Positions 1-64,000 of a stretch of DNA of 64,000 bases are shown piece after piece (positions within the stretch are counted from its first letter, which is position 1; each line of letters opens with the position of its first letter). The notes under the pieces are model-generated. The model had not been told where the DNA came from. It made no database searches and was given only the letters and a program-made list of their open reading frames with translations. The position numbers were made by a program, and so were the translations under genes. The stretch spans positions 124,001-188,000 of the IMG/VR virus record IMGVR_UViG_3300011113_000640; one strand, given 5' to 3'.

Positions 1-598
1 ATTCGGTATTTAAGAAACTGTTGTAGTAATTTCCACCATTAGGGTTGCCAGAATAGTACGGATTAGAAGGCCATTGGGTCCATCCAATGCCATCTGGACT
101 GCCTTGAGCACTGAGTTTGATGGTAGGTATGGTGAGTGGTGCACTGGGCACATACTGTGGTAAGATTGAATCCACAATGTTTACAGGGGCACGGGCACCG
201 GCCTGCGCATCCACAAACACAGCTTCCACAAGGTTACCACTGCTGCGTTGTATGCTGTAGTTGGCCGGTTGTGCCAAGACTTCTAGCAGTTCTGCACTGG
301 TCAAAGTTACCTTGGCGCGGCCGGTGGGAGCATTCAAGATCACCATGGGTTTTTCTATCAGCAATACATCACCTTCAGTGCTGATCACTCGGAACAGGAA
401 CGTGCTACCTGTGATGTTCACAGGTTTTTCTTGCTGGTTGATAAACTCAAACAAGAGCACGTTATCAACACCTTTGTTTATGGTCAGGACTTTGGCGTAC
501 ACAGGATCATACCTATAGATAAAAGTTTCGCCCGCGCCGGTGTCCATGAGCAAGACTCTGGTGATCTGCTGATAGATATAGGCTTGGGTGGAATACAT
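1..598 (-). CDS. Hypothetical phage protein, probably virion-associated (partial, runs off the window start)
   Basis: Not in the ORF track. Manual translation from ATG at 598 (MYSTQAYIYQQITRVLLMDTG...NKGVDNVLLFEFINQQEKPVNITG...) stays open to position 1. TAAATA lies 6 nt upstream. Confidence 0.8.
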   Translation of the reverse strand, partial: MYSTQAYIYQQITRVLLMDTGAGETFIYRYDPVYAKVLTINKGVDNVLLFEFINQQEKPVNITGSTFLFRVISTEGDVLLIEKPMVILNAPTGRAKVTLTSAELLEVLAQPANYSIQRSSGNLVEAVFVDAQAGARAPVNIVDSILPQYVPSAPLTIPTIKLSAQGSPDGIGWTQWPSNPYYSGNPNGGNYYNSFLNTE

Positions 599-658
599 AC
601 AGAGTATTTAGCAGGTTATGCTAGGGCTCAAAAACGGTCTGGTAAATATCCGTAACTT

Positions 659-1036
659 ATGAGCACTGAATTTTTTGCCCAACTAGCGGAAAAATATCCG
701 TTTATCACCTTGTGTGTGTATGCTACCACGGAATATGTGGGCATCATACAGAATCAAGACGATGCTATAACCACCATCTATGATTTTGGAGCCATACAAG
801 ATCTAGCAATCAAACGCAGATTTCTTGAGCTGGCCAACGTTTGGTGGTGGGAAAGCAATAGAACTGTGCCTATAAACATATTCTTGAAAGGTGAGTGGGA
901 CGTGTTCCGCCCCTATCTGCGTACATTTACCAACAAGGACCTGGAAATCCTGCACGGGCCCATATGCAGTCTCAGTGAAATGAGCCGCAAAAAAAGCAAG
1001 AGAAAAAGTATTACCTTAGTTCGGCGTGTTGAGTAG
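659..1036 (+). CDS. Hypothetical protein
   Basis: 125-aa ORF with TAAATA at 643-648; divergent from the preceding gene. Confidence 0.75.
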   Translation: MSTEFFAQLAEKYPFITLCVYATTEYVGIIQNQDDAITTIYDFGAIQDLAIKRRFLELANVWWWESNRTVPINIFLKGEWDVFRPYLRTFTNKDLEILHGPICSLSEMSRKKSKRKSITLVRRVE

Positions 1037-1585
1037 ATTCATGTGCAGGGCTACCAAGGCCGCATAACTAATCGCATGTGATTTCTTGAACACAAATCCT
1101 CGGCTGTCATCACCGTCCCACACTGAGGTAAACACTTGCTCCCAAGGCAGATTCTGTAGGTGTGCTTTGCCGGGTCTAATAATAGATATGAAAGCTGCCA
1201 TCCTAGGGATGCTGTCAGGGCGCATGGTTTTTAACAGTTCTGTATAGTTGCCCACGTGCACCAGTTGGCCTGCCCAATCCGAGTCGGTCCGTAGTCGCGA
1301 CCAAGGTGGTTCCAGGGCCAACATCGCTTCATAGTGTGATGGACTCTTTATCAGTTGATACACACTCATGTTCAGCAGATCGATCTTGAAATAACCCAAC
1401 TGTTCGGCTGTTTCGTAGTCTATGGCCGCACAGGCATTAACAGGATCCTGGGGTATGTCTGTGACATATATGCCACTGTTGTGACGACGCACCTGTCCTT
1501 GATTGATTTGTCGTGCTGGAACAGATTGTATCAATCGCAACAACTGATCTCTGTCAGCCAAGTCGATGTCAATGTCTGCGCTCAT
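1016..1585 (-). CDS. Minimal DNA polymerase III alpha (DnaE/family C) catalytic-core-like protein
   Basis: DnaE motifs in order (DIDID, HNSG, GYFKIDLL, RPG, FKKSHAISYA) within only 189 aa. Confidence 0.85.
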   Translation of the reverse strand: MSADIDIDLADRDQLLRLIQSVPARQINQGQVRRHNSGIYVTDIPQDPVNACAAIDYETAEQLGYFKIDLLNMSVYQLIKSPSHYEAMLALEPPWSRLRTDSDWAGQLVHVGNYTELLKTMRPDSIPRMAAFISIIRPGKAHLQNLPWEQVFTSVWDGDDSRGFVFKKSHAISYAALVALHMNLLNTPN

Positions 1586-2739
1586 TTTGAATATTTCCGC
1601 AAAATCTGATCAAGTTTCATTGGTCCTAGGGCTTCTATTGTGTTAGAAAAAAAGTAATTGTAGTTGTGTTCGACAAGATCTCGAGCCTGAGCACTGACCA
1701 AAATTTCAGGATGTTGGGCCATCCAGTTGATGGCCTCTGCACACATGCGATATCTTGCTATATGATCTTTTTCGTAATTATATGATTGTAACTGTTCTGG
1801 CAACAAATTCCAAGCAGTTTTAAATCCTAATTGGTTATACAACACGTCGGTGTTGGCCCCAGCAATGGGCCAAGGTATAGATTTAGTGATTGCACATTTA
1901 AGCAGTTTTTCAGTGATCCAGACTTCGTCATTTAACCATGTGGTTTCAGGAAATATCACACAATGATATGCAAGATATTCATCAATGACAAAGAAGCCCG
2001 GAGAAATTAATCCAAATTTTTGATCTATGCCAATTTGAATTGATCTATTATAATAGCCTTGAGTCTCTTGATCTATGTTGTCTTGATTGGCACAGTAATT
2101 ATTTACAAATTCTCTGAATTGGGTATCTTGTCTGGTTTCAAAAAAGCTGTCATTTAATTTTGATGCAGTGGTATAGTTATTTTGTCTTATAGTCATAGCA
2201 GTCCCCACAGTGGATTCTAATAGATCCATCATGTATTGACGCTGGGGTCTGTTCTGACCGTTGATATAGATCATGTTTTGCCTGCTGTTCTCAATTTTTT
2301 GATTGCTACGATCATAGTATTGTGGGTAAAACGGTCTTGTCAAGAAATCACGTGTGATCTGCGTGAATGGAAAAGGCAACAATTTGTCCGCACCAGGATA
2401 ACCGTCGACAACCAAGGCCGCAGTCAAAAAATAACAATTTTCTAATTCAACAAAAGCCCGATACATTTCTGGAGTGCAAACCTCAAGGTGATGTTGTCCT
2501 CCGTCAACAATTAAAAAGTCAAACTTGTCTGAGTTCACTGGATCCTTAGGCATGTGATAGAATCCAATATTGATGGCTCCAGCCTCCACTGACATGTTTT
2601 TACCAATTTTTATTTCACAATCAGCCCGATAATTATTGTGTTTATTCCTAGATTGATTGTATGCATAATAGTAATCAAACACCTGCAAGGATGAACTATT
2701 TTCTGAAGTATTATTGTCAAGGTGAACCAGTATTTTCAT
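1582..2739 (-). CDS. Putative glycosyltransferase-like protein (GT10-like ET...ITEK family)
   Basis: Motif FPET...WITEKLLK...GFKT; paralogous to 40147..41442; visibly AT-rich. Start placed at MKILVH. Confidence 0.5.
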   Translation of the reverse strand: MKILVHLDNNTSENSSSLQVFDYYYAYNQSRNKHNNYRADCEIKIGKNMSVEAGAINIGFYHMPKDPVNSDKFDFLIVDGGQHHLEVCTPEMYRAFVELENCYFLTAALVVDGYPGADKLLPFPFTQITRDFLTRPFYPQYYDRSNQKIENSRQNMIYINGQNRPQRQYMMDLLESTVGTAMTIRQNNYTTASKLNDSFFETRQDTQFREFVNNYCANQDNIDQETQGYYNRSIQIGIDQKFGLISPGFFVIDEYLAYHCVIFPETTWLNDEVWITEKLLKCAITKSIPWPIAGANTDVLYNQLGFKTAWNLLPEQLQSYNYEKDHIARYRMCAEAINWMAQHPEILVSAQARDLVEHNYNYFFSNTIEALGPMKLDQILRKYSK

Positions 2740-2744
2740 GACAG

Positions 2745-3419
2745 CTACCACCCAGCCTTGTTCAATATTTCACGCACATATTCTTGATCAGCCACATAGT
2801 CTGCAAATTTTTTCATCCACACTTCACTATCAATGTAAGGCCATATCATGGCAATCTGTGTAGCATCAAGTTCGCTTAGAAACTTTTGACCACTTTCACA
2901 ATTATAAACGATCCACGGACTGATACGGCCGGCAGTTACAGCATAGACCATGGCATTGGTGTTGCCATAACGCAGGCAATCTTCTGCTGGATGTCCAGAC
3001 GTCTCTGCCCAATCAATGCCAAATTCCATGGCACGAGCCAGGGCATCATTGACATTTTCCACCCGCAAATAGTCTATTAGGTATTCGGTATATATGGTAT
3101 CTCGACACCAATGATCAATCTTTTTGTTTTGTTTCAATACCCATTCTACAAATCTTGCAGGATTTACAGCACGGATGTCTACACAGTAGCGACCAAATTT
3201 TACAAAGGCACGATAGTAAGGACTTTCACAAAAGTCATCGTGCGTTTTTAACCGGGCGCTACCCTGGGTAAGCTCATAGAACTTTAAGTAGGACATGAAA
3301 CCAAGACGCACTCCTGCTTCGTCTTTTTCCATGCGACGACGTCGCGGTTCGCATGAATGTACCGCAAGACTGGACTCCTTCATGAAGTCCTTTTTACAAT
3401 ACTGACAGGTATAGGTCAT
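2745..3419 (-). CDS. Hypothetical protein with N-terminal zinc finger
   Basis: CQYC...H-x-C at the N-terminus; lies in the replication operon with overlapping start/stop codons. Confidence 0.7.
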   Translation of the reverse strand: MTYTCQYCKKDFMKESSLAVHSCEPRRRRMEKDEAGVRLGFMSYLKFYELTQGSARLKTHDDFCESPYYRAFVKFGRYCVDIRAVNPARFVEWVLKQNKKIDHWCRDTIYTEYLIDYLRVENVNDALARAMEFGIDWAETSGHPAEDCLRYGNTNAMVYAVTAGRISPWIVYNCESGQKFLSELDATQIAMIWPYIDSEVWMKKFADYVADQEYVREILNKAGW

Positions 3420-3862
3420 TTCTTTGCGTCTTGTCCTGCGGCTTTTAAGTAATCGTCTATGTCTTTTTTTGTGGTGATCTTGGTCAACAAATCCAGTTCG
3501 TCGTCTTTGAGATGTGGATACAATTCGGCCAATTGTTTTCTAACACTGCTGGCACCGACTTCTTTTTTCTTGGGCGCAATCCACGGATGTCTATGTGTGC
3601 CCATGCCAGGACTCACTGTGGTAGCTGTGAGCCATTGCAATTGAGGATGGCGGTTGATGTCAAAAAATCTTTTGTTCAATCGCTCGTTGGTAGCAATCAC
3701 ATAAAACTCCTGTAGTTCTTTTGAACCCTGTACCGCACTACCCCAACGTATCATGAGATAGTTGCTGAACTTTTTGCGTTCTTCGTCGGTGAGTTCGTTG
3801 TAGAAATCGCGGTTTTTGCGATCAAACTGGGCCATCTCATTTTGAATGCTGAGTTTATCCAC
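3416..3862 (-). CDS. Putative clamp loader small subunit (gp62-like)
   Basis: Size, FSNYLMIRWGS, HPQLQW and HPWI motifs, and replication context. Confidence 0.5.
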   Translation of the reverse strand: MDKLSIQNEMAQFDRKNRDFYNELTDEERKKFSNYLMIRWGSAVQGSKELQEFYVIATNERLNKRFFDINRHPQLQWLTATTVSPGMGTHRHPWIAPKKKEVGASSVRKQLAELYPHLKDDELDLLTKITTKKDIDDYLKAAGQDAKK

Positions 3863-4362
3863 TACCAGGCCCGGTTATAATCTACTACTTCACAGTTTCT
3901 GCTGATGTCTTTGACAAAATACACACACTCAGGCTTTTCACCTTCGCCCACTGGCACACACAGCATCTGTCCATTTTTTAATTTTGGCGCATACCAAGTA
4001 ACCTCTTGATACACATCAATGATTTCAATGTCCAGGAAGCTGGGCCTAAAACTGCTCAAAGGATTGAACTGGAATGCCTTGAATCCACGATCATTGATGG
4101 CTGTCAAAGGTAGGACTTCTAGGTCACCCAAATCGGGTTCCCCGATCAAGATCTGCCAGTCCACGGGCATTTTGATACGATATTCACCTATGCGCAGAAC
4201 CAGGGCTGGTGCTGTAAAACTTTCTAGAAAGATCAAGGGTATGTAATGATAGTCTGGATCTTTAGGATCACTATTATCAAATATAGCAAAACGCATGTCG
4301 TCTACTTCTTCGGGTAGATGATCTAGTTCAAATGGCTCATTGTCCAGTGTTAATATTCTCAT
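3862..4362 (-). CDS. Hypothetical protein (possible degenerate Hint-like beta fold)
   Basis: 166-aa beta-rich ORF with its own sigma70-like promoter. Confidence 0.6.
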   Translation of the reverse strand: MRILTLDNEPFELDHLPEEVDDMRFAIFDNSDPKDPDYHYIPLIFLESFTAPALVLRIGEYRIKMPVDWQILIGEPDLGDLEVLPLTAINDRGFKAFQFNPLSSFRPSFLDIEIIDVYQEVTWYAPKLKNGQMLCVPVGEGEKPECVYFVKDISRNCEVVDYNRAW

Positions 4363-4368
4363 ACTTTG

Positions 4369-4396
4369 ATTATAACATATTTTGTGGCAAGTGCAA
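4369..4396 (-). promoter_or_regulatory. Sigma70-type promoter, probably leaderless transcript
   Basis: TTGCAC-N16-TATAAT with extended -10 TG; ATG 6 nt downstream. Confidence 0.65.
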
Positions 4397-4399
4397 CCT

Positions 4400-5857
4400 T
4401 TATTTCCAAGATAACTTTTCCTGGGTAAATGGATAGTTGGCTTCCTTATAGAAAGTCTTGCGTTTGGTTAGATGACGTTTGGCAAATCTACAGGTACTGG
4501 TCACATCCCAGATCTGCACATGGTCTTTGTCTTCGGCTTTTCTAATGCCGCGTCCAATTGATTGAATAACTCGCACAAAGCTCTTTCCTGGTTCCACCAA
4601 CACAAGATTAAAAATTCTAGGTATATTGATACCCACGGCAGCCACACCATAAGTGGCCACGATAATCTTGCCATCGGCTACAGCCACTTCGTCGTATTCA
4701 TCTTGTCTATCCTTGGCCTTGGTTGCACCCGATACAAACACCGCATCCTTGAGTTGTTCTACCAAGGCCTGTCCTGCGGCAATGCGATCCACCAACACAA
4801 GAGTATTGCCAGTGACATTGACTTGTCGCACTAGATCAGCAATGGTCTTGAGTCTGTCGGGCTCTTCTAACAGATACTTTAGCTCGCTTTGGTAGTTGGT
4901 GAACTCAGCATGGTCTTCTAGTTGTACTATGTTGACATGGCACTGGGCCAGCACACCTTGACTTTGCAACTCGCTGGCACTGAGTTTGCTGATCACAGGA
5001 CCCAGGCTTACCAACAAGCTCACACTTTCAAATTTTTCTTTGGGTATAGTTCCTGTGAGTCCCCAGCGTATAGGAATCCGACTCATTACACCAGTGAGTA
5101 GGGTTTTCAGTGCATCAGCCTTGGCCATGTGTACCTCATCCACAATCACGCACACCACACCTTCCAAGAATTCACCTATGGTGATCTCTGCTAGATCGTT
5201 CTTGGTATTCTTTAGTAACACGTTTAGACTTTGCCAGGTGCATATGGTGTGTTGACGTCCGAACTCTTTACGGTCGCCAAAGAACACGCCCACATCCAGG
5301 CCCATGTTGATGTAGTCTCGTTCTGTTTGCGTGACCAGGCTCTTGTTGGGCACAATCACTATGCTACGACCATAAGGTGTTATAGCATCAGATAAGGCAG
5401 CGGTCATCACTGTCTTGCCTGCTCCAGTGGCCACTTCTTGTAGACATTGTGGATTGGCCAGGAAGTTGTTGATGATTTCTACTTGATAGTCACGAAGCTT
5501 CATGGGCTCGCCCGCAGCAGGATGTCCTTTGGGCCAGGCTATGTGGCTGTAACTGTCCTCTGTGACCGGTGTAAAGTCAAACGTGGTCAAATAATCTCTT
5601 TGGTCGTCTAGGTCAATATCATAGTTGAACTTTTCTAATATGGGTATGATCTCGGGCAACAAGTTCACATAGGTGCTGCCACCCAACTGAAAGTAACTGA
5701 CTTTGCCATCCCAACGTCCTAGCCGCACTGCCGGCAAATATCTAGCATAGGGCACATCATATTTGAAGGCATTAACCAGACTACGACGTGCATCTAATTC
5801 AAGACCTTCAATCTTGATATTGACTTCGTCGCGTATGATTATTGTGGCTTTTTTCAT
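4400..5857 (-). CDS. uvsW: SF2 DNA helicase (UvsW-like)
   Basis: LRDYQ, ATGAGKT, DEVH, GLTGT and QSIGRGIR helicase motifs. Confidence 0.85.
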   Translation of the reverse strand: MKKATIIIRDEVNIKIEGLELDARRSLVNAFKYDVPYARYLPAVRLGRWDGKVSYFQLGGSTYVNLLPEIIPILEKFNYDIDLDDQRDYLTTFDFTPVTEDSYSHIAWPKGHPAAGEPMKLRDYQVEIINNFLANPQCLQEVATGAGKTVMTAALSDAITPYGRSIVIVPNKSLVTQTERDYINMGLDVGVFFGDRKEFGRQHTICTWQSLNVLLKNTKNDLAEITIGEFLEGVVCVIVDEVHMAKADALKTLLTGVMSRIPIRWGLTGTIPKEKFESVSLLVSLGPVISKLSASELQSQGVLAQCHVNIVQLEDHAEFTNYQSELKYLLEEPDRLKTIADLVRQVNVTGNTLVLVDRIAAGQALVEQLKDAVFVSGATKAKDRQDEYDEVAVADGKIIVATYGVAAVGINIPRIFNLVLVEPGKSFVRVIQSIGRGIRKAEDKDHVQIWDVTSTCRFAKRHLTKRKTFYKEANYPFTQEKLSWK

Positions 5858-5873
5858 AAAGTATCGATGAGAT

Positions 5874-6689
5874 TTAAATTTTATAAATTATTTTTTTCAT
5901 ATCTAAACTTGTCAAAGGAAAAATATTTAATTGATCACATTGAATTTCAAATTTTTGTTCTCGCAGAAGATATTGAACATAAGACTCATCAAAAATCGTA
6001 ATACAAGGACTCGGATGATCAAATTGGCTGTTTAAAATTTGATCGACCCACTGCTGACACCTAATTTGTGAATTATGAAATTGTTGAGCTTTAATAAATT
6101 TTTTTTGATTGTTCATAATAGTATCAATATCTGCTGTTAATTTTTTATCAACAATCTTGGCGCATTCGACGAGTTTTTCAAAAATATTTTCAAATATATC
6201 TTGGGTATCTAGTTTAAAACTAGATTTAATTTGTTTGTAGCTATCGATAGTCTTCCAGACATCTACGATCCAAAAAGAAACCCATTCTCTCAAAATCCAT
6301 CTCGGGATATCTTCATTGAGTGTGTTAAATTTGTAGTCCCAATTTTGAGACAATTTTAACTTTATTTCAGCGTTAATAATTTGTGTTCGCAAATAGGAAA
6401 TCAAATTACTCTTCTCCCATTTGACAAATTGATTGTTATAATAGTCCAAGCAATGATCATGAACTGGTGTAATTGTTATTACAGTGTCCTGTTCTGTCAA
6501 TACTGTATCCTCACAATGTCCATACCAGATCAGTTTTTTTGATTCATGATCATCTCTAAACAAATGGCTGCTGCCATCGTCACAGAATTCAAAATTGGTT
6601 TCTCTGTGCGAGCTTAAATCAGTGTAATTGTACAAGCAACGGGAAAAATAAGTACCGTAGCATCCAGGAGGAAATAGTATTTTAATCAT
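5874..6689 (-). CDS. Hypothetical AT-rich protein (possible P-loop/sulfotransferase-like fold)
   Basis: N-terminal beta-strand followed by PPGCYGT; has its own overlapping promoters. Confidence 0.55.
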   Translation of the reverse strand: MIKILFPPGCYGTYFSRCLYNYTDLSSHRETNFEFCDDGSSHLFRDDHESKKLIWYGHCEDTVLTEQDTVITITPVHDHCLDYYNNQFVKWEKSNLISYLRTQIINAEIKLKLSQNWDYKFNTLNEDIPRWILREWVSFWIVDVWKTIDSYKQIKSSFKLDTQDIFENIFEKLVECAKIVDKKLTADIDTIMNNQKKFIKAQQFHNSQIRCQQWVDQILNSQFDHPSPCITIFDESYVQYLLREQKFEIQCDQLNIFPLTSLDMKKIIYKI

Positions 6690-6693
6690 TTGT

Positions 6694-6727
6694 TATTTAC
6701 TATAACACATTTGTAACAAAGATGCAA
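6694..6727 (-). promoter_or_regulatory. Overlapping sigma70-type and late TAAATA promoters
   Basis: TTGCAT-N17-TATAGT overlapping TAAATA (6694-6699), 4 nt from the ATG. Confidence 0.55.
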
Positions 6728-6780
6728 AAAAACAGGCACCGAAGTGCCTGTTGTAAAATGGACAACGTCGCCGCTGTCCA
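6726..6780 (-). terminator. Tandem hairpins / intrinsic terminator after the ATPase gene
   Basis: TGGACAGCG-GCGA-CGTTGTCCA-TTTT followed by ACAGGCAC-TTCG-GTGCCTG-T7. Confidence 0.85.
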
Positions 6781-6791
6781 GGAGCTACCGA

Positions 6792-7811
6792 TTATGAGTT
6801 TTTCATGCAAGTGCTTGCAGCCAAGGCCTTCCAATTGTCAGCACTAACCTTGGTCAAGTCTGCTATCTTCAAGGCCATACGCAGGCTCATTTCACGCAAG
6901 CGGTCCTTGTTGGCATCCATGAAGTTGAGGATTTCGTCACCTTGTTCTGGGCTGAAATCATAGTCATTGAACAGTTGTCCTTGGCGGAAGATCTGCTTGA
7001 TACGCAAGAAACGATCACGCTGGGTGTTGAGTGTAAGATCCAAGAAGTGACAACGACTCTGCAAGGCCTCCAAATGGTCTTGCAATTTCTTGCTTTTGAG
7101 ATTGCTGAACTGCAAGTTGGTGATAAAGATGCAGGCACCTTTGAAGTCGAAACAGTCAGGCACACCTTCACGGCGCAACATGGCCGAATCTGAGTTCCAG
7201 TAAATTCTGCGTTTCTTGCCTGAGTCTAGGGCGGCCTTGAGAATGTTCAATGATAAGTCATCTTGGAACACCGAGTCGCAGTCGTCGAACACCAAGACAT
7301 TGTTGGGATCAGAGTGTTTGTAGAGAGTGCAGTAGAGACCAATTGGAGTCATGGCACCTTTGATCACTTCATACTTGATCTTGCGACCGCTGAGTTTGTC
7401 AAACAGACCAGACTTTTCCAATTGCTTTTCTACTCCGTAGCTCTTGCCCACTCCAGGAGGACCAACCACGATCATGGCTCTGACGTCACCTGCGATAGTG
7501 GCCTTGGTCATCTGATCCAGGATGTCAAATCGCTGTTCAATACGATCCATGACTTCATCATCGGTCTCCACCGGAACCTGAGCAGTCGCAGGGCGATCAG
7601 CAGTCATTGACTCGGTAGTAAACTCTACATCTTCGATGCTGTCTACTTTGACACGGACCACTTCGGGCACTTCTGGGCCAAAAAATCCATCTGCTTTCAC
7701 AGTTACATAGCCTCCCTTGGCGCCAGTTTGAAACCCTTTGACCAAGTTAAAGATCATACCGTTGACGGGTTGATTGCGATACGACCCATTTTTAACGAGA
7801 ATAGTTGACAT
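6792..7811 (-). CDS. AAA+ family ATPase (early gene)
   Basis: Walker A GPPGVGKS, Walker B VLVFDDCD, sensor FITN, arginine finger ALQSR. Confidence 0.85.
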   Translation of the reverse strand: MSTILVKNGSYRNQPVNGMIFNLVKGFQTGAKGGYVTVKADGFFGPEVPEVVRVKVDSIEDVEFTTESMTADRPATAQVPVETDDEVMDRIEQRFDILDQMTKATIAGDVRAMIVVGPPGVGKSYGVEKQLEKSGLFDKLSGRKIKYEVIKGAMTPIGLYCTLYKHSDPNNVLVFDDCDSVFQDDLSLNILKAALDSGKKRRIYWNSDSAMLRREGVPDCFDFKGACIFITNLQFSNLKSKKLQDHLEALQSRCHFLDLTLNTQRDRFLRIKQIFRQGQLFNDYDFSPEQGDEILNFMDANKDRLREMSLRMALKIADLTKVSADNWKALAASTCMKNS

Positions 7812-7847
7812 ACATCTAGCTCCTTCTTTGATTGTTTTAATAATACT

Positions 7848-7876
7848 ATTATAGCAAATCGGTTATTTCTTGTCAA
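7848..7876 (-). promoter_or_regulatory. Consensus sigma70 early promoter
   Basis: TTGACA-N17-TATAAT with extended -10; the -35 lies in the last codons of the upstream gene. Confidence 0.9.
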
Positions 7877-8087
7877 CCTGGCTTTTCAAGTAGTCTTTGT
7901 ATTCGAAGTGCGAGAGCAAAACCGAATAGATTGTGTAAAGACATGCTGTGCTACCCATAACTGCCATGCCAATAACAAACTGCTCTGGAGTCATAGACTG
8001 GACCATATATTGAATGCCCAATCCAAATGCCACGCAGATTGCTCCAAACCCTGCTGTGAATAAGCCTGCTTTTAATTTTTGATTCAT
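7863..8087 (-). CDS. Small two-helix membrane protein
   Basis: 74 aa with two hydrophobic segments, an SD-like GAAAGG and its own promoter. Confidence 0.7.
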   Translation of the reverse strand: MNQKLKAGLFTAGFGAICVAFGLGIQYMVQSMTPEQFVIGMAVMGSTACLYTIYSVLLSHFEYKDYLKSQVDKK

Positions 8088-8135
8088 ATTGTGCCTTTCT
8101 ATAAAAGTGTTGCGTAAAAACTACATTATGTTACA

Positions 8136-8164
8136 ATTATAACAGCGAGGCAATTTCAGGTCAA
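8136..8164 (-). promoter_or_regulatory. Sigma70 early promoter
   Basis: TTGACC-N17-TATAAT with extended -10. Confidence 0.85.
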
Positions 8165-8169
8165 GTCAT

Positions 8170-8198
8170 AAAAAAACCCTACTACTTGTAGGGTTTTT
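8170..8198. terminator. Intrinsic terminator (potentially bidirectional)
   Basis: AAAAAACCCTAC-TACTT-GTAGGGTTTTT hairpin with A/T tracts on both sides. Confidence 0.8.
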
Positions 8199-8213
8199 GT
8201 GTATATTTTATGT

Positions 8214-8699
8214 TTAGAACTCTATTTCTGTGCCTTCGGCTATAAACAAATCATGCTCAAACGTAGATCCAGGATCTACGGTCCAATGCCAGGTGCCCAT
8301 TAATCCTGCACGCTCAGCATTGTGGGGAATTCCATTTATCCTTATGTTGTCTCGTGGGTCTCTTACACCCAACTCTCGCACAGGAGACACATCATCAAAT
8401 TCATATGGCCCAGTGTAATATATTTCTCCCCAATCAACTTCGGTATAATTGGCCACGATCATACCAAAACGTACAGTGGCTTTGTCCACCACGATTTTCA
8501 TTTGTTTGGTTCCTGCAAATTCAATTGGTATTTCAAAGCTAAACAAAGTTGGTGCGTTTTTTGCGGAAGAATTTTCATCAGTAAATGGTACAAGATCGAC
8601 ATCATCGGAAAATATCTGCTCGCCATCCAAACTGGCAGTCAGGGCGGCGGTTCCTGTGCCCCATCCTTGTACTCTAACTGTTCTTTTGTTCATAGACAT
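8214..8699 (-). CDS. Hypothetical beta-rich protein
   Basis: Start reassigned to 8699, supported by SD AAGGAG and TAAATA at 8714-8719. Confidence 0.65.
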   Translation of the reverse strand: MSMNKRTVRVQGWGTGTAALTASLDGEQIFSDDVDLVPFTDENSSAKNAPTLFSFEIPIEFAGTKQMKIVVDKATVRFGMIVANYTEVDWGEIYYTGPYEFDDVSPVRELGVRDPRDNIRINGIPHNAERAGLMGTWHWTVDPGSTFEHDLFIAEGTEIEF

Positions 8700-8722
8700 A
8701 TCTCCTTGACTGCTATTTAGCC

Positions 8723-9448
8723 CTAGATTCGCCAATGTTGTAATATAACTGGATCTGTCACATCACTGGGTTTAGGACGACCGTGAAACACAAGAATGCT
8801 GGTTTTGGGCCCAAGGTTGGTTCCAGTGCCCGGTGCTCTATGACGTCTGCGTGCGAAGTCATAGCCTCCATCTACGCACTGCCAACGCCAACTCTGTACT
8901 GATTCAAGATCAAAAAATCTGCGGTGTTTTACTTCTATGGCTTCGGACAAAAAATCCTGATCTCCTCTATATTTCAGTTGAATTTCTCGTATGTCCTTTG
9001 AGCAAAATTTGTCCCAGACATAGTCATATTTTGTGGTATCCCAATTCATTACACTTGAATTGATGCCATTGCTTGAAGATCGCCAGAGGTACTTGTAATC
9101 ACGAATGCTCCAAAAATAGTTTGTGTTGTTGACACCCACCCAATCAATGTTGTTGACAATGACTGTGTCTAGATCAAAATACAACAACGGACCAGCGTGA
9201 TGTGCAGGATTGAACAACTGCATTTTATACCACCAGGCACGACCCAACCGTATTTCTGGCCATTCGGTCAGTGCATGTTTGATCATGTGGGCAGGCACAG
9301 ACCTATCAGCTTCGGTATAAACATGCAGATTGAACTCAGAGGTAAGATTACGCCGGAGCATGGCATAAAGACAGTCCACATATTGCCAAGAATATGCACT
9401 GCCGTGTATCACACAGGCACAGTCTATAATCCCAGGCGTTGTATCCAT
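8723..9448 (-). CDS. GT-A glycosyltransferase (GT8-like)
   Basis: WWYKMQLF, YFDLD (DxD), NSSVM, GDQDF and VFHGRPKP motifs. Confidence 0.75.
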   Translation of the reverse strand: MDTTPGIIDCACVIHGSAYSWQYVDCLYAMLRRNLTSEFNLHVYTEADRSVPAHMIKHALTEWPEIRLGRAWWYKMQLFNPAHHAGPLLYFDLDTVIVNNIDWVGVNNTNYFWSIRDYKYLWRSSSNGINSSVMNWDTTKYDYVWDKFCSKDIREIQLKYRGDQDFLSEAIEVKHRRFFDLESVQSWRWQCVDGGYDFARRRHRAPGTGTNLGPKTSILVFHGRPKPSDVTDPVILQHWRI

Positions 9449-10266
9449 AATCCTGATTCAATTTCTTTTACTGTGTATTCAGTATGACAAATTTCCGTCA
9501 ACCATTGGTCTCTATCCACTGTGTATGGTCGTTCAATATCATCTAGTTGTATGCTGACTGGATGAGCCAAGCTAGAGGAGTCTACTATAGGCCTGGTGCC
9601 GGCTAAAGCTGCTTGTATGCCCGGACCAGAATTGTAGTTGACCAAGGCATGACAGTCAAATGCCAAGTTGTAGCTGTCATAGGTATTGGCTACCCGTACA
9701 GGTTTTTCTATGACCACGTCCAAGGGCAAATGTACCAAGCCAGCCCAGTTCAACGGACTTCTGGGATGAGGGCGCACCACAATAGGACGATCCGTGACTT
9801 TGCGTAGTCGTTCTACTTGTTGAACTACCCAGCCTTCTATGCTGACCAGACCCACCGCCTGCTGACTGCGGGCATGTTGCGCCGCTATCACAATCCTAGG
9901 GTTACGACTTAGATTCACGGCCAGGCTTATACCCAGCTTTCTGGGCCGATCCCAATCCAAGTTTTCTGTGTGTCCATAGTATCCGTTGGCCGTTACGGAG
10001 TTCAAGGCAATCTTCCAGGTTTCTCCACGATACAAGGCACCTACATCAATGATTATCACAGGTTTGCCCGCGGATCTATATTGCGACCATACTGACTGGT
10101 TGGCGGCCATGCGTCCGGACCACAGCACACTCCATATGATAACTGCGTCGGCGTCCAGACTATTGGGTTCAACTGTGTGCCCTGCACTACGTAGACTGGT
10201 CAGCACGGCCTGCAACGCAGGACCGCTGTTTTGAGCACACTGATTTGGAAAGTAGGCCACACGCAT
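9424..10266 (-). CDS. Capsule polysaccharide biosynthesis-like protein (KpsC/KpsS-like GT-B)
   Basis: VVRPHP and NYNSGPGIQAALAG motifs. Confidence 0.6.
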   Translation of the reverse strand: MRVAYFPNQCAQNSGPALQAVLTSLRSAGHTVEPNSLDADAVIIWSVLWSGRMAANQSVWSQYRSAGKPVIIIDVGALYRGETWKIALNSVTANGYYGHTENLDWDRPRKLGISLAVNLSRNPRIVIAAQHARSQQAVGLVSIEGWVVQQVERLRKVTDRPIVVRPHPRSPLNWAGLVHLPLDVVIEKPVRVANTYDSYNLAFDCHALVNYNSGPGIQAALAGTRPIVDSSSLAHPVSIQLDDIERPYTVDRDQWLTEICHTEYTVKEIESGLWIQRLGL

Positions 10267-10268
10267 AA

Positions 10269-10284
10269 GGTTAAATATTTAACC
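10269..10284. promoter_or_regulatory. Palindromic bidirectional late promoter
   Basis: Perfect palindrome GGTTAAATATTTAACC, carrying TAAATA on both strands, between divergent ATGs at 10266 and 10285. Confidence 0.75.
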
Positions 10285-11073
10285 ATGAATCTACTACCCT
10301 TGCAAGGAAACCTGGATCAAGATCGATTCTTCGTGTTTGCAGCCGCAGACACTGTGTATTTTGATTTACATGCTAGACCATTGATCAACAGCATCATGAC
10401 CAATGTTCCTGACCTAGGCATTCACATACACATCTATGATCCTAGGCCAGATCAAATTGATTTCTGTCGGTCACGTGCCGGAGTGACCTGCACGCATGAA
10501 ACCTTGGACGACATGAGTTTTCAACAAGCCGCCGATTATTGGATGACTCGAACTGTGTTTTCCAACGAGCGTCAACAGCAAATGTATAAAAAAGGGCAAA
10601 AACTGGGTCGTGGTGAACTGTTGCGATTGATACGGCAGACCTACTATGCCTGTGGTAGATTTGTGAGATTGGCAGAATTGTTGCGACCCGGACAACGATG
10701 CTTGAGCATTGATGTTGATGGTCTGGTTCGCCAGCCGTTTGAACATCAACTTGGTGCCCAGGATTTTTATCTGTACGAGAAACCCAAAGACGGCACGCAC
10801 CTTGCTGGCGCTATCCTTTTCAATGGCACCGCAGGATCACATGAGTTCCTACAAGAATATGCACGACAGTTGCGTGCAAGCATGACCGAAGACGACCTAT
10901 ATTGGTTCTTGGATCAGTTCGTCCTGGATCAGTTGGTAAAACAGTATCGCACGGGCCACCTGCCCATGAGCTACATTGACTGGGCCATGCGCCCAGAAAG
11001 CGCCATATGGTCGGCCAAGGGTCCACGCAAAGAATTAGAAATATTCAAAAATGAACAAAGAAAATACATCTGA
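10285..11073 (+). CDS. Putative nucleotide-diphospho-sugar transferase (GT-A)
   Basis: SIDVD (DxD), LAGAILF and WFLDQ motifs; start reassigned to 10285. Confidence 0.6.
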   Translation: MNLLPLQGNLDQDRFFVFAAADTVYFDLHARPLINSIMTNVPDLGIHIHIYDPRPDQIDFCRSRAGVTCTHETLDDMSFQQAADYWMTRTVFSNERQQQMYKKGQKLGRGELLRLIRQTYYACGRFVRLAELLRPGQRCLSIDVDGLVRQPFEHQLGAQDFYLYEKPKDGTHLAGAILFNGTAGSHEFLQEYARQLRASMTEDDLYWFLDQFVLDQLVKQYRTGHLPMSYIDWAMRPESAIWSAKGPRKELEIFKNEQRKYI

Positions 11074-11080
11074 TCAAAAT

Positions 11081-11767
11081 TTACAATGTGGATCGATAGG
11101 CGATTAGTTTTTGAGCCCACTCGTGTCTGAGTTTACGCATTTCTGCAGATTTGTAAATTTTCTTTTGATTTGATCTATTGAGGTACGTTTGATCCAAATT
11201 GTTACCTGTTAGATCTGCACGATCATGAAACACTGTTGCGTCGATGCGTTGAATTGCCTGGGCTTCTAAACAAATGTGTTGTATCCAAGAATCATTGGAA
11301 TTTGATAAACTCACGCACCCAAATATGTTGGTCCAGACTCGTGGTATCAATGGAAACAATGCAAACTTGTCTCTATAGTTTTCGGTGCTCATATGCAATA
11401 ATCCCACAAAGTCTGCATGGTCTCTTATCAAAGAATCCCATCCTGGTGTTTTCATCACAGCATCATCATTCCATATCAATAACCATTGGCCGCGAGCATG
11501 TTCTGCCAACAAATTATAGTATTTGTGTAGTTCGGAATATCCCCAAATGGGAGTTTCAAATACTTTTGATACAGCCCCAAATGAATTTACAAGTTCATTC
11601 CATGGCATGGAATTTAGATACTCGCGACTTTGGTCATCGTCTTGATCAAATGCCACAGCTATTTCAATATCGGCAGGATTGTCTGCATTGGCCAACAATG
11701 AATGAATACTTCTTTCGACCAAGTGCGGCCGTTGGCGTGTGGGCAATAATACTGTGACCAACATCAT
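11081..11767 (-). CDS. Glycosyltransferase family 2-like
   Basis: VLLPTRQR, AFDQDD and WNDDA motifs; ATGA overlap with the upstream gene. Confidence 0.75.
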   Translation of the reverse strand: MMLVTVLLPTRQRPHLVERSIHSLLANADNPADIEIAVAFDQDDDQSREYLNSMPWNELVNSFGAVSKVFETPIWGYSELHKYYNLLAEHARGQWLLIWNDDAVMKTPGWDSLIRDHADFVGLLHMSTENYRDKFALFPLIPRVWTNIFGCVSLSNSNDSWIQHICLEAQAIQRIDATVFHDRADLTGNNLDQTYLNRSNQKKIYKSAEMRKLRHEWAQKLIAYRSTL

Positions 11768-12711
11768 TTGACCCACTGCCGCATGTGAGCCCACTGCCGT
11801 CCTGACCGCAGATCCTCAAAGCTCCAATGGCACTGGGCCAAGCGTCTGATCCATTGTTCTCGATCTGGCATGACAGGATTTTCTATCAAAGACAAATCTG
11901 TGTTGGCAACGTCGCCGCCTTGACTATAACCAGGGTCATCGGTGATAAAAGCCGGTATGCCTTCTATGGGTGCCACTGCACTTGGAGTAGAATTATGACA
12001 CACCAGGGCCCAACAGTTGACAAAATCTGCAGTGATATGCCGTTCTTGCGGACTCAAAGTCACATTGTATTTTTCAAAATTTATTTGGCTGGGAAAGTTT
12101 TTCCAATCTCCTGGATGCCAACGCACTCTTATGGGTCGGTCTGTGTATTGGCGTAGCTGATTCAAAGTTGATTCAAACCACTGTATCAAGTTTTGTCCTC
12201 GCATGCTCCAGCCCATAGGGCGTTGCATGCATATCAGTATGTGTGAACCTTGAGTGCGCCAGGGTTGCAAGTCCATGTTGTAGTGTGCTCGCATCCTGTT
12301 CCAATTTTCATCAGTGGCTGTTTCATTGCAATAGATACCTTCTCGAGGAAAAACACCGTTGAAACTGTAGCGTAGATATGTGTGTGGATTGGTCCGGTCC
12401 TTGTAGATGAACACATTGCTGTCAATACTGAGCCAATAACGACCACGCTGACGTTGTTCATCCATGACCATTTTCCTTACCTTGTAGTGAGGCAACAGAG
12501 TCTTGCGTGGATTGGCATCAAAAGCATTGCCAATTATGGCACCCACATCACAGGGTTCGTAGACCTGGCTATGTGTTACTTGGGCTTGATCTCCACACCT
12601 GGCCGCACCCTCGGCAAAATAAGTCAATGCATTGACCTTTTCGGTGCCATTGATATGCTTGGGCAAACTGCTTAGATAGCTTTTAATAATCAAAGGTCGA
12701 CCGTTGCTCAT
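11764..12711 (-). CDS. KpsC/KpsS-like GT-B protein
   Basis: IRVRWHP and CHNSTPSAVAPIEGIP motifs; paralog of 9424 and 12683. Confidence 0.55.
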   Translation of the reverse strand: MSNGRPLIIKSYLSSLPKHINGTEKVNALTYFAEGAARCGDQAQVTHSQVYEPCDVGAIIGNAFDANPRKTLLPHYKVRKMVMDEQRQRGRYWLSIDSNVFIYKDRTNPHTYLRYSFNGVFPREGIYCNETATDENWNRMRAHYNMDLQPWRTQGSHILICMQRPMGWSMRGQNLIQWFESTLNQLRQYTDRPIRVRWHPGDWKNFPSQINFEKYNVTLSPQERHITADFVNCWALVCHNSTPSAVAPIEGIPAFITDDPGYSQGGDVANTDLSLIENPVMPDREQWIRRLAQCHWSFEDLRSGRQWAHMRQWVK

Positions 12712-13735
12712 TTTCTTGCACTATATGCCAGGCTTGTCCTGTGACGATTTCGTCAATACTAAACTGTCCATAGGCCAGACTAGATAACCATTTGTAAACT
12801 ATTTGTTCATCCACCCGCGGCGGACAATCAATAAGACTGAGATCATTGCTGGTGACAAGGCTGGCAGCCGTAGGCGCCAAGCTGAAGCTGGGGATTCCTA
12901 CTTGCAGGGCTTCCACAGCAGCTATGCTGTTATAGGTCACCACTGCCCAAACATCATCATCAAGTGCATCATAGATATTGCTGGTGGTAGTTCTTTCTGC
13001 ACGTCCGGGTTTGTCTTTGATCACTACAGGACGATCCGTGTATTGTTGTATGGTGTCAATGGTGGTTTGTATCCAGGCGTCTCTATCTTCACCATAGAAC
13101 TGAAAGGGTTTTTCTGTGCTCATGATCAAAAGAATTTTATCACCCGGGCATTTGCGCCAACCCTGATAGGTCAATCCTGGATTGAATCGGCACAGTGCTT
13201 GCCAACGATCGTCGGGCACATCAAGAAATCTGCGTTGTTGCATGGCATTTTTTTCAATCCTGTGATATATTTTCCTACCGGTGGCATTGTTTTCACTGCG
13301 ATAGTTACCCAGGTAACCAGTTTCCATAAAGTAATAATCACGACCAGTTTGTTCAGCATGTTTGATATATGCTCCTGCGCTGATGCCACGCACCAAGATC
13401 GGATCTGTGATGGTATCCTTGGCACGTTTGTAATCATGGCTGGTCATGAATTGGCTTTCTGGAAATGCGGCCATGACCATGGCTGGATAATCACTGAACT
13501 TGGTCAGTCTAAAATAGCGTTCTTCTTTTTCTCTGATTAGCAACTCAAGATTTTTATCTATGCGTTTACTTTCTTTGTCATCTTGCAATCGGAACAACTG
13601 TCGCAACAGTTGAATCTCACGATATAATTTCAAGGTATCTTCTACACTGTGCTTGAGCGCACTGCACTGATCCACGTATCGCAACCTGTATTCTTCCATG
13701 GGCCAGCGTTCAACCACAGCTATGGGCAAGGTCAT
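12683..13735 (-). CDS. KpsC/KpsS-like GT-B protein
   Basis: METGY and VVTYNSIAAVEALQVGIP motifs; start set at the ATGA overlap (13735). Confidence 0.55.
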   Translation of the reverse strand: MTLPIAVVERWPMEEYRLRYVDQCSALKHSVEDTLKLYREIQLLRQLFRLQDDKESKRIDKNLELLIREKEERYFRLTKFSDYPAMVMAAFPESQFMTSHDYKRAKDTITDPILVRGISAGAYIKHAEQTGRDYYFMETGYLGNYRSENNATGRKIYHRIEKNAMQQRRFLDVPDDRWQALCRFNPGLTYQGWRKCPGDKILLIMSTEKPFQFYGEDRDAWIQTTIDTIQQYTDRPVVIKDKPGRAERTTTSNIYDALDDDVWAVVTYNSIAAVEALQVGIPSFSLAPTAASLVTSNDLSLIDCPPRVDEQIVYKWLSSLAYGQFSIDEIVTGQAWHIVQENEQRSTFDY

Positions 13736-14418
13736 AGAATCCTCTGTTGACAATATTCAGTGAGTATGCGTTCCCTGTGCCATTCATCTGCCTGCGGTGT
13801 GTCGGCAAATTCAGAGAAGCAGGGTGTGCCCAAGGTATAATGCAATAATTTAGCATCGGCATTGGCGCCAAATTCATCTGGCAACCAGTTCCATTCTATA
13901 GGTAATTCTCCAATACGTTCGTCATCCAGCCACGAAAACCTGTGCAGATAACTACCGGGCTGGCCTTGCACAAATTCAGGAGTAAGTTTTCTATTGGGCC
14001 AACTGTTACAGTTCCATAATATCACACTTGACCAATTTTTTCTAGGGTAATCTTCGTTCTTGGCACCCATGTATTTTTCTGTCATGCGTGTTTTGTAATC
14101 GTGCTTGACCACCATGACATCATAGTGCCCTTCCATGCGCATATTCCACAGTTTCACAATGTCATCACGTAATACCATGTCGCCGTCGATGAATATGGCC
14201 CAACCTGTATAACTCATGAGATGTGGCACTAGGAATCTGGTGTACACAAAATGATTGCTGTTGTCACCATGTGTTTCTTCATAATCTTGGAACAGATTTA
14301 GTGCCACCGGCACAATGGCCACGGGATGGCTGGCATGACGAATAATGCTGTTCACGCAAGTATGATAGGCTATGGCTTCTCTGGGATCGTATCCCACAAA
14401 GATTGGAATAGGTGTCAT
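13732..14418 (-). CDS. GT-A glycosyltransferase (GT8-like, T4-like phage type)
   Basis: IFVGYDPRE, FIDGDM, YPRKNWSS, EWNWL and LHYTLGTP motifs. Confidence 0.8.
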   Translation of the reverse strand: MTPIPIFVGYDPREAIAYHTCVNSIIRHASHPVAIVPVALNLFQDYEETHGDNSNHFVYTRFLVPHLMSYTGWAIFIDGDMVLRDDIVKLWNMRMEGHYDVMVVKHDYKTRMTEKYMGAKNEDYPRKNWSSVILWNCNSWPNRKLTPEFVQGQPGSYLHRFSWLDDERIGELPIEWNWLPDEFGANADAKLLHYTLGTPCFSEFADTPQADEWHRERILTEYCQQRIL

Positions 14419-15170
14419 AGCCTTACTATGTCTTCTTCGTCGCAACTATTACCATACTGAATTTCTACAATTTTCAAAGGCTGGTCTGTGGTATTACGCA
14501 ACTGATGCCATTGGCCTGGGTCTACCCAAAAATGTTCATGACGCCGTAGTTCATCTACAAACACAGGATCTCGAGCCAGTTTCATGGTATATACACTGCC
14601 TTGTCCTTCGCTGACTATCCAAAATTCGCTGCGATGATCATGATACTGCATGCTGATACTTTGTCCAGGATTCAGCGTGAGCTCTTTGACTTTGATTCCC
14701 GGCACTTCATGCAACACACGATAATAACCCCAGACACGTTCAGTTTTAGGAGCTTTCCACTCTTCAAGTATCCATGAACTGGAGTTGGCTTTGTCTTGGC
14801 CCCCGACTCCAAACACAAACTCTACACCTGGCACTGTCATTTCTGGAATGTTGTCCTTGGTGCGGTCACCACCATTGGCAAATATGATACGTGCATGTGG
14901 ATAGTGTGCGCGGACCTGTTGCAATAAGTGACAAGCAGTTCCATCCTCATCGTCAAAGGTATAGACTTCATCTACGGGTTTCAAGTTATTGAGTACCGCC
15001 AGGCGCTCAGTCCAGGGCATGAATGAACGACCTTTTTTACGGGCCAACCACTCGTCGCTGTTGATGCCCACAATCAGCTGGTCGCCCAGCATCCTGGCTG
15101 CTTTGATCAGTCGGATATGTCCAGAATGTACCGGATCAAATCCACCGCTTACTACCACTATAGTCGTCAT
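14415..15170 (-). CDS. Cytidylyltransferase-like (HxGH) fused to a mannose-6-phosphate isomerase type II cupin
   Basis: SGGFDPVHSGH and FANGGDR; C-terminal WGYY...SMQYH..RSEFW...EIQYG. Canonical TATAAATA lies 5 nt upstream of ATG 15170. Confidence 0.85.
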   Translation of the reverse strand: MTTIVVVSGGFDPVHSGHIRLIKAARMLGDQLIVGINSDEWLARKKGRSFMPWTERLAVLNNLKPVDEVYTFDDEDGTACHLLQQVRAHYPHARIIFANGGDRTKDNIPEMTVPGVEFVFGVGGQDKANSSSWILEEWKAPKTERVWGYYRVLHEVPGIKVKELTLNPGQSISMQYHDHRSEFWIVSEGQGSVYTMKLARDPVFVDELRRHEHFWVDPGQWHQLRNTTDQPLKIVEIQYGNSCDEEDIVRL

Positions 15171-15202
15171 GCGGATATTTATATGCCGTTTATGGCCCGA
15201 AT

Positions 15203-15958
15203 TTATCTTATGGCCAGACTGGTAAGATTCTGATCCAACCAAGTTACAACCAGGTCTTGTTGTCGCAAGTAACCGTGGGCCTGTATGGAGGCATCGGTAG
15301 ATCTGGGCAACAGTTCAAGTTCTGATAGAGTGTACCAATTGGTGTTTTTTGGATCTCTGGGCTGGTGTTGGCTTTTGTATGTGACCGCATGCACCCAACC
15401 GTTTTGTGTGTCTAGTTTGAAAAATCCATGGCGGCAGTCCCATCCTGTGGTGGCCAACATGTAGATTAGATTGACCAGGCTGTAATGATAGTATTGTCCA
15501 GGTGGTGAAAAATAATCCAGCTGTCGTTGATGTATGCGTTGCGTTATTGGCACACAAAGAGCCAGCATGCCGCCCGGACTGGCGACACCGTGCCAGTTGG
15601 CCAAGGTTGCCAAGGGATTTACGGCATATTGGAAACTGTCATGACACCACAAAATATCAAAACCAGACTTGGGAATTTGTATCTGGTTTTCAAAATCTAT
15701 TTGTTGATATGACACATTGGAGTATTTTTTACACAAATTCAATTTATCAAACAGATCTACGCCGGTGCACTGTATTTCAAGCGGCGTCTGGCTTTCGTCT
15801 CTGGTGGTTCGTGTGGCCCACCACTCTAAATCATCACCAGAACCACAACCTAGATCTACCACGGTTTTGATGCTGAACATGAAGTCGTCATATTCATACA
15901 GTTGGTTGAGTGTTTCTAAACTGTGAGAGTGACTGTCTGTAGTTTTCTCAAATTTCAT
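15203..15958 (-). CDS. Class I SAM-dependent methyltransferase
   Basis: VDLGCGSG, FDILWCHD and PGGML motifs. Confidence 0.85.
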   Translation of the reverse strand: MKFEKTTDSHSHSLETLNQLYEYDDFMFSIKTVVDLGCGSGDDLEWWATRTTRDESQTPLEIQCTGVDLFDKLNLCKKYSNVSYQQIDFENQIQIPKSGFDILWCHDSFQYAVNPLATLANWHGVASPGGMLALCVPITQRIHQRQLDYFSPPGQYYHYSLVNLIYMLATTGWDCRHGFFKLDTQNGWVHAVTYKSQHQPRDPKNTNWYTLSELELLPRSTDASIQAHGYLRQQDLVVTWLDQNLTSLAIR

Positions 15959-16407
15959 ACCTGTATATCCTCCATTCCGGCTGTGCGTAATCTCACGATG
16001 TGGCCACTCATCCAGGATTTTGAATCCAGACCTTTCATAATGCCCAGCCAGCGGTTGCGTAGCAAGGCCACTTCGTTGATAATTGTTTCAAAGTCTATGA
16101 CTTCATCTTCACCATCCACATATTTTTCTGCGTCTCTCGAAGTCAAGGCACGCTGATAACCTTCTAGGTATTTTTGGAAATGTCGGCGGCGTATCTTGCG
16201 TAGTTGTATGTTGAGGTGATTGAGTATGGCTTCAATTTCTTGAAGCTGATTGAATCTGTGTTCGGTGATACCAGGCAATTCTTTGATATTTTTTTCAATC
16301 AGTCCGCCCACACGCACATCACGTTTGGCATCTTCTAGCTCTTTTTCGTAGTAGGCTATGAAATCAGGAATATTGCCTAAATCAGCAACTACCCGGCTAT
16401 ACCACAT
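15955..16407 (-). CDS. uvsY: Recombination mediator UvsY-like
   Basis: Helical 150-aa protein with KYVDGED and LRTAGMED motifs, downstream of the RecA-like gene. Confidence 0.7.
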   Translation of the reverse strand: MWYSRVVADLGNIPDFIAYYEKELEDAKRDVRVGGLIEKNIKELPGITEHRFNQLQEIEAILNHLNIQLRKIRRRHFQKYLEGYQRALTSRDAEKYVDGEDEVIDFETIINEVALLRNRWLGIMKGLDSKSWMSGHIVRLRTAGMEDIQV

Positions 16408-16655
16408 TAATAATCCTCGTCATCATCCTCGTAATCCTCTTCTTCATCATCCTCTTCATCTTCATGATCTTTGAGATAACTGGTCAAGGCACGTTTGACT
16501 TCTGAATCGCTTTTGAATGTATTTTTGATTTCATCAGCATCTACATCATTATCAATCAATACACTTACCAAGGTTTCTGCCGCTTCGTCTCGATCTACAG
16601 TATTAACATACCGTCGTAGTTCAGTCCAAATTTCTTTAGCTAGTTCCGCACTCAT
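16407..16655 (-). CDS. Small acidic hypothetical protein
   Basis: 82 aa with a D/E-rich tail, inside the recombination operon. Confidence 0.7.
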   Translation of the reverse strand: MSAELAKEIWTELRRYVNTVDRDEAAETLVSVLIDNDVDADEIKNTFKSDSEVKRALTSYLKDHEDEEDDEEEDYEDDDEDY

Positions 16656-16657
16656 TG

Positions 16658-17716
16658 TTATTCCTCCGTGGCTGATTCTTCAGTACTTACCGTTTCTTTC
16701 TGATTTGCAAAGTCGGCCATGACCTTGTCCAAGCACCCTTCTTCGTTGCTTTCCCAGGCCTTGCGGAACTGTTTGATGATTTCTCCATCGCTGGTCACAA
16801 ACATGAGTCTGTTGCCATCCTTCTTTAACAGGCCTTTCTTTTCAGCCAAGTCCACAAGACCGCTGTAGGGATTCATACCTGTTTCATAAGGAATCTTGAC
16901 CTGCACGCCTTCAAAGGGCTTGGCATAGCGTGTTTTCATGACTTTGCAACCTGCACGGATGCCCATGACTTCACTGATCTTGTTGCCGTCTTCGTCTTCT
17001 TTGAGTTTCATCTTCTTCATGGCTACTACAATACTGGAAGCATAGATAAAGCCTTGACCGCCCGAAATTTTGTCATCAGGATCAAACATGTCCTGTGACG
17101 CATAGGTATGATTGGTACATACCAAGCCCACATTGTAGCTACCAAACATGTTGACACAATTACGAACAAGTGCTGTCAGTGCCTTGGGTTTGCGGCCCAG
17201 GTCACCTTTCATTTCGCCTGCGTCAAATTGGTTCACGTCAGTTGGGGTAAGCAACATGCCCAGGCTGTCAATGATAAACATGACCTTGGGACGCTCACCA
17301 TCGGGCAAGGCCTTGTAGTCGGCCATGAATGTGCTGATGGTCTTGGCCACATCATCGATCATGGCCATGCTCAGTTTAAGCAGTTTGCTTTCGCTGGTAT
17401 CAACCCCAAGTGCCTTGAGCCAATCTTCATCTAGTGCGTTCTCCGAATCAATCAGCACAACAAAGATACCTTGCTGTTGTGCATTCCTGGCAATGTTGCC
17501 ACTACAGATATAGCTCTTGCCTGCACCTGACTCACCAGCAAACACAGTGACCTTGCCAAGTGGAATACCCTTGTTGAAGTCTCCTGAGATCAGGTAGTTG
17601 AGTGCAAAGTTGCCTGTGCTGATCCAGTCTGTGGGATCGTTGAATCCGATCGACAAACCGTCAATGCTCTTGGTAATTTCCTTGCGGAATTTTGATACGT
17701 CAAATGGTTTACCCAT
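16658..17716 (-). CDS. uvsX: RecA/UvsX-like recombinase
   Basis: GESGAGKS, IDSENA, IIDSLG, NHTY and SGG motifs. Confidence 0.9.
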   Translation of the reverse strand: MGKPFDVSKFRKEITKSIDGLSIGFNDPTDWISTGNFALNYLISGDFNKGIPLGKVTVFAGESGAGKSYICSGNIARNAQQQGIFVVLIDSENALDEDWLKALGVDTSESKLLKLSMAMIDDVAKTISTFMADYKALPDGERPKVMFIIDSLGMLLTPTDVNQFDAGEMKGDLGRKPKALTALVRNCVNMFGSYNVGLVCTNHTYASQDMFDPDDKISGGQGFIYASSIVVAMKKMKLKEDEDGNKISEVMGIRAGCKVMKTRYAKPFEGVQVKIPYETGMNPYSGLVDLAEKKGLLKKDGNRLMFVTSDGEIIKQFRKAWESNEEGCLDKVMADFANQKETVSTEESATEE

Positions 17717-17725
17717 GATTTTCCT

Positions 17726-18631
17726 TTAGTGAAGTAATAGAGTTGCCCGATTATTGGCTTTAGAATTTTTATATAACATAGTTCTATAATACTTGAGATT
17801 TTTTTCTAAGTCTATGATATTGGCAATTGGAATTTGTGCTGCTATTGCTTTGACACCTTTTTGTTGTTGCCAGTTGATAAATTCTTTGCTGTATGGTATT
17901 GTTTGAGGTCGATCTAGATTGATTTGAAAAGCATATTCTAAAGTTTCATAATTATAATGATCGACGCAATCTAGATCGGTATCAAAATATTGCCATTTGT
18001 CGTAAAATTGCCTGCCAACATAGGTGTATCCAAAACTCAAATTTACCACATCATTGTTGCTGATCATGGTGTCTTGGAATGGATTATCAAATACTTGCCA
18101 TTTTGACTGTGATTTGAATTCAATGTCTTTGGCAAAAAAATTTTCTAATCTATGCACTGTCATGTTGACTTCTTCGTAGGGGAAAATGAATCCTAATTTT
18201 TGCATGGCTTCGGCCAGCCGTATTCGTCGGATTTCATCTGGATATAGATCGTGCAATCTCCATCCAAGTTGGCTGACAGTTTTGTCTTGTGAAAATCGCA
18301 GTCGATCTATGTCAACCATGTTTTGTTGAGACAGAACCCATTGTTCGTGTTGTCGATTTAGGAATTTTTGATCAAGATATTCAAGGAGATCAGTATGCTC
18401 GGCAAATTTTTGATCGCACAACAACGGCATCACAGTGTTGGTCAAAGTCACAGCACTGTGTAACTGATTCAAATAACTGTCAACCGATGAAGAAATATTG
18501 CCATCATCTGAGTAACTGTTACAACCATCGGCATTGGATTTTGCTACCACATGTTCCAATATGTCTGAATTATAAACAATATCAAACTCAATTGAATCGT
18601 TGGAATTTTCAAATATTAAATTTAATTTCAT
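17726..18631 (-). CDS. Hypothetical AT-rich protein inserted between SSB and recombinase
   Basis: 301-aa ORF with no motif I recognise. Confidence 0.65.
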   Translation of the reverse strand: MKLNLIFENSNDSIEFDIVYNSDILEHVVAKSNADGCNSYSDDGNISSSVDSYLNQLHSAVTLTNTVMPLLCDQKFAEHTDLLEYLDQKFLNRQHEQWVLSQQNMVDIDRLRFSQDKTVSQLGWRLHDLYPDEIRRIRLAEAMQKLGFIFPYEEVNMTVHRLENFFAKDIEFKSQSKWQVFDNPFQDTMISNNDVVNLSFGYTYVGRQFYDKWQYFDTDLDCVDHYNYETLEYAFQINLDRPQTIPYSKEFINWQQQKGVKAIAAQIPIANIIDLEKNLKYYRTMLYKNSKANNRATLLLH

Positions 18632-18693
18632 TATCTATAGGCAGGTAGATGCACAGGGAACGTATCCCTCCCTGTGCCCAATCTGTCAATGAC

Positions 18694-19677
18694 TTACTGC
18701 TTTTGACGTGCCCGGATCATGGCCAAGATGTCTTCGGCTTTTTGAGTCGAAGGTTTGGCTTCCACCGGTGCCGAAACTACTGCTGGAGCATCATCCTCAT
18801 CAAAACTGCTTGAAACCGCAGGTGCTGGTCGGGCCGCAGGTGCTGGCGCATCTTCGTCGGCGTGTACAGAACTGGATCCACCAGCCGGAGCATTGACACC
18901 TGCTGGGCGGAAATACTGGCCCCAACGCTCGGTATCATAGGTCTGGCCATCTACCGAAGCCTCGAACATTTCCTTGATGACCTTGACTTCGGCTTCGCTT
19001 GGCTTCTTGGGCAAGAATGTGCTCAAATCAAACAGGCCATGCTTGTCTACTGCGGCTTGTTCGGCTTCTGTGAGTGCGCTTTCTTTGCGTGCCCATTTGC
19101 TACTGTTGTAGTCAGCGAAACCACCTTTGGAAGTTTTGGTGATGCGGAAGTCCAAGCCACGCAACAAGTCTGTTGGCAATTCTTCCAGTTCTGGATCCAT
19201 CAACGCACCTTTGATGATGGTAAAGATCTGAGGACCAATGATGAATCTACGGATTGGATTCTCTGGAGTCTTGTCGTCAGCCAGTGGATTCTCACGCACA
19301 AAGCCTTGGAAAATGTAACTGCGTTTTTTCCAATACTTACGACCCATGTCTTCCAAGGCCTTGTCCTTGAACCAAGTGCGAACTTCTGTGAGCACTGGAC
19401 AGGCTTCTTGCCACATCTCCATGCATGGCACTTGGACGTAGACTTGTTTAGAATCTGCTTCGCCTTTGATGCCATTGAATGGCAAGCGGATCATGGCCCG
19501 TTCTTGCCAAAAGAATGTGTTCTTTGAATTACCATCAGGCAAGAAACGCAGAGTGGCACTTTGGCCTTCTTCCATGTTCCAATGTGGGTAAATCGAATTG
19601 TCACCGCCTGTGGAGTTTCCGCCTTGTTTGGATTCGCTAGCGGCTAGTCTTGCGCGAATTTCTGCTAATGATGCCAT
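18694..19677 (-). CDS. Single-stranded DNA binding protein (T4 gp32-like)
   Basis: LRFLP, CPV, YWKKRSY and GGFADYNSSKW motifs; Ala/Pro/acidic tail. Confidence 0.9.
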   Translation of the reverse strand: MASLAEIRARLAASESKQGGNSTGGDNSIYPHWNMEEGQSATLRFLPDGNSKNTFFWQERAMIRLPFNGIKGEADSKQVYVQVPCMEMWQEACPVLTEVRTWFKDKALEDMGRKYWKKRSYIFQGFVRENPLADDKTPENPIRRFIIGPQIFTIIKGALMDPELEELPTDLLRGLDFRITKTSKGGFADYNSSKWARKESALTEAEQAAVDKHGLFDLSTFLPKKPSEAEVKVIKEMFEASVDGQTYDTERWGQYFRPAGVNAPAGGSSSVHADEDAPAPAARPAPAVSSSFDEDDAPAVVSAPVEAKPSTQKAEDILAMIRARQKQ

Positions 19678-19754
19678 AGTTAAGTTGCCTTTCTAAAGTT
19701 TACTATGTGTTGCCTATCTAAATGTTTAGATGTTACGTTGCCTGTGATGCCGAC

Positions 19755-19815
19755 AAAAAAGCGCATACACTTTTACAAGTATACACGCTGGTTTGAGTAG
19801 CGTCAAGTGTATTTA
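19755..19815 (-). promoter_or_regulatory. Composite control region: late TAAATA, sigma70 promoter and overlapping terminator-like hairpin
   Basis: TAAATA at 19810-19815; TTGACG-N17-TATACT at 19806-19778; hairpin 19760-19789 followed by a T-tract. Confidence 0.7.
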
Positions 19816-19834
19816 TGACGCGGTTGTTCAGATG

Positions 19835-21631
19835 CTAGGTTTTGATCATGCCGCTTAATTCTTTTAAGCGATCCAAGAACGTGGAATCCTCGGCCACAGG
19901 TTTCATTCGGCCACTGTGTCCGTACTGTCCTTGCAGAGCTGAGGTTTCGTACATGCCACACTCTTTGAGTCCGTGAACTGGGCAACTTTCACCTGCTTCG
20001 GTCATGTTACACTTGTCACGCTCGTTGATTGGGCTGAGAACACCTGGGCTTTGTTCATCTAAGTCCTCTTCAGATTCTTCTCGGAGTTCTGGTTCATAAT
20101 CGGGTGCTGGTCTTTCTTGAGCCGGCACACCTGCGTGTTTCAAGATACTGCTCAAGTCTTGAGCATATTCTGGATAGGCCGGTTGGGCAGTGTCGGGTGG
20201 ATCTTCGGTTTGTGTGGCAGGATCTTTGACAGTTTCTTCCATTTCCTCACCTTGTTCAGGCACTTCGATGTCGGTGATCAGGTCATCTGCGGCATCACCG
20301 CCCAACATTTCTTCAACCTTGTCTTCTTCTGATTCAAGATCAGCAGGTGTCTGCTCGGGCGGATTCATTTCTGCCGTGGCATCAATGTTCAAGCTGGTTA
20401 TGACCTTCATTACATCTGGGTCTTGATCTAATTCTTGCATGCGATTGAGTATGACCTGGCGTGCATCAGCATTGGCATCACGATCGGCCAAGGCCTGCAG
20501 TTGATCAAACAACTCATCATCGCCCAGCAGGTCATACAGTTGTTCGGTGGCATTGGTGGCATCGGCACCCACTGGTAGATCCTTGCTCATCAGTTCGATC
20601 AGTTTGGCTTGTTTTTCTGGTGTGTCTGGTGTCTGCCAGGTTCCTTCCATGAGCTGGTCAGCCCAGCTTTCAAATATTGCGGCTTCTTTCATAGCGTTTT
20701 CCTGTTGTTGAATTCTAGCGATCAACGGAAGTGCATCTTCAATCCGCTGATCAATACTTTGTGTGACAAACAAGTGTTTGAGTCCTTCAATGACCACGCT
20801 TTCTTCTGACACATTCAGCGGAGTCCATGATTCAAAATACGTGTTGTAGCCGCGACGATTGGTCAGGCTCTTTAAATTGCGTTGTAGATTTTCATAGTAG
20901 GCCGTGGTTTGTTCTACCAGGGTGGCAGTGTCGCCTTCCAACAATCGGCCAGCATTGGCACGTTTGAAGCGACTCAGCACAGTGAGTTCCGTGACCATTT
21001 CAGCAATGTGTTGTCCACGCAGGTCATACGGACGACCACCGTTGCGCACATGTTCCAACATGGCCTTGCCAGCAGTGAGATTGCGGAATGGTAGTTTATA
21101 TCTTTCGCCTTCGGCGGTTTCAATAAACAAACTTTCCACGTAACGGAATCTGGCTTCGCCTTCACCCAGGTTGCGTTTGTGTTTGATCATGAGTCGGCTT
21201 TCGTTGGCGCCGGCATTCCACGAAATGTCTTTTTTGCCCTGCCATGACTCAAACAAGCCTTCTTTGATGGCAGCTTGACCTTGCATGCTGTAGCGCAGGT
21301 GATTCAAATTCTTCACACCAAAATCCAATCGATTGGTGCGCACGGCAAAATGCTTGAGTTGCTCTAAAAAGTTGAACCAGTCGGTTTTGTCGGCACCTTC
21401 CATGGTTTTGCCCACGTTGTCGGCACAGTAAACTTCCAGGGCTCCGTCATCACTAAGCATGATCACAACAGTGCCGTAGTCCTTGCCCGATTCTGCACGG
21501 AAGTCAAAACTGAATATTTCCGCTTCACTGGGATCAGCAGCGGGTTTTCCAGCGGCATCCAGGATTTCTGGATCAAAATCTCTGGTGACCAAAAGATCAA
21601 ACAGTTTGCGGGCGGGTGTTATATCTGCCAT
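19835..21631 (-). CDS. Putative head/prohead-core-associated protein
   Basis: Late promoter; many hydrophobic-x-E sites, acidic linkers and C-terminal LDRLKELSGM; adjacent to terminase. Confidence 0.5.
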   Translation of the reverse strand: MADITPARKLFDLLVTRDFDPEILDAAGKPAADPSEAEIFSFDFRAESGKDYGTVVIMLSDDGALEVYCADNVGKTMEGADKTDWFNFLEQLKHFAVRTNRLDFGVKNLNHLRYSMQGQAAIKEGLFESWQGKKDISWNAGANESRLMIKHKRNLGEGEARFRYVESLFIETAEGERYKLPFRNLTAGKAMLEHVRNGGRPYDLRGQHIAEMVTELTVLSRFKRANAGRLLEGDTATLVEQTTAYYENLQRNLKSLTNRRGYNTYFESWTPLNVSEESVVIEGLKHLFVTQSIDQRIEDALPLIARIQQQENAMKEAAIFESWADQLMEGTWQTPDTPEKQAKLIELMSKDLPVGADATNATEQLYDLLGDDELFDQLQALADRDANADARQVILNRMQELDQDPDVMKVITSLNIDATAEMNPPEQTPADLESEEDKVEEMLGGDAADDLITDIEVPEQGEEMEETVKDPATQTEDPPDTAQPAYPEYAQDLSSILKHAGVPAQERPAPDYEPELREESEEDLDEQSPGVLSPINERDKCNMTEAGESCPVHGLKECGMYETSALQGQYGHSGRMKPVAEDSTFLDRLKELSGMIKT

Positions 21632-21641
21632 AGTAGTGTAT

Positions 21642-23207
21642 TTATCGTAGTACTGCTATGAAGGGCATGGGCGGTTTTATGTCATCGCCATGGTCACGCA
21701 GTTGGTTGTTTATGGTGCTGTCATAGGTTTGTAGCAGTTGTAACATGCGCACTGCCAGCACTGTGCTCATGACAAGATCATCAGTTTCGCCGGGTTTGGC
21801 CGCATAGCCCATGCCTGAAGCCACAAAAGTTTTGAGCTCGCTGACCAGGCCCGTGCTACGGATTTTCATTCTGGCAGTTTCTACCAGCAATTTTAATTTG
21901 TTGCAGGCCGCCAGTTTGGGTTTGTTTGTGGTGTTGAATCCCTTGCGATATCTGCGCCCACTGCCCGTGCCGGGCTCACTGAGGAAATAGCCCTGTATGT
22001 TTTCTTCACCGTATTCGGCAATCGAAATCAAGGCCGCTTCGCCAATGGTGTTGTTTTCTATGCTGTAGTAGACTCGTTGAGGATCCTGCACAGTTTCGTT
22101 GATATGGGCACAGATACTGGCCAAGATACGCACCTGTTCAGGTATGGTGGTCCTGTTGTGCCGCCATTCAGCCACTTGTTCGGTGGTTTCTGCTTCAAAC
22201 ACCTGTATGGCTGCAGGATCACCTCCGGTGCCCAGGCTAGGATCCAGTGCGACCACATAGGTCCTGTCTTTTCTGGGACGCTGATACCAACGAACCTGTC
22301 CAGTTTTGTAGAGAGGTTCATGCCCTTGCAAGTCCAGGAGCTTGGCTGGAGCTATCAGAGTCTCATCATTGATAATGAATTCACACCCCATCTCTCGGCG
22401 GAAACGATCTTCACCCAGTTGCGCCCGTTGTTCAGCGGCCCAGGCTTCGTCGCGATCTGGATGTTCGTTCCAGTAACTGCGATAGGCTCTAAAGCCATTG
22501 ATGCCAAGTTCAGTGGGATTGCCGTAGGCATCCTCGCATTTGTTAGCGCCTTTCCACAACAAGGCAAACTGATCTTCATCTGAGTTGGGTGTCGACGTAA
22601 TAATGGCCTTACCACCAGTGGCCAAGGTAGGGCTGATAGATGTCCAAAACTCGCGAGCTATGGTGGGTCGCACGAACGCAAACTCGTCACAATATAACAG
22701 CGTAATACTCATACCACGACCTGTGTTTTCTGTTGTGGTGGTACTAACTATGCGACTACCATTTTCAAAATCCAAGTTGCCTTTGTTGTAACTGGTGACC
22801 CCGGCACGTATATGATCAGGGCACAGTTCGTAAGCATAACGGATACGTTGCATGATCTCCTGCGAGCCGGTGTACTTGTGTGCGGCAATCAAGATGGTTG
22901 AATCTGGACGGAACATGGCCATCCACAACAAGTAACCAGCGGCCGACGTTGACTTACCAGTTTGCCTGGGCATCATACTAATACTGTATCTGTAGTTGTG
23001 ATAGGTGTCTATCAAGCGTTTCTGATAGTCAAACGGATGATACAGCATCTTGCCCCGGGTAGGATGCTGTATGTAGAAAAAGTTGTCCATGAAATACTGC
23101 GGACCTGACACAGGATCTGCACAGGCCATGAATTCACTGAGTTGCTGGTCGGTCCAATGCTGGCGGCGATAAGGTGCTTTGACTAGGGTTGATTCAGTTT
23201 GACTCAT
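21642..23207 (-). CDS. Terminase large subunit (T4 gp17-like)
   Basis: PRQTGKS, YCDEFAF and ITSTPN; nuclease-domain motifs LDPSLGTGGD and DDLVMS. Confidence 0.95.
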   Translation of the reverse strand: MSQTESTLVKAPYRRQHWTDQQLSEFMACADPVSGPQYFMDNFFYIQHPTRGKMLYHPFDYQKRLIDTYHNYRYSISMMPRQTGKSTSAAGYLLWMAMFRPDSTILIAAHKYTGSQEIMQRIRYAYELCPDHIRAGVTSYNKGNLDFENGSRIVSTTTTENTGRGMSITLLYCDEFAFVRPTIAREFWTSISPTLATGGKAIITSTPNSDEDQFALLWKGANKCEDAYGNPTELGINGFRAYRSYWNEHPDRDEAWAAEQRAQLGEDRFRREMGCEFIINDETLIAPAKLLDLQGHEPLYKTGQVRWYQRPRKDRTYVVALDPSLGTGGDPAAIQVFEAETTEQVAEWRHNRTTIPEQVRILASICAHINETVQDPQRVYYSIENNTIGEAALISIAEYGEENIQGYFLSEPGTGSGRRYRKGFNTTNKPKLAACNKLKLLVETARMKIRSTGLVSELKTFVASGMGYAAKPGETDDLVMSTVLAVRMLQLLQTYDSTINNQLRDHGDDIKPPMPFIAVLR

Positions 23208-24331
23208 AGTAAACTACTTATTTCGGGCCATAGTTCGGCAAACTTTCCACACTGATCCGGATGATAGTGTGACTCTATCTGTTGTATGTGATCAGCCAAG
23301 GCCGGGCGCAGATCCTGTTGGCAAGGATTTCGTAGATTACCGATTACCTGTGTAAGGAATCCGCGTTCACTGGCTGATAAGTCAAGTCTGTTCAAGACCT
23401 TTGACACTTCTTTTTCTGCCGCCTGTTGTATGTCAGTGCCCAGTTTCGTAGGATCAAGATATTCGTGTTCAAAAACGTTCTGCCAGTGTATTTCTAGCTC
23501 TTGTTGTTTGACCCATTCTACAAATTCGCACAACCTGGTGGCATTGTACACATTATAAACAGCATGTATGCCCACTTGATGCCCAGGTAGTCTGGTCAAG
23601 ATTCCTAAATTTTGTTGCATCAACGACCAGTCGCCGCCGTGCCTGACATATTCATATCGTGGACCTATGTTATCAAAACTCACATTCCAGCCCACATTAT
23701 GTCGATCAGACAACAAGCGGAAAATGCGGTTTGAGGCTAGATCCACACTGAGATTTGTTATAAGGTTTACCTGTGCTGATGCAGGAACTACAGCCAAAAT
23801 TGATTCGTTTTCTTTCAGCAACAAAGGTTCGCCGCCTATCAAGGCCACTTGACTGATGCTGTCTTGATATTGACTCAGATACTCACATACCTGATGTATA
23901 TAAGGTCTGGTTCCCGAGCGAACCGGAATGCCTTTTAGGTCGGCCCATTTGGAGCTGCTTTTTTCACCGCAGTAGTTGCAACTGAGATTGCAGGTAGTGT
24001 TCCAACGCACATCTATCAGCACAGGTCTATGCTCCATGTTGTCCACTGCTGTAGCATCAAATCCTGGATTCAATTGGTTGTGCCAGTCACGTTCACTGCG
24101 TCCATAGCCGTCGGCCTGTATGCAGTTTTGACAAAACTCAGGGTGCATGCGACCTTGCCGCAGAGTTTGTCGTATTTCCTGCATGACAGGGCCGTGCAGG
24201 ATCTGTTCAATGTTGTGCTCGTTGAGATTGCCCAACATGTTGGGATCTCCTGCACAGCAGGTTTTGACATCACCTCTGGGATTGATATGCAAGCCTCGCC
24301 AAGGAGCTGCACAGTAAACTTTTGACATCAA
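23204..24331 (-). CDS. Radical SAM protein with N-terminal SPASM/twitch-like domain
   Basis: CAAPW...GDVKTCC...CQNC, then CNLSCNYC and GGEP. Confidence 0.85.
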   Translation of the reverse strand: MMSKVYCAAPWRGLHINPRGDVKTCCAGDPNMLGNLNEHNIEQILHGPVMQEIRQTLRQGRMHPEFCQNCIQADGYGRSERDWHNQLNPGFDATAVDNMEHRPVLIDVRWNTTCNLSCNYCGEKSSSKWADLKGIPVRSGTRPYIHQVCEYLSQYQDSISQVALIGGEPLLLKENESILAVVPASAQVNLITNLSVDLASNRIFRLLSDRHNVGWNVSFDNIGPRYEYVRHGGDWSLMQQNLGILTRLPGHQVGIHAVYNVYNATRLCEFVEWVKQQELEIHWQNVFEHEYLDPTKLGTDIQQAAEKEVSKVLNRLDLSASERGFLTQVIGNLRNPCQQDLRPALADHIQQIESHYHPDQCGKFAELWPEISSLL

Positions 24332-24526
24332 CTACTTATAGGGATTTTCGCCAGTAAGGCCAGGTTTGGCAAACCATAACTTGAACCAAGGTTCGGTGCC
24401 GGGTTGGATGTTTTTGTTACGTTGGAAACGGGCCACGTGTGTGCCTGTTCGAGATATGTTGCTGCCCGCAAGAGGTTTTAACTTGGACTTAGGATAAACA
24501 CCCTGGCCAAACTCACTGAATCGCAC
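24332..24526 (-). CDS. Small hypothetical protein (possible head-internal protein)
   Basis: Probable GTG start giving MRFSEF...; C-terminal PGTEPWFKLWF. Confidence 0.5.
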   Translation of the reverse strand: MRFSEFGQGVYPKSKLKPLAGSNISRTGTHVARFQRNKNIQPGTEPWFKLWFAKPGLTGENPYK

Positions 24527-24528
24527 AA

Positions 24529-24969
24529 TCAATTACACCACGACTGCTTGGCGTCGCCGTAGTATTCTCTGGCAAAGCCATTGCGGATCAGTTCAGCACG
24601 TAAACTAACACCATCCAGGATCATGTCGCCCAGCACACGACCACCAAACTTGTCCCACGAGTAAAGAATCACTTGATGTTTTTTAGTTGATGCCACAGCT
24701 TTTTTGGTAAACTCCGTGGCAGCCTGACCACGGGCATCTTCCGACGGACATTGGGCGCGATGTCCTTTTTCGGGTGTGTCCACACCAAACACACGCACAG
24801 CCAGTTCAGGCTTGAGTGGTTGTGGAAGAAATGGTGCGGCAATCACAATGGTATCTCCGTCCGTGACACGCACGATCTGTGTGTCATAAGTGGCAGAATT
24901 TTTGGGTATTTTGCCTTGAGCAAATGCCAATGCAGGCACGGTCAATAATAACAATAGGAGTTTTTTCAT
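24529..24969 (-). CDS. Thermonuclease (SNase-like) with signal peptide
   Basis: MKKLLLLLL..ALAFA signal; DGDT, VRVFGVDTPE, DKFGGRVLG and GFAREY motifs. Confidence 0.9.
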   Translation of the reverse strand: MKKLLLLLLTVPALAFAQGKIPKNSATYDTQIVRVTDGDTIVIAAPFLPQPLKPELAVRVFGVDTPEKGHRAQCPSEDARGQAATEFTKKAVASTKKHQVILYSWDKFGGRVLGDMILDGVSLRAELIRNGFAREYYGDAKQSWCN

Positions 24970-24984
24970 TTAAATTTTTTCCGA

Positions 24985-26601
24985 TTAATTTGTAAGTTCT
25001 TCCCAGCCCAGTTTCCACAATAGGTCAGCGTTGTTGGCTGTGTAGGCCACTGCCAGAGTCAAGGTGCTGGGTGTTCCGGTCGCTGTTCTCCATAGTTGCA
25101 GGCGACGTTTGATGTCTTCGCTGATCTCTACTTCGTCTCGGCTGCTACTCAGTCCAGCATAGACCACAGTACCGTCAGTGATCACATTGCTGTGTATGGC
25201 GGTTTGAACAACTGATCCGGCCACGTTGCTGAAACTGGCAGTAAAGGTGGCATTTTCAATCAATTGAAATTGTCCGTATCTAACATCAATTAGCAACAGG
25301 TCCAGTTGAGCCGGTACAACTACTGCGTCAGGATAGGCTGGATTTAGTCGTATACTGCACAAGGCTGTGACAGTGTTACCTGCCGCAACTCGTGTTGGAA
25401 CTGTGCCGTTAGTCACATAACCAATCTTGGTGCTGGGGGTATAGCCGCCCTCGCTTATCACAGTGCTACAAATCTGTTTCATGGTGCTGGCACCCGAAGT
25501 AGCACCAGTGTTAGTTATTTCATATCGAGGATTTAAGGTAGCAGTGGTCATGTATACCGTGGTGTTACCCGGCTGATTGGCATGTTGGAATGTGTGGCAC
25601 ACGATGAACACACCGTTGATCACAAATCCTGTTCTAACATTGCCTACACCCAGCCACTCAACGTCACACCAAAAAATCTGTGTCAGCGTAGGATCTAAAA
25701 CTATGCCCGATGGATTGCCGGCCAACAAGGTGTTGCCGTTCCATGAGGCTTGCGGAATTCTTTCTTCAACTATGCCGCCGGTGACACTGCTGCGAATCAC
25801 TAGATTCAGGGTAGTGCCCACTGCTTCAAAGTAGATGCCGTTGTCGGCTGTGAAGTAGCCCACACGCTGGCGACAGTTGGCTTTGAGTGTGGCCATGGCA
25901 AAGGTATTCATGATCAACAAGCTCTTGCCGGGTTGATAGGTCTGAACTGTTTTGCTTTGTCTGATCACACTGGATCCACTGGTGGCAGATACATTTAGAT
26001 TGAACGAACTTTCATTGGCCACATACACCACATTGCCGCCTGTGGCTGTGATGTTTGAAAACTGATCACCGTCTATGTAACGATTTTGGCTGTCAAACAA
26101 GGTAAAGGGATTACTGACACGGAGTCGGCCAAACGCATCAAGATTGGTGCCACCTATGGTAGTTGACACATTGCCACCAGTAATATTAGCGTTAACTGTA
26201 CCGGTGATGCCCACGTTGCCTGTAATTGGTGGCAAAGCAGTGATTCCGGCTATGTTCCCAGTGATGCCTACATTGCCGGACGTTATGGCAACATTGACGT
26301 TGCCACTAACCACCCATGGACTTGTACCTTGAAGCACAGTGACGTTGCCAGTAATCACATCCACATTTACATTGCCGCCAATCGGCAGATAGGGTGTGGT
26401 TATATTTCCTAAACTACCAACAGCCGTGATATGGTTGTCGACTTCACCCGGAATGGTCACATTACCGGTGAGTGTGATGTTGGCGCCTTCGGTTAATCCT
26501 GTGCGCACAAAAACTTGGCCAGTGGTACTATTCAGCTCCAGAGCCTGGGTGATATTACGTAGATACCACGGTGCTACTTCAGTTGGTTCAGGATAGGCCA
26601 T
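24985..26601 (-). CDS. Putative virion structural protein
   Basis: G/N/V/T-rich repeats followed by DAFGRLRVS...YQPGKS...EWLGVG domain; late promoter. Confidence 0.6.
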   Translation of the reverse strand: MAYPEPTEVAPWYLRNITQALELNSTTGQVFVRTGLTEGANITLTGNVTIPGEVDNHITAVGSLGNITTPYLPIGGNVNVDVITGNVTVLQGTSPWVVSGNVNVAITSGNVGITGNIAGITALPPITGNVGITGTVNANITGGNVSTTIGGTNLDAFGRLRVSNPFTLFDSQNRYIDGDQFSNITATGGNVVYVANESSFNLNVSATSGSSVIRQSKTVQTYQPGKSLLIMNTFAMATLKANCRQRVGYFTADNGIYFEAVGTTLNLVIRSSVTGGIVEERIPQASWNGNTLLAGNPSGIVLDPTLTQIFWCDVEWLGVGNVRTGFVINGVFIVCHTFQHANQPGNTTVYMTTATLNPRYEITNTGATSGASTMKQICSTVISEGGYTPSTKIGYVTNGTVPTRVAAGNTVTALCSIRLNPAYPDAVVVPAQLDLLLIDVRYGQFQLIENATFTASFSNVAGSVVQTAIHSNVITDGTVVYAGLSSSRDEVEISEDIKRRLQLWRTATGTPSTLTLAVAYTANNADLLWKLGWEELTN

Positions 26602-26614
26602 AATATACTATTTA

Positions 26615-26914
26615 TTAGGGCTGGTAGTACACAATTTCACCTGTGGCAGGATCAAAATACAGCTGGTTGAGTCCAGCAGTGCTATTCACCACACGCACAT
26701 TGCCCAAAAAGGTGTTGGCTCCGGTAACCTGTATGATTTTTGTGAGTGCTCCAGTGGCATTGCCAATGTAGATTTCATTGGTGTTGATGTTCACGGTCAT
26801 TTCGGCAGGTCTGGCGTTGCCGTTGTAGTTTGTAACGGTTTCCTGGGCATTGTCCTTCATCACGGTACGGCTTATACCCGTGAGATCTTCATAGGGTGGT
26901 GGCGGATTGGCCAT
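26615..26914 (-). CDS. Small fibre-like structural protein
   Basis: 99 aa; the segment RPAEMTVNINTNEIYIGN resembles fibre N-terminal modules. Confidence 0.5.
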   Translation of the reverse strand: MANPPPPYEDLTGISRTVMKDNAQETVTNYNGNARPAEMTVNINTNEIYIGNATGALTKIIQVTGANTFLGNVRVVNSTAGLNQLYFDPATGEIVYYQP

Positions 26915-27306
26915 TATCTAGGATATCCTCGGAAAGGTCGGATAGGACTGACTGTGTCCACTGACTTGGGTTCTTCACTGGCAGCCGAGCTGACCAGCTT
27001 TTTGCCCCCGGGTGTCTTGGTCATTTTTAGCGCCAGGTCGATCACTGTATCCACATTGGCATCAAAACCCGATATCACACCATGTTCGCCAAAGGCTGTT
27101 TCTGCTTCCCAGGGCGGCATAAAGTGATCTACTTGATCTTGATCTTTGCCGCGGTCACTTCTGGCACGGGCCATGGCCACACCAAATCTGTAGTTTCTGT
27201 AAGGATCTGCGGCACTGAGGCCAGGCAGGACATAGGTATAACGCAGGGGTTCCGAGATCTCGGGCGGAAGCTCTCGTTGTTCACGGATGAACTCTCGGGC
27301 TCTCAT
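26914..27306 (-). CDS. MRAREF-family paralog 1 (putative head-internal protein)
   Basis: Begins MRAREFIRE; contains YRFGVAMA; ends TVSPIRPFRGY. Confidence 0.6.
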   Translation of the reverse strand: MRAREFIREQRELPPEISEPLRYTYVLPGLSAADPYRNYRFGVAMARARSDRGKDQDQVDHFMPPWEAETAFGEHGVISGFDANVDTVIDLALKMTKTPGGKKLVSSAASEEPKSVDTVSPIRPFRGYPR

Positions 27307-27701
27307 CGGCCGTATCCCCCAAATCCTGTCACAGGACTGGTCTTGTTGACCCAGTCTGCTTCGGTGCTACGATTGTCTGTGAGCTTCTTGACTTCTCCAG
27401 CTCCCACTGATTTGGCAGCTGCGTTGATGATTTTTAAGTCGGCATCACTGTAAGTGGCCAAGAGTGGATCTCCAGCAAAAGCACCTGCTGGAGGTGTGGG
27501 ATAATCAGGTGCACCGGCCATGGCTATACCAAAACGCCATTGGGTGTAAGGACTGCCACCTTGTTTGTTTGAGCTGATGTCAGGCATGCTGATGGCGCCT
27601 TTGATGGCCGAGTGTTGACTCTTGGCCAGTTTCCGTCCGTTGGCTGGAACGTCAGCAGCACTGCCAAATTTTGCCTCAGCTACAAATTCTCTTGCTCTCA
27701 T
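27303..27701 (-). CDS. MRAREF-family paralog 2
   Basis: Start reassigned to 27701 (ATGA overlap): MRAREFVAE; WRFGIAMA; ends KTSPVTGFGGY. Confidence 0.6.
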   Translation of the reverse strand: MRAREFVAEAKFGSAADVPANGRKLAKSQHSAIKGAISMPDISSNKQGGSPYTQWRFGIAMAGAPDYPTPPAGAFAGDPLLATYSDADLKIINAAAKSVGAGEVKKLTDNRSTEADWVNKTSPVTGFGGYGR

Positions 27702-28576
27702 TCCATGTCCTGTAAATGCATGTGACCAAACGGTGGATTGCTCTTGACGTTTTGCCATAATTCTCTGTTGCTCATTATCTCCACCCAGACATCTGTGGTG
27801 GGACGATTCAAACTCCAAAAATCAAACTTCATGTGACTGCTCACAGGGCGGCAATACAATGTGCGTTCTTTGGGCACACACAGTTGTTGGCTTGTGGTGC
27901 GCATTTTCTTACCGTCGGTGCTGGTCCTAAGTATATTTAGTTGCGGATCATTGATGTAGACTTGGCACATGCCATCCACTAGATCCTGTGGTGTGCTGGC
28001 TGACTTTACCACGGCTTCTGCCAACAACAAGCGGCTTTCACTGCTGATACGGTCCAGGGTTTTACGTTTATCTCTTGGACTGCGTTGCATACCGGCTGTG
28101 GGCATCCAAATGCCGTGATTGGTCCTGGCCACTGTTTGATCTTGGGGTATCTTTTTGGCTTTAAATCTGTAAGGACGTTTTCCGTCCCAGTTGCTGGCTT
28201 CAATCAAGAACATGTTGTCCTGATCAAATACCATGGTGCAACCACACAGGCGTTGTTGGACTAAAAATTTTGCCGCTGCCTCGGCCGTAGGCAAGGTCAA
28301 GGCTTCGGCAATCATCTGGCCATCAGGGCTGGTTTTGACCCGGCCAGATTCAACTTCGGTTTCATCATTGCCCACATCCAGGCTGGTGTTCAAGATACTT
28401 ACACCTCGGCTGTTGATGCCTTCTTTGTAGCCAGTGATTTCGTCATGCATCATCATGCGATCGGCGCTTTCGGATTCGCTTTCGATGAAGTCTAATACAG
28501 GTATGTAGGTTCGGTCTCGATTTTTGGCACCGGCCCATCCAATACCGTCAAAGTATTTGGCTACGATCACGCACAT
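27698..28576 (-). CDS. Ntn-hydrolase (Cys nucleophile; NRDE/C45-like)
   Basis: Cys at position 2; KNRDR, EGINSRG and RTNHG motifs. Confidence 0.7.
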   Translation of the reverse strand: MCVIVAKYFDGIGWAGAKNRDRTYIPVLDFIESESESADRMMMHDEITGYKEGINSRGVSILNTSLDVGNDETEVESGRVKTSPDGQMIAEALTLPTAEAAAKFLVQQRLCGCTMVFDQDNMFLIEASNWDGKRPYRFKAKKIPQDQTVARTNHGIWMPTAGMQRSPRDKRKTLDRISSESRLLLAEAVVKSASTPQDLVDGMCQVYINDPQLNILRTSTDGKKMRTTSQQLCVPKERTLYCRPVSSHMKFDFWSLNRPTTDVWVEIMSNRELWQNVKSNPPFGHMHLQDME

Positions 28577-28577
28577 T

Positions 28578-28958
28578 TTATTTTGCGTAGCCCCGGAAAC
28601 CTTTTACTGGGCTTGTAGTATTCACATATTCAGCCTCAAGACTGCCGGGCAACACATGATCTCGTGGATTCATGCCCAGTTTTTTCATGATGGCTTTGAG
28701 TTTTTTCCTATCATATTCAGTGTAGGCACTGAACACCGGAAGGTTTCCAAAGAATCCAATGTCATCAACCTTGCCTATTTGGTCTGGGTCCATGCCGGCC
28801 AGGCTCGACACACGATAGAAATCATAATAGCGGCCCCAATACACATCGCCATTTCCACCCGGACCAATTATGCCAGGATGTGCCTGATCAAATTCGTGAT
28901 TGGCAGTGGATCTGGTTCCGCCCCTACTAGCTTCGGTGACGAATTCTCGGGCACGCAC
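28578..28958 (-). CDS. MRAREF-family paralog 3
   Basis: GTG start, MRAREFVTE; ends TTSPVKGFRGY. Confidence 0.6.
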   Translation of the reverse strand: MRAREFVTEASRGGTRSTANHEFDQAHPGIIGPGGNGDVYWGRYYDFYRVSSLAGMDPDQIGKVDDIGFFGNLPVFSAYTEYDRKKLKAIMKKLGMNPRDHVLPGSLEAEYVNTTSPVKGFRGYAK

Positions 28959-28960
28959 TG

Positions 28961-29254
28961 TTATTGTCCTGCGGTGTTGAACACACTATATTGTGCAGAA
29001 CTTTGTGTGCCTAATTCCAATGCTGTAAATGGTGAGCCTACTATTGTAACTTTGTTTCCGGCACCTGAATAACCTTCAAACACTGTGTTGGCTGGAATCG
29101 TGATTGGTGCAGTGTAGATATTGCCAATGGCTGCGGCGGTTCCCAAGGCTGTGGCATAGGCTTGATAAGTCACTGCGTTGGCAGCCGTGGAGATCTGTAG
29201 TTTGTCTGTGTAAACAGTTGTGTTAGCTAGTGTGGTGTATACGTTTGCGGCCAT
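28961..29254 (-). CDS. Small Ala/Thr-rich structural protein
   Basis: 97 aa with SD AGGA; composition typical of virion proteins. Confidence 0.55.
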   Translation of the reverse strand: MAANVYTTLANTTVYTDKLQISTAANAVTYQAYATALGTAAAIGNIYTAPITIPANTVFEGYSGAGNKVTIVGSPFTALELGTQSSAQYSVFNTAGQ

Positions 29255-29269
29255 TTTATTTTCCTTTGT

Positions 29270-30007
29270 TTACCATGCACGACACGACCAATATCGCGCC
29301 TTGGTCTTTGGTCCCGGGTTGTCACAGTTGTGTCTTGCTCTAAAACTCTTTCTACGAGCCGGATTGGATTTTTTGATCTTCATGGTCTTTTGACCCAATC
29401 TCTTGGCAGTATTTCCTCCATGACCAAAGTTCACTTTCTTTACATTGCCGGTCTTGGGATCTTTCACATACACTTTTGATTTTTTCACATCGCCAGCCAT
29501 GGGTTTGTTGAGAGTGACTTCACGGCCTTGATACTTGGCTTCATCAGTGGCCAAGCGTTGTGCGGCATCAATAGCGGCTTCTTTGCCTGCTACCACAGCA
29601 GCATCTTGATCGTCTTTCAACTGCTCTGTCTCGCCAGTGGCTGTACGCCAAAAGTCTTCGATCCAGTCTTCATCACCATAGCGATCTTTGAACTCTTCCA
29701 GGCTCATGCGTAGTGCAGCCGTATACATTTCTTTTTTCATGGCGCCTTCGCCTACCAAGGTGCCATAGCCCATGGTCTCCATGACTATGTTGCTGTCACC
29801 CTCGTCGGTGTCTTCCAAGGTAGCCCATTCAGCCAGGGCTGCATTGATCTCGGGCGTACTATCTAACAGTATGCAATCGTCTGCTACTTCAATGATGTAA
29901 GTTTCACAAACAACTTCATCAGGAAGTTCAAAGGCAAAGATGTCACCTGCTGCAGGTGTGTTCATCCACTGTTCACTTTCCGCGAGATAGTCTTTTAGCG
30001 ATTTCAT
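29270..30007 (-). CDS. Putative head-internal protein with basic C-terminal domain
   Basis: MKSLKDYLAE N-terminus; acidic middle; C-terminal RRKSFRARHNC...KARYWSCRAW. Confidence 0.6.
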   Translation of the reverse strand: MKSLKDYLAESEQWMNTPAAGDIFAFELPDEVVCETYIIEVADDCILLDSTPEINAALAEWATLEDTDEGDSNIVMETMGYGTLVGEGAMKKEMYTAALRMSLEEFKDRYGDEDWIEDFWRTATGETEQLKDDQDAAVVAGKEAAIDAAQRLATDEAKYQGREVTLNKPMAGDVKKSKVYVKDPKTGNVKKVNFGHGGNTAKRLGQKTMKIKKSNPARRKSFRARHNCDNPGPKTKARYWSCRAW

Positions 30008-31899
30008 TGTGCTTTGTAGTTTTGATATAAACGGAACAGGTTGCGCTCAAGTTCCACTGACTCTTCCATTGAAACTTGGCGACGTAATTGGCTTGCAATC
30101 ACAGGAACTGTTGTTTGTCCAGTTGATTTGGGACCATTGAGGCCGCCTGAATACTGCATGGCATTGTCGCTGGTTTCTGTGTTTGTGGGCCAGTCTGGGC
30201 TGTTCTCATCTAATTCTTCACAGCCACAGGGTGCTTTGCCACAGGTGCCACAACTTTCTGCGTTGTCGTGACTGCCCATGCCAGCCATCTTTAACAATGC
30301 GGCCAAGGCTTCGGCATCTTCGCCGTCGGCACTGACAGTGATGTTCTTGGATGGATTACCATCAGGACCAGTGTTCATGTTCACACTTACATTCATGCCT
30401 TCTGTGAGTGCCTGCCGGAACTTTTGGTCCAGGCTTTCATACACACCTTTGCCAAACTGCATGCCACCTTTGGATTTACCACCAGTGGGTGCTGTGGCCA
30501 CTGATCCGGCTACAGTTGTTTCTTCGACTTCGTCTTTCTTCTTGCCTTTGGCTTGTTTTGCTGCTTGTTTCATGGGTTCAGTCTTGTTGCCATCTTTGTC
30601 AAGATCCAGGAAGTCAGGTTTGCCGGCTTCTTTGACTTTCTTTGGCAAACCTTTTTCTTTGGTTGCGGCAAACTTGCGTAGTTCACCCTTGGGCATCCGG
30701 GCCATTTCTTTCGAAGCACCACGCAACTCGCTTTTGGGAATCTCGCCCTTTTGTGCGGCATGTGCTATGCCAGCGGCTCTGCGTTGTGCTTGACTGACGG
30801 CTTTCTCTGCCACAGGTTCCGCATCATTTTTTTGTTGATGCATGTATTGATTGCTGCTGTTGATGTAGTCCAAGGCCTTGGTAATCTTGCTTTGTACCCA
30901 CTCTGGCAGATTTTCGTCGTCACCAAGAATGCTGTGCAGTTCTTTGGCGGCCATGGCCAAACTTTCTAAATCGTCCTTGGCCATTTCGCCTTCGCGGTCG
31001 TATTCACCTTTGTTGATCAAGCTCACACTTTCAATGTCTTCCGAACTCATGTTTGATGGGCGGGTCATCATGACACCATCGGTGTCGAGGTCTTCTTCAG
31101 TCTTCTCTTTTCTAGTGCCTTTGTGCTTCCAGGCACCCTTGGTAGTGCGCTCAGGACCCTTGGCAGGACCTTTTGGACGACCTTTCTTCTTGGGTTGATC
31201 ACTAACTTCTGCGTCGTCTTTTTCTTCAGGTTCTTCTTTTCTTGTGTAACGCTTGCTGTAGCCTGTGTCTTTGACATCATATCTTGGATGCTCGTCTTTG
31301 GTGGCAAACATTGATTTGGCCACTTCAGGATCAAATGCTGTGCCAGCACTGCGAGATTTTTTGGTTTCTTTTTTCTCTTCGATGTTGCTGGTGTCTTTGT
31401 ATTTTTTGCCATCCAGTTCAAACTCGCCACCCCGGGGTGTGCTCTTGAGCTTGGCTGTGAATGCGTTGCCTTCGTCGGCCATTTCTTCGTCCATCTTATC
31501 ATGCTTGGCACGTATTTTGGCCATGGTCTCTTTGCTGGCACCTTCACGACCGGCCTTCTGCAGGGCCTTCATGCCAGTCTCGCCGTATTTTTTCTTGCCC
31601 AGGTATGCTTGCAATGCACTCTCATCCATGTCGCCAGCACTTTCCTTGGCACGCAGTTTGGCCAACACAGCGCCGGCCACTTTCTCACCGCGCTCTTTGC
31701 TGCCATAACGCTCACCTGCACTCTTGGCAATCTTGGAGAACATCTTGCCAGGCTTGCCAATGTCTTTGCCCGCACGAGCCTTCTTGGCTGAATAGTCTCT
31801 AGTGCTGGCTTCGGCCACAGCTGATTGAGCGCTCTCATTGAGGTCTTGTTTCTTGGCCAAGTCAGCCAACTTCTTGTTTAGGTCGTAAAAAAATGTCAT
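30004..31899 (-). CDS. Modular Lys/Glu-rich putative head-internal polyprotein (contains DUF3008-like and DxDxDG modules)
   Basis: Basic modules separated by hydrophobic-x-E sites; KAVSQAQRRAAG...KGLPKKV resembles DUF3008; also DLDKDGN. Confidence 0.55.
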   Translation of the reverse strand: MTFFYDLNKKLADLAKKQDLNESAQSAVAEASTRDYSAKKARAGKDIGKPGKMFSKIAKSAGERYGSKERGEKVAGAVLAKLRAKESAGDMDESALQAYLGKKKYGETGMKALQKAGREGASKETMAKIRAKHDKMDEEMADEGNAFTAKLKSTPRGGEFELDGKKYKDTSNIEEKKETKKSRSAGTAFDPEVAKSMFATKDEHPRYDVKDTGYSKRYTRKEEPEEKDDAEVSDQPKKKGRPKGPAKGPERTTKGAWKHKGTRKEKTEEDLDTDGVMMTRPSNMSSEDIESVSLINKGEYDREGEMAKDDLESLAMAAKELHSILGDDENLPEWVQSKITKALDYINSSNQYMHQQKNDAEPVAEKAVSQAQRRAAGIAHAAQKGEIPKSELRGASKEMARMPKGELRKFAATKEKGLPKKVKEAGKPDFLDLDKDGNKTEPMKQAAKQAKGKKKDEVEETTVAGSVATAPTGGKSKGGMQFGKGVYESLDQKFRQALTEGMNVSVNMNTGPDGNPSKNITVSADGEDAEALAALLKMAGMGSHDNAESCGTCGKAPCGCEELDENSPDWPTNTETSDNAMQYSGGLNGPKSTGQTTVPVIASQLRRQVSMEESVELERNLFRLYQNYKAQ

Positions 31900-31903
31900 G
31901 CTG

Positions 31904-32512
31904 TTATCCTCTTGGGTTGGCGCCGGTGGCTGGGCGTGGTGGTCGCTTGACCTTGGTCATAGGGCTTGAAGTGCCCATGGGTAAATCATTTGTGGTCTTG
32001 GCTGGTGGTGTCTTGCCTCCAGCTACAGTGAAATCACTGCGATAAGCATTATTCAATACTCCATGCTCACCGTAGGGTGCTGAATAATCTTTGCTGAGTG
32101 CTTTCTGCTCTGCGTCAGGAGCAGGATAGTCTGTGTCTGTGAGCAAGTCTTTGTTTTGATCCGCGATCTTTTCACGCTCGACGTCCATGCTGTCTTCGTG
32201 TGGTGTGGTCAACATGATGATTCTATTGGGATCCAAGAACAACAACTGTGCGATCTGTTTGATCTGTGGTTCAATGGCTGGATAGCGGAATTCACAATCC
32301 ATACTGGTCACTGAGTCATTGCTGTGCTTGGGGAAGTCAGCGGGCTTGAGTTGCACTGGCGTGGTTTTTGGCGAACCAATTTTCACAGGATCAAACTGTT
32401 TGAGTTTTTCAGTCAGCATCTTGACAAAGTCAGGAGCAACGTCACCCACGATTTTGATCCTATAGCGGTAGGTTCTTTCGCTTTCGGCCAGGTATTCTTG
32501 AAATTTTTTCAT
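31904..32512 (-). CDS. Putative head-internal protein
   Basis: N-terminus MKKFQEYLAE resembles the T4 capsid targeting sequence; TAAATA at 32531-32536. Confidence 0.6.
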   Translation of the reverse strand: MKKFQEYLAESERTYRYRIKIVGDVAPDFVKMLTEKLKQFDPVKIGSPKTTPVQLKPADFPKHSNDSVTSMDCEFRYPAIEPQIKQIAQLLFLDPNRIIMLTTPHEDSMDVEREKIADQNKDLLTDTDYPAPDAEQKALSKDYSAPYGEHGVLNNAYRSDFTVAGGKTPPAKTTNDLPMGTSSPMTKVKRPPRPATGANPRG

Positions 32513-32533
32513 ATTTGTATCCCTATATGATAT

Positions 32534-33031
32534 TTATGCTTTTGTATCTTTTTGGTCTCTAGAGGCCATTAGACGCTCTAGCAAATCGTTGCGACTCAAG
32601 ATCTGCCCGTGTGCTGTTTCCACTGCTTCATCTCCGGTCTTGCTGGCACGATCCTGATCCATTTTGAGCTTTTTCAGTTGCAGATCAACCATTTTGAGTT
32701 TTTTGTTTAGCTTGGCCGTTTTGGCTGTGAGCGCATGGCCCAGCATGGTGCCAGCCACTGCAAATATTTCAGCACTGTATCTGCTGTCAACTTGCATGCC
32801 CAAGTCCATGAGATCATCAAAGGTTTCCTGGGCTTTGGCAGCCAGGGCATCCATTTCAGTGTCTGACGCATCCAGGCCTCGCACAGCCGGCAGGGCTTGG
32901 TCGATCTTGTCTATGGTAGCGTCGATTTCTTTGAGTGCGATTTGTGTGGTAGGAATAGATTCGGGTTCGGTGGTTTCGCTGTTGCAACCACTGGGCGGCA
33001 AATCAAAAAGTTCTTCCAGTTTTCGGGTCAT
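32534..33031 (-). CDS. Probable terminase small subunit (gp16-like)
   Basis: Helical pattern LMDLGMQVDSRYSAEIFAVAGTML...DLQLKKLK...SRNDLL recalls T4-like gp16. Confidence 0.5.
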   Translation of the reverse strand: MTRKLEELFDLPPSGCNSETTEPESIPTTQIALKEIDATIDKIDQALPAVRGLDASDTEMDALAAKAQETFDDLMDLGMQVDSRYSAEIFAVAGTMLGHALTAKTAKLNKKLKMVDLQLKKLKMDQDRASKTGDEAVETAHGQILSRNDLLERLMASRDQKDTKA

Positions 33032-33034
33032 GAC

Positions 33035-33478
33035 CTATTTACCGGTTTTTTTGCTGCCTTGATGGAATATTTGGTCTTCGTTTATGACTCGGAATGTGAG
33101 TCCGTTGCGACGTGCCCATTTGGTTGCAGAGTCCCACTTGGCGTAGTTCACTGCCACAATAGCACGGTCTCGGTCGGTCATTTTACTTTCAATTAGACTT
33201 TGTTTTTTGGGCTTGATTTCGATCAATTCAGCACGTGTGGTATTGTCACGTCCACGGTAAGTCACAAAAAAATCTGGCACATACATGCTCTGCTTGCCAG
33301 TGATGGGATTTCTATAAGGTATGCTAATGCTTTCACTGGCCCATTGCACAATGTTGTCATTGCTGTCAAGAAACATCATGAAAGTTAGCTCCCAGCCCGA
33401 TCTGTATCTGGGTGTGCCTTTGCCCACATATTTGGCGGGATTTTTACAGGTGTAGATGCCTTGGCGAAAATTTGGCAT
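33035..33478 (-). CDS. Head completion nuclease (T4 gp4-like, TnsA-type fold)
   Basis: YRSGWE, WASE, YVPDF and EIKP motifs. Confidence 0.85.
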   Translation of the reverse strand: MPNFRQGIYTCKNPAKYVGKGTPRYRSGWELTFMMFLDSNDNIVQWASESISIPYRNPITGKQSMYVPDFFVTYRGRDNTTRAELIEIKPKKQSLIESKMTDRDRAIVAVNYAKWDSATKWARRNGLTFRVINEDQIFHQGSKKTGK

Positions 33479-33481
33479 TAC

Positions 33482-33841
33482 TCAAGTCCTGATGTTGTGT
33501 GCCACGTAGTAGTTGGGTTGTGTGGGCACATTGATGCCCAGCAAGGTGCTGGAGCTGTTGAGGCCATTGAGATAGTAGGCCAAGGTCAGGCTCAGTTGTG
33601 GTGCCGACTGGCCTTGCAGTTGTTGTAGCAAGGTCATCACAGGAGTGCCGCTGACTCGGCTGATGCGGAACAGTGCCACAGTGAAGTTGTTGGCCGATTC
33701 GGTGTTTTGGAACACAGAAAGAAAGTAACTGTGCACCGAGTCATACTGATCCACCGGAACTTGTTCTTGATAGCCATAGAATCTGTCAAAGATCTGGACT
33801 GTGGTATCGTTTCTAGGATTGTAGTTGTTGACTGAGGCCAT
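33482..33841 (-). CDS. Hypothetical protein
   Basis: 119-aa ORF in the tail operon. Confidence 0.65.
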   Translation of the reverse strand: MASVNNYNPRNDTTVQIFDRFYGYQEQVPVDQYDSVHSYFLSVFQNTESANNFTVALFRISRVSGTPVMTLLQQLQGQSAPQLSLTLAYYLNGLNSSSTLLGINVPTQPNYYVAHNIRT

Positions 33842-33843
33842 GT

Positions 33844-35052
33844 TTAACCTCCACTGATCTGTTGTGCTGATTTAACACCAGCACTGATGCCAAACGGTGT
33901 GGGGAACAGTTGTCCTCCAGGACCATTGACCACTTGGCCTATGCTTGTAGGTATGCCGATACCAGCTGCTATGCCTATGCCTGAAGCTATGACACCGCCC
34001 AGTGCACCAGAACCTGCCAAGGCACTGTTGAGGAATCCGGCCGCGGTAGGTACCAGGGCCTGTCCTACTGCACCTATCACGTTCTGTAGCGTGTTCTGAC
34101 CTGTAGACAGGGCCTGCAGGTCCTGTTTGGAACCATTAGGACTGAATCGTATGGATCCTTGACTTTCTACCTCGGCGGTGCTGCCAGGTTTAGCAATTGG
34201 ACTACGAGTAGTGTCATAGTGTGCAGGATCAGCAAATCCAGTTACCGATCCGCTGGGTTGTGCGCCACCGATGGCACCCGAATAGTATTTTACCGCTTCA
34301 TAGCGTATGCTCATGGTGTGTTGCATAATGCCGTTGCCTTGGCTGTAGTCATAGGTGTCATGTTGCCACTCGGTAATCAAAGGATTGATCATGGTATACT
34401 GTGCATAGGTCTTTTGGCTCATGCCATATATGGTGATGTCATTGAAAAACGGTTGCACTGTGCTGGCCGCGCCGTTTAATAGACTGTTGCTGAGACTCTG
34501 CAGACTGGGATTGTTGTAACCTTGGCCACTGAGACCCCAGTGTTGCACTGGTCGGCTGGCTGCATAGGTATCATTGCTGGTGTAACTGAATCCAGTAAAC
34601 AAGTTGTTGATCTGTCCCAGAGATCCAGCTTGATTGGGTGTGTTGCCGTACTTGTAGGTAGGATCGCTATAGTAGTATTGAAAATACTGATACCACATGT
34701 TGCGTATGAGATCACTGTCATCATCATGCAACACTATCTGTGCAGGATTGTAATTGATCTTGGTCTGTACCAGACGTTTGCGATTGTACTGATTCATGGT
34801 GGCCACATCAATCTGATAGCCTGGTAACTGTGCCGATTTGGCCATGAGTCCGATAACACTGCTTTTACCACCCGATATCAAATTGGCCACAGCAGGAATA
34901 CTGGTGTTTAGGTTGAAATAAACATAGTAAAGGAACTTGTTGCGTGGGAGATACTGATAGCTACCGCCATCGGAACCAAAGGTCTTGGCAGCATGAGTGT
35001 AATCTCTCAGGCCTTTGCCTGGGGGAAACGGTTGAAGATTATCATTGTCCAT
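33844..35052 (-). CDS. Tail tube-like / baseplate-tube junction protein
   Basis: KSAQLP...NQYNRKR...HDD...NPLITEWQHD tube-fold pattern; follows the tail tube gene. Confidence 0.6.
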   Translation of the reverse strand: MDNDNLQPFPPGKGLRDYTHAAKTFGSDGGSYQYLPRNKFLYYVYFNLNTSIPAVANLISGGKSSVIGLMAKSAQLPGYQIDVATMNQYNRKRLVQTKINYNPAQIVLHDDDSDLIRNMWYQYFQYYYSDPTYKYGNTPNQAGSLGQINNLFTGFSYTSNDTYAASRPVQHWGLSGQGYNNPSLQSLSNSLLNGAASTVQPFFNDITIYGMSQKTYAQYTMINPLITEWQHDTYDYSQGNGIMQHTMSIRYEAVKYYSGAIGGAQPSGSVTGFADPAHYDTTRSPIAKPGSTAEVESQGSIRFSPNGSKQDLQALSTGQNTLQNVIGAVGQALVPTAAGFLNSALAGSGALGGVIASGIGIAAGIGIPTSIGQVVNGPGGQLFPTPFGISAGVKSAQQISGG

Positions 35053-35065
35053 AGGCTATTCTAGC

Positions 35066-35689
35066 CTACGCTGGATTGGCTACACCTGTGGCAGTACCTT
35101 GCTTCGGATCAGTGCTTATAATCTGATTGGCATTGTCAAATCTAATGGTCATGGTCACTGTCATAGGTTCGTTGGTACCATAGTTACCATCATTGTAGTT
35201 GACAGCTTGCAAGTAGCAACCATAGATTTCCCAGGTTTCAAGCGCAACGGGTTTAACTCCGTTGTTGCCATCTAGTACCTGGAACTTGGTCAAGAATTTG
35301 TAGTCGATACCAGCGGCTGCTGAACTTTGCTCAACAAAGTCAATTTGTTTTTGCAGTTGTTGTCCAACTAATCTGGAGATATTGCCAGCAGCATCATCAC
35401 GAATATTGCAGGTGAGATCTTGCCAGACATGCTTGCCAGCAATTTTAACCGTGCTGTTGTACACAGGCAGGTCGATGTTTTCAAAAGTAACATTAGGACG
35501 TGTGAAGTCTATTACCTGTCGTGTCAACTCTAGAGTTTCACTAGAACCGCTGGTTCCAAAATTTTCAAAGTAAACTCTGAAACGATACTTCAGTTTGGGC
35601 ATCAACAGGGTTTGATTGGAGGCACTCTGGTCGGTGCCAAAAATACCCCCGGTGTTAACTGACATTTTTTGTAGCGATGATGTTGGCAT
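35066..35689 (-). CDS. Tail tube protein (gp19-like)
   Basis: YRFRV...RPNV...AGKHVW...TMTIRFD; immediately downstream of the sheath gene. Confidence 0.8.
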   Translation of the reverse strand: MPTSSLQKMSVNTGGIFGTDQSASNQTLLMPKLKYRFRVYFENFGTSGSSETLELTRQVIDFTRPNVTFENIDLPVYNSTVKIAGKHVWQDLTCNIRDDAAGNISRLVGQQLQKQIDFVEQSSAAAGIDYKFLTKFQVLDGNNGVKPVALETWEIYGCYLQAVNYNDGNYGTNEPMTVTMTIRFDNANQIISTDPKQGTATGVANPA

Positions 35690-35736
35690 GGTTATGTTCC
35701 TGTTTTGATTTATTTATGTACCAAATCTACCCTTGA

Positions 35737-38700
35737 TTAGGCTGTTGCCTGGGCTTGTATGGTTCCTGTGTTCTGTATACGCATTGGTATATAGATAAAC
35801 TCTACAGCCTTGACAGGTTCAATAGCGATATCCACATATAGTTCGTTGGCGTCTATAGTAGCTGGTGTGTTGTTTGTTGCATCACAAATCACCAAATAGT
35901 CATACAGGGCACGCTTGCCTACCAAGTCAACCATGAGTGAGGTAATCTGGTTGGCTATGCTTGAACGAGTAATAGTGTCATTGGGCTCGAACAAGTACTG
36001 GTTACCAATGATTTCTAAACGTCCACGCAAGTATGCTACCAAGCGTGCCACATTGATACGATCCAAGGCAGTTGCGTTTCCTTGCAAGGTATGGTTACCA
36101 AAGTTGGTGATGCCTGTGCCAGGTATAAACGTGATTGGATTGATGTCGTTCTGATACAGCACATCACGCAGGCCTTGATTCACACCCAGGGGTTGGAATT
36201 CGCCAGTTTGTCCAACTAGATAACCAATCTGTAGTGCATTGTCTACTACCCCGCGGCGTAGGCCAGCTGGTGCAAACCATGGATAAGCCACGGCGTCGTT
36301 GCGGATTATGGTGCGCAACATCATGTGACTAGGTGCTGTGACCACAACGTTGCCAGTGAGGTCTGTGGTGGTACAACTTGGATAGAAAGCAGCCGAGTAG
36401 GCATCACCTTGTGCCAAATTGCCTTCACTGAACACAGTATTGGATGAAACAACGCCAAAGTCTGAGTAGATGTTGGAGGCTGTGGCCCAGTTCACAATGT
36501 TTTCAGGATCCAGACGCAACGGTGTGTCTACTATGGTAAATCCGGTATCGCCGCGGTCGTTGTTGAGCACAACCATGTTGGGGGCCAGTTCTGGATAGCT
36601 GGTACAAGCCAGCAAGTTGAACTGTGCCTGCTGTTCACGCAAGGTTGTGCTGGTATCTATGGCTGCACGCAAGGCCTTGACTATCAAGAAACGTTGTGCC
36701 TTGCGACCCATGTTGGGGCTGCCGTCAGCATTGTTGGCACTGGCTGTGAGCCAGGTATTGGTTTGGCTAGGCAATACCTCATTTGGAAAGTTTGTGGCAT
36801 TGAAATAGTTGGCCTGGAAGCTCTTAACGTTGAAGCCACTACGACGTGTGTTCCATAACAGCATGCCTTCTGGATACAACAAGGGATTTGGAGCATCAAG
36901 ATCTGTGTAGTCGCTCAGTATCAGCGGATCACTACCAGTGGCAATGGGTGGTATGGGATCTGTTACAGGATTTGTGGTTCCGTTGGGAGCCCAGCGTGCA
37001 TCTGCAAACAAGATGCCATTGATGGTGGTTTGATCAGTGTTGTCTACAGCCACCCATTGGTCTTCGCTATCCACACTCTGCCAGCGATAAATCTTGGGAT
37101 AGTTTTCTAAATCACTGGTATCAATCCATAAGTCACCTTCAACCAAAGGACTTTCAGCTGAATCAGTCTGTGTGGTAGGTGCTGTGGCACTGAATATAGG
37201 ACCATCAGCGTTGGTAAGGCTGAGGTTGTACCCACGCACATCGCTGTTTACCATTTGATAGCCCATCCAGGCACCGTTGTTTTGTATCATGATGTCAGCT
37301 GTGGTAGCATCACTGTAGTACCAGTAGGTTCCAGTGGCAGGATTCAGACTAGGTGCACTAGCACTGGCTGTGTAGGTAAATGTTGGAGAGCCCACCCAGT
37401 TGCTGAGAATCAAACCAGTGGCCACGCCATCGACATAGTTGCTTCTAATTCCCGTTACTGTAATATTAAATCCAGCATCTGCCAAAGGACCGTTGGTACC
37501 ATCTACTAGATAGATATCTCCACCGGTGGAGTGTGTGAAAACTATGGCACCCGAGCTATTGATTTCTGCGCTGACCGGTGCACCCAAGCCAACTGCGGCG
37601 CTGACTGCACTGATAAAGTCTGCTGCTGTGGTGCCGGTAATTGTTGCAGTTGCTGGAGTGGTTACAGTTGCAGTTCCTGCTTGGGTATAGGCAATAGTAA
37701 ATGTGGAACTGGCCACAAATGTAGGATTGGTTTGGTTGCCTGTGATTATGGTGTCACCAGTGGCCAAACGCGAAAGAACCAAAAAGCTCGAAGTCAGGCT
37801 GTCCAAGGGATTTATTTGAGCATAGGTTGAGCCCGCCGCAAGATTTTGACCGCCACTTGACGGATCTAGACCATACAACGCTGCCGCATCTGAATCATAT
37901 ACCGGGCAGGTTTGTAAAACAAAAGTCCCTAAGGTGCTGTCATATCTTTTGATCTGGATCAGCATGCCTTGATTTACTGCATTGGTCTGCTGGAAAACGC
38001 TGCCGGTTGGAGCACCACCGCCCACAGGACTTGGTGTGGAACTTGTAGTTCTCCAGTTTGGAACAGCGTAGTTGGCTCCGTAGGCATAAATTGGAGCACT
38101 GTAGGTTTTGCCTGTGATGCCTAAGGTTGCCAACGGTGTACCAGTGTAGTTCAATATCTGTACAATTCCATTGCCGTCTTCGGTGCTGCCATCAGATGTG
38201 GCCGAGCTGTCAGCAAACACTTGTAGTTTACCGCCCACATTAGCTGCGTAAACTCCGGTAATAGCCAAAGTATTGATTTGATTGGCCAAGGTGGTCACGG
38301 TATTGTATGTCGACGTAGATATAATCACGCCGTTGATTTCAATGCTGCCCGCACCAATCGTGGTAGGTGCCAAGGTCCCTGCCACTGTGGGCCAGGCTGT
38401 TTTCCAGTCGTCGCTGCCAACTTGCACCCAGGTATTGAACAACGAACTCAAATAAGTGGAGTTGGTTTGACTGGCTGTGGCGCCTCCACGTTTGTAATAA
38501 GTTGGATTGTACACGTTTGTGGCTACCACTGCGTAGTTGCCTATGCTGCCGTAGCTGTCTAAGGGCACAGTTGTGGATGGTTGTAAATTTGCTGTGTCAG
38601 TAATGACACTGGCTGTTTTTTTGGTAAATGCCGATGTGGCCTGATTCCATTCATTGATACCATAGGTGCTGTTGGTGGTATCAAACCAGTAAGTGTTGTT

Positions 38701-39093
38701 TAGTGGAGAACCAGTGGGACGTGTCAGGCTGGCTGTGAGTGCGGCCAGGTCAATGTCGGCACGCATGACATAGGCCAAGCTGCTGGCACCCAAAGCGGAA
38801 TATGCAGCCAACAAACCGTATTCATTGAGCTCATAGCCATTGATAGGTGTTCCTGCTGTGGTGTTGTAAAAGAATGGTACTCCAAACGTGCTCAGCAAGT
38901 CACGTTGGCTGGTCATCAAATAGACCTTGCCAGCATTGGCAGCCAGAGTTCCTGGAGCTATGCCGGTGCCTGCGCCGGAAACTTTGTTTTCTGCTGTGGC
39001 CAGCAAGATAAATGGCACCGAACCAGCAGAAGCTGGTGTGTAGTTGCTTTGGTCAATTACACTGACTTGTACACCTGGGGATAGTAAGGCCAT
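35737..39093 (-). CDS. Tail sheath protein (gp18-like)
   Basis: N-terminal LSPGVQV; C-terminal WFAPAG.RRG, INPI, RINVARL, FEPND and PVKAVEFI. Confidence 0.95.
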   Translation of the reverse strand: MALLSPGVQVSVIDQSNYTPASAGSVPFILLATAENKVSGAGTGIAPGTLAANAGKVYLMTSQRDLLSTFGVPFFYNTTAGTPINGYELNEYGLLAAYSALGASSLAYVMRADIDLAALTASLTRPTGSPLNNTYWFDTTNSTYGINEWNQATSAFTKKTASVITDTANLQPSTTVPLDSYGSIGNYAVVATNVYNPTYYKRGGATASQTNSTYLSSLFNTWVQVGSDDWKTAWPTVAGTLAPTTIGAGSIEINGVIISTSTYNTVTTLANQINTLAITGVYAANVGGKLQVFADSSATSDGSTEDGNGIVQILNYTGTPLATLGITGKTYSAPIYAYGANYAVPNWRTTSSTPSPVGGGAPTGSVFQQTNAVNQGMLIQIKRYDSTLGTFVLQTCPVYDSDAAALYGLDPSSGGQNLAAGSTYAQINPLDSLTSSFLVLSRLATGDTIITGNQTNPTFVASSTFTIAYTQAGTATVTTPATATITGTTAADFISAVSAAVGLGAPVSAEINSSGAIVFTHSTGGDIYLVDGTNGPLADAGFNITVTGIRSNYVDGVATGLILSNWVGSPTFTYTASASAPSLNPATGTYWYYSDATTADIMIQNNGAWMGYQMVNSDVRGYNLSLTNADGPIFSATAPTTQTDSAESPLVEGDLWIDTSDLENYPKIYRWQSVDSEDQWVAVDNTDQTTINGILFADARWAPNGTTNPVTDPIPPIATGSDPLILSDYTDLDAPNPLLYPEGMLLWNTRRSGFNVKSFQANYFNATNFPNEVLPSQTNTWLTASANNADGSPNMGRKAQRFLIVKALRAAIDTSTTLREQQAQFNLLACTSYPELAPNMVVLNNDRGDTGFTIVDTPLRLDPENIVNWATASNIYSDFGVVSSNTVFSEGNLAQGDAYSAAFYPSCTTTDLTGNVVVTAPSHMMLRTIIRNDAVAYPWFAPAGLRRGVVDNALQIGYLVGQTGEFQPLGVNQGLRDVLYQNDINPITFIPGTGITNFGNHTLQGNATALDRINVARLVAYLRGRLEIIGNQYLFEPNDTITRSSIANQITSLMVDLVGKRALYDYLVICDATNNTPATIDANELYVDIAIEPVKAVEFIYIPMRIQNTGTIQAQATA

Positions 39094-39192
39094 AACCGAT
39101 TCCTCTTTGTTTAATAATGATATTTATCGGTTGGATCAAAAAACTACCAGTTAGGAATGCCTTTATAAAGGTCCGTGTTGCTAAATATGCTT

Positions 39193-39540
39193 ATGACCAG
39201 ACCCGTGTGCCCTGACTGCAGGCAAAGACCTCGAGCTGTGTGTTATCACAAGTATGACAGGATTTACTATCGAAGTCGTTGCACACAATGTTTGCGCCGC
39301 TTGCAAGGCAAACCCGTGCCACGGATGCGTTGGCAGTTGGATGGATACAAAAAGAAAACAGTGTGCGATCGTTGTGGGTTTAGAGCCAAGTATTCAGCTC
39401 AATTACAGGTATTCCATATAGACGGAGATCTCAACAACAGCAGTTTGCGTAATTTAAAAACTATATGTCAAAACTGTGCTGTTGAAATCAAGAAATCGGA
39501 GCAACGTTGGGCCCCGGGAGATCTTGAACCAGACCTGTGA
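39193..39540 (+). CDS. Zinc-finger / HNH-like protein
   Basis: CxxC pairs; HIDGDLNN...NL..ICQNC; TAAATA 5 nt upstream. Confidence 0.7.
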   Translation: MTRPVCPDCRQRPRAVCYHKYDRIYYRSRCTQCLRRLQGKPVPRMRWQLDGYKKKTVCDRCGFRAKYSAQLQVFHIDGDLNNSSLRNLKTICQNCAVEIKKSEQRWAPGDLEPDL

Positions 39541-40150
39541 TTTGACGGTATAGGTGATCCAAGCTACCGTTGTTGTCTAGCACAGCATCAAATTCAGTGC
39601 CAATCCAGGCAGTTTCGCTGGCGTGTATGTTGTAGCGTTCCAGGGCGAGTTTGCTGGTGGTCCAAGTCATGTTGTGCGGACCAGAATTCACTGTTTCTGC
39701 CAAACTATACCAGGCAGGATCCGCGCCGCGATGCACTCTTATGACCCGGCCACCAGCACGTTTAATGGCCAAGATTTCATTGGGAAATCTGCAGTCGGAT
39801 ATGACCACATCATCATTGGTTTTACGCAGTTTATTTTCCAAGCTGGCAATCCAAGTATCATCGTGAAATCCTCTACGCACCACTTCAGTGCCCCAGTATT
39901 GTAACACCCAACGCGGAGTGAGATCGGGCATGCCCAGGCGTTCTGCCCACCATGGATCCACTTGTTCGCGCCAGGCCCTGCTGTGCTTGGTACGTCCTTC
40001 CAGCAGTTCACGATCCCAGCCAAACACTGAACTCACTGCATCTTTGAGTGTGTTGGCAAAACTTTCTCTGCGGAACTGATGTATGTTTACAAGATAGTCT
40101 GCTATGGTGTCTTTGCCGGCACCGATTAGTCCGCATACTCCAATTATCAT
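39488..40150 (-). CDS. Deoxynucleoside monophosphate kinase (T4 gp1-like)
   Basis: GLIGAGKDT, TPRWVLQYWGTE, SDCRFPNE and HASE motifs. Confidence 0.9.
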   Translation of the reverse strand: MIIGVCGLIGAGKDTIADYLVNIHQFRRESFANTLKDAVSSVFGWDRELLEGRTKHSRAWREQVDPWWAERLGMPDLTPRWVLQYWGTEVVRRGFHDDTWIASLENKLRKTNDDVVISDCRFPNEILAIKRAGGRVIRVHRGADPAWYSLAETVNSGPHNMTWTTSKLALERYNIHASETAWIGTEFDAVLDNNGSLDHLYRQITGLVQDLPGPNVAPIS

Positions 40151-41442
40151 AATTTTTTTCCAAAATAAAAAGAAGATCCCCACAATTGAGTTACATCATC
40201 ACAGATCAAATCGTGCCTGCGACAAAAATTTTCCAGTTGGAGTTGATTCTTTTCAAACAACTCAATGAATTTTTGATAATTGTGTTCAACATCCTGCGCA
40301 ATATATTTGGCATATCTGGCTATGTTTTTGTGGAAACTAACAGCATTTTCGACCACGGCATCTAGTCTAATTTCTGACCAAGACCCGATATGTTCAACAT
40401 AATGTCTTTGTATTTCTTGTTGCAAGCTCGCGGGCAGGGTATCAATTTGATCTAGCTCCAGTTGATCTGGCCACGAATCTCTCTTGAATTGTTGGTAAAA
40501 ATTTCTCCAGGATTTCTGACTCTGTAAATTTTCAAAAAATCCAACTTTACCAGATTGTTGTGAGTAATGCAGAAAATTTTCTTTGTCAGGGTCATCATAG
40601 TTTGGTATATCCATATAATCTTCAAATGTGCGGAATCCTAATTCGCGTAAAGTTGTCAGAGTATTCAATTCCCCGGCCATAACAAACGGTCTGTGATTGG
40701 CCATGCTCAACCAAATTTTTTCAGTCAGCCAGGTGTTGGAAAATGGGCGGTCAAAATCTGTTTCGCTTATAATTTGGAATACAGTATCGCCATACGCACT
40801 TTGATTGATATGGGCCCAGGCCTCAGGAGTACCAAAATACTTGTCAAATTGTCTCTGTGAGGTTTGAAAAAATGTTTCCTGCTCATCTTTGGTCAGATCA
40901 GACAAAACCAGTCTGACTGAATCATATTCTTCTGGTTTGACCATGAATGACCACGATAAGTGTTGCGCAATTGGTGAATCCAATAATTTAAATAACAATC
41001 TACTTCTGTGAATTTTATCAGGTTTGCCGACCATGAACAAAATCTTTGTTTTTGTAGAGTTCCAGTTATCCATCGTGATACAGGTTTTTCTAACACTGAT
41101 ACTGTGATATAATCTGTATAGCGGATCATCTACATACAAAATTTCTGCTACATGATCAAACTGCAAATTGAATGGTTTATAATACCTATTGAGCGTCAAC
41201 AGTATTTTTTTAAACTTGCAGGTTAACTGACTTAGAAATTCTTGAAATTGTTTTTGCCAATAAGGTTCAGCAGATTCACTTATGTAAATAATCAATATGG
41301 GCGGCAAGTTTGTTTGAGTGACCAATCTTGACAGCTCTTTATCTAAAATTGTTTGCACCTGCTGACTGATAAATTTGGAATCGGTGGTGTTTGAAAAAAA
41401 TGACAGTGAAGTCAAAGACAGCGTATGAAAATTTAATCCCAT
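40147..41442 (-). CDS. Putative glycosyltransferase-like protein (GT10-like family) with inserted WPD module
   Basis: IISET...LTEKIW...RPFVMAG...LGFRTF; paralog of 1582..2739. Confidence 0.5.
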   Translation of the reverse strand: MGLNFHTLSLTSLSFFSNTTDSKFISQQVQTILDKELSRLVTQTNLPPILIIYISESAEPYWQKQFQEFLSQLTCKFKKILLTLNRYYKPFNLQFDHVAEILYVDDPLYRLYHSISVRKTCITMDNWNSTKTKILFMVGKPDKIHRSRLLFKLLDSPIAQHLSWSFMVKPEEYDSVRLVLSDLTKDEQETFFQTSQRQFDKYFGTPEAWAHINQSAYGDTVFQIISETDFDRPFSNTWLTEKIWLSMANHRPFVMAGELNTLTTLRELGFRTFEDYMDIPNYDDPDKENFLHYSQQSGKVGFFENLQSQKSWRNFYQQFKRDSWPDQLELDQIDTLPASLQQEIQRHYVEHIGSWSEIRLDAVVENAVSFHKNIARYAKYIAQDVEHNYQKFIELFEKNQLQLENFCRRHDLICDDVTQLWGSSFYFGKKL

Positions 41443-41445
41443 GAA

Positions 41446-41970
41446 TTACTTTAACTCCTTTACGTTTAAGTGTCGGAGTGTGGCCTGCAACATGTCAATC
41501 TGTCTACGGCAGTCTTCGAGTGCATGATGGCTGGTAGGAGGCTTGGGCAGGCCGGGCCACAGGCTGTACACCGTCCTGGCGTCACGCACATTGTAGAACT
41601 GCCAAGGCAGGCTTTTGCCATAGCTCTTGTAGGCATGTTCCAAGATGTTCATGTCATAGGTAGGACCATTGGCCCAAATAAACTTGTGTTGCCAGGCCAG
41701 TTTGTAAAGACTGTCCAAGGCCTTGTCCAAGGGCACCCGTCCTTCTTCGCAGAATGCTTCTGCCTGTGCTTCTTTCTGCGTTGACCACCACTGTACTGTG
41801 CCATCTTCTATGGCACGAGTTTCTTGACTTTCAAGGGTAATACGAGCATAGTAGCAACGATCATAGTAGCCTGTGCCAAATGGATCAAAACTCTGTGCCG
41901 CAATGGTCAAAATAGTGGCATCCGGGCCAGTGGCCAGGCCTTCTATGTCGATCATCAAGGAAGTGCTCAT
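41446..41970 (-). CDS. DEDDh 3'-5' exonuclease (Rv2179c-like)
   Basis: MIDIEGL, WANG..YD, RDART and HHALED motifs. Confidence 0.85.
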   Translation of the reverse strand: MSTSLMIDIEGLATGPDATILTIAAQSFDPFGTGYYDRCYYARITLESQETRAIEDGTVQWWSTQKEAQAEAFCEEGRVPLDKALDSLYKLAWQHKFIWANGPTYDMNILEHAYKSYGKSLPWQFYNVRDARTVYSLWPGLPKPPTSHHALEDCRRQIDMLQATLRHLNVKELK

Positions 41971-41976
41971 GCTGAT

Positions 41977-42005
41977 AGTATAACATGAATTTTGATATTA
42001 GTCTA
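41977..42005 (-). promoter_or_regulatory. Sigma70-type promoter, probably leaderless
   Basis: TAGACT-N17-TATACT with extended -10; ATG 6 nt downstream. Confidence 0.7.
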
Positions 42006-42028
42006 CAAAATTTTTTGTTGAATCAATG

Positions 42029-42676
42029 TTATTTTGGCAAAAATGTGTGTATCACAATGGCTTGTTTGTTTGTAAACCCGTTGGCAATAAAATTATCAGT
42101 GTCGTGTAGATTGTTGCTGTTCCAATATATAATGCTGTTGTGCTTCCATTGATATATCCCTTGTATTGTGAGTTTTTTTACCAGAGATTCCGAATTATGG
42201 CTTAGATGGGATTTATAAATTTTAAATGCCGAATTGTCTTCTTCGATTTGATCTTTTTCAAAACGAGTCTTGAGTGATTGGTTGCTGTCACTGCTCTGAT
42301 CAAATACTATGGTGCTCACACGCTCAACTAAATCTTTGTTGTGATCTACGCTGTAGGGTATCAGCATAGATAGTGCTGGCTTGCGATCAGTAAATCCATC
42401 GCAGTGATAGGCGTCTGTGTGTATTCCCCAGGGTCTTGTTTCATTCAAAAACATACCAAAAATAAGACGCAGGTCTTGACCAAAAAGTTTTTGAATACTA
42501 GAAAAAATATTTCTCTGGAACCAAAAATTATAAGAATTTTTTTCGTCTACACCATGACAGTCATTGTCAAGTATTTTAATTGCAGGTATGTTTGAGAAAA
42601 CATCGACCCACGACTGGATTTCATCAGTTTCAAACACATCAAACAGTTGTCCTGCTGCAGGATTCAAAGATTGCAT
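42029..42676 (-). CDS. Putative 2OG-Fe(II) oxygenase-like protein
   Basis: HTD (HxD) plus a distal His in WNSNNLH, spaced as in the double-stranded beta-helix fold. Confidence 0.5.
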   Translation of the reverse strand: MQSLNPAAGQLFDVFETDEIQSWVDVFSNIPAIKILDNDCHGVDEKNSYNFWFQRNIFSSIQKLFGQDLRLIFGMFLNETRPWGIHTDAYHCDGFTDRKPALSMLIPYSVDHNKDLVERVSTIVFDQSSDSNQSLKTRFEKDQIEEDNSAFKIYKSHLSHNSESLVKKLTIQGIYQWKHNSIIYWNSNNLHDTDNFIANGFTNKQAIVIHTFLPK

Positions 42677-43095
42677 AATAGATACTGTTTAAAAACATCA
42701 GATTCTGTGAAATCAAAGTTGACAGATCCATTGAATCCTATGTATGATGTCGTTATCTCTCTGGCATCGTCGGTGCACAGTTTGATTTTTTTATGCATGA
42801 AACTTTCATTTAGTTCAAATCCATCAAAATCAACTTTGACGATCTTGATATAAACATCAGCTGTGATTTTGCCTTCGCTGTCAACGACAGTGTCGGTGTT
42901 GGAATTTTTGCCGTAAAATTTAAATGCGATCTGTGTTGGCAAAGTTATATCAAATTGCAGTCGTGCTCTATGGTCATGTCCAGGCAAGACAAGTATGGAC
43001 TCTTGGTCGTGAGAGACCTCCAAAGTCATGTGCCGGCCGTCAACTAGGCCAAACTCAAAATCAAATCCAATTTTACATGTATTTAATTCAGACAT
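42664..43095 (-). CDS. Hypothetical beta-rich protein coupled to the radical SAM gene
   Basis: 143 aa; overlaps both neighbours. Confidence 0.6.
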   Translation of the reverse strand: MSELNTCKIGFDFEFGLVDGRHMTLEVSHDQESILVLPGHDHRARLQFDITLPTQIAFKFYGKNSNTDTVVDSEGKITADVYIKIVKVDFDGFELNESFMHKKIKLCTDDAREITTSYIGFNGSVNFDFTESDVFKQYLLCNL

Positions 43096-44533
43096 TTATC
43101 AATGTTTCCAATAAAAAATGATTGTCAAGATTATCTGCCACTGTGTAACCTAATTCGCGACTGACTGCGTTTAATTCTTTGACCCATTTGGCCCGTACCG
43201 CCGGAGTGCTATCAATTGACTCATTGATCCATAAACTAGGTTGTGATCCAATTATACGCACTCCCAACTCTTCTTTGTTCTCGTCAAGATAGGTATTTGG
43301 AAATATTCCCAATGTTCCGCCCCATTGTATTACCAAAATGTCTCGATATTCAACGTGGTCACGCAACCACTGTTTTATAAAATCTATGTCTTTTTCGGTT
43401 TCGTTGACATACCCAACAATATTTAATAACAACAATCCAATGTTGTTTTTTTTGGCCTGGGCCAAATGAAAATCAATGGCTTCGTTGGAAAACTTTTTAC
43501 CAATTTCATATCTGATGTGTTGATTTAGATTTTCAATTCCCACTGCAAGTTTTTCGGCCCCACTTAATCGCAACAGATCCCATTCACGCTCAGATGCAGT
43601 GCTGACATTCCTAAAAATATAATAGCCAGACCACCTAAACTTGACTTCAGACTTTTGATTGAAATCTGCCAAAAGTTCTAGTAGTCTCATAAACTCTTTT
43701 TGATTTCCGTTGGTCAAAGAATCCTGGAATTTGAAAGTGCTGATATTGTATCTTTGGTATTGCGCCAGCATTTCGTTAAAAATATCGTCGGCGGTTCTCC
43801 ATTGAAACCGTTTCCAATTGGCGATGTAATCACAAAATTTACACTGTCTCACACAACCTCGACTGCCAATCAACGGCATAACCTTTTTGTCGTACACATC
43901 AAAAATATAATCATCATAATTGGGCATAGGCAAAGATCGCAGTTCGTCTTTGCTGAGCTCTTGCCATTCCAATGAATTTATTCCTGCATAGTTGGAGTTG
44001 CCAATCAACAACTCATATAGACTGTTTTCGCCATCGCCCCTGACATGATAATCAAAAAATTTAAGCCGCAACATGTCATCTATGTATTGAGATTTACCTG
44101 TGAATGTTGCTAGGCAACCAGCGCCGCCTACAATAATTTTAACGTCAGGATCTAATTTTTTGATATAATATGCCATCCATTTTGCTGAGTGTTGGCACAC
44201 ATAACTAAACAAGCTGAGTGCCACAAACTTTGGTGACCAACTCAAGATCTGCTTGGCTGCGCTGATAAAGATTTGTCTAAGCACCTCACTGGTTTCTGGA
44301 TCAGCATGCCCATCAAAGAAAAATCGTATCAATTGTTCTTTTTGAGGATGATTGCCGACGTACTGATAAATTTCAACGTTTAAATCCACAGCTAAACAAC
44401 TATGCCCAGATTTTTCAATTATGGGTTTTAGAGCCGCAGGAGCCATTAAAGGTATAGAACTGTCAGTCCAAGGAACTGTGCATATCACTACATCTTTATG
44501 ATTTGAATTAGGATTGTCAAGGCATTGCCACAT
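43088..44533 (-). CDS. B12-binding radical SAM enzyme (class B methyltransferase-like)
   Basis: IIVGGAG, VRGDGE and SRGCVRQCKFC motifs; start reassigned to MWQCLD at 44533. Confidence 0.85.
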   Translation of the reverse strand: MWQCLDNPNSNHKDVVICTVPWTDSSIPLMAPAALKPIIEKSGHSCLAVDLNVEIYQYVGNHPQKEQLIRFFFDGHADPETSEVLRQIFISAAKQILSWSPKFVALSLFSYVCQHSAKWMAYYIKKLDPDVKIIVGGAGCLATFTGKSQYIDDMLRLKFFDYHVRGDGENSLYELLIGNSNYAGINSLEWQELSKDELRSLPMPNYDDYIFDVYDKKVMPLIGSRGCVRQCKFCDYIANWKRFQWRTADDIFNEMLAQYQRYNISTFKFQDSLTNGNQKEFMRLLELLADFNQKSEVKFRWSGYYIFRNVSTASEREWDLLRLSGAEKLAVGIENLNQHIRYEIGKKFSNEAIDFHLAQAKKNNIGLLLLNIVGYVNETEKDIDFIKQWLRDHVEYRDILVIQWGGTLGIFPNTYLDENKEELGVRIIGSQPSLWINESIDSTPAVRAKWVKELNAVSRELGYTVADNLDNHFLLETLINV

Positions 44534-44539
44534 TAAATC

Positions 44540-44568
44540 AGTGTAACAAAGTTTATTAAAAAAGTCAA
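44540..44568 (-). promoter_or_regulatory. Sigma70-type promoter, probably leaderless
   Basis: TTGACT-N17-TACACT with extended -10; ATG 6 nt downstream. Confidence 0.7.
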
Positions 44569-44574
44569 TGATTA

Positions 44575-45345
44575 CTAACCAATTACCCAGGTAAGAGGTT
44601 GGCTGGCATCCACATAGTTCTTCAAATCTTCTATGCATCGATCCATGGCGGCCTGGGCTTCGCCTTTCATGGCTGTGCCATTCAGGCTGCTGCCACCTTG
44701 AGGTCCAGCATATTGTCCAAACTTTTCTCTGGCTTCGCCAATGATCATTTTACAGTTGGCTGTCATGTAGTCGCGGATCCATTGGCGTATTTGGTAGTCG
44801 CTGAGTAGATTGAATTCGGGTTTGAGATTGTAGGTCCAAAGCAGGACATTTTCACCAGTGCCTTTGGGATCACGGATCAGTTGCAATTTCTTTGTGACCG
44901 GATTCCAGGTATAGTTCATGTAGGCACCAAACATCTTGCCGGCCTGTTCCACATACTGGCTGTAGAAGTCATAAGTAGCAAGTCCGCCTGCCACGTTGAA
45001 GTTCATCAAATATACGTTTAAACTGGCCTGACTGAACGGATCAAAGTTACTGGCAAAGGGCCCAGTGCTGTCACCAAAAGTTCTGCGGAATATTTGACGC
45101 ACAGTTATCACTTCTTGTGGCAAGTCATAGATATTCACATTGGTTACTAGTTCTAAAAAGCTGTAGCTTTCTTCGTAGGCATTTTGTGCCCTTTGACGGT
45201 AAACACCAATGGTGCGTTGATAAGCGGCTTCGTAGTGTTCGGCATCCAGCTCGATGTCGATGATTTGATCGCCCAGTTGCAGGCGCACATAATCTATAAG
45301 TTCTTGTTTTAATGTTTCAGTGCTGGATTGACTTTCTAGTGCCAT
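44575..45345 (-). CDS. Neck protein (gp13-like)
   Basis: YVRLQLG..IIDIEL, WIRDY..A..K, and KF...GPQGG..LNG motifs. Confidence 0.8.
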   Translation of the reverse strand: MALESQSSTETLKQELIDYVRLQLGDQIIDIELDAEHYEAAYQRTIGVYRQRAQNAYEESYSFLELVTNVNIYDLPQEVITVRQIFRRTFGDSTGPFASNFDPFSQASLNVYLMNFNVAGGLATYDFYSQYVEQAGKMFGAYMNYTWNPVTKKLQLIRDPKGTGENVLLWTYNLKPEFNLLSDYQIRQWIRDYMTANCKMIIGEAREKFGQYAGPQGGSSLNGTAMKGEAQAAMDRCIEDLKNYVDASQPLTWVIG

Positions 45346-45383
45346 AGGAACTCCGTGTTCCTGTATTTATCTGCTTACCAGCG

Positions 45384-46553
45384 TCAAGAACCTTTAGTAA
45401 AAAAGTCCTGGCACGCACCCTGGCGCGACAGGTCATTGGTCACACAGTGTATGCCGCAGTCCCAGAAATATTTGTGTCTAAAAGGCATCACATGAACTTC
45501 TATACCATGTCTAGCACAGGCTGCTTCAACTTGATCATTGTGGGTACTGACCACTATGTTTTTGGGGTCTACTATGAGTATGTTTACATCAAATACAGTT
45601 TCTGATACCTGCCCGACCCACTCATCAAAGTAGTGATCCACCATGTTTATGAGATTGTTGTCCTGCTCAAAGCCGGGCATGAACCACCGTCCTTTGTTGC
45701 GTTTCATGCTAGTTTCAAACTCACGCATGTGTGCATAGTTGCTGGGTGGCAAGTAGACCACTTCCCAATCAGGAAATGTGTCGGTATAGGTAGGCACATC
45801 ATTGAGACTGATAATCAAGCCAGGCGTAATAGGACAGTACACTGCATCACCGTGGCCGCCGGCATTGACCACATGATTGCGTGTGCCAGGAAACAACTCA
45901 TTGACCTGGGCCAGTATGGCCTGCTTGTCGTCGTGATAGGTCTGTGTGGCAAAGTACAAGTCTTGACCAATGCGACTTACAAAACAACCATTGACAAAAT
46001 CCAGGTCGGTGTAGACAATCTCGTTGCCTTGAGACTCGATGTCATCCAGCACATGCTTGTAAAATTTTAATTTGGCGTCGAGGTGTGCCTGATCTACCAA
46101 ATTAAACTTGGCAAATTTTTCTTGCACTTCCTGGGCGAATTCTGGCAAGGCCTCGTAAAAATCTGTTGGTCTAACAAAATCTGGCCACCAGCTCTGCTTG
46201 TTTTGTCTATAAAACACACTCCAGGCATGACTTGCATTTGGTATTTTTGGAATCCAAAAACGATCTTGAATCATTAAAAAATAGTCACGTGGCGCTGTGG
46301 GTGGTTGGACCCACTTGCCTTCAACAAATAATTCGTCCAGATCGTCAGGAAATTCAGGACGAAAAACTTTGACTCCAAATCGGTTTGTCAGCAGACTGAT
46401 TAGACGTTGATAATCTTCTTCGGTCTCCTGAGCCAGTAGTTCGAATCTGTTGCGTGTTTCTGCGTTTTTGATCCAGTGGTAGAATTCTGGAGGGTATGTG
46501 CGACCCACCAGGCATACTTGCAACGGATCCCAGTGTTGATAAACATTGTACAT
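45384..46553 (-). CDS. Amidinotransferase (glycine/inosamine-phosphate amidinotransferase-like, pentein fold)
   Basis: WDPLQVCLVG, PRD, GHGD and C-terminal GIHCVT (catalytic Cys). Confidence 0.85.
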   Translation of the reverse strand: MYNVYQHWDPLQVCLVGRTYPPEFYHWIKNAETRNRFELLAQETEEDYQRLISLLTNRFGVKVFRPEFPDDLDELFVEGKWVQPPTAPRDYFLMIQDRFWIPKIPNASHAWSVFYRQNKQSWWPDFVRPTDFYEALPEFAQEVQEKFAKFNLVDQAHLDAKLKFYKHVLDDIESQGNEIVYTDLDFVNGCFVSRIGQDLYFATQTYHDDKQAILAQVNELFPGTRNHVVNAGGHGDAVYCPITPGLIISLNDVPTYTDTFPDWEVVYLPPSNYAHMREFETSMKRNKGRWFMPGFEQDNNLINMVDHYFDEWVGQVSETVFDVNILIVDPKNIVVSTHNDQVEAACARHGIEVHVMPFRHKYFWDCGIHCVTNDLSRQGACQDFFTKGS

Positions 46554-47704
46554 TAATGAGCCCTCAATATAATTAAATTTTCGTTTCCGCGACCGTTGAA
46601 CTTGGTTTCTGTGGCTCGGATATCTTTAAACACCTTGCGGGCCGCGGGTTTTCCGCCTGACAATAGTTCTTTTAACTGCTCTGCAGGCTTGCGTAGCGTT
46701 TTCTGCACGGTTTGCATGGTATCAAAGCCCACAATGGCTGATCCTTTGACGCTGAAGGTTCCAAGATGAGCATCGGCCATGACATGGATCAACTTGCGTT
46801 TTTTGGTGTCGTACAACCAGGCTTCGCCAGCACCCACCAATTGTGCTGGTGCTATGCTGGTCAGTTTGAGTTCGGTAAAGTCTTTCATGTACTTGAATTT
46901 AGCTGACAACTTCTCAGGGCTCACTGTTTTCTTGGCTCTGGGTTTGCGTTCAACTTTTTTGATCTGCACATAGTTGCCACAGTCGGCTATGACCTGTTCA
47001 ATGAACTTGATGCATTGTTTGATTTGATTTTTGTTTAGGTGGCTGTAACCTTCCGCCAGATCCGCATCGGTGCCTTCTAAAACTTCTTCAAACTCGGCCA
47101 ACTTGCGTTTCCACACATCAGCGATCGTGCCCACCATGTTAGGGCTGATGTTCATGCCACGGATCTGTGCAATGGGTTTCCAGTCTGCGCTCATCTTGGC
47201 ACCAGCGGCAATGAAATCATCGAACATGCCTTCCAGTTCGCCGGCACACTCTGATACCTTTTCACGCAGGTGATCCTGTATGGTGAGTTTGGCCACTGCG
47301 GATTCTGCGGCCACTTCGTCCTTGTCACGGCGCACTTCTTGTTTTACTTTGAGCATGTTGGCAATCTGTTCGTCGATGATGCATTGTTCATGCTCGTTGA
47401 GTTGTAGTCCTACCAAGGTCATCCTACACACCCAGGCCGGTGTGAGTCGAATTTGGCTGTCAGGAATGCCTCGCATGAGTTTGGCATCCTTGGGTCTGTG
47501 ATTGACGTCCAGGTACTGGCACAGCATGTCTTTGGCATCTTTTTTACCATAGTGATAATTATACCAGGCAAAAGCCTTGCTGAATGCACTGATGCGATTT
47601 TCTTCTGTGGGTTGGAATTTCCAGTCAGGCTCGTGCCCAACATATTTGGTTTCTGCGCCTTTGGGATTCAAGGGTTTGATCACTGTAGCGGCTCGTGCAT
47701 TCAT
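46553..47704 (-). CDS. Hypothetical early protein
   Basis: 383 aa with SD AGGAG and a sigma70 promoter. Confidence 0.75.
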   Translation of the reverse strand: MNARAATVIKPLNPKGAETKYVGHEPDWKFQPTEENRISAFSKAFAWYNYHYGKKDAKDMLCQYLDVNHRPKDAKLMRGIPDSQIRLTPAWVCRMTLVGLQLNEHEQCIIDEQIANMLKVKQEVRRDKDEVAAESAVAKLTIQDHLREKVSECAGELEGMFDDFIAAGAKMSADWKPIAQIRGMNISPNMVGTIADVWKRKLAEFEEVLEGTDADLAEGYSHLNKNQIKQCIKFIEQVIADCGNYVQIKKVERKPRAKKTVSPEKLSAKFKYMKDFTELKLTSIAPAQLVGAGEAWLYDTKKRKLIHVMADAHLGTFSVKGSAIVGFDTMQTVQKTLRKPAEQLKELLSGGKPAARKVFKDIRATETKFNGRGNENLIILRAH

Positions 47705-47728
47705 GGGCTCTCCTGAGTGTAAAACATA

Positions 47729-47757
47729 ATTATAGCATTTTAGGTATTTTTGGTCAA
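47729..47757 (-). promoter_or_regulatory. Sigma70 early promoter
   Basis: TTGACC-N17-TATAAT with extended -10; the -35 overlaps the upstream stop codon. Confidence 0.85.
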
Positions 47758-48008
47758 CCGCCTAAAAGTGCCGCAAAAGTAAGGTGTTGCTCTAGATTTG
47801 TGATCAGGTCTTCAGCTTGCTGGATCAGCTCTTTGTAGTGATTAGTTTCTCGGTGAAGTCTACGGCACTCCACGCTTTCCATGTCTGCGGCCACCATGGC
47901 CGAGTCTATGGTTCTGACCATTTTCAGCAGATCCTTACGGGCCACTTTGTTTTGGATCGTGGCAATTTGACGTTCTGCACGATCCAGGCGTTGATACAAT
48001 TCTTCCAT
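47754..48008 (-). CDS. Small helical hypothetical protein
   Basis: Start reassigned to MEELYQ at 48008; TTGACC-N17-TATACT (48044-48016) ends 7 nt upstream. Confidence 0.65.
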   Translation of the reverse strand: MEELYQRLDRAERQIATIQNKVARKDLLKMVRTIDSAMVAADMESVECRRLHRETNHYKELIQQAEDLITNLEQHLTFAALLGG

Positions 48009-48074
48009 GAGTTTAAGTATACTATAAGTTGATTTAACGGTCAATCTGGAATTATGAACATAAATATCTATACT

Positions 48075-48659
48075 ATGTTTTATGTATATACCTATTTAAG
48101 AGAAGACGGCTCCCCGTATTATGTTGGCAAGGGTAGTGGAGATCGTGCCTACAAAAAATGGAATAAAAAAGACATTAAACCACCAAAAGATCAAACTCGT
48201 ATTATTATAGTAGAAGATAATTTAGATGAACAATCTGCATTTGATTTAGAAATTAAATTGATTGCCCAATATGGACGCAAAGATTTAGGCACAGGCATAC
48301 TACACAACAAAACAAACGGAGGTGAAGGATCGTCTGGGCATAAAATAGGTGGATGGCAATGGAGTGCAGAATCTAGAGAAAAACGCAAAGGTGCCGGCAA
48401 TCCAGCGTTTGGAAAAGAACAGAGTGTAGAAATTATACAGAAAAAAGTAGAAAGCTGGCTTAAGACCACTGGAGGTAAGCAAAATCCAGAATGGATAGAA
48501 AAACGTGCTAATGCTAGAAGGGGTAAAAAACAACCAGAGGGCACCGGAGAGAAAATTGCTGCAAAATTAAGAGGTAGAAAACAATCACCAGAGGCAGTAG
48601 CTAAACGAGCGGAGTCGTGTAGGTTATCGTGGGCTGGTAAAAAAGCACTAAATATTTGA
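48075..48659 (+). mobile_element. Free-standing GIY-YIG homing endonuclease with NUMOD3-like repeats
   Basis: FYVY...YYVGKG..R, E..LI..YGR and NKTNGGEG; basic C-terminal repeats (NPAFGK, RGKKQ, RGRKQS); A-rich composition. Confidence 0.85.
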
Positions 48660-48661
48660 CT

Positions 48662-50005
48662 ATGCCAAGACTCTCGTTATATAGGCCTAATAGAACGGCC
48701 GATTATCAATATCTAGACAAAATAATCTCAGAACAATATACAGTGGGAGGCCTTGACCTTTTCGTACATAAGTATCTTGGGCCACAAGGTGCTGGACAAG
48801 ACAATGGCAACAATGATGCTACCCTGCCCAACTATCCTTCAACCGATCCGCTTTTTATCCAAGACCTATTATTGTTGGAAAATCGCGATCGAGTATATGC
48901 TCCTGATGTGTTTGTCATGCGTGGTGTGTATCGCACACAAGACATAGATTTTGATCTCACCCAGTTTGGCTTGTTTTTAAACGGTGACACTTTGTTCATC
49001 ACCTTCCACTACAACGACATGATTGACACGTTTGGCCGCAAACTCATGAGTGGTGATGTCATAGAAGTGCCCAACCTTAGAGATTACCATCCCTTGGACA
49101 CTACCTTGGTCAAAAGCCTGGCTAGATACTATGTGATCCAGGATGCCAACTTTGCTTCAGAAGGATTTAGTCAGACCTGGCAACCTCATTTATGGCGTAT
49201 CAAAGCCACGCCCATGGTCAATGCTCAAGAATTCAGTCAGATCATTGATCAGCCGTTCATGCCGGAAAACATCTGGGACCCAGGCAATTTTTATCCTGCC
49301 AACGAAATTGTCAACAACGGTGGCACATACTACCGGGCCACGCAAAATGTTCCACCGGGCACTGACATAACGAATACCGCTTACTGGCAAGTGGTCACTC
49401 CTGACACCGTGGGTGACAAGCAAAGCACCAGACCCAAGGATCTGGCTCTCAATGATGCTATCCTGGCACAAAGCTACGAAGAGGTACCACTCAGTGGCTA
49501 TGACAATGTGAAGTTTTATATATTGCCCACACAAGACGGAGAACCTGGACAGTATGGTATCACTACAACCACCGACGGTCCTGACTCAGCTGGTGGGCAA
49601 CCTGCCTTGGATCAAACACCCACTGGATTTGGCTATGCCAGTGGTTATCTTACTGGTAGCACCCATGCACTCAATGGCCTGCCAGTTACGCCTGGAGTTC
49701 AGTTTCCTCCAAATCCGGCCTCTGGTGCCTACTGTTTACGTTTGGATTATTTCCCCAACCGCTTGTTTCGTTACAATGGACGTGCCTGGATTGCCATTTC
49801 AGACAATGTGAGAACGGATCTTGATTATGCCACCCAGGCGCTGACACAACGAGCCAGCTTTGTGAACAACACATATACTGTGCCCACCACAGACCTTGGC
49901 AACATTCCAAGCCGTCAGAGTTTAAGTAAGATTTTAGAAATCCAGCCCGACAACGGCGACCAAGGTGGTAATCTTCCACCCAATCCTAGACCCCCAGGAC
50001 GATAA
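48662..50005 (+). CDS. Neck/head-closure protein (gp14-like)
   Basis: DLLLLENRDR, LTQFGLFL and GDVIEVP motifs; precedes the gp15-like gene. Confidence 0.65.
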   Translation: MPRLSLYRPNRTADYQYLDKIISEQYTVGGLDLFVHKYLGPQGAGQDNGNNDATLPNYPSTDPLFIQDLLLLENRDRVYAPDVFVMRGVYRTQDIDFDLTQFGLFLNGDTLFITFHYNDMIDTFGRKLMSGDVIEVPNLRDYHPLDTTLVKSLARYYVIQDANFASEGFSQTWQPHLWRIKATPMVNAQEFSQIIDQPFMPENIWDPGNFYPANEIVNNGGTYYRATQNVPPGTDITNTAYWQVVTPDTVGDKQSTRPKDLALNDAILAQSYEEVPLSGYDNVKFYILPTQDGEPGQYGITTTTDGPDSAGGQPALDQTPTGFGYASGYLTGSTHALNGLPVTPGVQFPPNPASGAYCLRLDYFPNRLFRYNGRAWIAISDNVRTDLDYATQALTQRASFVNNTYTVPTTDLGNIPSRQSLSKILEIQPDNGDQGGNLPPNPRPPGR

Positions 50006-51420
50006 TGGCACAATTTTTTTATGACCAACAAATACGCAGATTCCTGTTGCAGTTTGCCAGAATCTTCAGTAACTTTGATGTGGAATACGGTACCAACCAA
50101 TTTGGTCAAGGTCCAGATTCAGAACAAGACACCTTGGTGCGTGTGCCAGTTCGTTACGGTGATGCCAGCCGCCAGGCCCAGACCATCCTGCAGAACAACT
50201 CGGCCAACGACATGCCATCAACTCCCTTGATGACATTTTATATCACAGAATTCAAATATGATCGGCCTCGTATACAAGAACCTTATTTTGTAAACAACAT
50301 CTCAGTGCGTCAACGGACCTGGGATTCTGATACGCAGAGCTATGAAACCACACAGGGCAATGCATTTACCATAGAACGCCAGATGCCAGTGCCGTTTGAG
50401 ATGCGTGTAAACCTTGACATATGGACCAGCAACACCAATCAAAAATGGCAGTTGCTTGAACAGATCCTGACCTTGTTCAATCCCAGCCTGGAAATACAAA
50501 GCACTGACAATTACCTGGATTGGACCAGTCTGAGTGTGCTATACCTTGAAGACATACGATACAGCAGCCGGGTCATTCCGGTCAACGCAGACAATCCCAT
50601 AGACATAGCCACCTTGACTTTCCGCTTGCCCATGTGGATCACTCCTCCGGCCAAGGTCAAAAAATTGGGTGTTATTGAACGTGTTATTGCCAGCGTGTAT
50701 GATGCACAAGGCGACTTGGTCAATGCCTTGAACAACAGTGATCTTTTGTTGGGCACTAGACAGCGATTCACACCTTATGGTTATCAGGTCCTGTTGATAG
50801 ACAACAAACTACAGGCCCTGCGTCAACCACAGATCGTAGACGAACCCAATGCCAGCTTGACACCGCCAGATAGTCCCGACAGTAACCTGCTATGGGCCAG
50901 CGTGGTTGGCATGTATGGCACTCTAAGGCCGGGTATCAGTTATATCAGTCTTGAACAACCCGATGGCAGCCAGGTCACAGGCACCGTGGTTTTTGATCCT
51001 ACTGATGACAGATTCCTGTTGTTTGACATTGATGCTGGTACAGTTCCAGCCAATACTCTGGATCCTGTCAACGCTGTGATTGACCCTTTGATCAGCGGGC
51101 CTGGATCTGGTTTGCCAGCACCAGCAGTGGGTCAGAGATATTTGCTCACACAAGACACTGGTAGCTATTCTAATCCCAATCAGACCAATCCAGATGCCTG
51201 GTCTGGAACCAGTGGACAACCTTTGGTGGCACGCCGCAATGATATCATAATCTACGATGGCACACGTTGGCAAATTTATTTTGACAGTGGAAGCAGTCCT
51301 GATAATATACAGTATGTCACAAATATCACCACAGAGATACAATATCGTTGGACTGGCTCAGCCTGGGTCAAGAGCTATCAAGGACTTTACCCAGGAGGCA
51401 TGTGGAGTCTAACACTGTAA
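50005..51420 (+). CDS. Tail sheath stabilizer/terminator (gp15-like)
   Basis: FFYDQQIRRF, VPVRYG, MPVPF and QLLEQILTLFNP motifs. Confidence 0.8.
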   Translation: MAQFFYDQQIRRFLLQFARIFSNFDVEYGTNQFGQGPDSEQDTLVRVPVRYGDASRQAQTILQNNSANDMPSTPLMTFYITEFKYDRPRIQEPYFVNNISVRQRTWDSDTQSYETTQGNAFTIERQMPVPFEMRVNLDIWTSNTNQKWQLLEQILTLFNPSLEIQSTDNYLDWTSLSVLYLEDIRYSSRVIPVNADNPIDIATLTFRLPMWITPPAKVKKLGVIERVIASVYDAQGDLVNALNNSDLLLGTRQRFTPYGYQVLLIDNKLQALRQPQIVDEPNASLTPPDSPDSNLLWASVVGMYGTLRPGISYISLEQPDGSQVTGTVVFDPTDDRFLLFDIDAGTVPANTLDPVNAVIDPLISGPGSGLPAPAVGQRYLLTQDTGSYSNPNQTNPDAWSGTSGQPLVARRNDIIIYDGTRWQIYFDSGSSPDNIQYVTNITTEIQYRWTGSAWVKSYQGLYPGGMWSLTL

Positions 51421-51851
51421 CCGCGGTAGGAGTTTGGTTTTATACAGCCACAACTCACAGGTATCTTTATCTCATGCGCAACGATCCCAAACACCCCGGA
51501 AGTTGGGGCCTGCCTGGCGGACGTGTAGAGTTGGGTGAAACCTTGATCGAGGCCATCACAAGAGAATGTGAAGAAGAATTAGGATCAATGCCCAAATATC
51601 AACGCATTGTTCCATTGGAAAAATTTACCACCGCCGACTCTGGATTCGAATATCACACCTTTTTTTGTATAGTTGCCGAGGAATTCCGGCCCCAACTCAA
51701 TCACGAACACTTGGGATATGCATGGTTGGATTCTGGTGTATGGCCCCGACCCATGCATCCGGGTCTATGGAGCACTGTGAATTTTGAAGCAGTTCAAAAC
51801 AAAATTGTCACTATCGAATCAAGATTTACTGCGACACATCACAGTAACTGA
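51402..51851 (+). CDS. Nudix hydrolase
   Basis: Nudix box GGRVELGETLIEAITRECEEELG; probable GTG start. Confidence 0.9.
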   Translation: MESNTVTAVGVWFYTATTHRYLYLMRNDPKHPGSWGLPGGRVELGETLIEAITRECEEELGSMPKYQRIVPLEKFTTADSGFEYHTFFCIVAEEFRPQLNHEHLGYAWLDSGVWPRPMHPGLWSTVNFEAVQNKIVTIESRFTATHHSN

Positions 51852-52491
51852 TCCAATCTTGATAGTTTGTGGTGCGCACATTGGCACAGTCTAACCAGGC
51901 CGCAGGCATGTTGGTGGGCTCTCCGACCAAATAAAAATCCACAGGATAAGTTGTGAAGATTTGAGATATGTCTGTGATCCAGGTATCTCGCCCGGGACTC
52001 AAATCTTGAGTGTAACCTAACAAAAATATTTCCTTGTGTCCATCAAAAGCAGCCAGATAGATTATGGTGGCCATATCCAGGATCCTGGGCTTGTTGGGTA
52101 TGAGATAGAAATCTCCAGGGTTGGCTATGCAGTTTCGTGCTGTAGTGTAGACCACGTTGTCTTGATTGTAGGTTGACTGTTTGATTTGTGATAAAGGACC
52201 GGAATCGGTTTCCACCACAAAATCTAAACGCATTTCCAGAGCTATGGATCCCACGCCATAGGTCTGTAATTTTTTACTGCTGAGCAAGCCGCCGCGATGC
52301 CGAGCCAGCCTGGTGTAATCAAACCTCCATCGGTCTTCGGCACTGCCTATACATGCAGCACGACCACTGATGTGTTGATTTTCTATGGAATTTGGAATCC
52401 ATTCACGTGTTTCGTGTTTGCGACCACCAGACCAGCGTGTTTCTAGTATGACAAACTCGCCCGGATATTCCGATCTATATCGGGCAGTCAT
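51826..52491 (-). CDS. Divergent GT42/Maf(DUF115)-like protein
   Basis: YLAAFDGHKEIFLLGY and overall layout shared with 61414..61995. Confidence 0.45.
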   Translation of the reverse strand: MTARYRSEYPGEFVILETRWSGGRKHETREWIPNSIENQHISGRAACIGSAEDRWRFDYTRLARHRGGLLSSKKLQTYGVGSIALEMRLDFVVETDSGPLSQIKQSTYNQDNVVYTTARNCIANPGDFYLIPNKPRILDMATIIYLAAFDGHKEIFLLGYTQDLSPGRDTWITDISQIFTTYPVDFYLVGEPTNMPAAWLDCANVRTTNYQDWISYCDVSQ

Positions 52492-53597
52492 CAGGTCCTA
52501 CCTATAGCAATCTCTATGCGTCCTATGCCGGCACTGCTGTGATCTTCTAGAGACTTGCCAATGATGCAGGCTGGTTCGTACTTCTTGGGATCAAGGCGTG
52601 TGGCCACACCTGGAATGGCGCTGGCAACCAATCGGTCACCTTTGGCTATGGTGCCTGTGACCATGCAAGGCACTCGACCAGTCAAGGCCACGGCTAACAC
52701 ATTGTCTCCGGTCTGTGTGGCATTCATCAAATAGCTGGGGTTAGTAGATATCACTCCAGCCACACGTGTGCTGTGGTCTGTGCTGGCAATGGTGATTTCA
52801 GCCGGACCACCAAACTCTACCACTGTGCCTGGAGAGTAGTTATCGTCGGCCACATACATCTCTGCCAAGTCAGCGTATTGCGCACTGGTGGCTTTGGCAA
52901 ACACTGTGTTAAAATATCCCGTGGAACTTCCAATGTTGCCTACTGCGTTGGCCTGACCATTGCGAATATCAGTGTTGACCACAATCACACCACTGCCATT
53001 GGGTGCCAAGGTGATATTGCCATTGCTTGAAGTGCTGATAGTCATTGGTCCTGTGTCAACAATGTTACCAACTAAACTCAAGTCACCACCAGCAGTGACA
53101 GTTCCTGTGGCACTGATAACCCCAGTTACAAACTGTCCTGTGGTGGCCACAACAACCACGTTGCTGGTACCGCCGATACTAATGTTGGCATTGCCACTGG
53201 GTGTTTGAATATCAATGCTGGTTGTACCATTCTGTACACGATCACCTAAAATGTTACCGCTCAGTGTGGCATTGCCCGAGACGCTCAAATCGCCCGTAAT
53301 TGCTACCAATCCTGAGCTAATTGTCTGCACCGTGCTGCCAGCAATATTACTACGTATGTTTCCGCCCGAGGCAATCACTGCCACGCTTGATGTTCCAAAG
53401 CTGATGCTGTTGGAACTCAAGGCTGATATTTGACTGGTCACATAGGCCACAGTGGCAATGTTGCTGCCACCGGGTGTAATAGCATCATGCACCCGCAGGG
53501 TACCGTTGGTGGTGTCCACTGTGATTTCTGCCAAGGCTCCAGTAAAAGCCGCATTTTGTGCGTTGGTTCCGCGTCTGTATTGTACTTGTGAGGCCAT
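52491..53597 (-). CDS. Tail fibre protein (Mtd-N-like N-terminus, C-terminal ADLAE chaperone-like domain)
   Basis: QYRRGT...EITVDT...LRVHD; C-terminal SAQYADLAE...VALTGRVP...IIGKSL. Confidence 0.75.
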   Translation of the reverse strand: MASQVQYRRGTNAQNAAFTGALAEITVDTTNGTLRVHDAITPGGSNIATVAYVTSQISALSSNSISFGTSSVAVIASGGNIRSNIAGSTVQTISSGLVAITGDLSVSGNATLSGNILGDRVQNGTTSIDIQTPSGNANISIGGTSNVVVVATTGQFVTGVISATGTVTAGGDLSLVGNIVDTGPMTISTSSNGNITLAPNGSGVIVVNTDIRNGQANAVGNIGSSTGYFNTVFAKATSAQYADLAEMYVADDNYSPGTVVEFGGPAEITIASTDHSTRVAGVISTNPSYLMNATQTGDNVLAVALTGRVPCMVTGTIAKGDRLVASAIPGVATRLDPKKYEPACIIGKSLEDHSSAGIGRIEIAIGRT

Positions 53598-53617
53598 TTT
53601 AAGTTCCTATATGCTAT

Positions 53618-55615
53618 TTATGTTACTATGGCACGGTCTGTTACTCTGCGCCAATTTGTGCCATCAGCAAAGGCCGGCACTGGGCCGCCGGTTTCGTTGG
53701 TCACGTATATCATGGCCCCAGCTATCGCGGCACTGGGCAACGTATTGGCGGTATAACTGGGCAAAACAAGCTGATCTGGGTAGATCAAGCCCGATGTAAC
53801 CAGCGTGCCAAGATCTGCTTCACTGTCCACAGGGGCGGTTATCAGGCCAAGATCTTCCGATACCGTAACTGGTTCGGTCACTGCGCCAAAATCTGCTCCA
53901 TCTACAAAGAGTTCGCTACCGCCCTGGGTACCAATGGTTATGGTGTCTGTGGCGGGATCAATCACAATGCTGATACCAGTGCCAGCTGTCAAGGTCAGGG
54001 TATCAGCTATGCTGTCTGCCACAGCACTGTTGCCTCCGGTGACTGTGACGTTGCTGAACACATTGATACCAGATAGGCCAGCACCGTTGCCCAGGATATT
54101 ACCACCACTAATGTTGCCAGTTGCTGAAATCAGTCCACCAGTCAGAACATTACCGCCAGTGACATTACCAGTGGCGCTCAACAATCCTGTAACAAATTCA
54201 CCAGTGGTGGAAAATACAACAACGTTACTGACTCCACCAATTGAAATGTTGGCATTGCCGCCCGATGTGCCAATGTTGGCTTCGCTGGTGCCATTAAATA
54301 TTCTGCTGGCACTGAATCCAGTGGCAAAATAGATGTTGGCCAACAAATAATTGCCAGCAATGTTGCCCGTGGCACTGACGTTGCCTGCTGTGGTTAGATT
54401 GGCACCTGCGACGTCGCCAGTAACACTGGCACTTGAACCTGTGATTACACCGCCCACTGTTGATGCAGCAGTTTGAGTGCCAGTGACGCTGGTAGAACTA
54501 CCAGTTATTACTCCACCTATTGTAGAGGCAGATGTAGATGTGCCAGTTACACTGACACTGCTTCCAGTAATCACACCGCCCACTGTGCTGGCTGTTGCTA
54601 CAGTTCCTGTGACACTAATATTGGTGCCTGTGTAATTAGTAGATGAAATATTGCCGCTAGTAATGTTGCCAGTGACGCTGAGCAATCCAGTTATAAATTG
54701 ACCGGTAGTGGCAAACACTGCCACATTCGACGTGCCACCAACGGATACATTGACATTGCCGCCACTGGCTCCAATATTGGCTTCACTGGTGCCATTGAAT
54801 ATCCTTGATGAAAATATTCCCGATGCACAGGCCACGTTGCCTAAAAAGTAATTGGCCGTGACATTGCCGGTAGCCGACACAAGACCAGAAGTCAGGATAT
54901 TACCACCTGTGATATTACCACTGGTACTAAAAGCAGCTCCAGTATTGCCGGTCAATACGTTAGCTCCATTGACTGTGAGTACGGAACCAGTGGTGGCTAT
55001 CGACACATCCCCAATATACAATGTGCTGTTAGACAGCCATAAATCTTTCCATCTTAGGGCAGTATTTCCTAAACTATAAGTGACGTTGGCCGAAGGGAAC
55101 AGGTTACCAGTAAACGTCACTGCTGTGTTACCAACGCTGACAACGTTGGCTGTGCCAGCTGAACTTATTGTGACATTGGCATTTGAATTGACCACCACAT
55201 TTGACGTGCCGCCCGATATGGAGTTGGCCATGTAGTTTTGCGTAAACGTCAGGGCCGTGGTGTTGATCGTAATGGGATCATCAGTGATCAGTTTCCATTG
55301 CGTGTCGGCGTAGATGGCGCCTTCTGTGACCATGACAATCATGCCGGCTTCAATTTCACCGTTTTCGTTGCCGTCGCTGGTCCTGTCCCAGGTACCATTG
55401 GCACCCGATCCCAAGGTGGTCACAAGGTAAAGTCCGTTTTGGCTACCTGTGGTTTGTCCAGTGACCAAGATCCTGTCACCCTTGACTAGATTTACACTGT
55501 CAACCACACTGGGCGCACCACCACTCAAATTGATATTGGTAGCAGTAACTACTCGCGTGGACTGTTTGTAGTCTAAGTTGAATATCTGCGCGGCACGCGG
55601 TTTGGTTAAGCCCAT
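53618..55615 (-). CDS. Tail fibre protein
   Basis: GDRILV...NGLY domain, G/N/T/S repeats and C-terminal FADGTNWRR. Confidence 0.75.
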   Translation of the reverse strand: MGLTKPRAAQIFNLDYKQSTRVVTATNINLSGGAPSVVDSVNLVKGDRILVTGQTTGSQNGLYLVTTLGSGANGTWDRTSDGNENGEIEAGMIVMVTEGAIYADTQWKLITDDPITINTTALTFTQNYMANSISGGTSNVVVNSNANVTISSAGTANVVSVGNTAVTFTGNLFPSANVTYSLGNTALRWKDLWLSNSTLYIGDVSIATTGSVLTVNGANVLTGNTGAAFSTSGNITGGNILTSGLVSATGNVTANYFLGNVACASGIFSSRIFNGTSEANIGASGGNVNVSVGGTSNVAVFATTGQFITGLLSVTGNITSGNISSTNYTGTNISVTGTVATASTVGGVITGSSVSVTGTSTSASTIGGVITGSSTSVTGTQTAASTVGGVITGSSASVTGDVAGANLTTAGNVSATGNIAGNYLLANIYFATGFSASRIFNGTSEANIGTSGGNANISIGGVSNVVVFSTTGEFVTGLLSATGNVTGGNVLTGGLISATGNISGGNILGNGAGLSGINVFSNVTVTGGNSAVADSIADTLTLTAGTGISIVIDPATDTITIGTQGGSELFVDGADFGAVTEPVTVSEDLGLITAPVDSEADLGTLVTSGLIYPDQLVLPSYTANTLPSAAIAGAMIYVTNETGGPVPAFADGTNWRRVTDRAIVT

Positions 55616-55645
55616 GGTTGTTCCATTAATATCCAATATTTAGCC

Positions 55646-55678
55646 AAAAAAATAGGACTGTGACCAGTCCTATTTTTT
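55646..55678. terminator. Intrinsic terminator (potentially bidirectional)
   Basis: AAAAAATAGGACTG-TGAC-CAGTCCTATTTTTT. Confidence 0.85.
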
Positions 55679-55693
55679 CACAACTTTGAGCTA

Positions 55694-58600
55694 TTAAACG
55701 CGGCCGACCACAACTTCAATCACTGCATCGCCTTCGCTGTCGGCTAGAGCTTTGCCGATCACTGTGCCTACCTGTGGGTTGGCTTCGGCTCTTGCGGTTC
55801 CGTTGCCGGCACTGACCATCATGTCGCCTTTGCGTACTGTACCAGTTACGCTTGTGGGCACACGTCCGGTGAGTGCTACCATGGCTGTGTGTTCGCTCTG
55901 TAAACCGTCGTTCATCCTGTAGCTGGGATTGGTTGAAATCACACCTGCCACACGCGAACAACCATCATTTACACACAAGGTAACCTCTGCTGAACCGCCA
56001 AACATGACCACTGTACCCGGCGCATAGTCTGCGTCAGCGGCATATTTCTCAGCCAAGTCAGCGTATTGCGCACTAGTAGCTTTGGCAAATATGGTGTTGA
56101 AGTAGCCAGTTGAGTTACCAATATTGCCTACCGCATTGCCCATGTTGTTTATGATACCAGCCGAGGTAAATGTGACTATGCCGCTGCCGGCAACATTGAC
56201 AGCAATATTGCCTCCAGACGACAACACTTTTACATTGCTGGTGCCTGACTGTATACTGGTAGCATCAATACCTGTGAGCTGGCTACCATTACCAATAAAG
56301 AAGCTGCCGGTGATGTTGCCAGTAGCACTTACAATGCCGCCTGTCAATACATTACCGCCGGTGATGTTGCCAGCAACACTTGATGATGTGGTTGCACCAG
56401 CTAAAACAGTTTGTCCACCTGCTGGATTAGTCATCACGATCGCTGTGGCATTGGCACTGATTTGAGCATTGCCCAGATAGATTGTGCTGTTGGCCAAATA
56501 CAAATCTTTCCAGCGTCTTGTGGCTGTACCTAAATCGTATGTGACGTTGGCTGCTGGTAAGATATTGCCCGAAAATACGCTGTTAAACTGACTGATATTC
56601 AGTACATCGTTGGCTGCGTTTACGTCAAAGTGAATGTTACCGTTGGCCTCGGGGATCTCTATGCGTGACGTACCATTTTGAATTAGGTCAGTTGCAACGT
56701 TACCAAGGATGGTAGCATTGCCTGTCACTTCCAAATCACCTACGATATTTACTGTTGCACTGCTATCGCTAACAGACACCGAAGCGTTGCCTGAACTATT
56801 GGAAATAGTGGTAACAGTTGTAGTGGTTGTCAAGTTTCTGACATCAATCAAGTCGCCCGGAGCCGGAGCTTCAGTGAATAAGAGTGTGACTCCAGAAACA
56901 CTGTAGGCCGTGATTGGTATCTGTTGCACACCGTTGATGCTGACGATTGTGCCAGCTGTGGTGGCATTGGCTGTGAGTGTGAATGACACGGTACTGCCGT
57001 CACCGTTGAACTGCTGATCAGTAATAACTGTAAACGCTGGAACACCTACACTGGTCCATTGAGTGTTGTCATAGACCTCAAGACTGTCAGTGGTGGTGTT
57101 GAAACGGAACATGCCAGTGACCCCTGTTGCAGGACGTTGTGCTGTGTTGCCCACTGGCGTCTTGAACGACGTAGTTGTGTCAAAGTTCACTATGGCATTG
57201 GTGACCTGTGTGCTTGAACCAAAGCTGGCTGTGCCTGTGCCGGCATCCACATAGAACACGTTGGCCAAGGTGTCGCCATCCACTGCAAAGTCGGTGTCAA
57301 TGTCTGAACCATTGATGGTGATCCTGCCTGCAGCTGGTCCATCTATAGTACCGCTGGTAAGTGCAAGGTTAGCACCTGTGATGTTGCCGCTTACACTGGC
57401 GCTTGATCCAGTGATCACTCCGCCCACTGTTGATGCAGCTGTTACTGTGCCACTGACACTGGCACTTGTGCCTGTGATCACACCACCCACGGTGCTGGCA
57501 GCTGTTACTGTGCCGCTTGCGCTGACCGAGGTGCCAAACACATTGCCATTGAAATTGGCGGCATTCACGTTGGCTCCAACTGTGACTGTGTTTGATGTTT
57601 TGTTAAATGTGAATCCACTTGTTGCATTGGCTGTGCCATTATCGTTGAATATGACCTGTGTATCGGCACCGGGCGAGCTAAGGTTACCTGAAATGTTACC
57701 AAAGAAGTTGGCTGCAAACACGTTGCCTGTGGCCGACACATTGGCACTGGTCAAGATATTGCCAGTAGAGCTGACTGTGCCACCTGTGCCTAGATTGCCC
57801 ACTGTGGCAGTTCCGGTGGCACTTACTGTGCCACTAGTGGCAATGTTGCCACCTGTTACAGTACCAATTGCGCTGACCACACCGCCAGTGACCAAGTTGC
57901 CCACTGTAGCTGTACCAGCTGCACTTACAGTTCCGCCTGTGGCCAAGTTGCCACCAGTGACTGTGCCAGTTGCACTTGCAGTACCACCAGTGGCCAAATT
58001 ACCACCTGTGACAGTGCCCGAAACGTTGGCTGTTCCACCTGTTTCTAAATTGCCACCAGTTATAGTACCAGTTGCACTGATAGTGCCGCCAGTGAAAAGA
58101 TTACCCACTGTGGCTGCGCCCGTGGCAGAAATCGCTCCTGTTGTGCGTATATTGGCACCCGTGATGTTGCCACCTGCACTAACTGTGCCACCAGTGGCCA
58201 AGTTGCCCACTGTGGCTGTGCCAGTGGCACTAGTTACCCCAGTTACATATACGCCTGCGGTTGCAAATACGGCCACGTTGGGAGTGCCGCCAACACCAAT
58301 CAATACGTTGCCATCGGTCACGGGTATGTCTACATTACTGGTTCCATTGACCAATTTCTGTGCAGACGTGGCATTGGCCACACCAGCCAAGAAGAAGCCA
58401 TTACCAAAATAGTAGCCAGCTGTGGTTATGTTGCCTGTAGCGCTGACGATACCGCCAGTGAGTATGTTTCCACCAGTGACATTGCCTGTACCAGAAATAG
58501 TTCCACCAGTGGCCAAGTTACCTGCTGTGGCTGTGCCAGTTGCACTTACAGTTCCACCAGTGGCTACGTTACCACCAGTGATGGTTCCTGTGCCGGAAAT

Positions 58601-61264
58601 TGTTCCGCCTGTGGCAAGATTTCCACCAGTGATAGTACCAGTTGTACTTAAACTTGTGCCTGTGGCAGCACCAATGTTGGGTGTGGTCAAGTTTGCACCG
58701 GCTTTGACCGAGATATTGCCAAACCCATCAAAGGCTGTGGTGTTGTTGTCAACCCTGGCACTGATCACTGTGCCGTTGATGTCAATACCGTTGCCTTCTG
58801 TGTAGACCTGTGTCTGGCTGAATTGAGCAAATGTGATCTGACTGGTGCCAAATGTGATGGTGCCCGAAGGTGAGTCAACGATGTATGCTGATCCTGCATT
58901 GACATTACCGCTGGTGACAAAGAAGTAATCGTTTATGCTCAGTGTGTTTGCACTGGCTGGTCCATAGGTGTCAGTGTCCGAGCTACGTGTGATTGCCGTG
59001 GCATTGGAATAGACATAGATACCGTTGAATACTGCGTTGCCTTCGTCTTTGACCAGGATTCTTGTGCCCACGGTCTGCACGTTGGCTGTGTCAATGGTGG
59101 TAAAGGTTCCGGTGGTCTGGATGTAAGCACCCACACCGTTTGATACACCGTTGGGTTGAGTATAGGTAATAGTACCGCCTGTGGCTGTGGCCAAGGTGGT
59201 GTTGGTGGCCGCAACCACTGCTTGGTGATAGCTGATGGCCGTGGTAACCAATTGATCCACATAGAATTTGGAAGTGGCTGCTGTGTTGCCTGCCGGCTGG
59301 AGAGCCAGGCCCAAGATTTGTTTGTTATTCAAGACCACATTGGCAGCAGATTCAATGTTGATGTTGCCCGAAGCATTTACTATGCTCAAGCCTGAACTGC
59401 TGTATAATTGTGCGGTGTTGACATTGGCACCAGTGATGTTGCCTGTGGCTGATACCAGACCTCCAGTGAGTATGTTGCCACCAGTGACGTTGCCTGACAC
59501 ACTGGCTGTTCCGCCAGTGGCCAAGTTGCCACCAGTGATTGTGCCTGTTGCTGAAACTGTTCCGCCTGTGGCAAGGTTGCCAGTTGTGGCGGTACCACTG
59601 ACACTTAAATCAGTCAATGTGCCCACAGAAGTAAGGCTTGAGAATAAAACATTGGGACTTAGTGTATTACCCAATAAAGCGTTAGCGTTAACAGCACTGG
59701 CAGTAACGCCTGTCAAGAATGCACCGTTGCCAAGAAAGAAATTGTTGGTAGAAATATTGCCTGTGGCTGAAACTGTGCCACCTGTGTCCAAATTACCGCC
59801 CGTTACAGTGCCACTGGCACTGACTGTTCCACCAGTGTTTACGTTGCCCACTGTGGCTGTGCCTGTGGCAGATAGCAATCCTGCTGTGCGTATGTTACCG
59901 CTGGTGACGTTGCCCGTGGCACTGATATTGCCAGCGGTGCCAATAAAGCCACCTGTGATTGTGCCAGTTGCTGAAATTATCCCATTAGTGACAAGGTTGC
60001 CTACTGTGGCATTTTGTGCAATGTTGGCAGTTATTCCAGATAATGCTGCACCTGTGATGTCACCTGTGGCACTGACAAGACCACCAGTGAGCAGGTTGCC
60101 GCCTGTGACATTGCCTGTGGCAGTCAGTGGACCGGTGGCAAAATTTGCGGGTGTGACACCGTCATCACGAGTGACTGTGAACACATTAGGACCGGCTTCT
60201 TGGATCTGTAGATTGCCCAAATGAACTGGGCCTGCCAAATAAAGTTGATTCCACCGACTGGTGGTTGTGCCCAAATTATAGGTCACGTTGGCTGTGGGTA
60301 TGACATTGCCACTTGCTGAAACGTTGGCACCAGTGATATCGCCGGTGGCGCTGACAGTGCCACCTGTGGCCAAGTTTCCACCAGTTACTGTGCCGGTTGA
60401 GCTTACAGTGCCAGTGACTGTGACAGCATTGGTAGTTTTGTTAAATCTAAATCCAGCAGTGGAATTGGCCAGACCATTGTCATTGAACAGCACATCTGTA
60501 TTGCCACCACCTATGACAAGATTACCAGAAACGTTTCCAAAAAAGTTTGCAGCCGTGACATTACCTGTGGCGCTGACATTTCCTGCTGTGTTGATGTTGC
60601 CACCAGTGATGGTTCCTGTGGCACTGACTGTTCCACCAGTGGCTACATTGCCCACAGTGGCTGTGCCAGTTGCACTAACAGTTCCGCCAGTGGCCAAGTT
60701 GCCACCCGTGACTGTACCAGTAGAGCTAATCAAGCCCACTGTGGTTATGTTAGCGCCAGTGATGTTGCCGGTGACATTGAGAGCACTGATAATATTGCCG
60801 CTCAAGCTGGTAGTGCCAGCTACTGTGAGATTGCCACCTACAACAGTGTTGGCTGAATGTAGATTGGCATAGCTGGTAATGGTAATAACTGTGTTTGATT
60901 CTGCGGTGCTGGTAAAGGCCGTGATAAATTCACCAGCGCTTTCGTCCCACACAAAGGCTATGTTTTCGCTGGATCCGCGTTGGCCAATGTAGCCGATGTC
61001 AACTGTGGGGCTACCGGTCTGTCCAGATCCCAACAGTAAAATTGGGTCTTCAATGGTGGTGATGGTGGTGTCAATGGCTGTGGTGTTGCCTTGTACCGTG
61101 AGGTTGCCAGTAATGGTCAGGTTTGATCCATAGGTAAGATTGTTGGCGATCTTGGTGGCTGTGATCGAGTAGTTTTGCAGTTTGGTACCTGCATTGATAC
61201 CCACATATAGGTTGCCTGATTGTGCATCAGTGACTTGATTGTTATTAATTCTTGTGACGGCCAT
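55694..61264 (-). CDS. Long tail fibre protein (1856 aa)
   Basis: Many ~17-aa TGNVTGGNL.TGG.VSA repeats; C-terminal ADLAE domain. Confidence 0.85.
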   Translation of the reverse strand: MAVTRINNNQVTDAQSGNLYVGINAGTKLQNYSITATKIANNLTYGSNLTITGNLTVQGNTTAIDTTITTIEDPILLLGSGQTGSPTVDIGYIGQRGSSENIAFVWDESAGEFITAFTSTAESNTVITITSYANLHSANTVVGGNLTVAGTTSLSGNIISALNVTGNITGANITTVGLISSTGTVTGGNLATGGTVSATGTATVGNVATGGTVSATGTITGGNINTAGNVSATGNVTAANFFGNVSGNLVIGGGNTDVLFNDNGLANSTAGFRFNKTTNAVTVTGTVSSTGTVTGGNLATGGTVSATGDITGANVSASGNVIPTANVTYNLGTTTSRWNQLYLAGPVHLGNLQIQEAGPNVFTVTRDDGVTPANFATGPLTATGNVTGGNLLTGGLVSATGDITGAALSGITANIAQNATVGNLVTNGIISATGTITGGFIGTAGNISATGNVTSGNIRTAGLLSATGTATVGNVNTGGTVSASGTVTGGNLDTGGTVSATGNISTNNFFLGNGAFLTGVTASAVNANALLGNTLSPNVLFSSLTSVGTLTDLSVSGTATTGNLATGGTVSATGTITGGNLATGGTASVSGNVTGGNILTGGLVSATGNITGANVNTAQLYSSSGLSIVNASGNINIESAANVVLNNKQILGLALQPAGNTAATSKFYVDQLVTTAISYHQAVVAATNTTLATATGGTITYTQPNGVSNGVGAYIQTTGTFTTIDTANVQTVGTRILVKDEGNAVFNGIYVYSNATAITRSSDTDTYGPASANTLSINDYFFVTSGNVNAGSAYIVDSPSGTITFGTSQITFAQFSQTQVYTEGNGIDINGTVISARVDNNTTAFDGFGNISVKAGANLTTPNIGAATGTSLSTTGTITGGNLATGGTISGTGTITGGNVATGGTVSATGTATAGNLATGGTISGTGNVTGGNILTGGIVSATGNITTAGYYFGNGFFLAGVANATSAQKLVNGTSNVDIPVTDGNVLIGVGGTPNVAVFATAGVYVTGVTSATGTATVGNLATGGTVSAGGNITGANIRTTGAISATGAATVGNLFTGGTISATGTITGGNLETGGTANVSGTVTGGNLATGGTASATGTVTGGNLATGGTVSAAGTATVGNLVTGGVVSAIGTVTGGNIATSGTVSATGTATVGNLGTGGTVSSTGNILTSANVSATGNVFAANFFGNISGNLSSPGADTQVIFNDNGTANATSGFTFNKTSNTVTVGANVNAANFNGNVFGTSVSASGTVTAASTVGGVITGTSASVSGTVTAASTVGGVITGSSASVSGNITGANLALTSGTIDGPAAGRITINGSDIDTDFAVDGDTLANVFYVDAGTGTASFGSSTQVTNAIVNFDTTTSFKTPVGNTAQRPATGVTGMFRFNTTTDSLEVYDNTQWTSVGVPAFTVITDQQFNGDGSTVSFTLTANATTAGTIVSINGVQQIPITAYSVSGVTLLFTEAPAPGDLIDVRNLTTTTTVTTISNSSGNASVSVSDSSATVNIVGDLEVTGNATILGNVATDLIQNGTSRIEIPEANGNIHFDVNAANDVLNISQFNSVFSGNILPAANVTYDLGTATRRWKDLYLANSTIYLGNAQISANATAIVMTNPAGGQTVLAGATTSSSVAGNITGGNVLTGGIVSATGNITGSFFIGNGSQLTGIDATSIQSGTSNVKVLSSGGNIAVNVAGSGIVTFTSAGIINNMGNAVGNIGNSTGYFNTIFAKATSAQYADLAEKYAADADYAPGTVVMFGGSAEVTLCVNDGCSRVAGVISTNPSYRMNDGLQSEHTAMVALTGRVPTSVTGTVRKGDMMVSAGNGTARAEANPQVGTVIGKALADSEGDAVIEVVVGRV
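57700..60800 (-). repeat. Degenerate 51-bp (17-aa) coding tandem repeats in several blocks
   Basis: Recurrent gtggccaagttgccaccagtga-type units; boundaries are approximate. Confidence 0.8.
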
Positions 61265-61413
61265 TTTTGGTCTCCAGTTCGCCTTTTAACACCCCTAGCA
61301 AGCGGTTTTCTTGCTATAATAATTCTTCTAGCCATGCGAATTCGCAGGCTATGACTTATTTACCAGAGCCCAATAAAAAGGCAAATTGTGTGGTGATTTT
61401 TGAGAGTGTTAGC

Positions 61414-61995
61414 TCAGGGTTGAATACCCAAAATGCTGACAAAATCTGTGAGATTTTCGTGTTGCAAGTTTGAGATTTTGTCTAGCTCGGCAATTCTGGC
61501 CGTGGTATCTCCGTAGACTCTTACAAATTGTGTGTGCGGATAATCTGCGCAGATTTCTGTGATTTGCCGTATCCAGTTGCCGGCAAAGGTGGGCGGATGT
61601 GCAGATGTTTTGTAAAATTCTGTGTCTGCATACACATTGTTGAACTGGTTGTTTTCTCGAGGGCCCATGTCAAAACCCAGCAGATATACCATAGTGTGCC
61701 CATGGTCAGCGGCCAAGGCCACGGCGTTGGGCCCTGAGCTGTAGCCATGATATTTACGAAGCACGGCTTGAGCTTCCAGGCCCGGCAAGGGTCGTCGGGT
61801 GTGGAACTGATTGTGTTTGGCATAGCCAGATTCCTGAATGGCTGTGGCTATGGGCTGGTCTGTGGCCACCAGGACATCGGGCGTAAACTCTCTGTACAAG
61901 GCGTTGCACCCATAGATTTTTCCAAATTGTTTTAGCCATACAAGATCTACGTTGCGACGGCTGACTCCGTTTCCTAACACAAAAGCAGTGCTCAT
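61414..61995 (-). CDS. GT42/Maf(DUF115)-like putative glycosyltransferase
   Basis: AFVLGNGVS...YGCNALY...SSG...A...GH..VYLLGFD parallels the CstII-type sialyltransferase layout. Confidence 0.55.
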   Translation of the reverse strand: MSTAFVLGNGVSRRNVDLVWLKQFGKIYGCNALYREFTPDVLVATDQPIATAIQESGYAKHNQFHTRRPLPGLEAQAVLRKYHGYSSGPNAVALAADHGHTMVYLLGFDMGPRENNQFNNVYADTEFYKTSAHPPTFAGNWIRQITEICADYPHTQFVRVYGDTTARIAELDKISNLQHENLTDFVSILGIQP

Positions 61996-62047
61996 AAAAA
62001 ATCCCCACTGTACTTATTGTGGGGATTTTGGGTTGGCTACAAAAAAA

Positions 62048-62839
62048 TTAAGTCTTGTAGTTTTCTACGATAGCAAGATCCAGGTTGCCTGTGCTGAGCT
62101 GGCTGGTGCCTGCCCATGTGTCAACTTCGGCGCCCGACTTGGCTGTAACGCCTTCGTCGCTGAAGAAGTTGGCTGCAAACTCAACATCGTTGACCACTTG
62201 TGCATAATTCCAAACATCGCCGGTGTTGGCATTGCCACCTGTGGCACCGCCAGCAAAGTTCTGCAAGAACTTGTTGGTCAGTTTGCTGATTGGTGTTTCA
62301 GAAGAATCGTTGCTGAAGTAGCTGATGCTCATGTTACCAGCTGTGGGGCTTAAATCGCTGGTAAGAACACAGATACCTACTGCGTTTACACGACCAGAAC
62401 CTGTGGAGCCCAAGGCAGCTGTGGCTGTGAAGATGGTTCCAAGTGCTGCGTTTGGAGCACCATAGCTGGCCCAGTCTGTGTTGCCTACCACTGTGATACG
62501 ATAGGCTTGATTGGCTACCAAGGCTGTTCGGCTTGTGATATCTGCCACCAAGAATTTGTGTGAACCTTTTTGACGTATGATCTGTCCATCGGCTTCAGCG
62601 AATCCTGTCACAAACACACGACACTTGACAATAGGATAGTTGGTGCTGGCCACGGTAGGAGGCTGAGCTCCGCCAACCACGCCTAGATATTCCGTGGCCG
62701 AATCCCATACAGGACTAGGGTACACAGGTGCTGTCAAACTAGTTAGTGCATTGAAACCAATGTCTACACCTGGATTTGCACCGGTAGTAGAATTATAACC
62801 AGTTTCGATAATTTTTTTAATTTTGAGAGGACGTCCCAT
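62048..62839 (-). CDS. Putative virion structural protein
   Basis: Start MGRPLKIKK at 62839 with SD AAGGAG; late promoter at 62932-62937. Confidence 0.65.
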   Translation of the reverse strand: MGRPLKIKKIIETGYNSTTGANPGVDIGFNALTSLTAPVYPSPVWDSATEYLGVVGGAQPPTVASTNYPIVKCRVFVTGFAEADGQIIRQKGSHKFLVADITSRTALVANQAYRITVVGNTDWASYGAPNAALGTIFTATAALGSTGSGRVNAVGICVLTSDLSPTAGNMSISYFSNDSSETPISKLTNKFLQNFAGGATGGNANTGDVWNYAQVVNDVEFAANFFSDEGVTAKSGAEVDTWAGTSQLSTGNLDLAIVENYKT

Positions 62840-62849
62840 TTTTGTTTTC

Positions 62850-62925
62850 TCCTTAAAGAAGCCCAATGCGAGTTCTAGTCGCTACGCGGTGGGGTTAATC
62901 ACCGCATAAAACGCAGGATTGCGTT
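62850..62925 (-). promoter_or_regulatory. Structured 5' leader (three hairpins), candidate cis-regulatory RNA
   Basis: AACGCA/TGCGTT, TATGCGGTG/CACCGCGTA and GCGA/TCGC stems between TAAATA and the SD. Confidence 0.55.
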
Positions 62926-62984
62926 GACAAGTATTTATGGCAAGGCAAATATTTTAGGTCAGTACATACAAATTAAATAGAACC

Positions 62985-64000
62985 ATGCATACAGAAGAAC
63001 TCATAGCGTTAGGCAATCAAGCCCGAGAAGACAACAATCCAGAATTGGCCTTGCAGTACTATGTGCAGGCCTTGACTCAAGATCGCAATTCGGCAAGTGC
63101 ATTCAACAACTATGGCAATGTTTTGAGAGAGTGCGGTGATCCTGCGGGTGCCATACCTTTCTTGCAACGAAGCATAACTTTGGCTCCAGAGCATCCCACT
63201 GCGCAATTCAATTTGGCTGTGGCCTACTTGCTCATGGGCGACTACGAGCGCGGTTGGCCACAGTACGAAACACGCTGGAACTACGAACACCTGGCTGGCA
63301 CGTTGCCCAATTACACACAACCGCGTTGGACTGGACAAGATGTCCGAGACAAAACTGTGTTGATCATGGGCGAGCAAGGTCACGGTGACAACATACAGTT
63401 TGTGAGATTTGTTGAGGATATTAAAACCCGCGGCGCCCGAGTTATCTTGGCAGTCAGCGCCAGCCTCAAACCCTTGTTGCAGGGAGAGGCCATACCCGAC
63501 ATTGTTTGCCCGGGCGACGCCTTGCCAGAGTTTGATTATTGGATTCCCATAATGAGCATACCTGCTGTAGTGGGTAGCACCTTGGAAAATCTTGCTCCTG
63601 TGCAGTATTATCTCACAGCCGACACAGCATTACAACGTACCTGGCAACAACGCCTGGGACCAAAAACTCGCTTGCGTGTGGGCTTCTGTTGGTCGGGCCG
63701 CAGAGACACCTGGATCAATCGTCACAAAGGCATGCCTTTTGCAACCATGTTAGAACTGATAAAAAGAAATCCCACGTATGAATGGGTCAATCTGCAGTGC
63801 GATTGTACCCCTGAAGAAGAAGAAGCCCTGGTAGCTGCAGGAGTCACAGCTTATCCAGGTAGCATACAGAGCTTTGCAGATTCAGCGGCCTTGCTCATGC
63901 ACATGGATGTAGTCTTGAGTGTGGACACCGCTGTGGCGCACCTGGCCGGTGCATTGGGCAGACCTGTGTGGGTCATGCTGAGTCAATATGCTTTGGATTG
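62985..64000 (+). CDS. TPR-domain + GT-B (GT9-like) glycosyltransferase (partial, runs off the window end)
   Basis: Not in the ORF track. Manual translation gives MHTEELIALGNQ...AFNNYGNVLRE (TPR), EQGHGDNIQFVRF and VDTAVAHLAGALGRPVW; TAAATA 5 nt upstream. Confidence 0.85.
   Translation, partial: MHTEELIALGNQAREDNNPELALQYYVQALTQDRNSASAFNNYGNVLRECGDPAGAIPFLQRSITLAPEHPTAQFNLAVAYLLMGDYERGWPQYETRWNYEHLAGTLPNYTQPRWTGQDVRDKTVLIMGEQGHGDNIQFVRFVEDIKTRGARVILAVSASLKPLLQGEAIPDIVCPGDALPEFDYWIPIMSIPAVVGSTLENLAPVQYYLTADTALQRTWQQRLGPKTRLRVGFCWSGRRDTWINRHKGMPFATMLELIKRNPTYEWVNLQCDCTPEEEEALVAAGVTAYPGSIQSFADSAALLMHMDVVLSVDTAVAHLAGALGRPVWVMLSQYALD

What the first reader, a model, noticed from the sequence alone, without database searches (positions are those of the whole stretch)
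598..62985. Pervasive leaderless gene architecture under both late and sigma70 promoters
Seen: a TAAATA (once TAAGTA) hexamer ends only 4-10 nt before the ATG at starts 598, 659, 6689, 10266, 10285, 15170, 21631, 23207, 26601, 33031, 39193, 48075, 48662 and 62985. Sigma70-type -35/-10 pairs end 6-7 nt before the ATG at 4362, 41970, 44533 and 48008. None leaves room for a Shine-Dalgarno in the transcript. Sheath, tube, long fibre and ATPase genes instead have longer SD-led leaders. Known: the T4 late promoter is TATAAATA, with initiation a few nt downstream. Inference: about 18 genes are translated from leaderless or near-leaderless mRNA, a two-tier translation scheme unusual for T4-like phages and a possible clue to the host.
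Basis: partly seen in the sequence, partly recalled or inferred. Interest (0 to 1): 0.75.

Follow-up and report, generated by a model that had tools for sequence, protein, structure and literature searches.

The report
Leaderless genes in freshwater jumbo phage
In this 320-kb uncultured freshwater jumbo phage and its many relatives, roughly one gene in seven has a promoter set directly against its ATG, so the mRNA should start at or within a few bases of the start codon with no ribosome-binding leader; T4 and the nearest cultured relatives do not show this layout.

Summary
All 18 sites read back exactly. Genome-wide, 38 of 159 TAAATA hexamers end 4-10 nt before an ATG that opens a long ORF; shuffles give about 1. 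TATAAT ends 5-7 nt before such an ATG 13 times, against 0.5 expected. Motif and spacing are conserved in dozens of diverged IMG/VR relatives while the flanks drift. The same peak occurs in two other near-complete family genomes. It is absent in T4, PA5oct and GAP32, where the late box lies 16-45 nt upstream.

A gp55-like late sigma is encoded outside the window. SD-led late promoters carry an A at the 5th base after TAAATA, which is where the A of the ATG sits in the tightest class. After close-set motifs the start codon is always ATG, never GTG or TTG.

The best reading is leaderless or near-leaderless mRNAs (0-5 nt) from both phage late promoters and host sigma70-type promoters, alongside canonical AAGGAG-led genes. 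No RNA 5' ends could be obtained.

The host-clue idea is not supported: a beta-type permuted tmRNA, canonical SD and sigma70 consensus suggest a proteobacterial host. The family also encodes IF1, bS21 and an initiator-like tRNA.

The parts
596..610 (-). Late-type TAAATA (605-610), 6-nt gap, ATG at 598; 389-aa gene running leftwards out of the window
   Evidence: GCTAAATAY-N4-ish-ATG conserved in 48 distinct relatives
643..661 (+). Late-type TAAATA (643-648), 10-nt gap, ATG at 659 (125 aa, phrog_11637); divergent partner of 598 across a 60-bp spacer
   Evidence: GGTAAATATC conserved in 46 distinct relatives
4360..4397 (-). Sigma70-type TTGCAC-N17-(TG)-TATAAT (4369-4374), 6-nt gap, ATG at 4362 (166 aa, phrog_11279)
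   Evidence: -35, extended -10 and 6-nt spacing conserved in 70 distinct relatives while the 6 spacer bases vary
6687..6727 (-). Terminator hairpin and T-run, then TTGCAT-N17-TATAGT (6699-6704, gap 9) overlapping TAAATA (6694-6699, gap 4), ATG at 6689 (271 aa)
   Evidence: three relatives have terminator + TTGACT-N17-TATAAT/TACTAT-like box + 6-7 nt + ATG
10264..10287 (.). Divergent ATGs at 10266 (-) and 10285 (+), only 18 nt apart, sharing the palindrome GGTTAAATATTTAACC with TAAATA on both strands (10276-10281 and 10272-10277)
   Evidence: the 18-nt spacer is identical in 4 relatives whose proteins are 57-77% identical
15168..15181 (-). TATAAATA-type box (TAAATA 15176-15181), 5-nt gap, ATG at 15170 (251 aa; cytidylyltransferase-like plus cupin/mannose-6-P isomerase domains)
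   Evidence: ATAAATAYCYGC-ATG conserved in relatives down to 57% identity
21629..21644 (-). TAAATA (21639-21644, its TAA is the terminase stop codon), 7-nt gap with A at the 5th base, ATG at 21631 (598-aa virion structural protein)
   Evidence: conserved in more than 20 distinct relatives
23205..23220 (-). TAAGTA (23215-23220), 7-nt gap, ATG at 23207 of the large terminase. This is the weakest site: the motif lies in the upstream radical-SAM ORF, which ends in an ATGA overlap
   Evidence: relatives show TAAGTA, CATAAATTA, TAAATA, SD+GTG, or no motif at all
26599..26614 (-). TAAATA (26609-26614), 7-nt gap, ATG at 26601 (538-aa virion structural protein, phrog_1645)
   Evidence: some relatives keep it, others start this gene by TAATG overlap with the preceding small ORF
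33029..33041 (-). GGTAAATA (33036-33041), 4-nt gap, ATG at 33031 (165 aa)
   Evidence: conserved in about 20 distinct relatives, while a few have an SD-led version instead
39182..39195 (+). CTAAATA (39182-39187), 5-nt gap, ATG at 39193 (HNH endonuclease-like, 115 aa), preceded by a conserved palindrome
   Evidence: 55 distinct relatives
41968..42005 (-). TAGACT-N17-(TG)-TATACT (41977-41982), 6-nt gap, ATG at 41970 (174-aa exonuclease)
   Evidence: TGCTATAAT plus 5-6 nt plus ATG in 61 distinct relatives
44531..44568 (-). TTGACT-N17-(TG)-TACACT (44540-44545), 6-nt gap, ATG at 44533; ORF without relatives in a 39% GC stretch
   Evidence: start not verifiable by comparison
48006..48044 (-). TTGACC-N17-TATACT (48016-48021), 7-nt gap, ATG at 48008 (84 aa)
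   Evidence: TTGACY-N17-TATAAT plus 6-7 nt plus ATG in 41 distinct relatives
48061..48077 (+). ATAAATA (48061-48066), 8-nt gap, ATG at 48075 (homing-endonuclease-like, 194 aa) inserted between the divergent pair 48008/48662
   Evidence: present in only one relative (L167)
48649..48664 (+). CTAAATA (48649-48654), 7-nt gap with A at the 5th base, ATG at 48662 (447-aa virion structural protein)
   Evidence: CCATAAATAC-NNN-ACT-ATG in 39 distinct relatives
62974..62987 (+). TTAAATA (62974-62979), 5-nt gap, ATG at 62985 (381 aa, runs out of the window)
39091..39126 (-). Contrast class: late TAAATA (39121-39126), 27-nt gap holding AAAGAGGAA, ATG at 39093 (tail sheath). Similar SD-led late leaders sit at 35689, 32512, 45345 and 53597
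47702..47757 (-). Contrast class: TTGACC-N17-TATAAT, leader of about 24 nt with AGGAG, ATG at 47704

Best explanation
The window belongs to a 320.5-kb uncultured freshwater jumbo phage of the T4 superfamily. By large terminase its nearest isolate is Pseudomonas phage PA5oct, at 53% identity. Its genes use two promoter types. One is a -10-only late box with core TAAATA, read by RNA polymerase carrying the phage's gp55-like sigma. The other is an ordinary TTGACA/TATAAT promoter read by host sigma70.

Each type occurs in two layouts. In one layout a 15-30 nt leader carries a canonical AAGGAG-type Shine-Dalgarno sequence. In the other the promoter abuts the ORF, so the inferred start of transcription falls on the A of the ATG (TAAATA gap 4-5, TATAAT gap 5-6) or 2-6 nt before it (gap 6-10). 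This gives leaderless or near-leaderless mRNAs. Such mRNAs must be translated by the SD-independent route, in which the 5'-terminal AUG is bound by 70S ribosomes or 30S-IF2-fMet-tRNA.

About 13 late-type and 4 sigma70-type genes in the window are built this way. Genome-wide the figure is roughly 50-55 (about one gene in seven).

Shown: the motifs, their spacing, the statistics, the conservation, the sigma gene and the ATG-only rule. Inferred: the transcription start positions and the mode of translation.
For: 1. Enrichment and sharp spacing: 38/159 TAAATA at gap 4-10 (modes 4, 5, 7) against about 1 in shuffles; 13/181 TATAAT at gap 5-7 against 0.5, and none at gap 8-10.

2. Two unrelated promoter types are both placed so that the canonical +1 falls on the ATG. 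The T4 late box spans -13 to -6 (PMC2988020), so gap 5 puts +1 on the A. For sigma70 the 7th base after the -10 hexamer is +1, so gap 6 puts +1 on the A.

3. In SD-led late promoters of three family genomes the 5th base after TAAATA is A in 68% (n=76), and in the gap-7 class in 83%. In the gap-4 class that base is the A of the ATG.

4. A gp55-like sigma lies at G000:208222-209124 (phrog_12791 3e-73, phrog_234 7e-24). No other Sigma70_r2 protein is encoded.

5. Motif and spacing are conserved in 39-70 distinct orthologous loci per site while spacer and flanks vary. Protein alignments begin at residue 1.

6. Close-set motifs are followed by ATG 38 times, GTG 0 and TTG 0. Relatives that start the terminase with GTG have an SD instead.

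7. Divergent ATG pairs lie 18 nt (10266/10285) and about 60 nt (598/659; 48008/48662 in relatives) apart, and 6689 follows directly after a terminator. These leave no room for a leader.

8. TAAATA is the only non-SD hexamer among the top-enriched hexamers 4-8 nt before first ATGs in this genome, G001 and G002. It is not among them in T4, PA5oct or GAP32.
Against: No RNA 5' end was seen. The single metatranscriptome with related words gave only short contigs of diverged relatives.

T4-type helpers gp33 and gp45 were not detected, so the late machinery differs from T4 and its start-site geometry is assumed, not known.

About 11 of the 38 sites lie within 20 nt of the end of an upstream same-strand ORF. 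Read-through transcripts with coupling or 70S scanning could therefore contribute to their translation.

The gap 7-10 sites would carry 3-6 nt leaders, which in E. coli translate less well than a 5'-terminal AUG.

Generic sigma70-like matches in the region are no more frequent than in shuffles (27 vs 23.1). Only their position and conservation carry weight.
Confidence: 0.8

Rival explanations
1. TAAATA next to the ATG acts at the RNA level as an SD-independent ribosome-binding or enhancer element (A/U-rich, S1- or phage-bS21-dependent) within longer, mostly polycistronic transcripts. It would then not be a promoter.
For: The element is A/U-rich and sits where an RBS would. The phage encodes bS21 and IF1. 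Most genes lie in long same-strand arrays.
Against: The same hexamer recurs 16-25 nt upstream of genes that have their own SD, with an A at +5. It matches the T4-family late box, and a gp55-like sigma is present. An independent class with full -35/-10 sigma70 elements occupies the same position relative to the ATG. Composition-matched A/T hexamers are not enriched. Divergent pairs use the motif on both strands.
Confidence: 0.07
2. The genes are translated mainly by termination-reinitiation or 70S scanning from the upstream cistron. The close-set motifs would then be weak or auxiliary internal promoters of little consequence for translation.
For: About 11 of 38 sites are within 20 nt of an upstream ORF end. 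At 21631 the motif's TAA is the terminase stop. The terminase itself overlaps the upstream ORF by ATGA, and many relatives have no motif there.
Against: Most sites (27 of 38) have no upstream same-strand ORF end nearby or are divergent. Sites following terminators or facing another gene head-to-head cannot be coupled. Motif conservation is as strict at uncoupled sites.
Confidence: 0.08
3. Artefact: chance co-occurrence, or true starts lie further downstream behind an SD.
For: Start codons were inferred from sequence only. Several small ORFs (10266, 10285, 44533) have no family hits.
Against: There is a 30-fold excess over shuffles. Orthologue alignments reach residue 1 with synonymous variation right after the ATG. 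The same peak occurs in two other genomes and in 1 Mb of family loci.
Confidence: 0.02

Closest known systems
Thermus thermophilus phage phiYS40 (middle/late leaderless mRNAs)
   Same: A large lytic myovirus in which most middle and late transcripts lack a leader, so phage translation relies on SD-independent initiation. Infection is reported to raise IF2 and lower IF3 (as summarised in PMC3594737).
   Different: The host is a Deinococcus-Thermus bacterium, where leaderless mRNAs are common. phiYS40 has different promoters and no gp55-type sigma. Here only about 15% of genes are affected, SD-led genes coexist with them, and the phage itself encodes IF1.
T4 late transcription (gp55 sigma, TATAAATA box at -13 to -6)
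   Same: A -10-only A/T box with the same core, a gp55-family sigma, and late structural genes downstream.
   Different: T4 places the box 16-35 nt before the ATG (0 of 32 at gap 4-10) with SD-led leaders. Here the conserved core is 6-7 bp, the sigma is 300 aa instead of 185, and no gp33 or T4-type gp45 is detectable.
Rak2-like / PA5oct group jumbo phages (CBB, GAP32, PA5oct)
   Same: Nearest cultured relatives by terminase (43-53%). ATAAATA is a predicted late motif, with a gp55-like sigma and no gp33/gp45 (PMC5259590). PA5oct also has bS21 and an initiator-like tRNA.
   Different: Their late motifs sit 16-45 nt upstream, and only 1-3 ATAAATA fall at gap 4-10. They have no IF1. Only SD-type hexamers are enriched before their starts.
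Classical bacterial and phage leaderless mRNAs (lambda cI from PRM; actinobacterial and Deinococcus lmRNAs)
   Same: The -10 element lies about 6-7 nt before an AUG, there is no SD, and AUG is required (review PMC9031893).
   Different: In Proteobacteria these are isolated cases. Here it is a systematic, conserved design used by two promoter classes in one phage lineage.
Translation genes of huge phages (IF1, IF3, bS21, S1, tmRNA; Al-Shayeb et al. 2020, PMC7162821)
   Same: This phage carries IF1, bS21, tRNAs and a tmRNA, like many huge phages.
   Different: That work links S1 to absent SD motifs but does not mention leaderless mRNAs. Here a concrete mRNA class that such factors could favour is visible.

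Membership tests
T4-type late transcription system | gp55-family late sigma encoded by the phage | tested here: met
   G000:208222-209124 (-), 300 aa: phrog_12791 3e-73, phrog_234 (the T4 gp55 family) 7e-24
T4-type late transcription system | -10-only TATAAATA-like box upstream of late (structural) genes, with no conserved -35 | tested here: met
   TAAATA core before sheath, structural and other genes. The six bases upstream show no strong conservation. The core is shorter than T4's 8 bp.
T4-type late transcription system | gp33 co-activator | tested here: not met
   phrog_254 finds nothing at E<=1 in the 93%-complete genome
T4-type late transcription system | gp45-type sliding clamp as activator | tested here: not met
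   phrog_223 finds nothing at E<=1. A divergent clamp cannot be excluded.
T4-type late transcription system | Transcription starts about 6 nt after the box | not testable with these tools
   No RNA 5' ends. Indirect support only: A enriched at the 5th base after the motif.
Leaderless mRNA (lmRNA) | Primary 5' end at, or within about 5 nt of, the start codon | not testable with these tools
   Inferred from promoter geometry only
Leaderless mRNA (lmRNA) | No Shine-Dalgarno sequence available in the transcript | tested here: met
   4-10 nt between motif and ATG. No GGAG/GAGG/AGGA/AAGG core at any window site.
Leaderless mRNA (lmRNA) | Strong preference for AUG as start codon | tested here: met
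   ATG 38, GTG 0, TTG 0 after TAAATA at gap 4-10. In family loci the counts are 180 vs 4 and 3.
Leaderless mRNA (lmRNA) | Translation by 70S or IF2-dependent 5'-AUG recognition | not testable with these tools
   Needs biochemistry
phiYS40-like phage strategy | Shift of host initiation-factor balance in favour of lmRNA | not testable with these tools
   Only gene content is known: phage IF1 present, no IF3_C and no MazF-like gene

The most novel reading that the evidence does not exclude
This freshwater jumbo-phage lineage has coupled its gp55-type late programme (and part of its early programme) to leaderless translation. It supplies its own initiation components (IF1, bS21 and an initiator-like tRNA with C1xA72) to bias host ribosomes toward 5'-terminal AUGs. 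This would create a phage-private translation channel that stays open when SD-dependent host translation is shut down. IF1 is present in all three family genomes that show the leaderless peak and absent in T4, PA5oct and GAP32, which lack it.
Probability: 0.2. Interest if true: 0.85.

Novelty: new variant of a known kind. Interest (0 to 1): 0.62.

Why it matters
Leaderless mRNAs are regarded as rare exceptions in Proteobacteria and their phages. Here they appear as a conserved design principle in hundreds of uncultured T4-superfamily jumbo phages, used by both host-sigma and phage-sigma promoters.

If confirmed, this has three consequences:
- It gives a concrete substrate for the long-puzzling translation-initiation genes of huge phages (IF1, bS21, initiator tRNA).
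- It shows that gp55-type late promoters can drive leaderless genes.
- It warns that gene callers relying on SD motifs will misplace starts in these genomes.

It also yields very compact promoter-ATG cassettes (about 15-40 bp) that could be tested as portable expression elements.

Tried and rejected
1. RNA evidence. Two run searches found DNA holders in lake and freshwater metagenomes and one metatranscriptome with 5% of the words. Laying it on 21001-27000 gave only 150-275-nt contigs of 80-90% relatives and no 5' ends.

2. Stop-codon artefact (TAA of the upstream gene followed by ATA). Rejected: it applies to only 2 of 38 sites, and other TAA-hexamers are not enriched.

3. Generic A/T richness. 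Rejected by the permutation control and the hexamer-enrichment scan.

4. Terminators directly upstream as a general proof. My scan found them at only 4 of 47 sites, plus 6689 by eye, so this helps only locally.

5. Host from bS21. A genome-contig scan gave mixed hits: Burkholderiales/Neisseriaceae full-length at 55-58%, Gemmatimonadota partial, and one probably mis-binned contig. Inconclusive.

6. MazF-like, IF3 and extra sigma70-family genes. None found.

7. A conserved leaderless 8-codon uORF before bS21. It is present in one subclade, but another subclade replaces the ATG and strengthens the SD, so the conservation may be that of a leader. Left open.

8. The PA5oct, phiKZ and AR9 transcriptome papers were read for precedent. 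None reports leaderless phage mRNAs: phiKZ none, AR9 UTRs of 26-491 nt.

9. The crude in-house gene caller covers only 88% of the genome, so genome-wide gene fractions are approximate.

Full report
**What the window is.** The 64-kb window is bases 124001-188000 of a single 320,541-bp linear virus record, 45.9% GC and 93% complete by CheckV. It carries the T4-superfamily morphogenesis and replication core: large terminase, tail sheath, tube, UvsX-like recombinase, gp32-like SSB, helicase and several virion structural proteins. The nearest isolates by large terminase are Pseudomonas jumbo phage PA5oct (52.7% aa), Sinorhizobium phage Phosso, Agrobacterium phage Atu_ph07 and the Rak2/GAP32 group at 43-44%. 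DNA-level matches to known phages are negligible. The sequence comes from freshwater and lake viromes. It has hundreds of IMG/VR relatives: 321 terminase hits at 76-96% aa and 455-599 hits for two other genes.

**Checking the observation.** Every one of the 18 sites reads back as described, and exact motif coordinates and gaps were verified by script. Genome-wide there are only 159 TAAATA on both strands. Of these, 38 end 4-10 nt before an ATG opening an ORF of at least 60 codons. That compares with 1.1-1.3 in dinucleotide-preserving shuffles (maximum 6) and 3-12 for same-composition hexamers that do not overlap the motif.

The distance distribution is bimodal. There is a sharp cluster at 4, 5 and 7 nt, almost nothing at 11-15, and a second cluster at 16-25 nt that corresponds to short SD-containing leaders. 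For TATAAT, 13 of 181 copies end 5-7 nt before such an ATG (0.5 expected), none at 8-10 and one at 12-14. The variant TAAGTA gives 7 of 59 at gap 4-7. The motif's TAA is the stop codon of an upstream long ORF in only 2 of 38 cases, so this is not a by-product of tight gene packing.

**Controls in other phages.** I pulled the whole genomes of T4, PA5oct and GAP32 and ran the identical script.
- In T4, none of the 32 TATAAATA lies 4-10 nt before an ORF-opening ATG, and 21 lie at 16-35 nt.
- In PA5oct and GAP32, ATAAATA clusters at 16-45 nt, with 3 and 1 at 4-10 nt.
- Two other near-complete genomes of the freshwater family (G001, 344 kb with terminal repeats; G002, 317 kb) show the same extra peak. 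TAAATA at gap 4-10 gives 36 and 29, and TATAAT at gap 6 gives 9 and 10.

A motif-agnostic scan asked which hexamers are most enriched ending 4-8 nt before first ATGs. In T4, PA5oct and GAP32 it returns only SD-type words. In this genome, G001 and G002 it returns SD-type words plus TAAATA at 33-39-fold. In about 1 Mb of family loci around the terminase, 180 of 551 TAAATA sit at gap 4, 5 or 7 before an ORF-opening ATG.

**Comparative anatomy.** For each site I projected orthologous starts by tblastn of the first 70 residues and read the upstream DNA. The protein alignments reach residue 1. The bases after the ATG vary synonymously. The motif and its distance are kept, while the few spacer bases and everything upstream drift.

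Examples:

| Site | Conserved layout | Distinct relatives |
|---|---|---|
| 598 | GCTAAATAY..TGT-ATG | 48 |
| 659 | GGTAAATATC | 46 |
| 15170 | ATAAATAYCYGC-ATG | down to 57% identity |
| 21631 | (A/C)TAAATA-N4-ACT-ATG | more than 20 |
| 33031 | GGTAAATA-N4-ATG | about 20 |
| 39193 | CTAAATA-N5-ATG | 55 |
| 48662 | CCATAAATAC-N3-ACT-ATG | 39 |
| 4362 | TTGCA-N17-TGTTATAAT-N6-ATG | 70 |
| 41970 | TGCTATAAT-N5/6-ATG | 61 |
| 48008 | TTGACY-N17-TATAAT-N6/7-ATG | 41 |

The last three rows are the sigma70-type sites.

Three geometries leave no room for a leader.
- The ATGs at 10266 and 10285 face away from each other across only 18 nt, which form a palindrome with TAAATA on both strands. That spacer is identical in four relatives whose proteins are only 57-77% identical.
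- The pairs 598/659 and, in most relatives, 48008/48662 share spacers of about 60 bp that hold two back-to-back promoters.
- Site 6689 follows a hairpin and T-run terminator directly.

The SD-led tier is conserved just as well. The sheath (39093), 35689, 32512, 45345 and 53597 have TAAATA followed by 17-27 nt containing AGGA/GGAG. Site 47704 has TATAAT followed by about 24 nt with AGGAG. The gp32-like gene has AAAGG.

**Why these are promoters and where transcription should start.** The genome encodes one gp55-family sigma, at G000:208222-209124 and outside the window. It scores phrog_12791 3e-73 and the T4 gp55 family phrog_234 7e-24. There is no other Sigma70_r2 protein. The TAAATA box is therefore most simply its target, and the TTGACA/TATAAT promoters are the host's.

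The T4 late box occupies -13 to -6 (Geiduschek and Kassavetis 2010, PMC2988020). A 5-nt gap after TAAATA therefore puts +1 on the A of the ATG. An internal signal supports this geometry. In 76 SD-led late promoters of the three genomes, the 5th base after TAAATA is A in 68%, against about 30% at neighbouring positions. In the 23 gap-7 sites it is A in 83%. In the 24 gap-4 sites that base is the A of the ATG. In the 31 gap-5 sites the ATG's A is the 6th base and the 5th is a pyrimidine.

For sigma70 promoters the usual +1 is the 7th base after the hexamer, which is the A of the ATG at gap 6, the modal value. A tool scan independently lists the pairs at 48044-48016, 44568-44540 and 42005-41977. 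Such matches as a class are no commoner than in shuffles (27 vs 23.1), so position and conservation carry the argument, not the match itself.

Finally, the start codon after a close-set TAAATA is ATG in 38 cases and GTG or TTG in none. In relatives where the terminase starts with GTG there is an SD instead. That is the known codon preference of leaderless initiation (PMC9031893).

**Extent.** My crude Markov gene caller found 322 genes over 88% of the genome. Among them, 30 late-type and about 15 sigma70-type starts are of this kind. About half of the called genes have a recognisable SD core. With the ORF-based count (38 TAAATA, up to 7 TAAGTA, 13 TATAAT), roughly 50-55 genes, about one in seven, are predicted to be leaderless or near-leaderless.

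The products are mixed: virion structural proteins (21631, 26601, 48662), a sugar-nucleotide enzyme (15170), HNH and homing endonucleases (39193, 48075), an exonuclease (41970) and many unknowns. I see no clean functional split from the SD-led tier.

**Weak points among the 18.**
- The TAAGTA before the terminase lies inside the radical-SAM ORF, whose stop overlaps the terminase ATG. Relatives show TAAGTA, CATAAATTA, TAAATA, an SD with GTG, or nothing. Coupling may suffice there.
- Site 26601 is motif-led in some relatives and TAATG-coupled in others.
- Site 44533 lies in a 39% GC stretch with no relatives.
- Sites with gaps of 7-10 nt should give 3-6 nt leaders.

**The host-clue inference.** Evidence points away from a leaderless-rich host. 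The phage's other genes use canonical AAGGAG at about 8 nt, and strong TTGACA/TATAAT promoters. It carries a permuted tmRNA that matches Rfam beta_tmRNA (RF01850) full-length at 129 bits against a gathering score of 84, as do G001 and G002. Its bS21 aligns full-length best to Burkholderiales and Neisseriaceae, although that scan was inconclusive. All cultured relatives infect Proteobacteria. In P. aeruginosa only 55 genes were called leaderless by dRNA-seq, and phage phiKZ had none (PMC8244752). The architecture therefore looks like a lineage-specific phage strategy.

**Translation genes.** Outside the window the genome encodes several initiation-related components.
- A bona fide IF1: 72 aa, PF01176 at 70.7 bits, TTG start behind GAGGAG.
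- A bS21: 73 aa, PF01165 at 60 bits.
- Seven tRNAs, including an initiator-like tRNA-Met with the C1xA72 mismatch and a CGCGGG...CCCGCAACCA acceptor stem, but without the canonical three G:C pairs at 29-31/39-41.

IF1 is present in all three family genomes and absent from T4, PA5oct and GAP32. bS21 and an initiator-like tRNA are also in PA5oct. A review of lmRNA translation states that IF1 and IF2 stimulate it, IF3 inhibits it, and extra fMet-tRNA strongly enhances it (PMC9031893). Huge phages are known to carry IF1, IF3, S21 and tmRNA, but leaderless mRNAs are not mentioned in that context (PMC7162821). With three genomes against three, the IF1 association is only a lead.

**Comparison with what is known.** Leaderless mRNAs are established in lambda cI, Actinobacteria, Deinococcus-Thermus and archaea. 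The closest phage precedent is Thermus phage phiYS40, whose middle and late mRNAs are mostly leaderless and whose infection shifts IF2 and IF3 (PMC3594737). ATAAATA late motifs with a gp55-like sigma and no gp33/gp45 have been predicted in CBB and GAP32 (PMC5259590). I likewise find no gp33 or T4-type gp45 here. In my searches I found no report of gp55-type late promoters abutting start codons, or of a systematic leaderless tier in a T4-superfamily or proteobacterial jumbo phage. I therefore rate it a new variant of a known kind.

**Verdict.** The leaderless reading is well supported by spacing, two promoter classes, the +5 A, the ATG-only rule, strong conservation and outgroup contrast, but it lacks direct 5'-end data. 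The host inference is not supported. Confidence in the main explanation is about 0.8.

Noticed in passing
outside window: G000:C1:34490-34708 (-) = L209:1495-1713: Phage-encoded translation initiation factor IF1 (72 aa, PF01176 70.7 bits), with a TTG start behind GAGGAG. It is present in family genomes G001 and G002 and absent from T4, PA5oct and GAP32.
   Followed up: partly
outside window: G000:C1:89418-89639 (-) = L210:1465-1683, plus 30 nt upstream: Phage bS21 (73 aa, GTG start). Upstream, GGTAAATAC-N4-ATG opens an 8-codon ORF (MTLLQENS) whose TGA overlaps the bS21 start. This is conserved in 22 distinct relatives, but another subclade has no ATG there and a stronger SD. In more distant phages bS21 itself starts 4-5 nt after TAAATA.
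   Followed up: partly
outside window: G000:C1:275959-276032 (-): Initiator-like tRNA-Met with the C1xA72 mismatch and an E. coli-like acceptor stem, but lacking the canonical three G:C pairs next to the anticodon loop. G001 has an orthologue, and PA5oct also has an initiator-like tRNA.
   Followed up: partly
outside window: G000:C1:277980-278305 (-) = L304:9980-10305: Permuted (two-piece) tmRNA matching Rfam beta_tmRNA RF01850 at 129 bits, with tag ANAANDEVFALAA by ARAGORN. It is conserved in G001 and G002 and suggests a betaproteobacterial host.
   Followed up: partly
window 45346-45369 (-): The late leader of gene 45345 folds into a hairpin (GGAAC-ACGGA-GTTCC) that presents the GGAG of the SD in or at the loop. 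Relatives keep the stem through compensatory changes (e.g. GCAAT..GTTGC, GGGAAC..GTCCC, TATAAAC..GTTTATA).
   Followed up: no
window about 26600-28600 (-): A run of small ORFs whose products end in a shared motif (SP-V/I-K-x-F-K/R-G-Y-P/G-R), each stop overlapping the next ATG (TAATG or GATAATG). The encoded AAAGGA also serves as an SD-like element for the next gene.
   Followed up: no
window 48054-48659 (+) and 39193-39540 (+): A homing-endonuclease-like ORF is inserted between the divergent pair 48008/48662 and is present in only one relative. An HNH endonuclease ORF lies next to the sheath gene. Both carry their own close-set TAAATA.
   Followed up: partly
window 40000-44700: A low-GC stretch (39% against 46% average) with ORFs (42029-42676, 42664-43095, 43088-44638) that have no relatives in 80 family loci and no PHROG hits. 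It is probably an accessory island.
   Followed up: no
window 23204-24331 (-): A radical-SAM domain protein is encoded immediately upstream of, and overlapping (ATGA), the large terminase gene.
   Followed up: no
window 55694-61264 (-); outside window G000:C1:220883-235648 (+): Very long ORFs of 1,856 aa and 4,922 aa. The first has only a weak C-terminal PHROG hit shared with the 368-aa tail-like protein at 52491-53597.
   Followed up: no
window 4400-5857 (-): The replicative helicase gene has no SD and no recognisable promoter within 48 nt in this genome. Some relatives place TATACT or TACAAT 6 nt before its ATG, which is the sigma70-type leaderless layout.
   Followed up: no

What the first reader, a model, noticed from the sequence alone, without database searches (positions are those of the whole stretch)
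10264..10287. 18-bp intergenic gap holding a perfect palindromic two-way promoter
Seen: CAT-AA-GGTTAAATATTTAACC-ATG. The 16-bp perfect palindrome carries overlapping TAAATA on both strands, 9 and 7 nt from two divergent start codons, with no SD. Inference: a minimal bidirectional promoter driving two leaderless glycosyltransferase mRNAs, with mutually exclusive polymerase occupancy. It is the strongest local support for the leaderless model.
Basis: seen in the sequence. Interest (0 to 1): 0.6.

Follow-up and report, generated by a model that had tools for sequence, protein, structure and literature searches.

The report
Shared two-way late promoter, near-leaderless genes
An 18-base gap between two back-to-back glycosyltransferase genes of an uncultivated jumbo phage holds two overlapping copies of the phage's late-promoter box (TAAATA), one per strand, placed so close to both start codons that both messages should have almost no leader; related phages keep this layout, but no transcript data could be obtained.

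Summary

A 16-bp palindrome is not rare here (10 of 16 bp or more, about 6 expected). Its content and place are what stand out.
- TAAATA is the most enriched hexamer upstream of genes in this 320-kb genome (53 genes, 3.2 expected).
- It sits either 4-10 nt from an ATG with no Shine-Dalgarno (SD) site (27 genes), or 14-27 nt away with an SD site.
- It precedes virion genes, and the genome encodes a T4 gp55-like late sigma factor.
- All 56 related loci keep the divergent pair. 55 keep the + strand box 5-7 nt from the ATG, and 41 keep the overlapping core TAAATATTTA.
- That core occurs once in this genome and in each of four relatives checked, in those four always at this gene pair.
- Homologues and in-frame stops exclude the upstream TTG at 10231.
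- Fold searches support both proteins as glycosyltransferases.

An A at the fifth base after the box predicts starts at 10282 (+) and 10271 (-). That gives leaders of 3 and 5 nt, so near-leaderless rather than strictly leaderless.

The parts
10269..10284 (.). Perfect 16-bp palindrome that fills the gap between the divergent genes; its core TAAATATTTA is at 10272-10281
   Evidence: The core is unique in the genome and unique in each of four related genomes, always at this gene pair. Only 2 of 18 spacer columns vary among 13 distinct relatives, against 41-59 of 60 flanking coding columns.
10272..10277 (+). TAAATA box serving the + gene, 7 nt before ATG 10285 (predicted gp55-type late promoter -10 element)
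   Evidence: It is kept 5-7 nt before the ATG in 55 of 56 related loci.
10276..10281 (-). TAAATA box serving the - gene, 9 nt before ATG 10266; it shares its last two bases with the + strand box
   Evidence: 35 of 56 loci have a - strand box 4-9 nt from the start, and 6 more have one at 14 nt.
10282..10282 (+). Predicted + transcript start (A, fifth base after the box), giving the leader ACC before AUG. Inferred, not mapped.
   Evidence: The fifth base after the box is A in 64-69% of promoter-class sites in this genome (53-69% in relative G001), against 25-35% of other TAAATA sites.
10271..10271 (-). Predicted - transcript start (A on the - strand), giving the leader ACCUU before AUG. Inferred, not mapped.
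10285..11073 (+). 262-aa GT-A fold glycosyltransferase resembling family GT8 (glycogenin, LgtC, LARGE1), with invariant D143-V-D145; the only + strand gene in a run of - strand genes
   Evidence: Model pLDDT 94; Foldseek E about 5e-9; conserved N-terminus. Pfam and PHROGs found nothing.
9424..10266 (-). 280-aa GT-B-like glycosyltransferase, closest to the beta-Kdo transferases KpsC and WbbB, with invariant H167-P168
   Evidence: Model pLDDT 92; Foldseek E about 7e-8; N-terminus conserved in alignment A3.
6694..6699 (-). Another SD-less box in the window: TAAATA 4 nt before ATG 6689, so the A of the ATG is the fifth base after the box
21639..21644 (-). TAAATA 7 nt before ATG 21631 of a 598-aa virion structural protein, with no SD
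26609..26614 (-). TAAATA 7 nt before ATG 26601 of a 538-aa virion structural protein, with no SD
39121..39126 (-). Example of the leadered class: TAAATA 27 nt before the tail sheath ATG 39093, with an AGAGGA SD in between

Best explanation
The gap is a compact bidirectional late promoter. The phage encodes a T4 gp55-like late sigma factor that, with host core RNA polymerase, is inferred to recognise a -10-type box TAAATA with no -35 element. Initiation is predicted at an A about 5 nt downstream of the box.

Here two such boxes lie on opposite strands and overlap by 2 bp (TAAATATTTA). Polymerase bound in one orientation would start at about 10282 and transcribe the GT8-like gene. Bound in the other orientation it would start at about 10271 and transcribe the Kdo-transferase-like gene and probably the - strand genes downstream of it.

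Both messages would carry only 3 to 5 untranslated bases and no Shine-Dalgarno (SD) site, so they must be translated by the leaderless (5'-proximal AUG) route. The two polymerase footprints overlap almost fully, so one binding event should exclude the other.

What is shown: the sequence, both start codons, the genome-wide behaviour of the box, its conservation, the sigma gene and the protein folds. What is inferred: that the box is bound by the gp55-like sigma, the exact transcript starts, the mode of translation and the competition between orientations.
For: 1. TAAATA is the most enriched hexamer in the 40 nt upstream of genes: 53 genes against 3.2 expected.
2. 27 of 159 TAAATA sites are followed at 3-10 nt by the first ATG of a gene. 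Most of the 14 other hexamers of the same composition give 1-5; the exceptions are the shifted versions AAATAT (15) and ATAAAT (9), and ATAATA (10).
3. The spacing is bimodal: 4-10 nt with no SD, or 14-27 nt with an SD. The complete 337-kb relative G001 shows the same pattern.
4. Of the 16 SD-less-class genes whose G001 orthologue has the same called start, 15 keep the box at 3-10 nt, 14 at the identical spacing, while the flanks diverge. Three further orthologues had a different called start and were not resolved.
5. The box precedes the tail sheath, tail tube, head-tail adaptor and several virion protein genes.
6. The genome encodes a gp55-like late sigma (phrog_234 E 5e-24, phrog_12791 E 5e-62). 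No upstream -35-like conservation appears in the aligned sites.
7. A is enriched at the fifth base after the box in sites where that base is not the ATG.
8. At this locus all 56 related loci keep the divergent pair, 55 keep the + box at 5-7 nt and 41 keep the overlapping core. The core is unique in each of four related genomes and always sits at this pair. The spacer is far more conserved than the flanking codons.
9. Stop-restart coupling cannot apply here, because neither gene has a same-strand upstream neighbour. It could explain only 2-4 of the 27 SD-less genes genome-wide.
10. Related Rak2-like phages are reported to carry a gp55-like sigma and a predicted ATAAATA late motif (PMC5259590).
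11. Overlapping -10 elements on opposite strands are an established cause of divergent transcription in bacteria (bioRxiv 10.1101/2020.01.31.928960).
Against: 2. Only six of the eight bases of the T4 box are conserved.
3. The T4 co-activator gp33 and the clamp gp45 were not detected. Both searches had no positive control, so this is weak evidence.
4. In some related clades the - strand box is degraded to TACATA or TGAATA, or is absent with a 44-nt spacer (nine loci). In others the - gene starts with GTG. The bidirectional half is therefore less universal than the + half.
5. With spacings of 7 and 9 nt the messages are probably not strictly leaderless. How well 3-5-nt leaders are translated in the unknown host is not known.
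6. The gene set behind the statistics is a greedy ORF call of my own, not a curated annotation.
Confidence: 0.7

Rival explanations
1. The palindrome is, instead or in addition, the operator of a dimeric phage or host DNA-binding protein that controls both glycosyltransferase genes together.
For: The symmetry extends 3 bp beyond what two overlapping boxes require. A second clade has a different perfect 16-bp palindrome in which the outer G-C pair is replaced by A-T (L022 type). All 18 spacer bases, not only the core, are nearly invariant within the window-type clade.
Against: There is no second copy of the palindrome or of its 12-bp or 14-bp inner part anywhere in the genome. Across clades the symmetric part shrinks to 10-12 bp. 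The arm bases are also the predicted first transcribed bases and the bases just before each ATG, which would explain their conservation without a binding protein.
Confidence: 0.1
2. Transcription starts elsewhere: a sigma-70-type promoter inside the partner gene for the + gene, and read-through from the - strand genes upstream for the - gene. On this view TAAATA near start codons is an A/U-rich translation element within the mRNA, not a promoter.
For: A weak sigma-70-like match (9 of 12) lies at 10053-10082 on the + strand. The - strand genes at 11081-11794 and beyond could read through, since only 7 nt separate the convergent gene ends. No transcript data exclude this.
Against: Sigma-70-like matches in the region are not above shuffles: 8 against 5.2 with sd 2.6. 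TAAATA also sits 14-27 nt upstream of SD-led genes, upstream of the SD itself and outside any ribosome-binding window. Position-specific A enrichment 5 nt after the box appears in both classes. The box resembles the T4 late box, the sigma is encoded, and the box is linked to virion genes.
Confidence: 0.12
3. The palindrome acts as an RNA hairpin (terminator, processing site, or start-codon mask) on read-through transcripts.
For: It can form a 6-bp stem next to either start codon.
Against: The fold is weak and no better than shuffles: -5.2 and -7.3 kcal/mol, with z-scores of -0.66 and 0.0. No T-run follows it on either strand. The terminator scan does not report it. Relatives keep the box but not the stem.
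Confidence: 0.03
4. It is a chance palindrome with no function in a very short intergenic gap.
For: Palindromes of this length occur at about the chance rate in this genome.
Against: It is conserved across 56 loci down to 40% protein identity, it is unique in each genome and always at this place, and it fits a genome-wide motif.
Confidence: 0.02

Closest known systems
T4-type late promoters: the TATAAATA box read by the late sigma gp55, and the ATAAATA motif predicted in the Rak2-like jumbo phages CBB and GAP32
   Same: A single A/T-rich -10-region box with no -35 element, placed upstream of virion genes, in a phage that encodes a gp55-family sigma (PMC2988020; PMC5259590).
   Different: Only TAAATA is invariant; the two 5' bases of the T4 box are not conserved. 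gp33 and gp45 homologues were not found. About half of the box-proximal genes have the box 4-10 nt from the ATG. The pattern count that captures this is not enriched in T4, PA5oct, Atu_ph07, the Rak2-like phage Ecwhy_1 or SCTP-2.
Prokaryotic bidirectional promoters formed by -10 elements that coincide on opposite strands (Warman et al., Grainger laboratory)
   Same: Two -10-type elements on opposite strands share bases. Divergent starts are predicted a few bp apart. Both directions lead into protein-coding genes. One polymerase binding event should exclude the other (PMC12825309).
   Different: The element is a phage late-sigma box, not the sigma-70 TATAAT. The boxes overlap by 2 bp, giving a predicted start-to-start distance of 11 bp rather than the common 18 bp. 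Both transcripts are near-leaderless. The arrangement is conserved across a phage clade rather than being a by-product of AT-rich foreign DNA.
Leaderless phage mRNAs, such as lambda cI transcribed from PRM (from my own knowledge), and 5'-terminal AUG recognition by ribosomes (Brock et al. 2008, as cited in PMC5312081)
   Same: The promoter is placed so that transcription begins at or next to the AUG, there is no SD, and the start codon here is ATG.
   Different: Here it is a class of about 27-29 genes per genome rather than single regulatory genes. For this pair the predicted leaders are 3 and 5 nt, not zero. TSS mapping in the jumbo phages phiKZ (early phase) and AR9 found no leaderless phage transcripts.
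Huge phages that encode translation-initiation parts such as IF1 and ribosomal protein S21 (Al-Shayeb et al. 2020, PMC7162821)
   Same: This genome encodes an IF1 homologue and a bS21 homologue, both above Pfam's cut-offs.
   Different: That paper does not contain the word 'leaderless' in a term search. A link to SD-less, near-leaderless late genes is my speculation and was not tested.

Membership tests
T4-type (gp55) late promoter | An A/T-rich box related to TATAAATA at the -10 position | tested here: inconclusive
   TAAATA, the last six bases of the T4 box, is invariant in the collected sites by construction. The two bases 5' of it show no conservation.
T4-type (gp55) late promoter | No conserved -35 element | tested here: met
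   No column from -30 to -1 exceeds 0.25 bits in 50 aligned sites from this genome or 61 from G001.
T4-type (gp55) late promoter | The phage encodes a gp55-family sigma factor | tested here: met
   A 300-aa ORF at genome 208222-209124 (-) matches phrog_234 (E 5e-24) and phrog_12791 (E 5e-62).
T4-type (gp55) late promoter | The co-activator gp33 and the sliding clamp gp45 act as the activator | tested here: inconclusive
   No match to phrog_223 or to T4 gp33. Neither search had a positive control, and the record is estimated 93% complete. The same absence is reported for phage CBB.
T4-type (gp55) late promoter | Located upstream of late (virion) genes | tested here: met
   The box precedes the tail sheath, tail tube, head-tail adaptor and four virion structural protein genes within the window.
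T4-type (gp55) late promoter | Transcription starts about one helical turn downstream of the box's upstream edge, late in infection | not testable with these tools
   The only evidence is an A enrichment at the fifth base after the box.
Bidirectional promoter with shared -10 elements | -10-type elements on opposite strands that overlap or abut | tested here: met
   The boxes at 10272-10277 (+) and 10281-10276 (-) share 2 bp.
Bidirectional promoter with shared -10 elements | Divergent transcript starts 7-25 bp apart | not testable with these tools
   The starts are predicted 11 bp apart, at 10271 and 10282, from the A preference.
Leaderless mRNA | A 5' untranslated region of zero or only a few bases (under 10 nt in the definition used in PMC8244752) | not testable with these tools
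   Inferred from the box-to-ATG spacings of 7 and 9 nt and predicted leaders of 3 and 5 nt.
Leaderless mRNA | No Shine-Dalgarno sequence in front of the start codon | tested here: met
   No AGGA, GGAG, GAGG or AAGG lies within 13 nt of either start. The TAAGG 14 nt upstream of the + ATG is not conserved in other clades.
Glycosyltransferase (both genes) | A GT-A fold with a DxD motif for the + gene; a GT-B-like fold with an HP motif for the - gene | tested here: met
   Foldseek top hits are glycogenin, LgtC and LARGE1 (E 5e-9) for the + gene and KpsC and WbbB (E 7e-8) for the - gene. D143-x-D145 and H167-P168 are invariant. Sequence profiles (Pfam, PHROGs, PDB) gave nothing. The TM-scores of about 0.5 show fold-level similarity only.

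The most novel reading that the evidence does not exclude
An uncultivated clade of jumbo phages of roughly 320-345 kb has organised much of its late expression around messages with 0-5-nt leaders. The late box TAAATA sits 4-10 nt from the AUG at about 27-29 genes per genome, a pattern not enriched in T4, PA5oct, Atu_ph07, a Rak2-like phage or SCTP-2. The same genome encodes IF1 and ribosomal protein bS21, so the phage may retune host ribosomes late in infection towards SD-independent, 5'-end-dependent initiation. The palindrome would be the limiting case, where two such units share one 10-bp core.
Probability: 0.3. Interest if true: 0.75.

Novelty: new variant of a known kind. Interest (0 to 1): 0.55.

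Why it matters
If the prediction holds, this is a natural 18-bp element that drives two genes in opposite directions and dispenses with ribosome-binding sites. It would also be the clearest single test site for a clade-wide habit of near-leaderless late messages in jumbo phages.

That habit would bear on three things. It affects how gene callers pick starts in such genomes. It bears on how phage-encoded IF1 and bS21 might be used. It also extends the symmetric bidirectional-promoter principle from sigma-70 promoters to a phage late sigma. The element is small enough to test directly in vitro.

Tried and rejected
No reads were laid and I tried no other route.
- DNA similarity of the region to GenBank phages found nothing.
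- Pfam and PHROGs gave nothing for either protein, and a profile search of PDB sequences gave nothing. Only fold comparison gave a function.
- Upstream TTG 10231 with AGGA 8 nt before it as the + gene start: rejected. The listed relatives are almost all called at 259-263 aa, those aligned share the ATG N-terminus, and 25 of 56 loci have no possible upstream start.
- Stop-restart translational coupling as the reason for SD-less starts: rejected for this pair, which has no same-strand upstream gene, and it fits only 2-4 of 27 genes genome-wide.
- Hairpin or terminator role: rejected.
- Palindrome rarity as an argument: rejected, because counts are near chance.
- Literature: no paper in the searchable library combines leaderless with TAAATA or TATAAATA. 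The one hit combining leaderless, late promoter and T4-like was irrelevant.
- Host and habitat: cluster look-up and contig look-up gave no names, so the host remains unknown.
- T4 gp33 and gp45 homologues were not found, and no IF3 C-terminal domain was found.
Full report
**Setting.** The window is bases 124,001-188,000 of a single 320,541-bp virus record with 46% G+C, estimated 93% complete. It is a jumbo myophage. The 1118-aa tail sheath is 39-45% identical to those of Pseudomonas phage PA5oct and Agrobacterium phage Atu_ph07. The window also holds a T4-type large terminase, a RecA/UvsX-like protein, a gp32-like protein and virion genes. No GenBank phage matches the region at DNA level. Hundreds of metagenome proteins do match, including some on contigs of about 300-356 kb.

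**Observation.** The sequence is exactly as described: CAT 10264-10266, AA, GGTTAAATATTTAACC 10269-10284, ATG 10285-10287. TAAATA lies at 10272-10277 on the + strand, 7 nt before the ATG. It lies at 10281-10276 on the - strand, 9 nt before the ATG at 10266. A perfect 16-bp palindrome is not unusual in itself: the genome has 10 of 16 bp or longer, against about 6.4 in Markov-1 simulations. The 10-bp core TAAATATTTA occurs once.

**Start codons.**
- For the - gene, the TAA of its own box is an in-frame stop 15 nt upstream, so ATG 10266 is the first possible start. The N-terminus M-R/K-V/L/I-A/S-Y-F-P aligns across clades.
- For the + gene, the rival start TTG 10231 has an AGGA 8 nt upstream. It is excluded on three grounds. 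The relatives listed (66-94% identity) are almost all called at 259-263 aa. Those aligned begin with the same M-x-L-P-P-L motif. In 25 of 56 related loci an in-frame stop leaves no upstream start at all.

**What TAAATA is in this genome.** I called 380 non-overlapping ORFs with a greedy script.
- In the 40 nt upstream of the first ATG, TAAATA is the most enriched hexamer: 53 genes against 3.2 expected. SD-like hexamers such as AAGGAG come next.
- The distance from the box to the ATG is bimodal. In 27 genes it is 4-10 nt with no room for an SD. In about 23 genes it is 14-27 nt with an SD-like core in most, commonly 5-7 nt after the box.
- Most of the 14 other hexamers of the same base composition precede gene starts at 3-10 nt only 1-5 times. 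The exceptions are the shifted versions AAATAT (15) and ATAAAT (9), and ATAATA (10). TAAATA does so 27 times.
- The box precedes the tail sheath, tail tube, head-tail adaptor and several virion structural genes.
- No upstream position is conserved, so there is no -35 element.
- The fifth base after the box is A in 64-69% of sites where that base is not the ATG itself (53-69% in G001). In TAAATA sites away from gene starts it is A in 25-35%. This is what an initiating nucleotide would look like.
- The genome encodes a 300-aa homologue of the T4 late sigma gp55.
- T4 late promoters are a lone TATA box at the -10 position with no -35 element (PMC2988020). Rak2-like jumbo phages are reported to have a gp55-like sigma and a predicted ATAAATA late motif (PMC5259590).

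I therefore read TAAATA as the late promoter box, with initiation about 5 nt downstream. This assignment is an inference.

**The SD-less class is selected, not accidental.** A complete relative, G001 (337,119 bp, with terminal repeats), gives the same bimodal distribution: 29 genes at 3-10 nt and 32 at 11-30 nt. Of the 19 SD-less-class genes with an orthologue there, 16 have the same called start. Of those 16, 15 keep the box at 3-10 nt, 14 at the identical spacing, while the bases around the box diverge. Stop-restart coupling could explain only 2-4 of the 27 genes.

The simple pattern TAAATA-N4-7-ATG can be compared with its reversed control:

| Genome | Pattern | Reversed control |
|---|---|---|
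| This genome (G000) | 39 | 7 |
| G001 | 39 | 12 |
| G002 | 34 | 13 |
| G004 | 15 | 3 |
| G003 | 18 | 18 |
| PA5oct | 39 | 58 |
| Atu_ph07 | 36 | 56 |
| Ecwhy_1 (Rak2-like) | 20 | 41 |
| SCTP-2 | 66 | 75 |
| T4 | 16 | 20 |

The layout is therefore a trait of this uncultivated clade and is not enriched in its cultured distant relatives.

**Conservation at this locus.**
- All 56 IMG/VR loci found with the + protein carry the homologue of the - protein divergently next to it, at 34-82% and 40-89% protein identity.
- The spacer is 12-22 nt in 45 loci and 30-44 nt in 11.
- 55 of 56 loci keep a + strand TAAATA 5-7 nt before the ATG. The exception has TTAATA.
- 41 loci keep the overlapping core. 35 have the - strand box 4-9 nt from the - gene start, which is GTG in some clades.
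- In four related genomes of 177-344 kb the core TAAATATTTA occurs exactly once, always at this gene pair.
- Among 13 distinct sequences with the 18-nt spacer, 2 of 18 spacer columns vary. By contrast 41-59 of 60 flanking coding columns vary, as do 38 of 40 third codon positions.
- The perfectly symmetric part ranges from 10 to 16 bp between clades. The full palindrome is therefore not the conserved unit; the two boxes and the bases between box and ATG are.
- Nine loci of one clade have a 44-nt spacer and no - strand box, so the bidirectional half is less universal than the + half.

**Mechanism.** The + gene is the only + strand gene in a long run of - strand genes, so it needs its own promoter. 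The only conserved candidate is the box in the gap. Applying the A-at-position-5 rule gives predicted starts at A10282 (+; leader ACC) and at 10271 (-; leader ACCUU), 11 bp apart. Neither leader can hold an SD. Both genes would therefore rely on recognition of an AUG close to the 5' end.

**The genes.** Sequence profiles were silent, but confident models (pLDDT 94 and 92) match glycosyltransferases.
- The + protein has a GT-A fold like glycogenin, LgtC and LARGE1, with an invariant D-x-D motif.
- The - protein has a GT-B-like fold closest to the beta-Kdo transferases KpsC and WbbB, with an invariant H-P motif.
- They sit in a sugar-modification cluster: a further glycosyltransferase at 8723-9448, a GT2 at 11081-11794, a GT8 at 13732-14445, a cytidylyltransferase-cupin fusion and a methyltransferase.

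**Rivals.**
- An operator for a dimeric regulator cannot be excluded, because of the extra symmetry and the very high conservation of the whole spacer. However, there is no second site in the genome, and the arms double as the predicted initial transcribed bases.
- Transcription from elsewhere, with TAAATA acting as an mRNA element, is disfavoured. The box lies upstream of the SD in the leadered class, and sigma-70-like matches nearby are at background level.
- A hairpin role is rejected.
- Chance is rejected by the conservation.

**Limits.** The host is unknown. The gene set is my own ORF call.

**Verdict.** The messages are predicted to be near-leaderless (3 and 5 nt) rather than leaderless, and the palindrome is largely a consequence of two overlapping late boxes. 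It is a new variant of known kinds: a T4-type late promoter, a symmetric bidirectional promoter and leaderless initiation. It occurs in a clade where the SD-less late layout appears systematic.

Noticed in passing
genome G000:C1:34490-34708 (-) and 89462-89683 (-), outside the window: The phage encodes a 72-aa IF1 homologue (PF01176, E 4.8e-20) and a 73-aa ribosomal protein bS21 homologue (PF01165, E 1.2e-16), both above Pfam's cut-offs. The bS21 gene has a TAAATA box 32 nt upstream and an AGGAA SD. A 417-aa ClpX-like ORF lies just upstream of it. No IF3 C-terminal domain was found.
   Followed up: partly
window 596-661: A second divergent pair has two separate, non-overlapping TAAATA boxes: 605-610 on the - strand, 6 nt from ATG 598, and 643-648 on the + strand, 10 nt from ATG 659. 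They are 32 nt apart in a 60-nt gap. The orthologous pair in G001 keeps both spacings.
   Followed up: partly
genome G000:C1:40722, 51280, 70562, 101005, 101278, outside the window: There are five copies of a G+C-centred palindrome, GGTTAGTG-NN-CACTAACC. Two of them extend to perfect 20-bp and 24-bp palindromes, and some are followed by a T-run. They look like reused terminator hairpins. They share the outer GGTTA...TAACC with the palindrome studied here, but with different spacing.
   Followed up: partly
window 8214-15958: A sugar-modification cluster surrounds the finding: glycosyltransferases at 8723-9448, 9424-10266, 10285-11073, 11081-11794 (GT2) and 13732-14445 (GT8); a cytidylyltransferase fused to a mannose-6-phosphate isomerase-type cupin at 14415-15242; and a methyltransferase at 15203-15958. 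The target (virion protein, DNA or host surface) is unknown.
   Followed up: partly
window 23204-24331 (-): The ORF next to the large terminase matches SPASM at residues 7-70 and the radical SAM core at residues 112-237. That is the reverse of the usual domain order. The called TTG start may be wrong, or the protein may be permuted.
   Followed up: no
genome G000:C1:208222-209124 (-), outside the window: The gp55-like late sigma ORF is 300 aa, against 185 aa in T4. It matches the longer family phrog_12791 over most of its length. T4-type gp33 and gp45 were not detected.
   Followed up: partly
whole genome, 40 nt upstream of genes: TATAAT is also enriched upstream of genes (28 genes against 3.7 expected). 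This suggests a separate set of sigma-70-type promoters, presumably early, usually with SD-led leaders.
   Followed up: no
related loci L006, L008-L014 and L016 (IMG/VR): One clade has a 44-nt spacer and keeps the + strand box 7 nt from the ATG, but has no TAAATA for the - gene. Its - protein is only 40-42% identical to the window's. In other clades the - gene starts with GTG 4 or 7 nt after its box.
   Followed up: partly
record G003 (270 kb relative): G003 keeps the overlapping core at the gene pair but shows no genome-wide excess of TAAATA-N4-7-ATG over the reversed control (18 against 18), unlike G000, G001, G002 and G004.
   Followed up: no
Escherichia phage Ecwhy_1 (MH791411.1), 314848-325877: The string TAAATATAGTATAATG recurs seven times at intervals of about 1.2 kb, plus one near-copy at 314848 (TAAATATGATATAATG). 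This suggests a tandem array of paralogous genes with identical upstream regions.
   Followed up: no

Follow-up and report, generated by a model that had tools for sequence, protein, structure and literature searches.

Candidate internal head proteins with T4-type leaders encoded between the terminase genes of an uncultured jumbo phage

Does the cluster of genes beside the terminase of an uncultured freshwater jumbo phage (genome 320,541 bp; nearest cultured relative PA5oct) specify proteins which are carried inside the head? In the window, that is, the whole 64,000-nucleotide stretch analysed here, five minus-strand genes specify products with starts resembling the capsid-targeting sequence (CTS) of T4: MKKFQEYLAE, MKSLKDYLAE and, in three genes, MRAREF[VI]xE (Table 1). 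The CTS of IPII and IPIII (and IPI), MKTYQEFIAE, was reportedly described by Mullaney and Black in 1996; the same leader was read for IPII and IPIII from NC_000866. A preliminary description of this DNA had quoted the N-termini, all of which were found on the minus strand where it placed them, and had treated 19835-32512 as a block of head-cargo genes around two terminase genes. The five leader-bearing genes do lie there, but so do genes for the large terminase, a radical SAM enzyme and a secreted nuclease. While the large terminase is certain, the small subunit is assigned by position and PA5oct homology only; it matches phrog_16202, a function-unassigned family, and displays neither a Pfam terminase match nor similarity to T4 gp16.

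Table 1. Genes of the terminase-associated block, with positions in the window
Feature	Coordinates	Strand	Length (aa)	Description
Putative small terminase	32534..33031	-		position and homology to PA5oct gp201 only
g202	31904..32512	-	202	ATG at 32512; leader MKKFQEYLAE (codons 32483-32512)
g631	30004..31899	-	631	highly charged; DUF3008 (PF11450, E 2.5e-15); no CTS-type leader
g245	29270..30007	-	245	ATG at 30007; leader MKSLKDYLAE
g97	28961..29254	-	97	no leader; conserved neighbour preceding the MRAxEF array
g126	28578..28958	-	126	GTG start at 28958; leader MRAREFVTE; C-terminal tail SPVKGFRGYAK
g292	27698..28576	-	292	starts MC; no leader; inserted in the MRAxEF array
g132	27303..27701	-	132	ATG at 27701; leader MRAREFVAE; ATGA overlap with upstream stop
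g130	26914..27306	-	130	ATG at 27306; leader MRAREFIRE; ATGA overlap with upstream stop
g99	26615..26914	-	99	no leader; present in many relatives
g538	24985..26601	-		virion structural protein, phrog_1645 (E 2.9e-95)
Staphylococcal-nuclease-like protein	24529..24969	-		PF00565 (E 6.5e-11); no leader
g64	24332..24526	-	64	basic; GTG at 24526; begins MRFSEFGQG
Radical SAM / SPASM enzyme	23204..24331	-		PF13186 (E 1.2e-11) and PF04055; not cargo
Large terminase subunit (TerL)	21642..23207	-		tblastn, 52.7% identity to PA5oct-group terminases (E 3e-180)
g598	19835..21631	-	598	very acidic; no leader; phrog_13484, virion structural protein

Scanned with a strict motif, as had been proposed earlier, the complete genome (320,541 bp) yielded exactly five leader-bearing N-termini (g202, g245, g126, g132 and g130), all in one block, and none elsewhere. 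By chance about 0.04 such starts are expected at the approximately 400 N-termini (Poisson P(>=5) ~8e-10), and the motif occurs internally 10 times in 101,523 residues, which is the background rate. As the three MRAREF proteins are paralogues, the independent leader lineages number three, not five, and the shared start of these three genes within the window could be explained by simple descent. At least six leader proteins had been counted previously; the sixth, g64, has GQG rather than [ILV]xE after MRFSEF, and its start is thus not a full leader match. This protein lacks a Glu at position 9, any [LIV]xE and any family match, and its orthologues start MRF[QKT]EFGKG.

Conserved across the whole clade, g202 matches the profile of phrog_14802 (virion structural protein) and lies 19 nt downstream of a late-promoter-like box, CATAAATA. 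Its leader is identical to the T4 CTS at six of ten residues, and past the leader nothing else aligns with the T4 internal proteins. Among 30 homologues, with identity down to 21%, six of the 13 invariant residues fall within the first ten (M1, K2, F4, Y7, L8 and E10), and these positions are unchanged in all 79 orthologues from 80 related contigs; the leader Glu is invariant also in more distant homologues from other jumbo-phage contigs. PA5oct gp202 (28% identity over 152 aa from residue 1) is annotated as a structural protein detected by ESI-MS/MS. Since Glu10 is missing from this homologue (MKSFRDYYDAS) and from Phosso gp408 (MKNFYEYLSS), the N-terminus of the family may be an ancient structural element, cleavage of which is not universal. 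In an AF2 model of g202 (pLDDT 61) a ferredoxin-like core is preceded by the leader, which forms a short helix of its own.

The sequence which g245 has in common with g202 is limited to the first 13 residues. Among relatives its gene is present or absent and the product varies from 163 to 281 aa, with M1, K2, L4, Y7 and E10 invariant; the leader Glu is retained in 17 of 17 orthologues from the 80 contigs. An acidic N-terminal half, which contains all of the [LIV]xE sites (10, 35, 40, 60, 77, 87 and 105), is followed by a basic domain (residues ~153-245) which many phages encode by itself as a small protein. Residues 153-245 match phrog_7595, and the tblastn matches in pelagiphages, roseophages and others cover this C-terminal domain only.

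The MRAxEF family is a large one (653 clusters at 50% identity), and a leader of the form M[RK]xx[ED][FILV][ILVM]xE opens most of its best 150 matches. In 99 genes from the 80 related loci R2, A3, F6 and E9 are constant, E5 being replaced by D in a single case. An alignment of 36 members, with pairwise identity down to 20%, places six of the 14 invariant columns in the first nine residues, and the C-terminal tail SxE...SP[VI]xxFxGYx[RK] is likewise invariant in the family. The invariant leader residues in these loci are written with 2-6 synonymous codons each (Arg 4, Ala 4, Leu 6, Ser 5), and the 99 genes display 92 distinct 45-nt starts. With residues constant and codons varying, the conservation is at the peptide level; to judge from this, selection at the MRAxEF and g202 leaders acts on the peptide. 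Both g126 and g132 contain a single [LIV]xE, at residue 9, and a search with g126 of 50,697 records of cultured phages gave no match. The AF2 model of g130 (pLDDT 69.7) has a low-confidence leader and a ferredoxin-like core from about residue 22, for which a structural search returned no significant relative.

The same leader type occurs on unrelated protein bodies. A 97-aa DUF6321 protein carries MRA[AS]EFIVE, and the leader MK[IV]x[ED][IL][IL]xE of related jumbo-phage contigs precedes various bodies, among them those of an SLT transglycosylase, a GH19 hydrolase, an NTase-like protein and a DUF6267 protein.

The genome also encodes a candidate protease for such leaders. It belongs to the gp21-type S77 prohead proteases (PF03420, 92 bits, 37% identical to T4 gp21), its HP and SSRG motifs aligning with those of gp21, and an enzyme of this type was found in five of five large contigs with the MRAxEF family. 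The enzyme itself begins MARYLRE-H, and KKYLRE-N in the capsid protein is likely a maturation site; both share the [FY][LIV]xE ending of the leader. The protein at the gp67 position begins MILNEIYE. T4 gp21 cleaves according to the rule (L/I)xE, and IPI, IPII and IPIII have one [LIV]xE each, at residues 19, 10 and 10, corresponding to the known cleavage site. Counted by a [LIV]xE rule drawn from T4 gp21 and T4 sequences, which may not be this phage protease's own, the sites in MRAxEF-family bodies number 19 against 78.6 +/- 8.2 expected, in 102 cluster representatives 37 against 95.9 +/- 8.7, and in a second lineage 6 against 40.2, a depletion of 3- to 6-fold. Six control tripeptides (including [LIV]x[DQK], [FYWM]xE and Ex[LIV]) gave ratios of 0.9-1.2 in the same bodies, with milder dips for [LIV]E (0.77-0.90) and [LIV]xxE (0.59-0.78). 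The whole proteome is not depleted (1107 versus 947 expected), the scaffold is 2-fold enriched (24 sites versus 11.5), and the pooled leader-bearing proteins outside the MRA family display no depletion (ratio 0.97).

The motifs LKELSGM, LKHAGV and LKMAGM, to which the preliminary description drew attention, are all present, in two proteins without a leader. In g598 we find an internal ILKHAGV (20126-20146) and a C-terminal RLKELSGMIKT (LKELSGM, 19847-19867), which is scaffold-tail-like; both are kept in orthologues. Its N-terminal domain is, by sequence comparison, homologous to the PA5oct virion protein gp206, and it is enriched in [LIV]xE (20 sites, z 2.7). In g631, which occupies the position of the MS-detected PA5oct virion protein gp203 (with ILRLAGV, ISKLAGI and ILKNAGL), LLKMAGM (30277-30297) lies about 90 aa before the C-terminus, and LLK[MLA]AG[LIM] is present in every complete orthologue from related loci. 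These motifs match the C-terminal tail of the scaffold (DLKRLAGL) and may constitute a second, scaffold-like incorporation signal for g598 and g631.

Several further genes complete the block. Neither g97 nor g292 has a Pfam or PHROG match. The latter is possibly an Ntn-hydrolase (C45/CBAH-like), its Atlas feature neighbours carrying PF03417 and PF02275, no more than a lead; in most relatives having g292 its gene lies between paralogues of the g126 and g132 types. A weak Mtd_N-like hint for g99 (E 6.7e-4) is below the curated cut-off. The g538 slot is variable, being occupied by other large proteins in some relatives, and the nuclease has a hydrophobic N-terminus, the signal peptide MKKLLLLLLTVPALAFA.

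We consider it likely, from these sequences, that g202, g245, g126, g132 and g130 are internal proteins of the head and that a T4-type CTS directs them into the prohead. The genes would probably be expressed late; the leader, M-[KR]-x-x-(x)-[ED]-[FY]-[ILV]-x-E (9-10 residues), would dock each protein on the scaffolding core during shell assembly, and the gp21-type serine protease would then cleave after the leader Glu. The same enzyme would degrade the scaffold, with its 24 [LIV]xE sites, and probably also g598 and the acidic half of g245. Mature bodies, from which [LIV]xE has been purged, would for that reason escape degradation, we propose, and would remain in the head with the DNA. Given a T4-like tag and sequences apparently shaped by the head protease, it is probable that the proteins are packaged and then trimmed; the support for packaging and cleavage is good, if indirect, and we infer targeting, cleavage, head retention and any ejection into the host. 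The earlier suggestion of packaging by CTS with cleavage after Glu is supported by separate lines of analysis, namely leader invariance, modularity, the protease, site depletion and the presence of PA5oct gp202 in the virion; the absence of Glu10 from the PA5oct and Phosso homologues counts against it. Injection and an anti-defence role are speculation; an arms-race role would fit the rapid divergence of the cargo genes and their variation in copy number (2-5 per locus).

That last point bears on the best-surviving alternative, itself nested within the packaging model and differing in function only. It is possible, though we lean against it, that the proteins are packaged and processed but act in the head, for example by associating with the DNA, neutralising charge or helping assembly, and that weak constraint, not an arms race, lies behind their divergence. 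The predicted cores, for which no functional match was found, have a small ferredoxin-like fold of a generic kind and no enzymatic signature; g245 ends in a very basic, widespread domain; and the invariant MRAxEF tail suggests that some interaction within the particle is conserved. In T4, about 1000 molecules of internal protein lie amid the DNA of the head (PMC3012670). Against this, variable copy number together with orthologue identity down to 26-37%, versus 80-96% for TerL, matches what is seen at the T-even internal-protein loci (PMC3012670), and the mature leader-bearing proteins have pI values of 6.7-9.4, that is, are not uniformly basic.

We regard as improbable a conserved N-terminus that is an uncleaved structural or oligomerisation element, convergent with the T4 CTS and involved in neither targeting nor cleavage. 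PA5oct gp202 and Phosso gp408 do retain MKxFxxY and not the Glu, and the AF2 models show a short helix at residues 3-10, but model confidence is low in the leader and the structural matches begin past it. The P1 Glu is invariant throughout the 99 MRAxEF genes, the 79 g202 and 17 g245 orthologues and the more distant g202 homologues from other jumbo-phage contigs, the leader is found on unrelated folds, and the specific [LIV]xE depletion in the bodies would be left unexplained. Very unlikely indeed is a translation-initiation context, recombination box or signal for another destination: Lys or Arg after Met and A-rich codons are common at efficient starts and a common sequence could promote exchange in so hyperplastic a block, but the synonymous codons and distinct gene starts described above, a charged, amphipathic leader quite different from the true signal peptide of the nuclease, and the protease-site depletion all argue otherwise.

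Read as packaged internal proteins, the five can be compared with known systems. Like the T4 internal proteins (reviewed in PMC3012670 and PMC9958956) they have in common an N-terminal leader of about ten residues ending in [IL]-x-E on otherwise unrelated small proteins, are accompanied by a gp21-type protease, have (in the MRAxEF family) bodies free of the protease site, and are encoded in a locus which varies between related phages; T-even internal-protein loci specify diverse anti-restriction proteins with only the CTS in common (PMC3012670). Unlike them, the bodies have no similarity to any T4 internal protein, the dominant leader is the 9-mer MRAxEF[ILV]xE combined with an invariant C-terminal tail, and the genes of this 320-kb jumbo phage are placed between those for the terminase subunits and not at T-even ip loci. 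For T4 there is proof of targeting, cleavage and injection, whereas here we infer them from sequence.

T4 gp21 also removes the N-termini of gp24 (MAKINELLRE) and of gp21 itself (MNEPQLLIE) (PMC9958956). These propeptides and that of gp67 (MEGLIE) likewise end in [hydrophobic]-[ILV]-x-E at the extreme N-terminus; the leader MKINELLTE of a related contig is nearly identical to that of gp24, and the protease (MARYLRE) and the gp67-position protein of the present phage start in a similar way. The T4 proteins, however, are core assembly proteins, which all T4-like phages have conserved, whereas those described here are accessory and variable.

In PA5oct (Lood et al. 2020, PMC7318152; MK797984) gp202 adjoins the terminase genes as g202 does, gp203 and gp206 are the counterparts of g631 and g598, with the same LxxAG motifs, and the scaffold ends in ELRRLAGIK, resembling the scaffold tail here. 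Its virion proteins by ESI-MS/MS include gp202, gp203, gp205, gp206 and gp150, the last, at the gp67 position, beginning MKINDIITE. Unlike the present phage it has no MRAxEF family, gp202 lacks Glu10, and there is no excess of leader-like starts (3 versus 2 for a reversed-pattern control), one of which, on gp271, belongs to a protein undetected by MS. Proteolytic processing is not among the topics of that paper.

The phiKZ-like giants SPN3US and 201phi2-1 have ejection or inner-body proteins with propeptides (PMC5694885, PMC10052503). There too many accessory head proteins are loaded by N-terminal propeptides, cut after Glu by the prohead protease, and N-termini are conserved across paralogous cargo families. 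Their propeptides, in a different lineage, are mostly 100-250 residues long with the motif A-x-E or S-x-E, whereas the leaders described here are of 9-10 residues with [ILV]-x-E, in the style of T4.

Five proteins of the terminase block, named here by their length in amino acids (g202, g245, g126, g132 and g130), begin with a leader of nine or ten residues resembling the capsid targeting sequence (CTS) of T4. All five match the pattern M-[KR]-x(2-3)-[EDQK]-[FY]-[ILVM]-x-E, and their leaders end in an (L/I/V)-x-E tripeptide (LAE in g202 and g245, VTE in g126, VAE in g132 and IRE in g130), the presumed site at which a gp21-type prohead protease cuts after Glu. The six N-termini quoted in the preliminary description were all found in the sequence, but its count of at least six leader-bearing cargo proteins falls to five: g64 (MRFSEFGQG) was excluded, as it lacks both Glu at position 9 and any [LIV]xE. 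A genome-wide scan of every possible start returned the same five proteins and no others. Based upon the internal frequency of the motif, approximately 0.04 leader starts are expected per 400 N-termini, versus the five observed. Three of these proteins, g126, g132 and g130, are paralogues over their full length and belong to what we call the MRAxEF family (small proteins starting MRAxEF[ILV]xE); g202 and g245 have only their first 13 residues in common.

Features of the block, the head module and a PA5oct protein (window positions, except where the whole record or retrieved locus L191 is named)
Feature	Position	Strand	Remark
g202	31904-32512	-	leader MKKFQEYLAE
g245	29270-30007	-	leader MKSLKDYLAE
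g126	28578-28958	-	GTG start, leader MRAREFVTE
g132	27303-27701	-	leader MRAREFVAE
g130	26914-27306	-	leader MRAREFIRE
g292	27698-28576	-	292 aa, starts Met-Cys
147-aa protein	33035-33478	-	
Nuclease	24529-24969	-	
Radical SAM / SPASM-domain enzyme	23204-24331	-	
Large terminase (TerL)	21642-23207		
g598, C-terminal motif	19847-19867		LKELSGM of RLKELSGMIKT
CATAAATA	32531-32538	-	
CATAAATA	19810-19817	-	
CATAAATA	35711-35718	-	
CATAAATA	53615-53622	-	
CATAAATA	62932-62939	-	
CATAAATA	48059-48066	+	
Scaffold	record 190320-191417		365 aa
Prohead protease	record 191429-192067		
gp67-position ORF	record 193044-193394	-	
PA5oct gp271	L191:882-1268		

As read from the T4 sequence, IPII and IPIII both begin MKTYQEFIAE. 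The g202 leader is identical to this CTS at six of ten positions and that of g245 at four of ten, with conservative changes besides, and the nine-residue MRAxEF leader has the [ED]-F-[ILV]-x-E core in common with it. BLASTP comparison of T4 IPI, IPII and IPIII with all block proteins aligned 11 leader residues only, every E value being 0.08 or greater. The internal proteins of T-even phages are, however, unrelated to one another (PMC3012670), and body homology to those of T4 is therefore not a defining feature of the class.

The IMG/VR virus record containing the window, which is bases 124001-188000 of it, is 320,541 bp long and approximately 93% complete. Its TerL is 52.7% identical to the terminases of the Pseudomonas phage PA5oct group, those of Phosso, Atu_ph07 and GAP32 being less similar, and megablast of the block against cultured phages gave no nucleotide-level match. 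All of the block genes are carried by the minus strand. The block is present in sequencing runs from freshwater, lake and viral metagenomes. Since g202 has 3232 matches in public metagenomes (more than 3000 close relatives; those listed are 85-100% identical and unnamed, and so indicate abundance but no function), this clade consists of abundant uncultured freshwater jumbo phages.

Using g202, we retrieved 80 related IMG/VR loci. The g202 start is MK-x-F-x-x-Y-L-x-E-S in all 80, g245-type genes start MK-x-L-[KR]-[DE]-Y-[ILM]-x-E, and each locus has two to five M-R-A-x-E-F-[ILV]-x-E genes. The leader Glu is invariant in 99/99 MRAxEF, 79/79 g202 and 17/17 g245 genes. Identity between MRAxEF orthologues falls to 26-37%, versus 80-96% for TerL. 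The interval between the putative small terminase and TerL is hyperplastic, with g245, g292 (Ntn-like), g99, g538, the nuclease, g64 and the radical SAM gene each gained or lost.

Paralogy, evident in g126, g132 and g130, cannot alone be the cause of the common leader, as this is found on unrelated bodies. Within the clade a DUF6321 protein (97 aa, basic and Cys-rich) has the leader MRA[AS]EFIVE. On contigs retrieved with a second MRAxEF subgroup, MK[IV]x[ED][IL][IL]xE heads at least 12 unrelated families, which include an SLT lytic transglycosylase (E 1e-16), a GH19 hydrolase (E 1.5e-12) NTase-like, DUF6267 and metallopeptidase-like proteins and g202 homologues starting MKSFTEYLTE. A complete genome of this group, 382 kb long, has six leader starts versus 0.19 expected. 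The leader is a modular tag which is not bound to one fold. Conservation at the nucleotide level was ruled out as its cause, since two to six different codons are used at the invariant residues and the first 45 nucleotides are distinct in 92 of 99 MRAxEF genes, so that the constraint is on the peptide and not on DNA or RNA.

When the MRAxEF family was compared as a profile with 1.84 billion cluster representatives, 653 clusters (50% identity) were obtained. Most are stand-alone proteins of 115-135 aa in which the match begins at residue 1, and the N-terminus M[RK]x x[ED][FILV][ILVM]xE is present in most of the best 150 of the 653 matches. In 36 aligned representatives, some pairs of which are only 20% identical, 14 columns are invariant (M1, R2, A3, E5, F6, E9, R40, S110, E112, S120, P121, F125, G127 and Y128), from the positions of which both termini are the conserved parts of the family. 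The invariant C-terminal tail, S-x-E and then SP[VI]xxFxGYx[RK] at the extreme end, has no other copy in the genome; the second subgroup ends in SPVAKPKRNKYGV instead, with M1, E9 and the SxE...SP motif invariant. This tail may act as a further signal, be a further point of cleavage or serve in binding. Members of the second subgroup are found on other large viral contigs, and an S77 protease was present in 5/5 tested (175-383 kb); two distant members of the whole family are encoded by contigs of only about 1 kb. With g126, tblastn against cultured phages returned nothing even at E 1, and the family is without a cultured member.

The AF2 model of g130 (pLDDT 69.7) has a small ferredoxin-like domain from approximately residue 22, with the leader as a low-confidence short helix. 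Foldseek comparison of this model with the PDB gave nothing below E 1, and wide VIA-align searches returned generic ferredoxin-like matches only, with Z up to 5.5 for g130 and up to 7.6 for g202, in the range which the tool calls common. No functional hint came from these generic folds, nor was any family annotation found. In the metagenomic proteins P0187, P0205, P0207, P0255 and P0201 an MRAxEF domain follows a cytidylyltransferase-like domain, or a different one, in the same reading frame, which makes the leader internal, within a conserved ...KYAN[KR][IV][IL]REMRA[KR]EF... junction; P0132 and P0179, among others, contain two MRAxEF domains each. These may be true polyproteins cut at the internal leader or may be gene-call artefacts. 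The tblastn matches of the cytidylyltransferase fusion to cyanophages covered the transferase part only.

A T4-type head module lies just outside the window, and specifies a portal, a protein in the gp67 position, an acidic protein, a protease, a scaffold and a gp23-type capsid protein. The prohead protease was identified as Peptidase S77 (PF03420; 92.2 bits, above the cut-off). Its identity to T4 gp21 is 37%, and the two proteins align at the His and Ser motifs. Activation of T4 gp21 involves the loss of nine N-terminal residues, and gp24 loses a 10-residue peptide (PMC9958956); the removed peptides read MNEPQLLIE and MAKINELLRE, respectively. In the present phage the protease begins MARYLRE-H, and the capsid protein has KKYLRE-N at the position corresponding to the cleavage site of T4 gp23. 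For the gp67-position ORF, which separates the portal gene from that of the acidic core protein, the longest reading is probably too long; an internal start gives MILNEIYE, and the product is homologous to PA5oct gp150 (74 aa, MKINDIITE...), which is found in virions and occupies the T4 gp67 position. Taken with the leaders, these sequences place [FY/hydrophobic]-[LIV]-x-E at every expected protease substrate here. The predicted complex of the protease with g126 scored 0.00, the partner being poorly folded, which speaks neither for nor against an interaction.

Assuming cleavage after [LIV]xE, proteins which have to persist beside the protease should avoid this tripeptide and those destined for degradation should abound in it.

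Observed and expected numbers of [LIV]xE tripeptides
Sequences	Observed	Expected
MRAxEF bodies, 94 sequences	19	78.6 +/- 8.2
MRAxEF, 102 50%-cluster representatives	37	95.9 +/- 8.7
MRAxEF second lineage	6	40.2
Whole proteome of phage	1107	947
Scaffold	24	11.5 (z 4.4)
g598	20	12.0 (z 2.7)

In the MRAxEF family the observed/expected ratio is 0.15-0.38, with z-scores of -6 to -8 which overstate independence because the sequences are related, a concern lessened by the use of 50%-identity representatives and the second lineage. Six control tripeptides ([LIV]xD, [LIV]xQ, [LIV]xK, [AGS]xE, [FYWM]xE and Ex[LIV]) have ratios of 0.9-1.2, and there are milder dips for [LIV]E (0.77-0.90) and [LIV]xxE (0.59-0.78) versus [LIV]xE (0.24-0.38). 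The single [LIV]xE of g126 and of g132 is at leader residue 9; T4 IPI, IPII and IPIII likewise have one each, at the known cleavage positions 19, 10 and 10. Depletion was also seen in the NTase-like and DUF6267 leader families. Among close relatives of g202 it is less clear than in MRAxEF (78 observed vs 121.5 expected), and the other leader-bearing proteins, when pooled, were not depleted. The seven [LIV]xE of g245 all fall within its first 105 residues, with none in the basic C-terminal domain, which suggests that the acidic half is degraded. For phages with a sequence-specific prohead protease this test is a cheap and general means of separating proteins destined to survive, whose single site is that of the leader, from proteins destined for degradation, which are site-enriched.

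In P22-type phages the scaffold C-terminus commonly binds the coat protein. The scaffolds of this phage (DLKRLAGL), the 382-kb relative (DIKRLAGLN) and PA5oct (ELRRLAGIK) all end in [DE][IL][KR]RLAG[IL], and the end of g598, which adjoins TerL, resembles this tail. Orthologues of g598 keep both ILKxAGV and the C-terminal FLDRLKELSGM, the longer ones having extra copies, and LLKMAGM of g631 is kept in every complete orthologue. An LKxAG motif is also found in PA5oct gp203 and Phosso gp410. By analogy, this motif may be a second incorporation signal for large, charged proteins which have no leader (g598 and g631).

PA5oct, the nearest cultured relative, has the same gene order around the terminase, and its gp202 (the g202 homologue), gp203, gp205 and gp206 are annotated, as is gp150, as virion proteins detected by ESI-MS/MS. 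Unlike g202, its homologues in PA5oct (gp202, MKSFRDYYDAS) and Phosso (gp408, MKNFYEYLSS) have no Glu10. A census of leader-type starts in PA5oct produced 3 and 3 pattern matches versus 2 and 2 in the reversed control, and hence no enrichment; the CTS system is not general to the genus. PA5oct gp271 is a small protein not among the virion MS detections; it probably starts five codons after the annotated position, which gives the leader-type N-terminus MKIKEIILE. Proteolytic processing was not analysed in the PA5oct paper.

The canonical T4 late promoter TATAAATA is not enriched (1 match vs 1.4 expected). The window contains 6 copies of CATAAATA vs 2.5 expected, a number reached in 4/100 shuffles; several lie shortly upstream of start codons, one of them 19 nt before the g202 ATG. 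This sequence may be the clade's version of the T4 late promoter.

Several neighbouring genes deserve mention. In most relatives g292, which lies inside the MRAxEF array, is situated between g126-type and g132-type paralogues; it had no Pfam or PHROG match, its Atlas feature neighbours carrying the Ntn-hydrolase families PF03417 and PF02275. The nuclease of the hyperplastic block is staphylococcal-nuclease-like with a classical signal peptide, and in some relatives its slot is taken by different proteins with a signal peptide, approximately 240-270 aa long. The radical SAM gene, directly upstream of TerL, is present in most but not all relatives and duplicated in one. Adjoining the putative small terminase is a 147-aa protein with a TnsA-like endonuclease N-terminal domain (E 2e-18), whose counterpart in PA5oct (gp200) has been described as a head completion protein.

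We consider it probable, on the sequence evidence, that the five leader proteins are targeted to the capsid and trimmed there by the protease as head proteins. Of all phage proteins, those inside the head come into contact with the host first, and in T4 they include an anti-restriction factor. That the proteins described here might be injected as anti-defence or takeover effectors is speculation by analogy, in keeping with how variable they are and with the precedent of the T-even phages (PMC3012670); a structural or DNA-associated role inside the head would fit equally well. It is a tentative and rather doubtful extension that MRAxEF (at least 653 clusters) and the other leader-tagged proteins of freshwater jumbo phages with a T4-type core form a large, fast-evolving, head-packaged arsenal delivered with the DNA, with the scaffold-tail motif as a second code. 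Were this true, the leader code could be read from sequence, as M-[KR]-x-x-[ED]-[FILV]-[ILV]-x-E with [LIV]xE purged from the body, permitting genome-wide prediction of ejected effectors in uncultured phages, and the scaffold-tail [IL][KR]xxAG[ILMV], which recurs in g598, g631 and PA5oct gp203, would constitute another code for capsid incorporation, independent of the leader. Should the leader suffice for targeting, it would be a ready-made tag with which to load foreign proteins into large capsids.

To our knowledge, almost no internal head proteins are recognisable from sequence beyond the T-even and phiKZ-like phages. The kind of system proposed here is already known from T4. What is new is its apparent use in an uncultured and very abundant group of freshwater jumbo phages, where a T4-like leader, in its MRAxEF variant, marks a large putative cargo family of more than 650 clusters which no database names. 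The tail conserved at the C-terminus of this family is likewise new, as is the depletion of protease sites as a signature.
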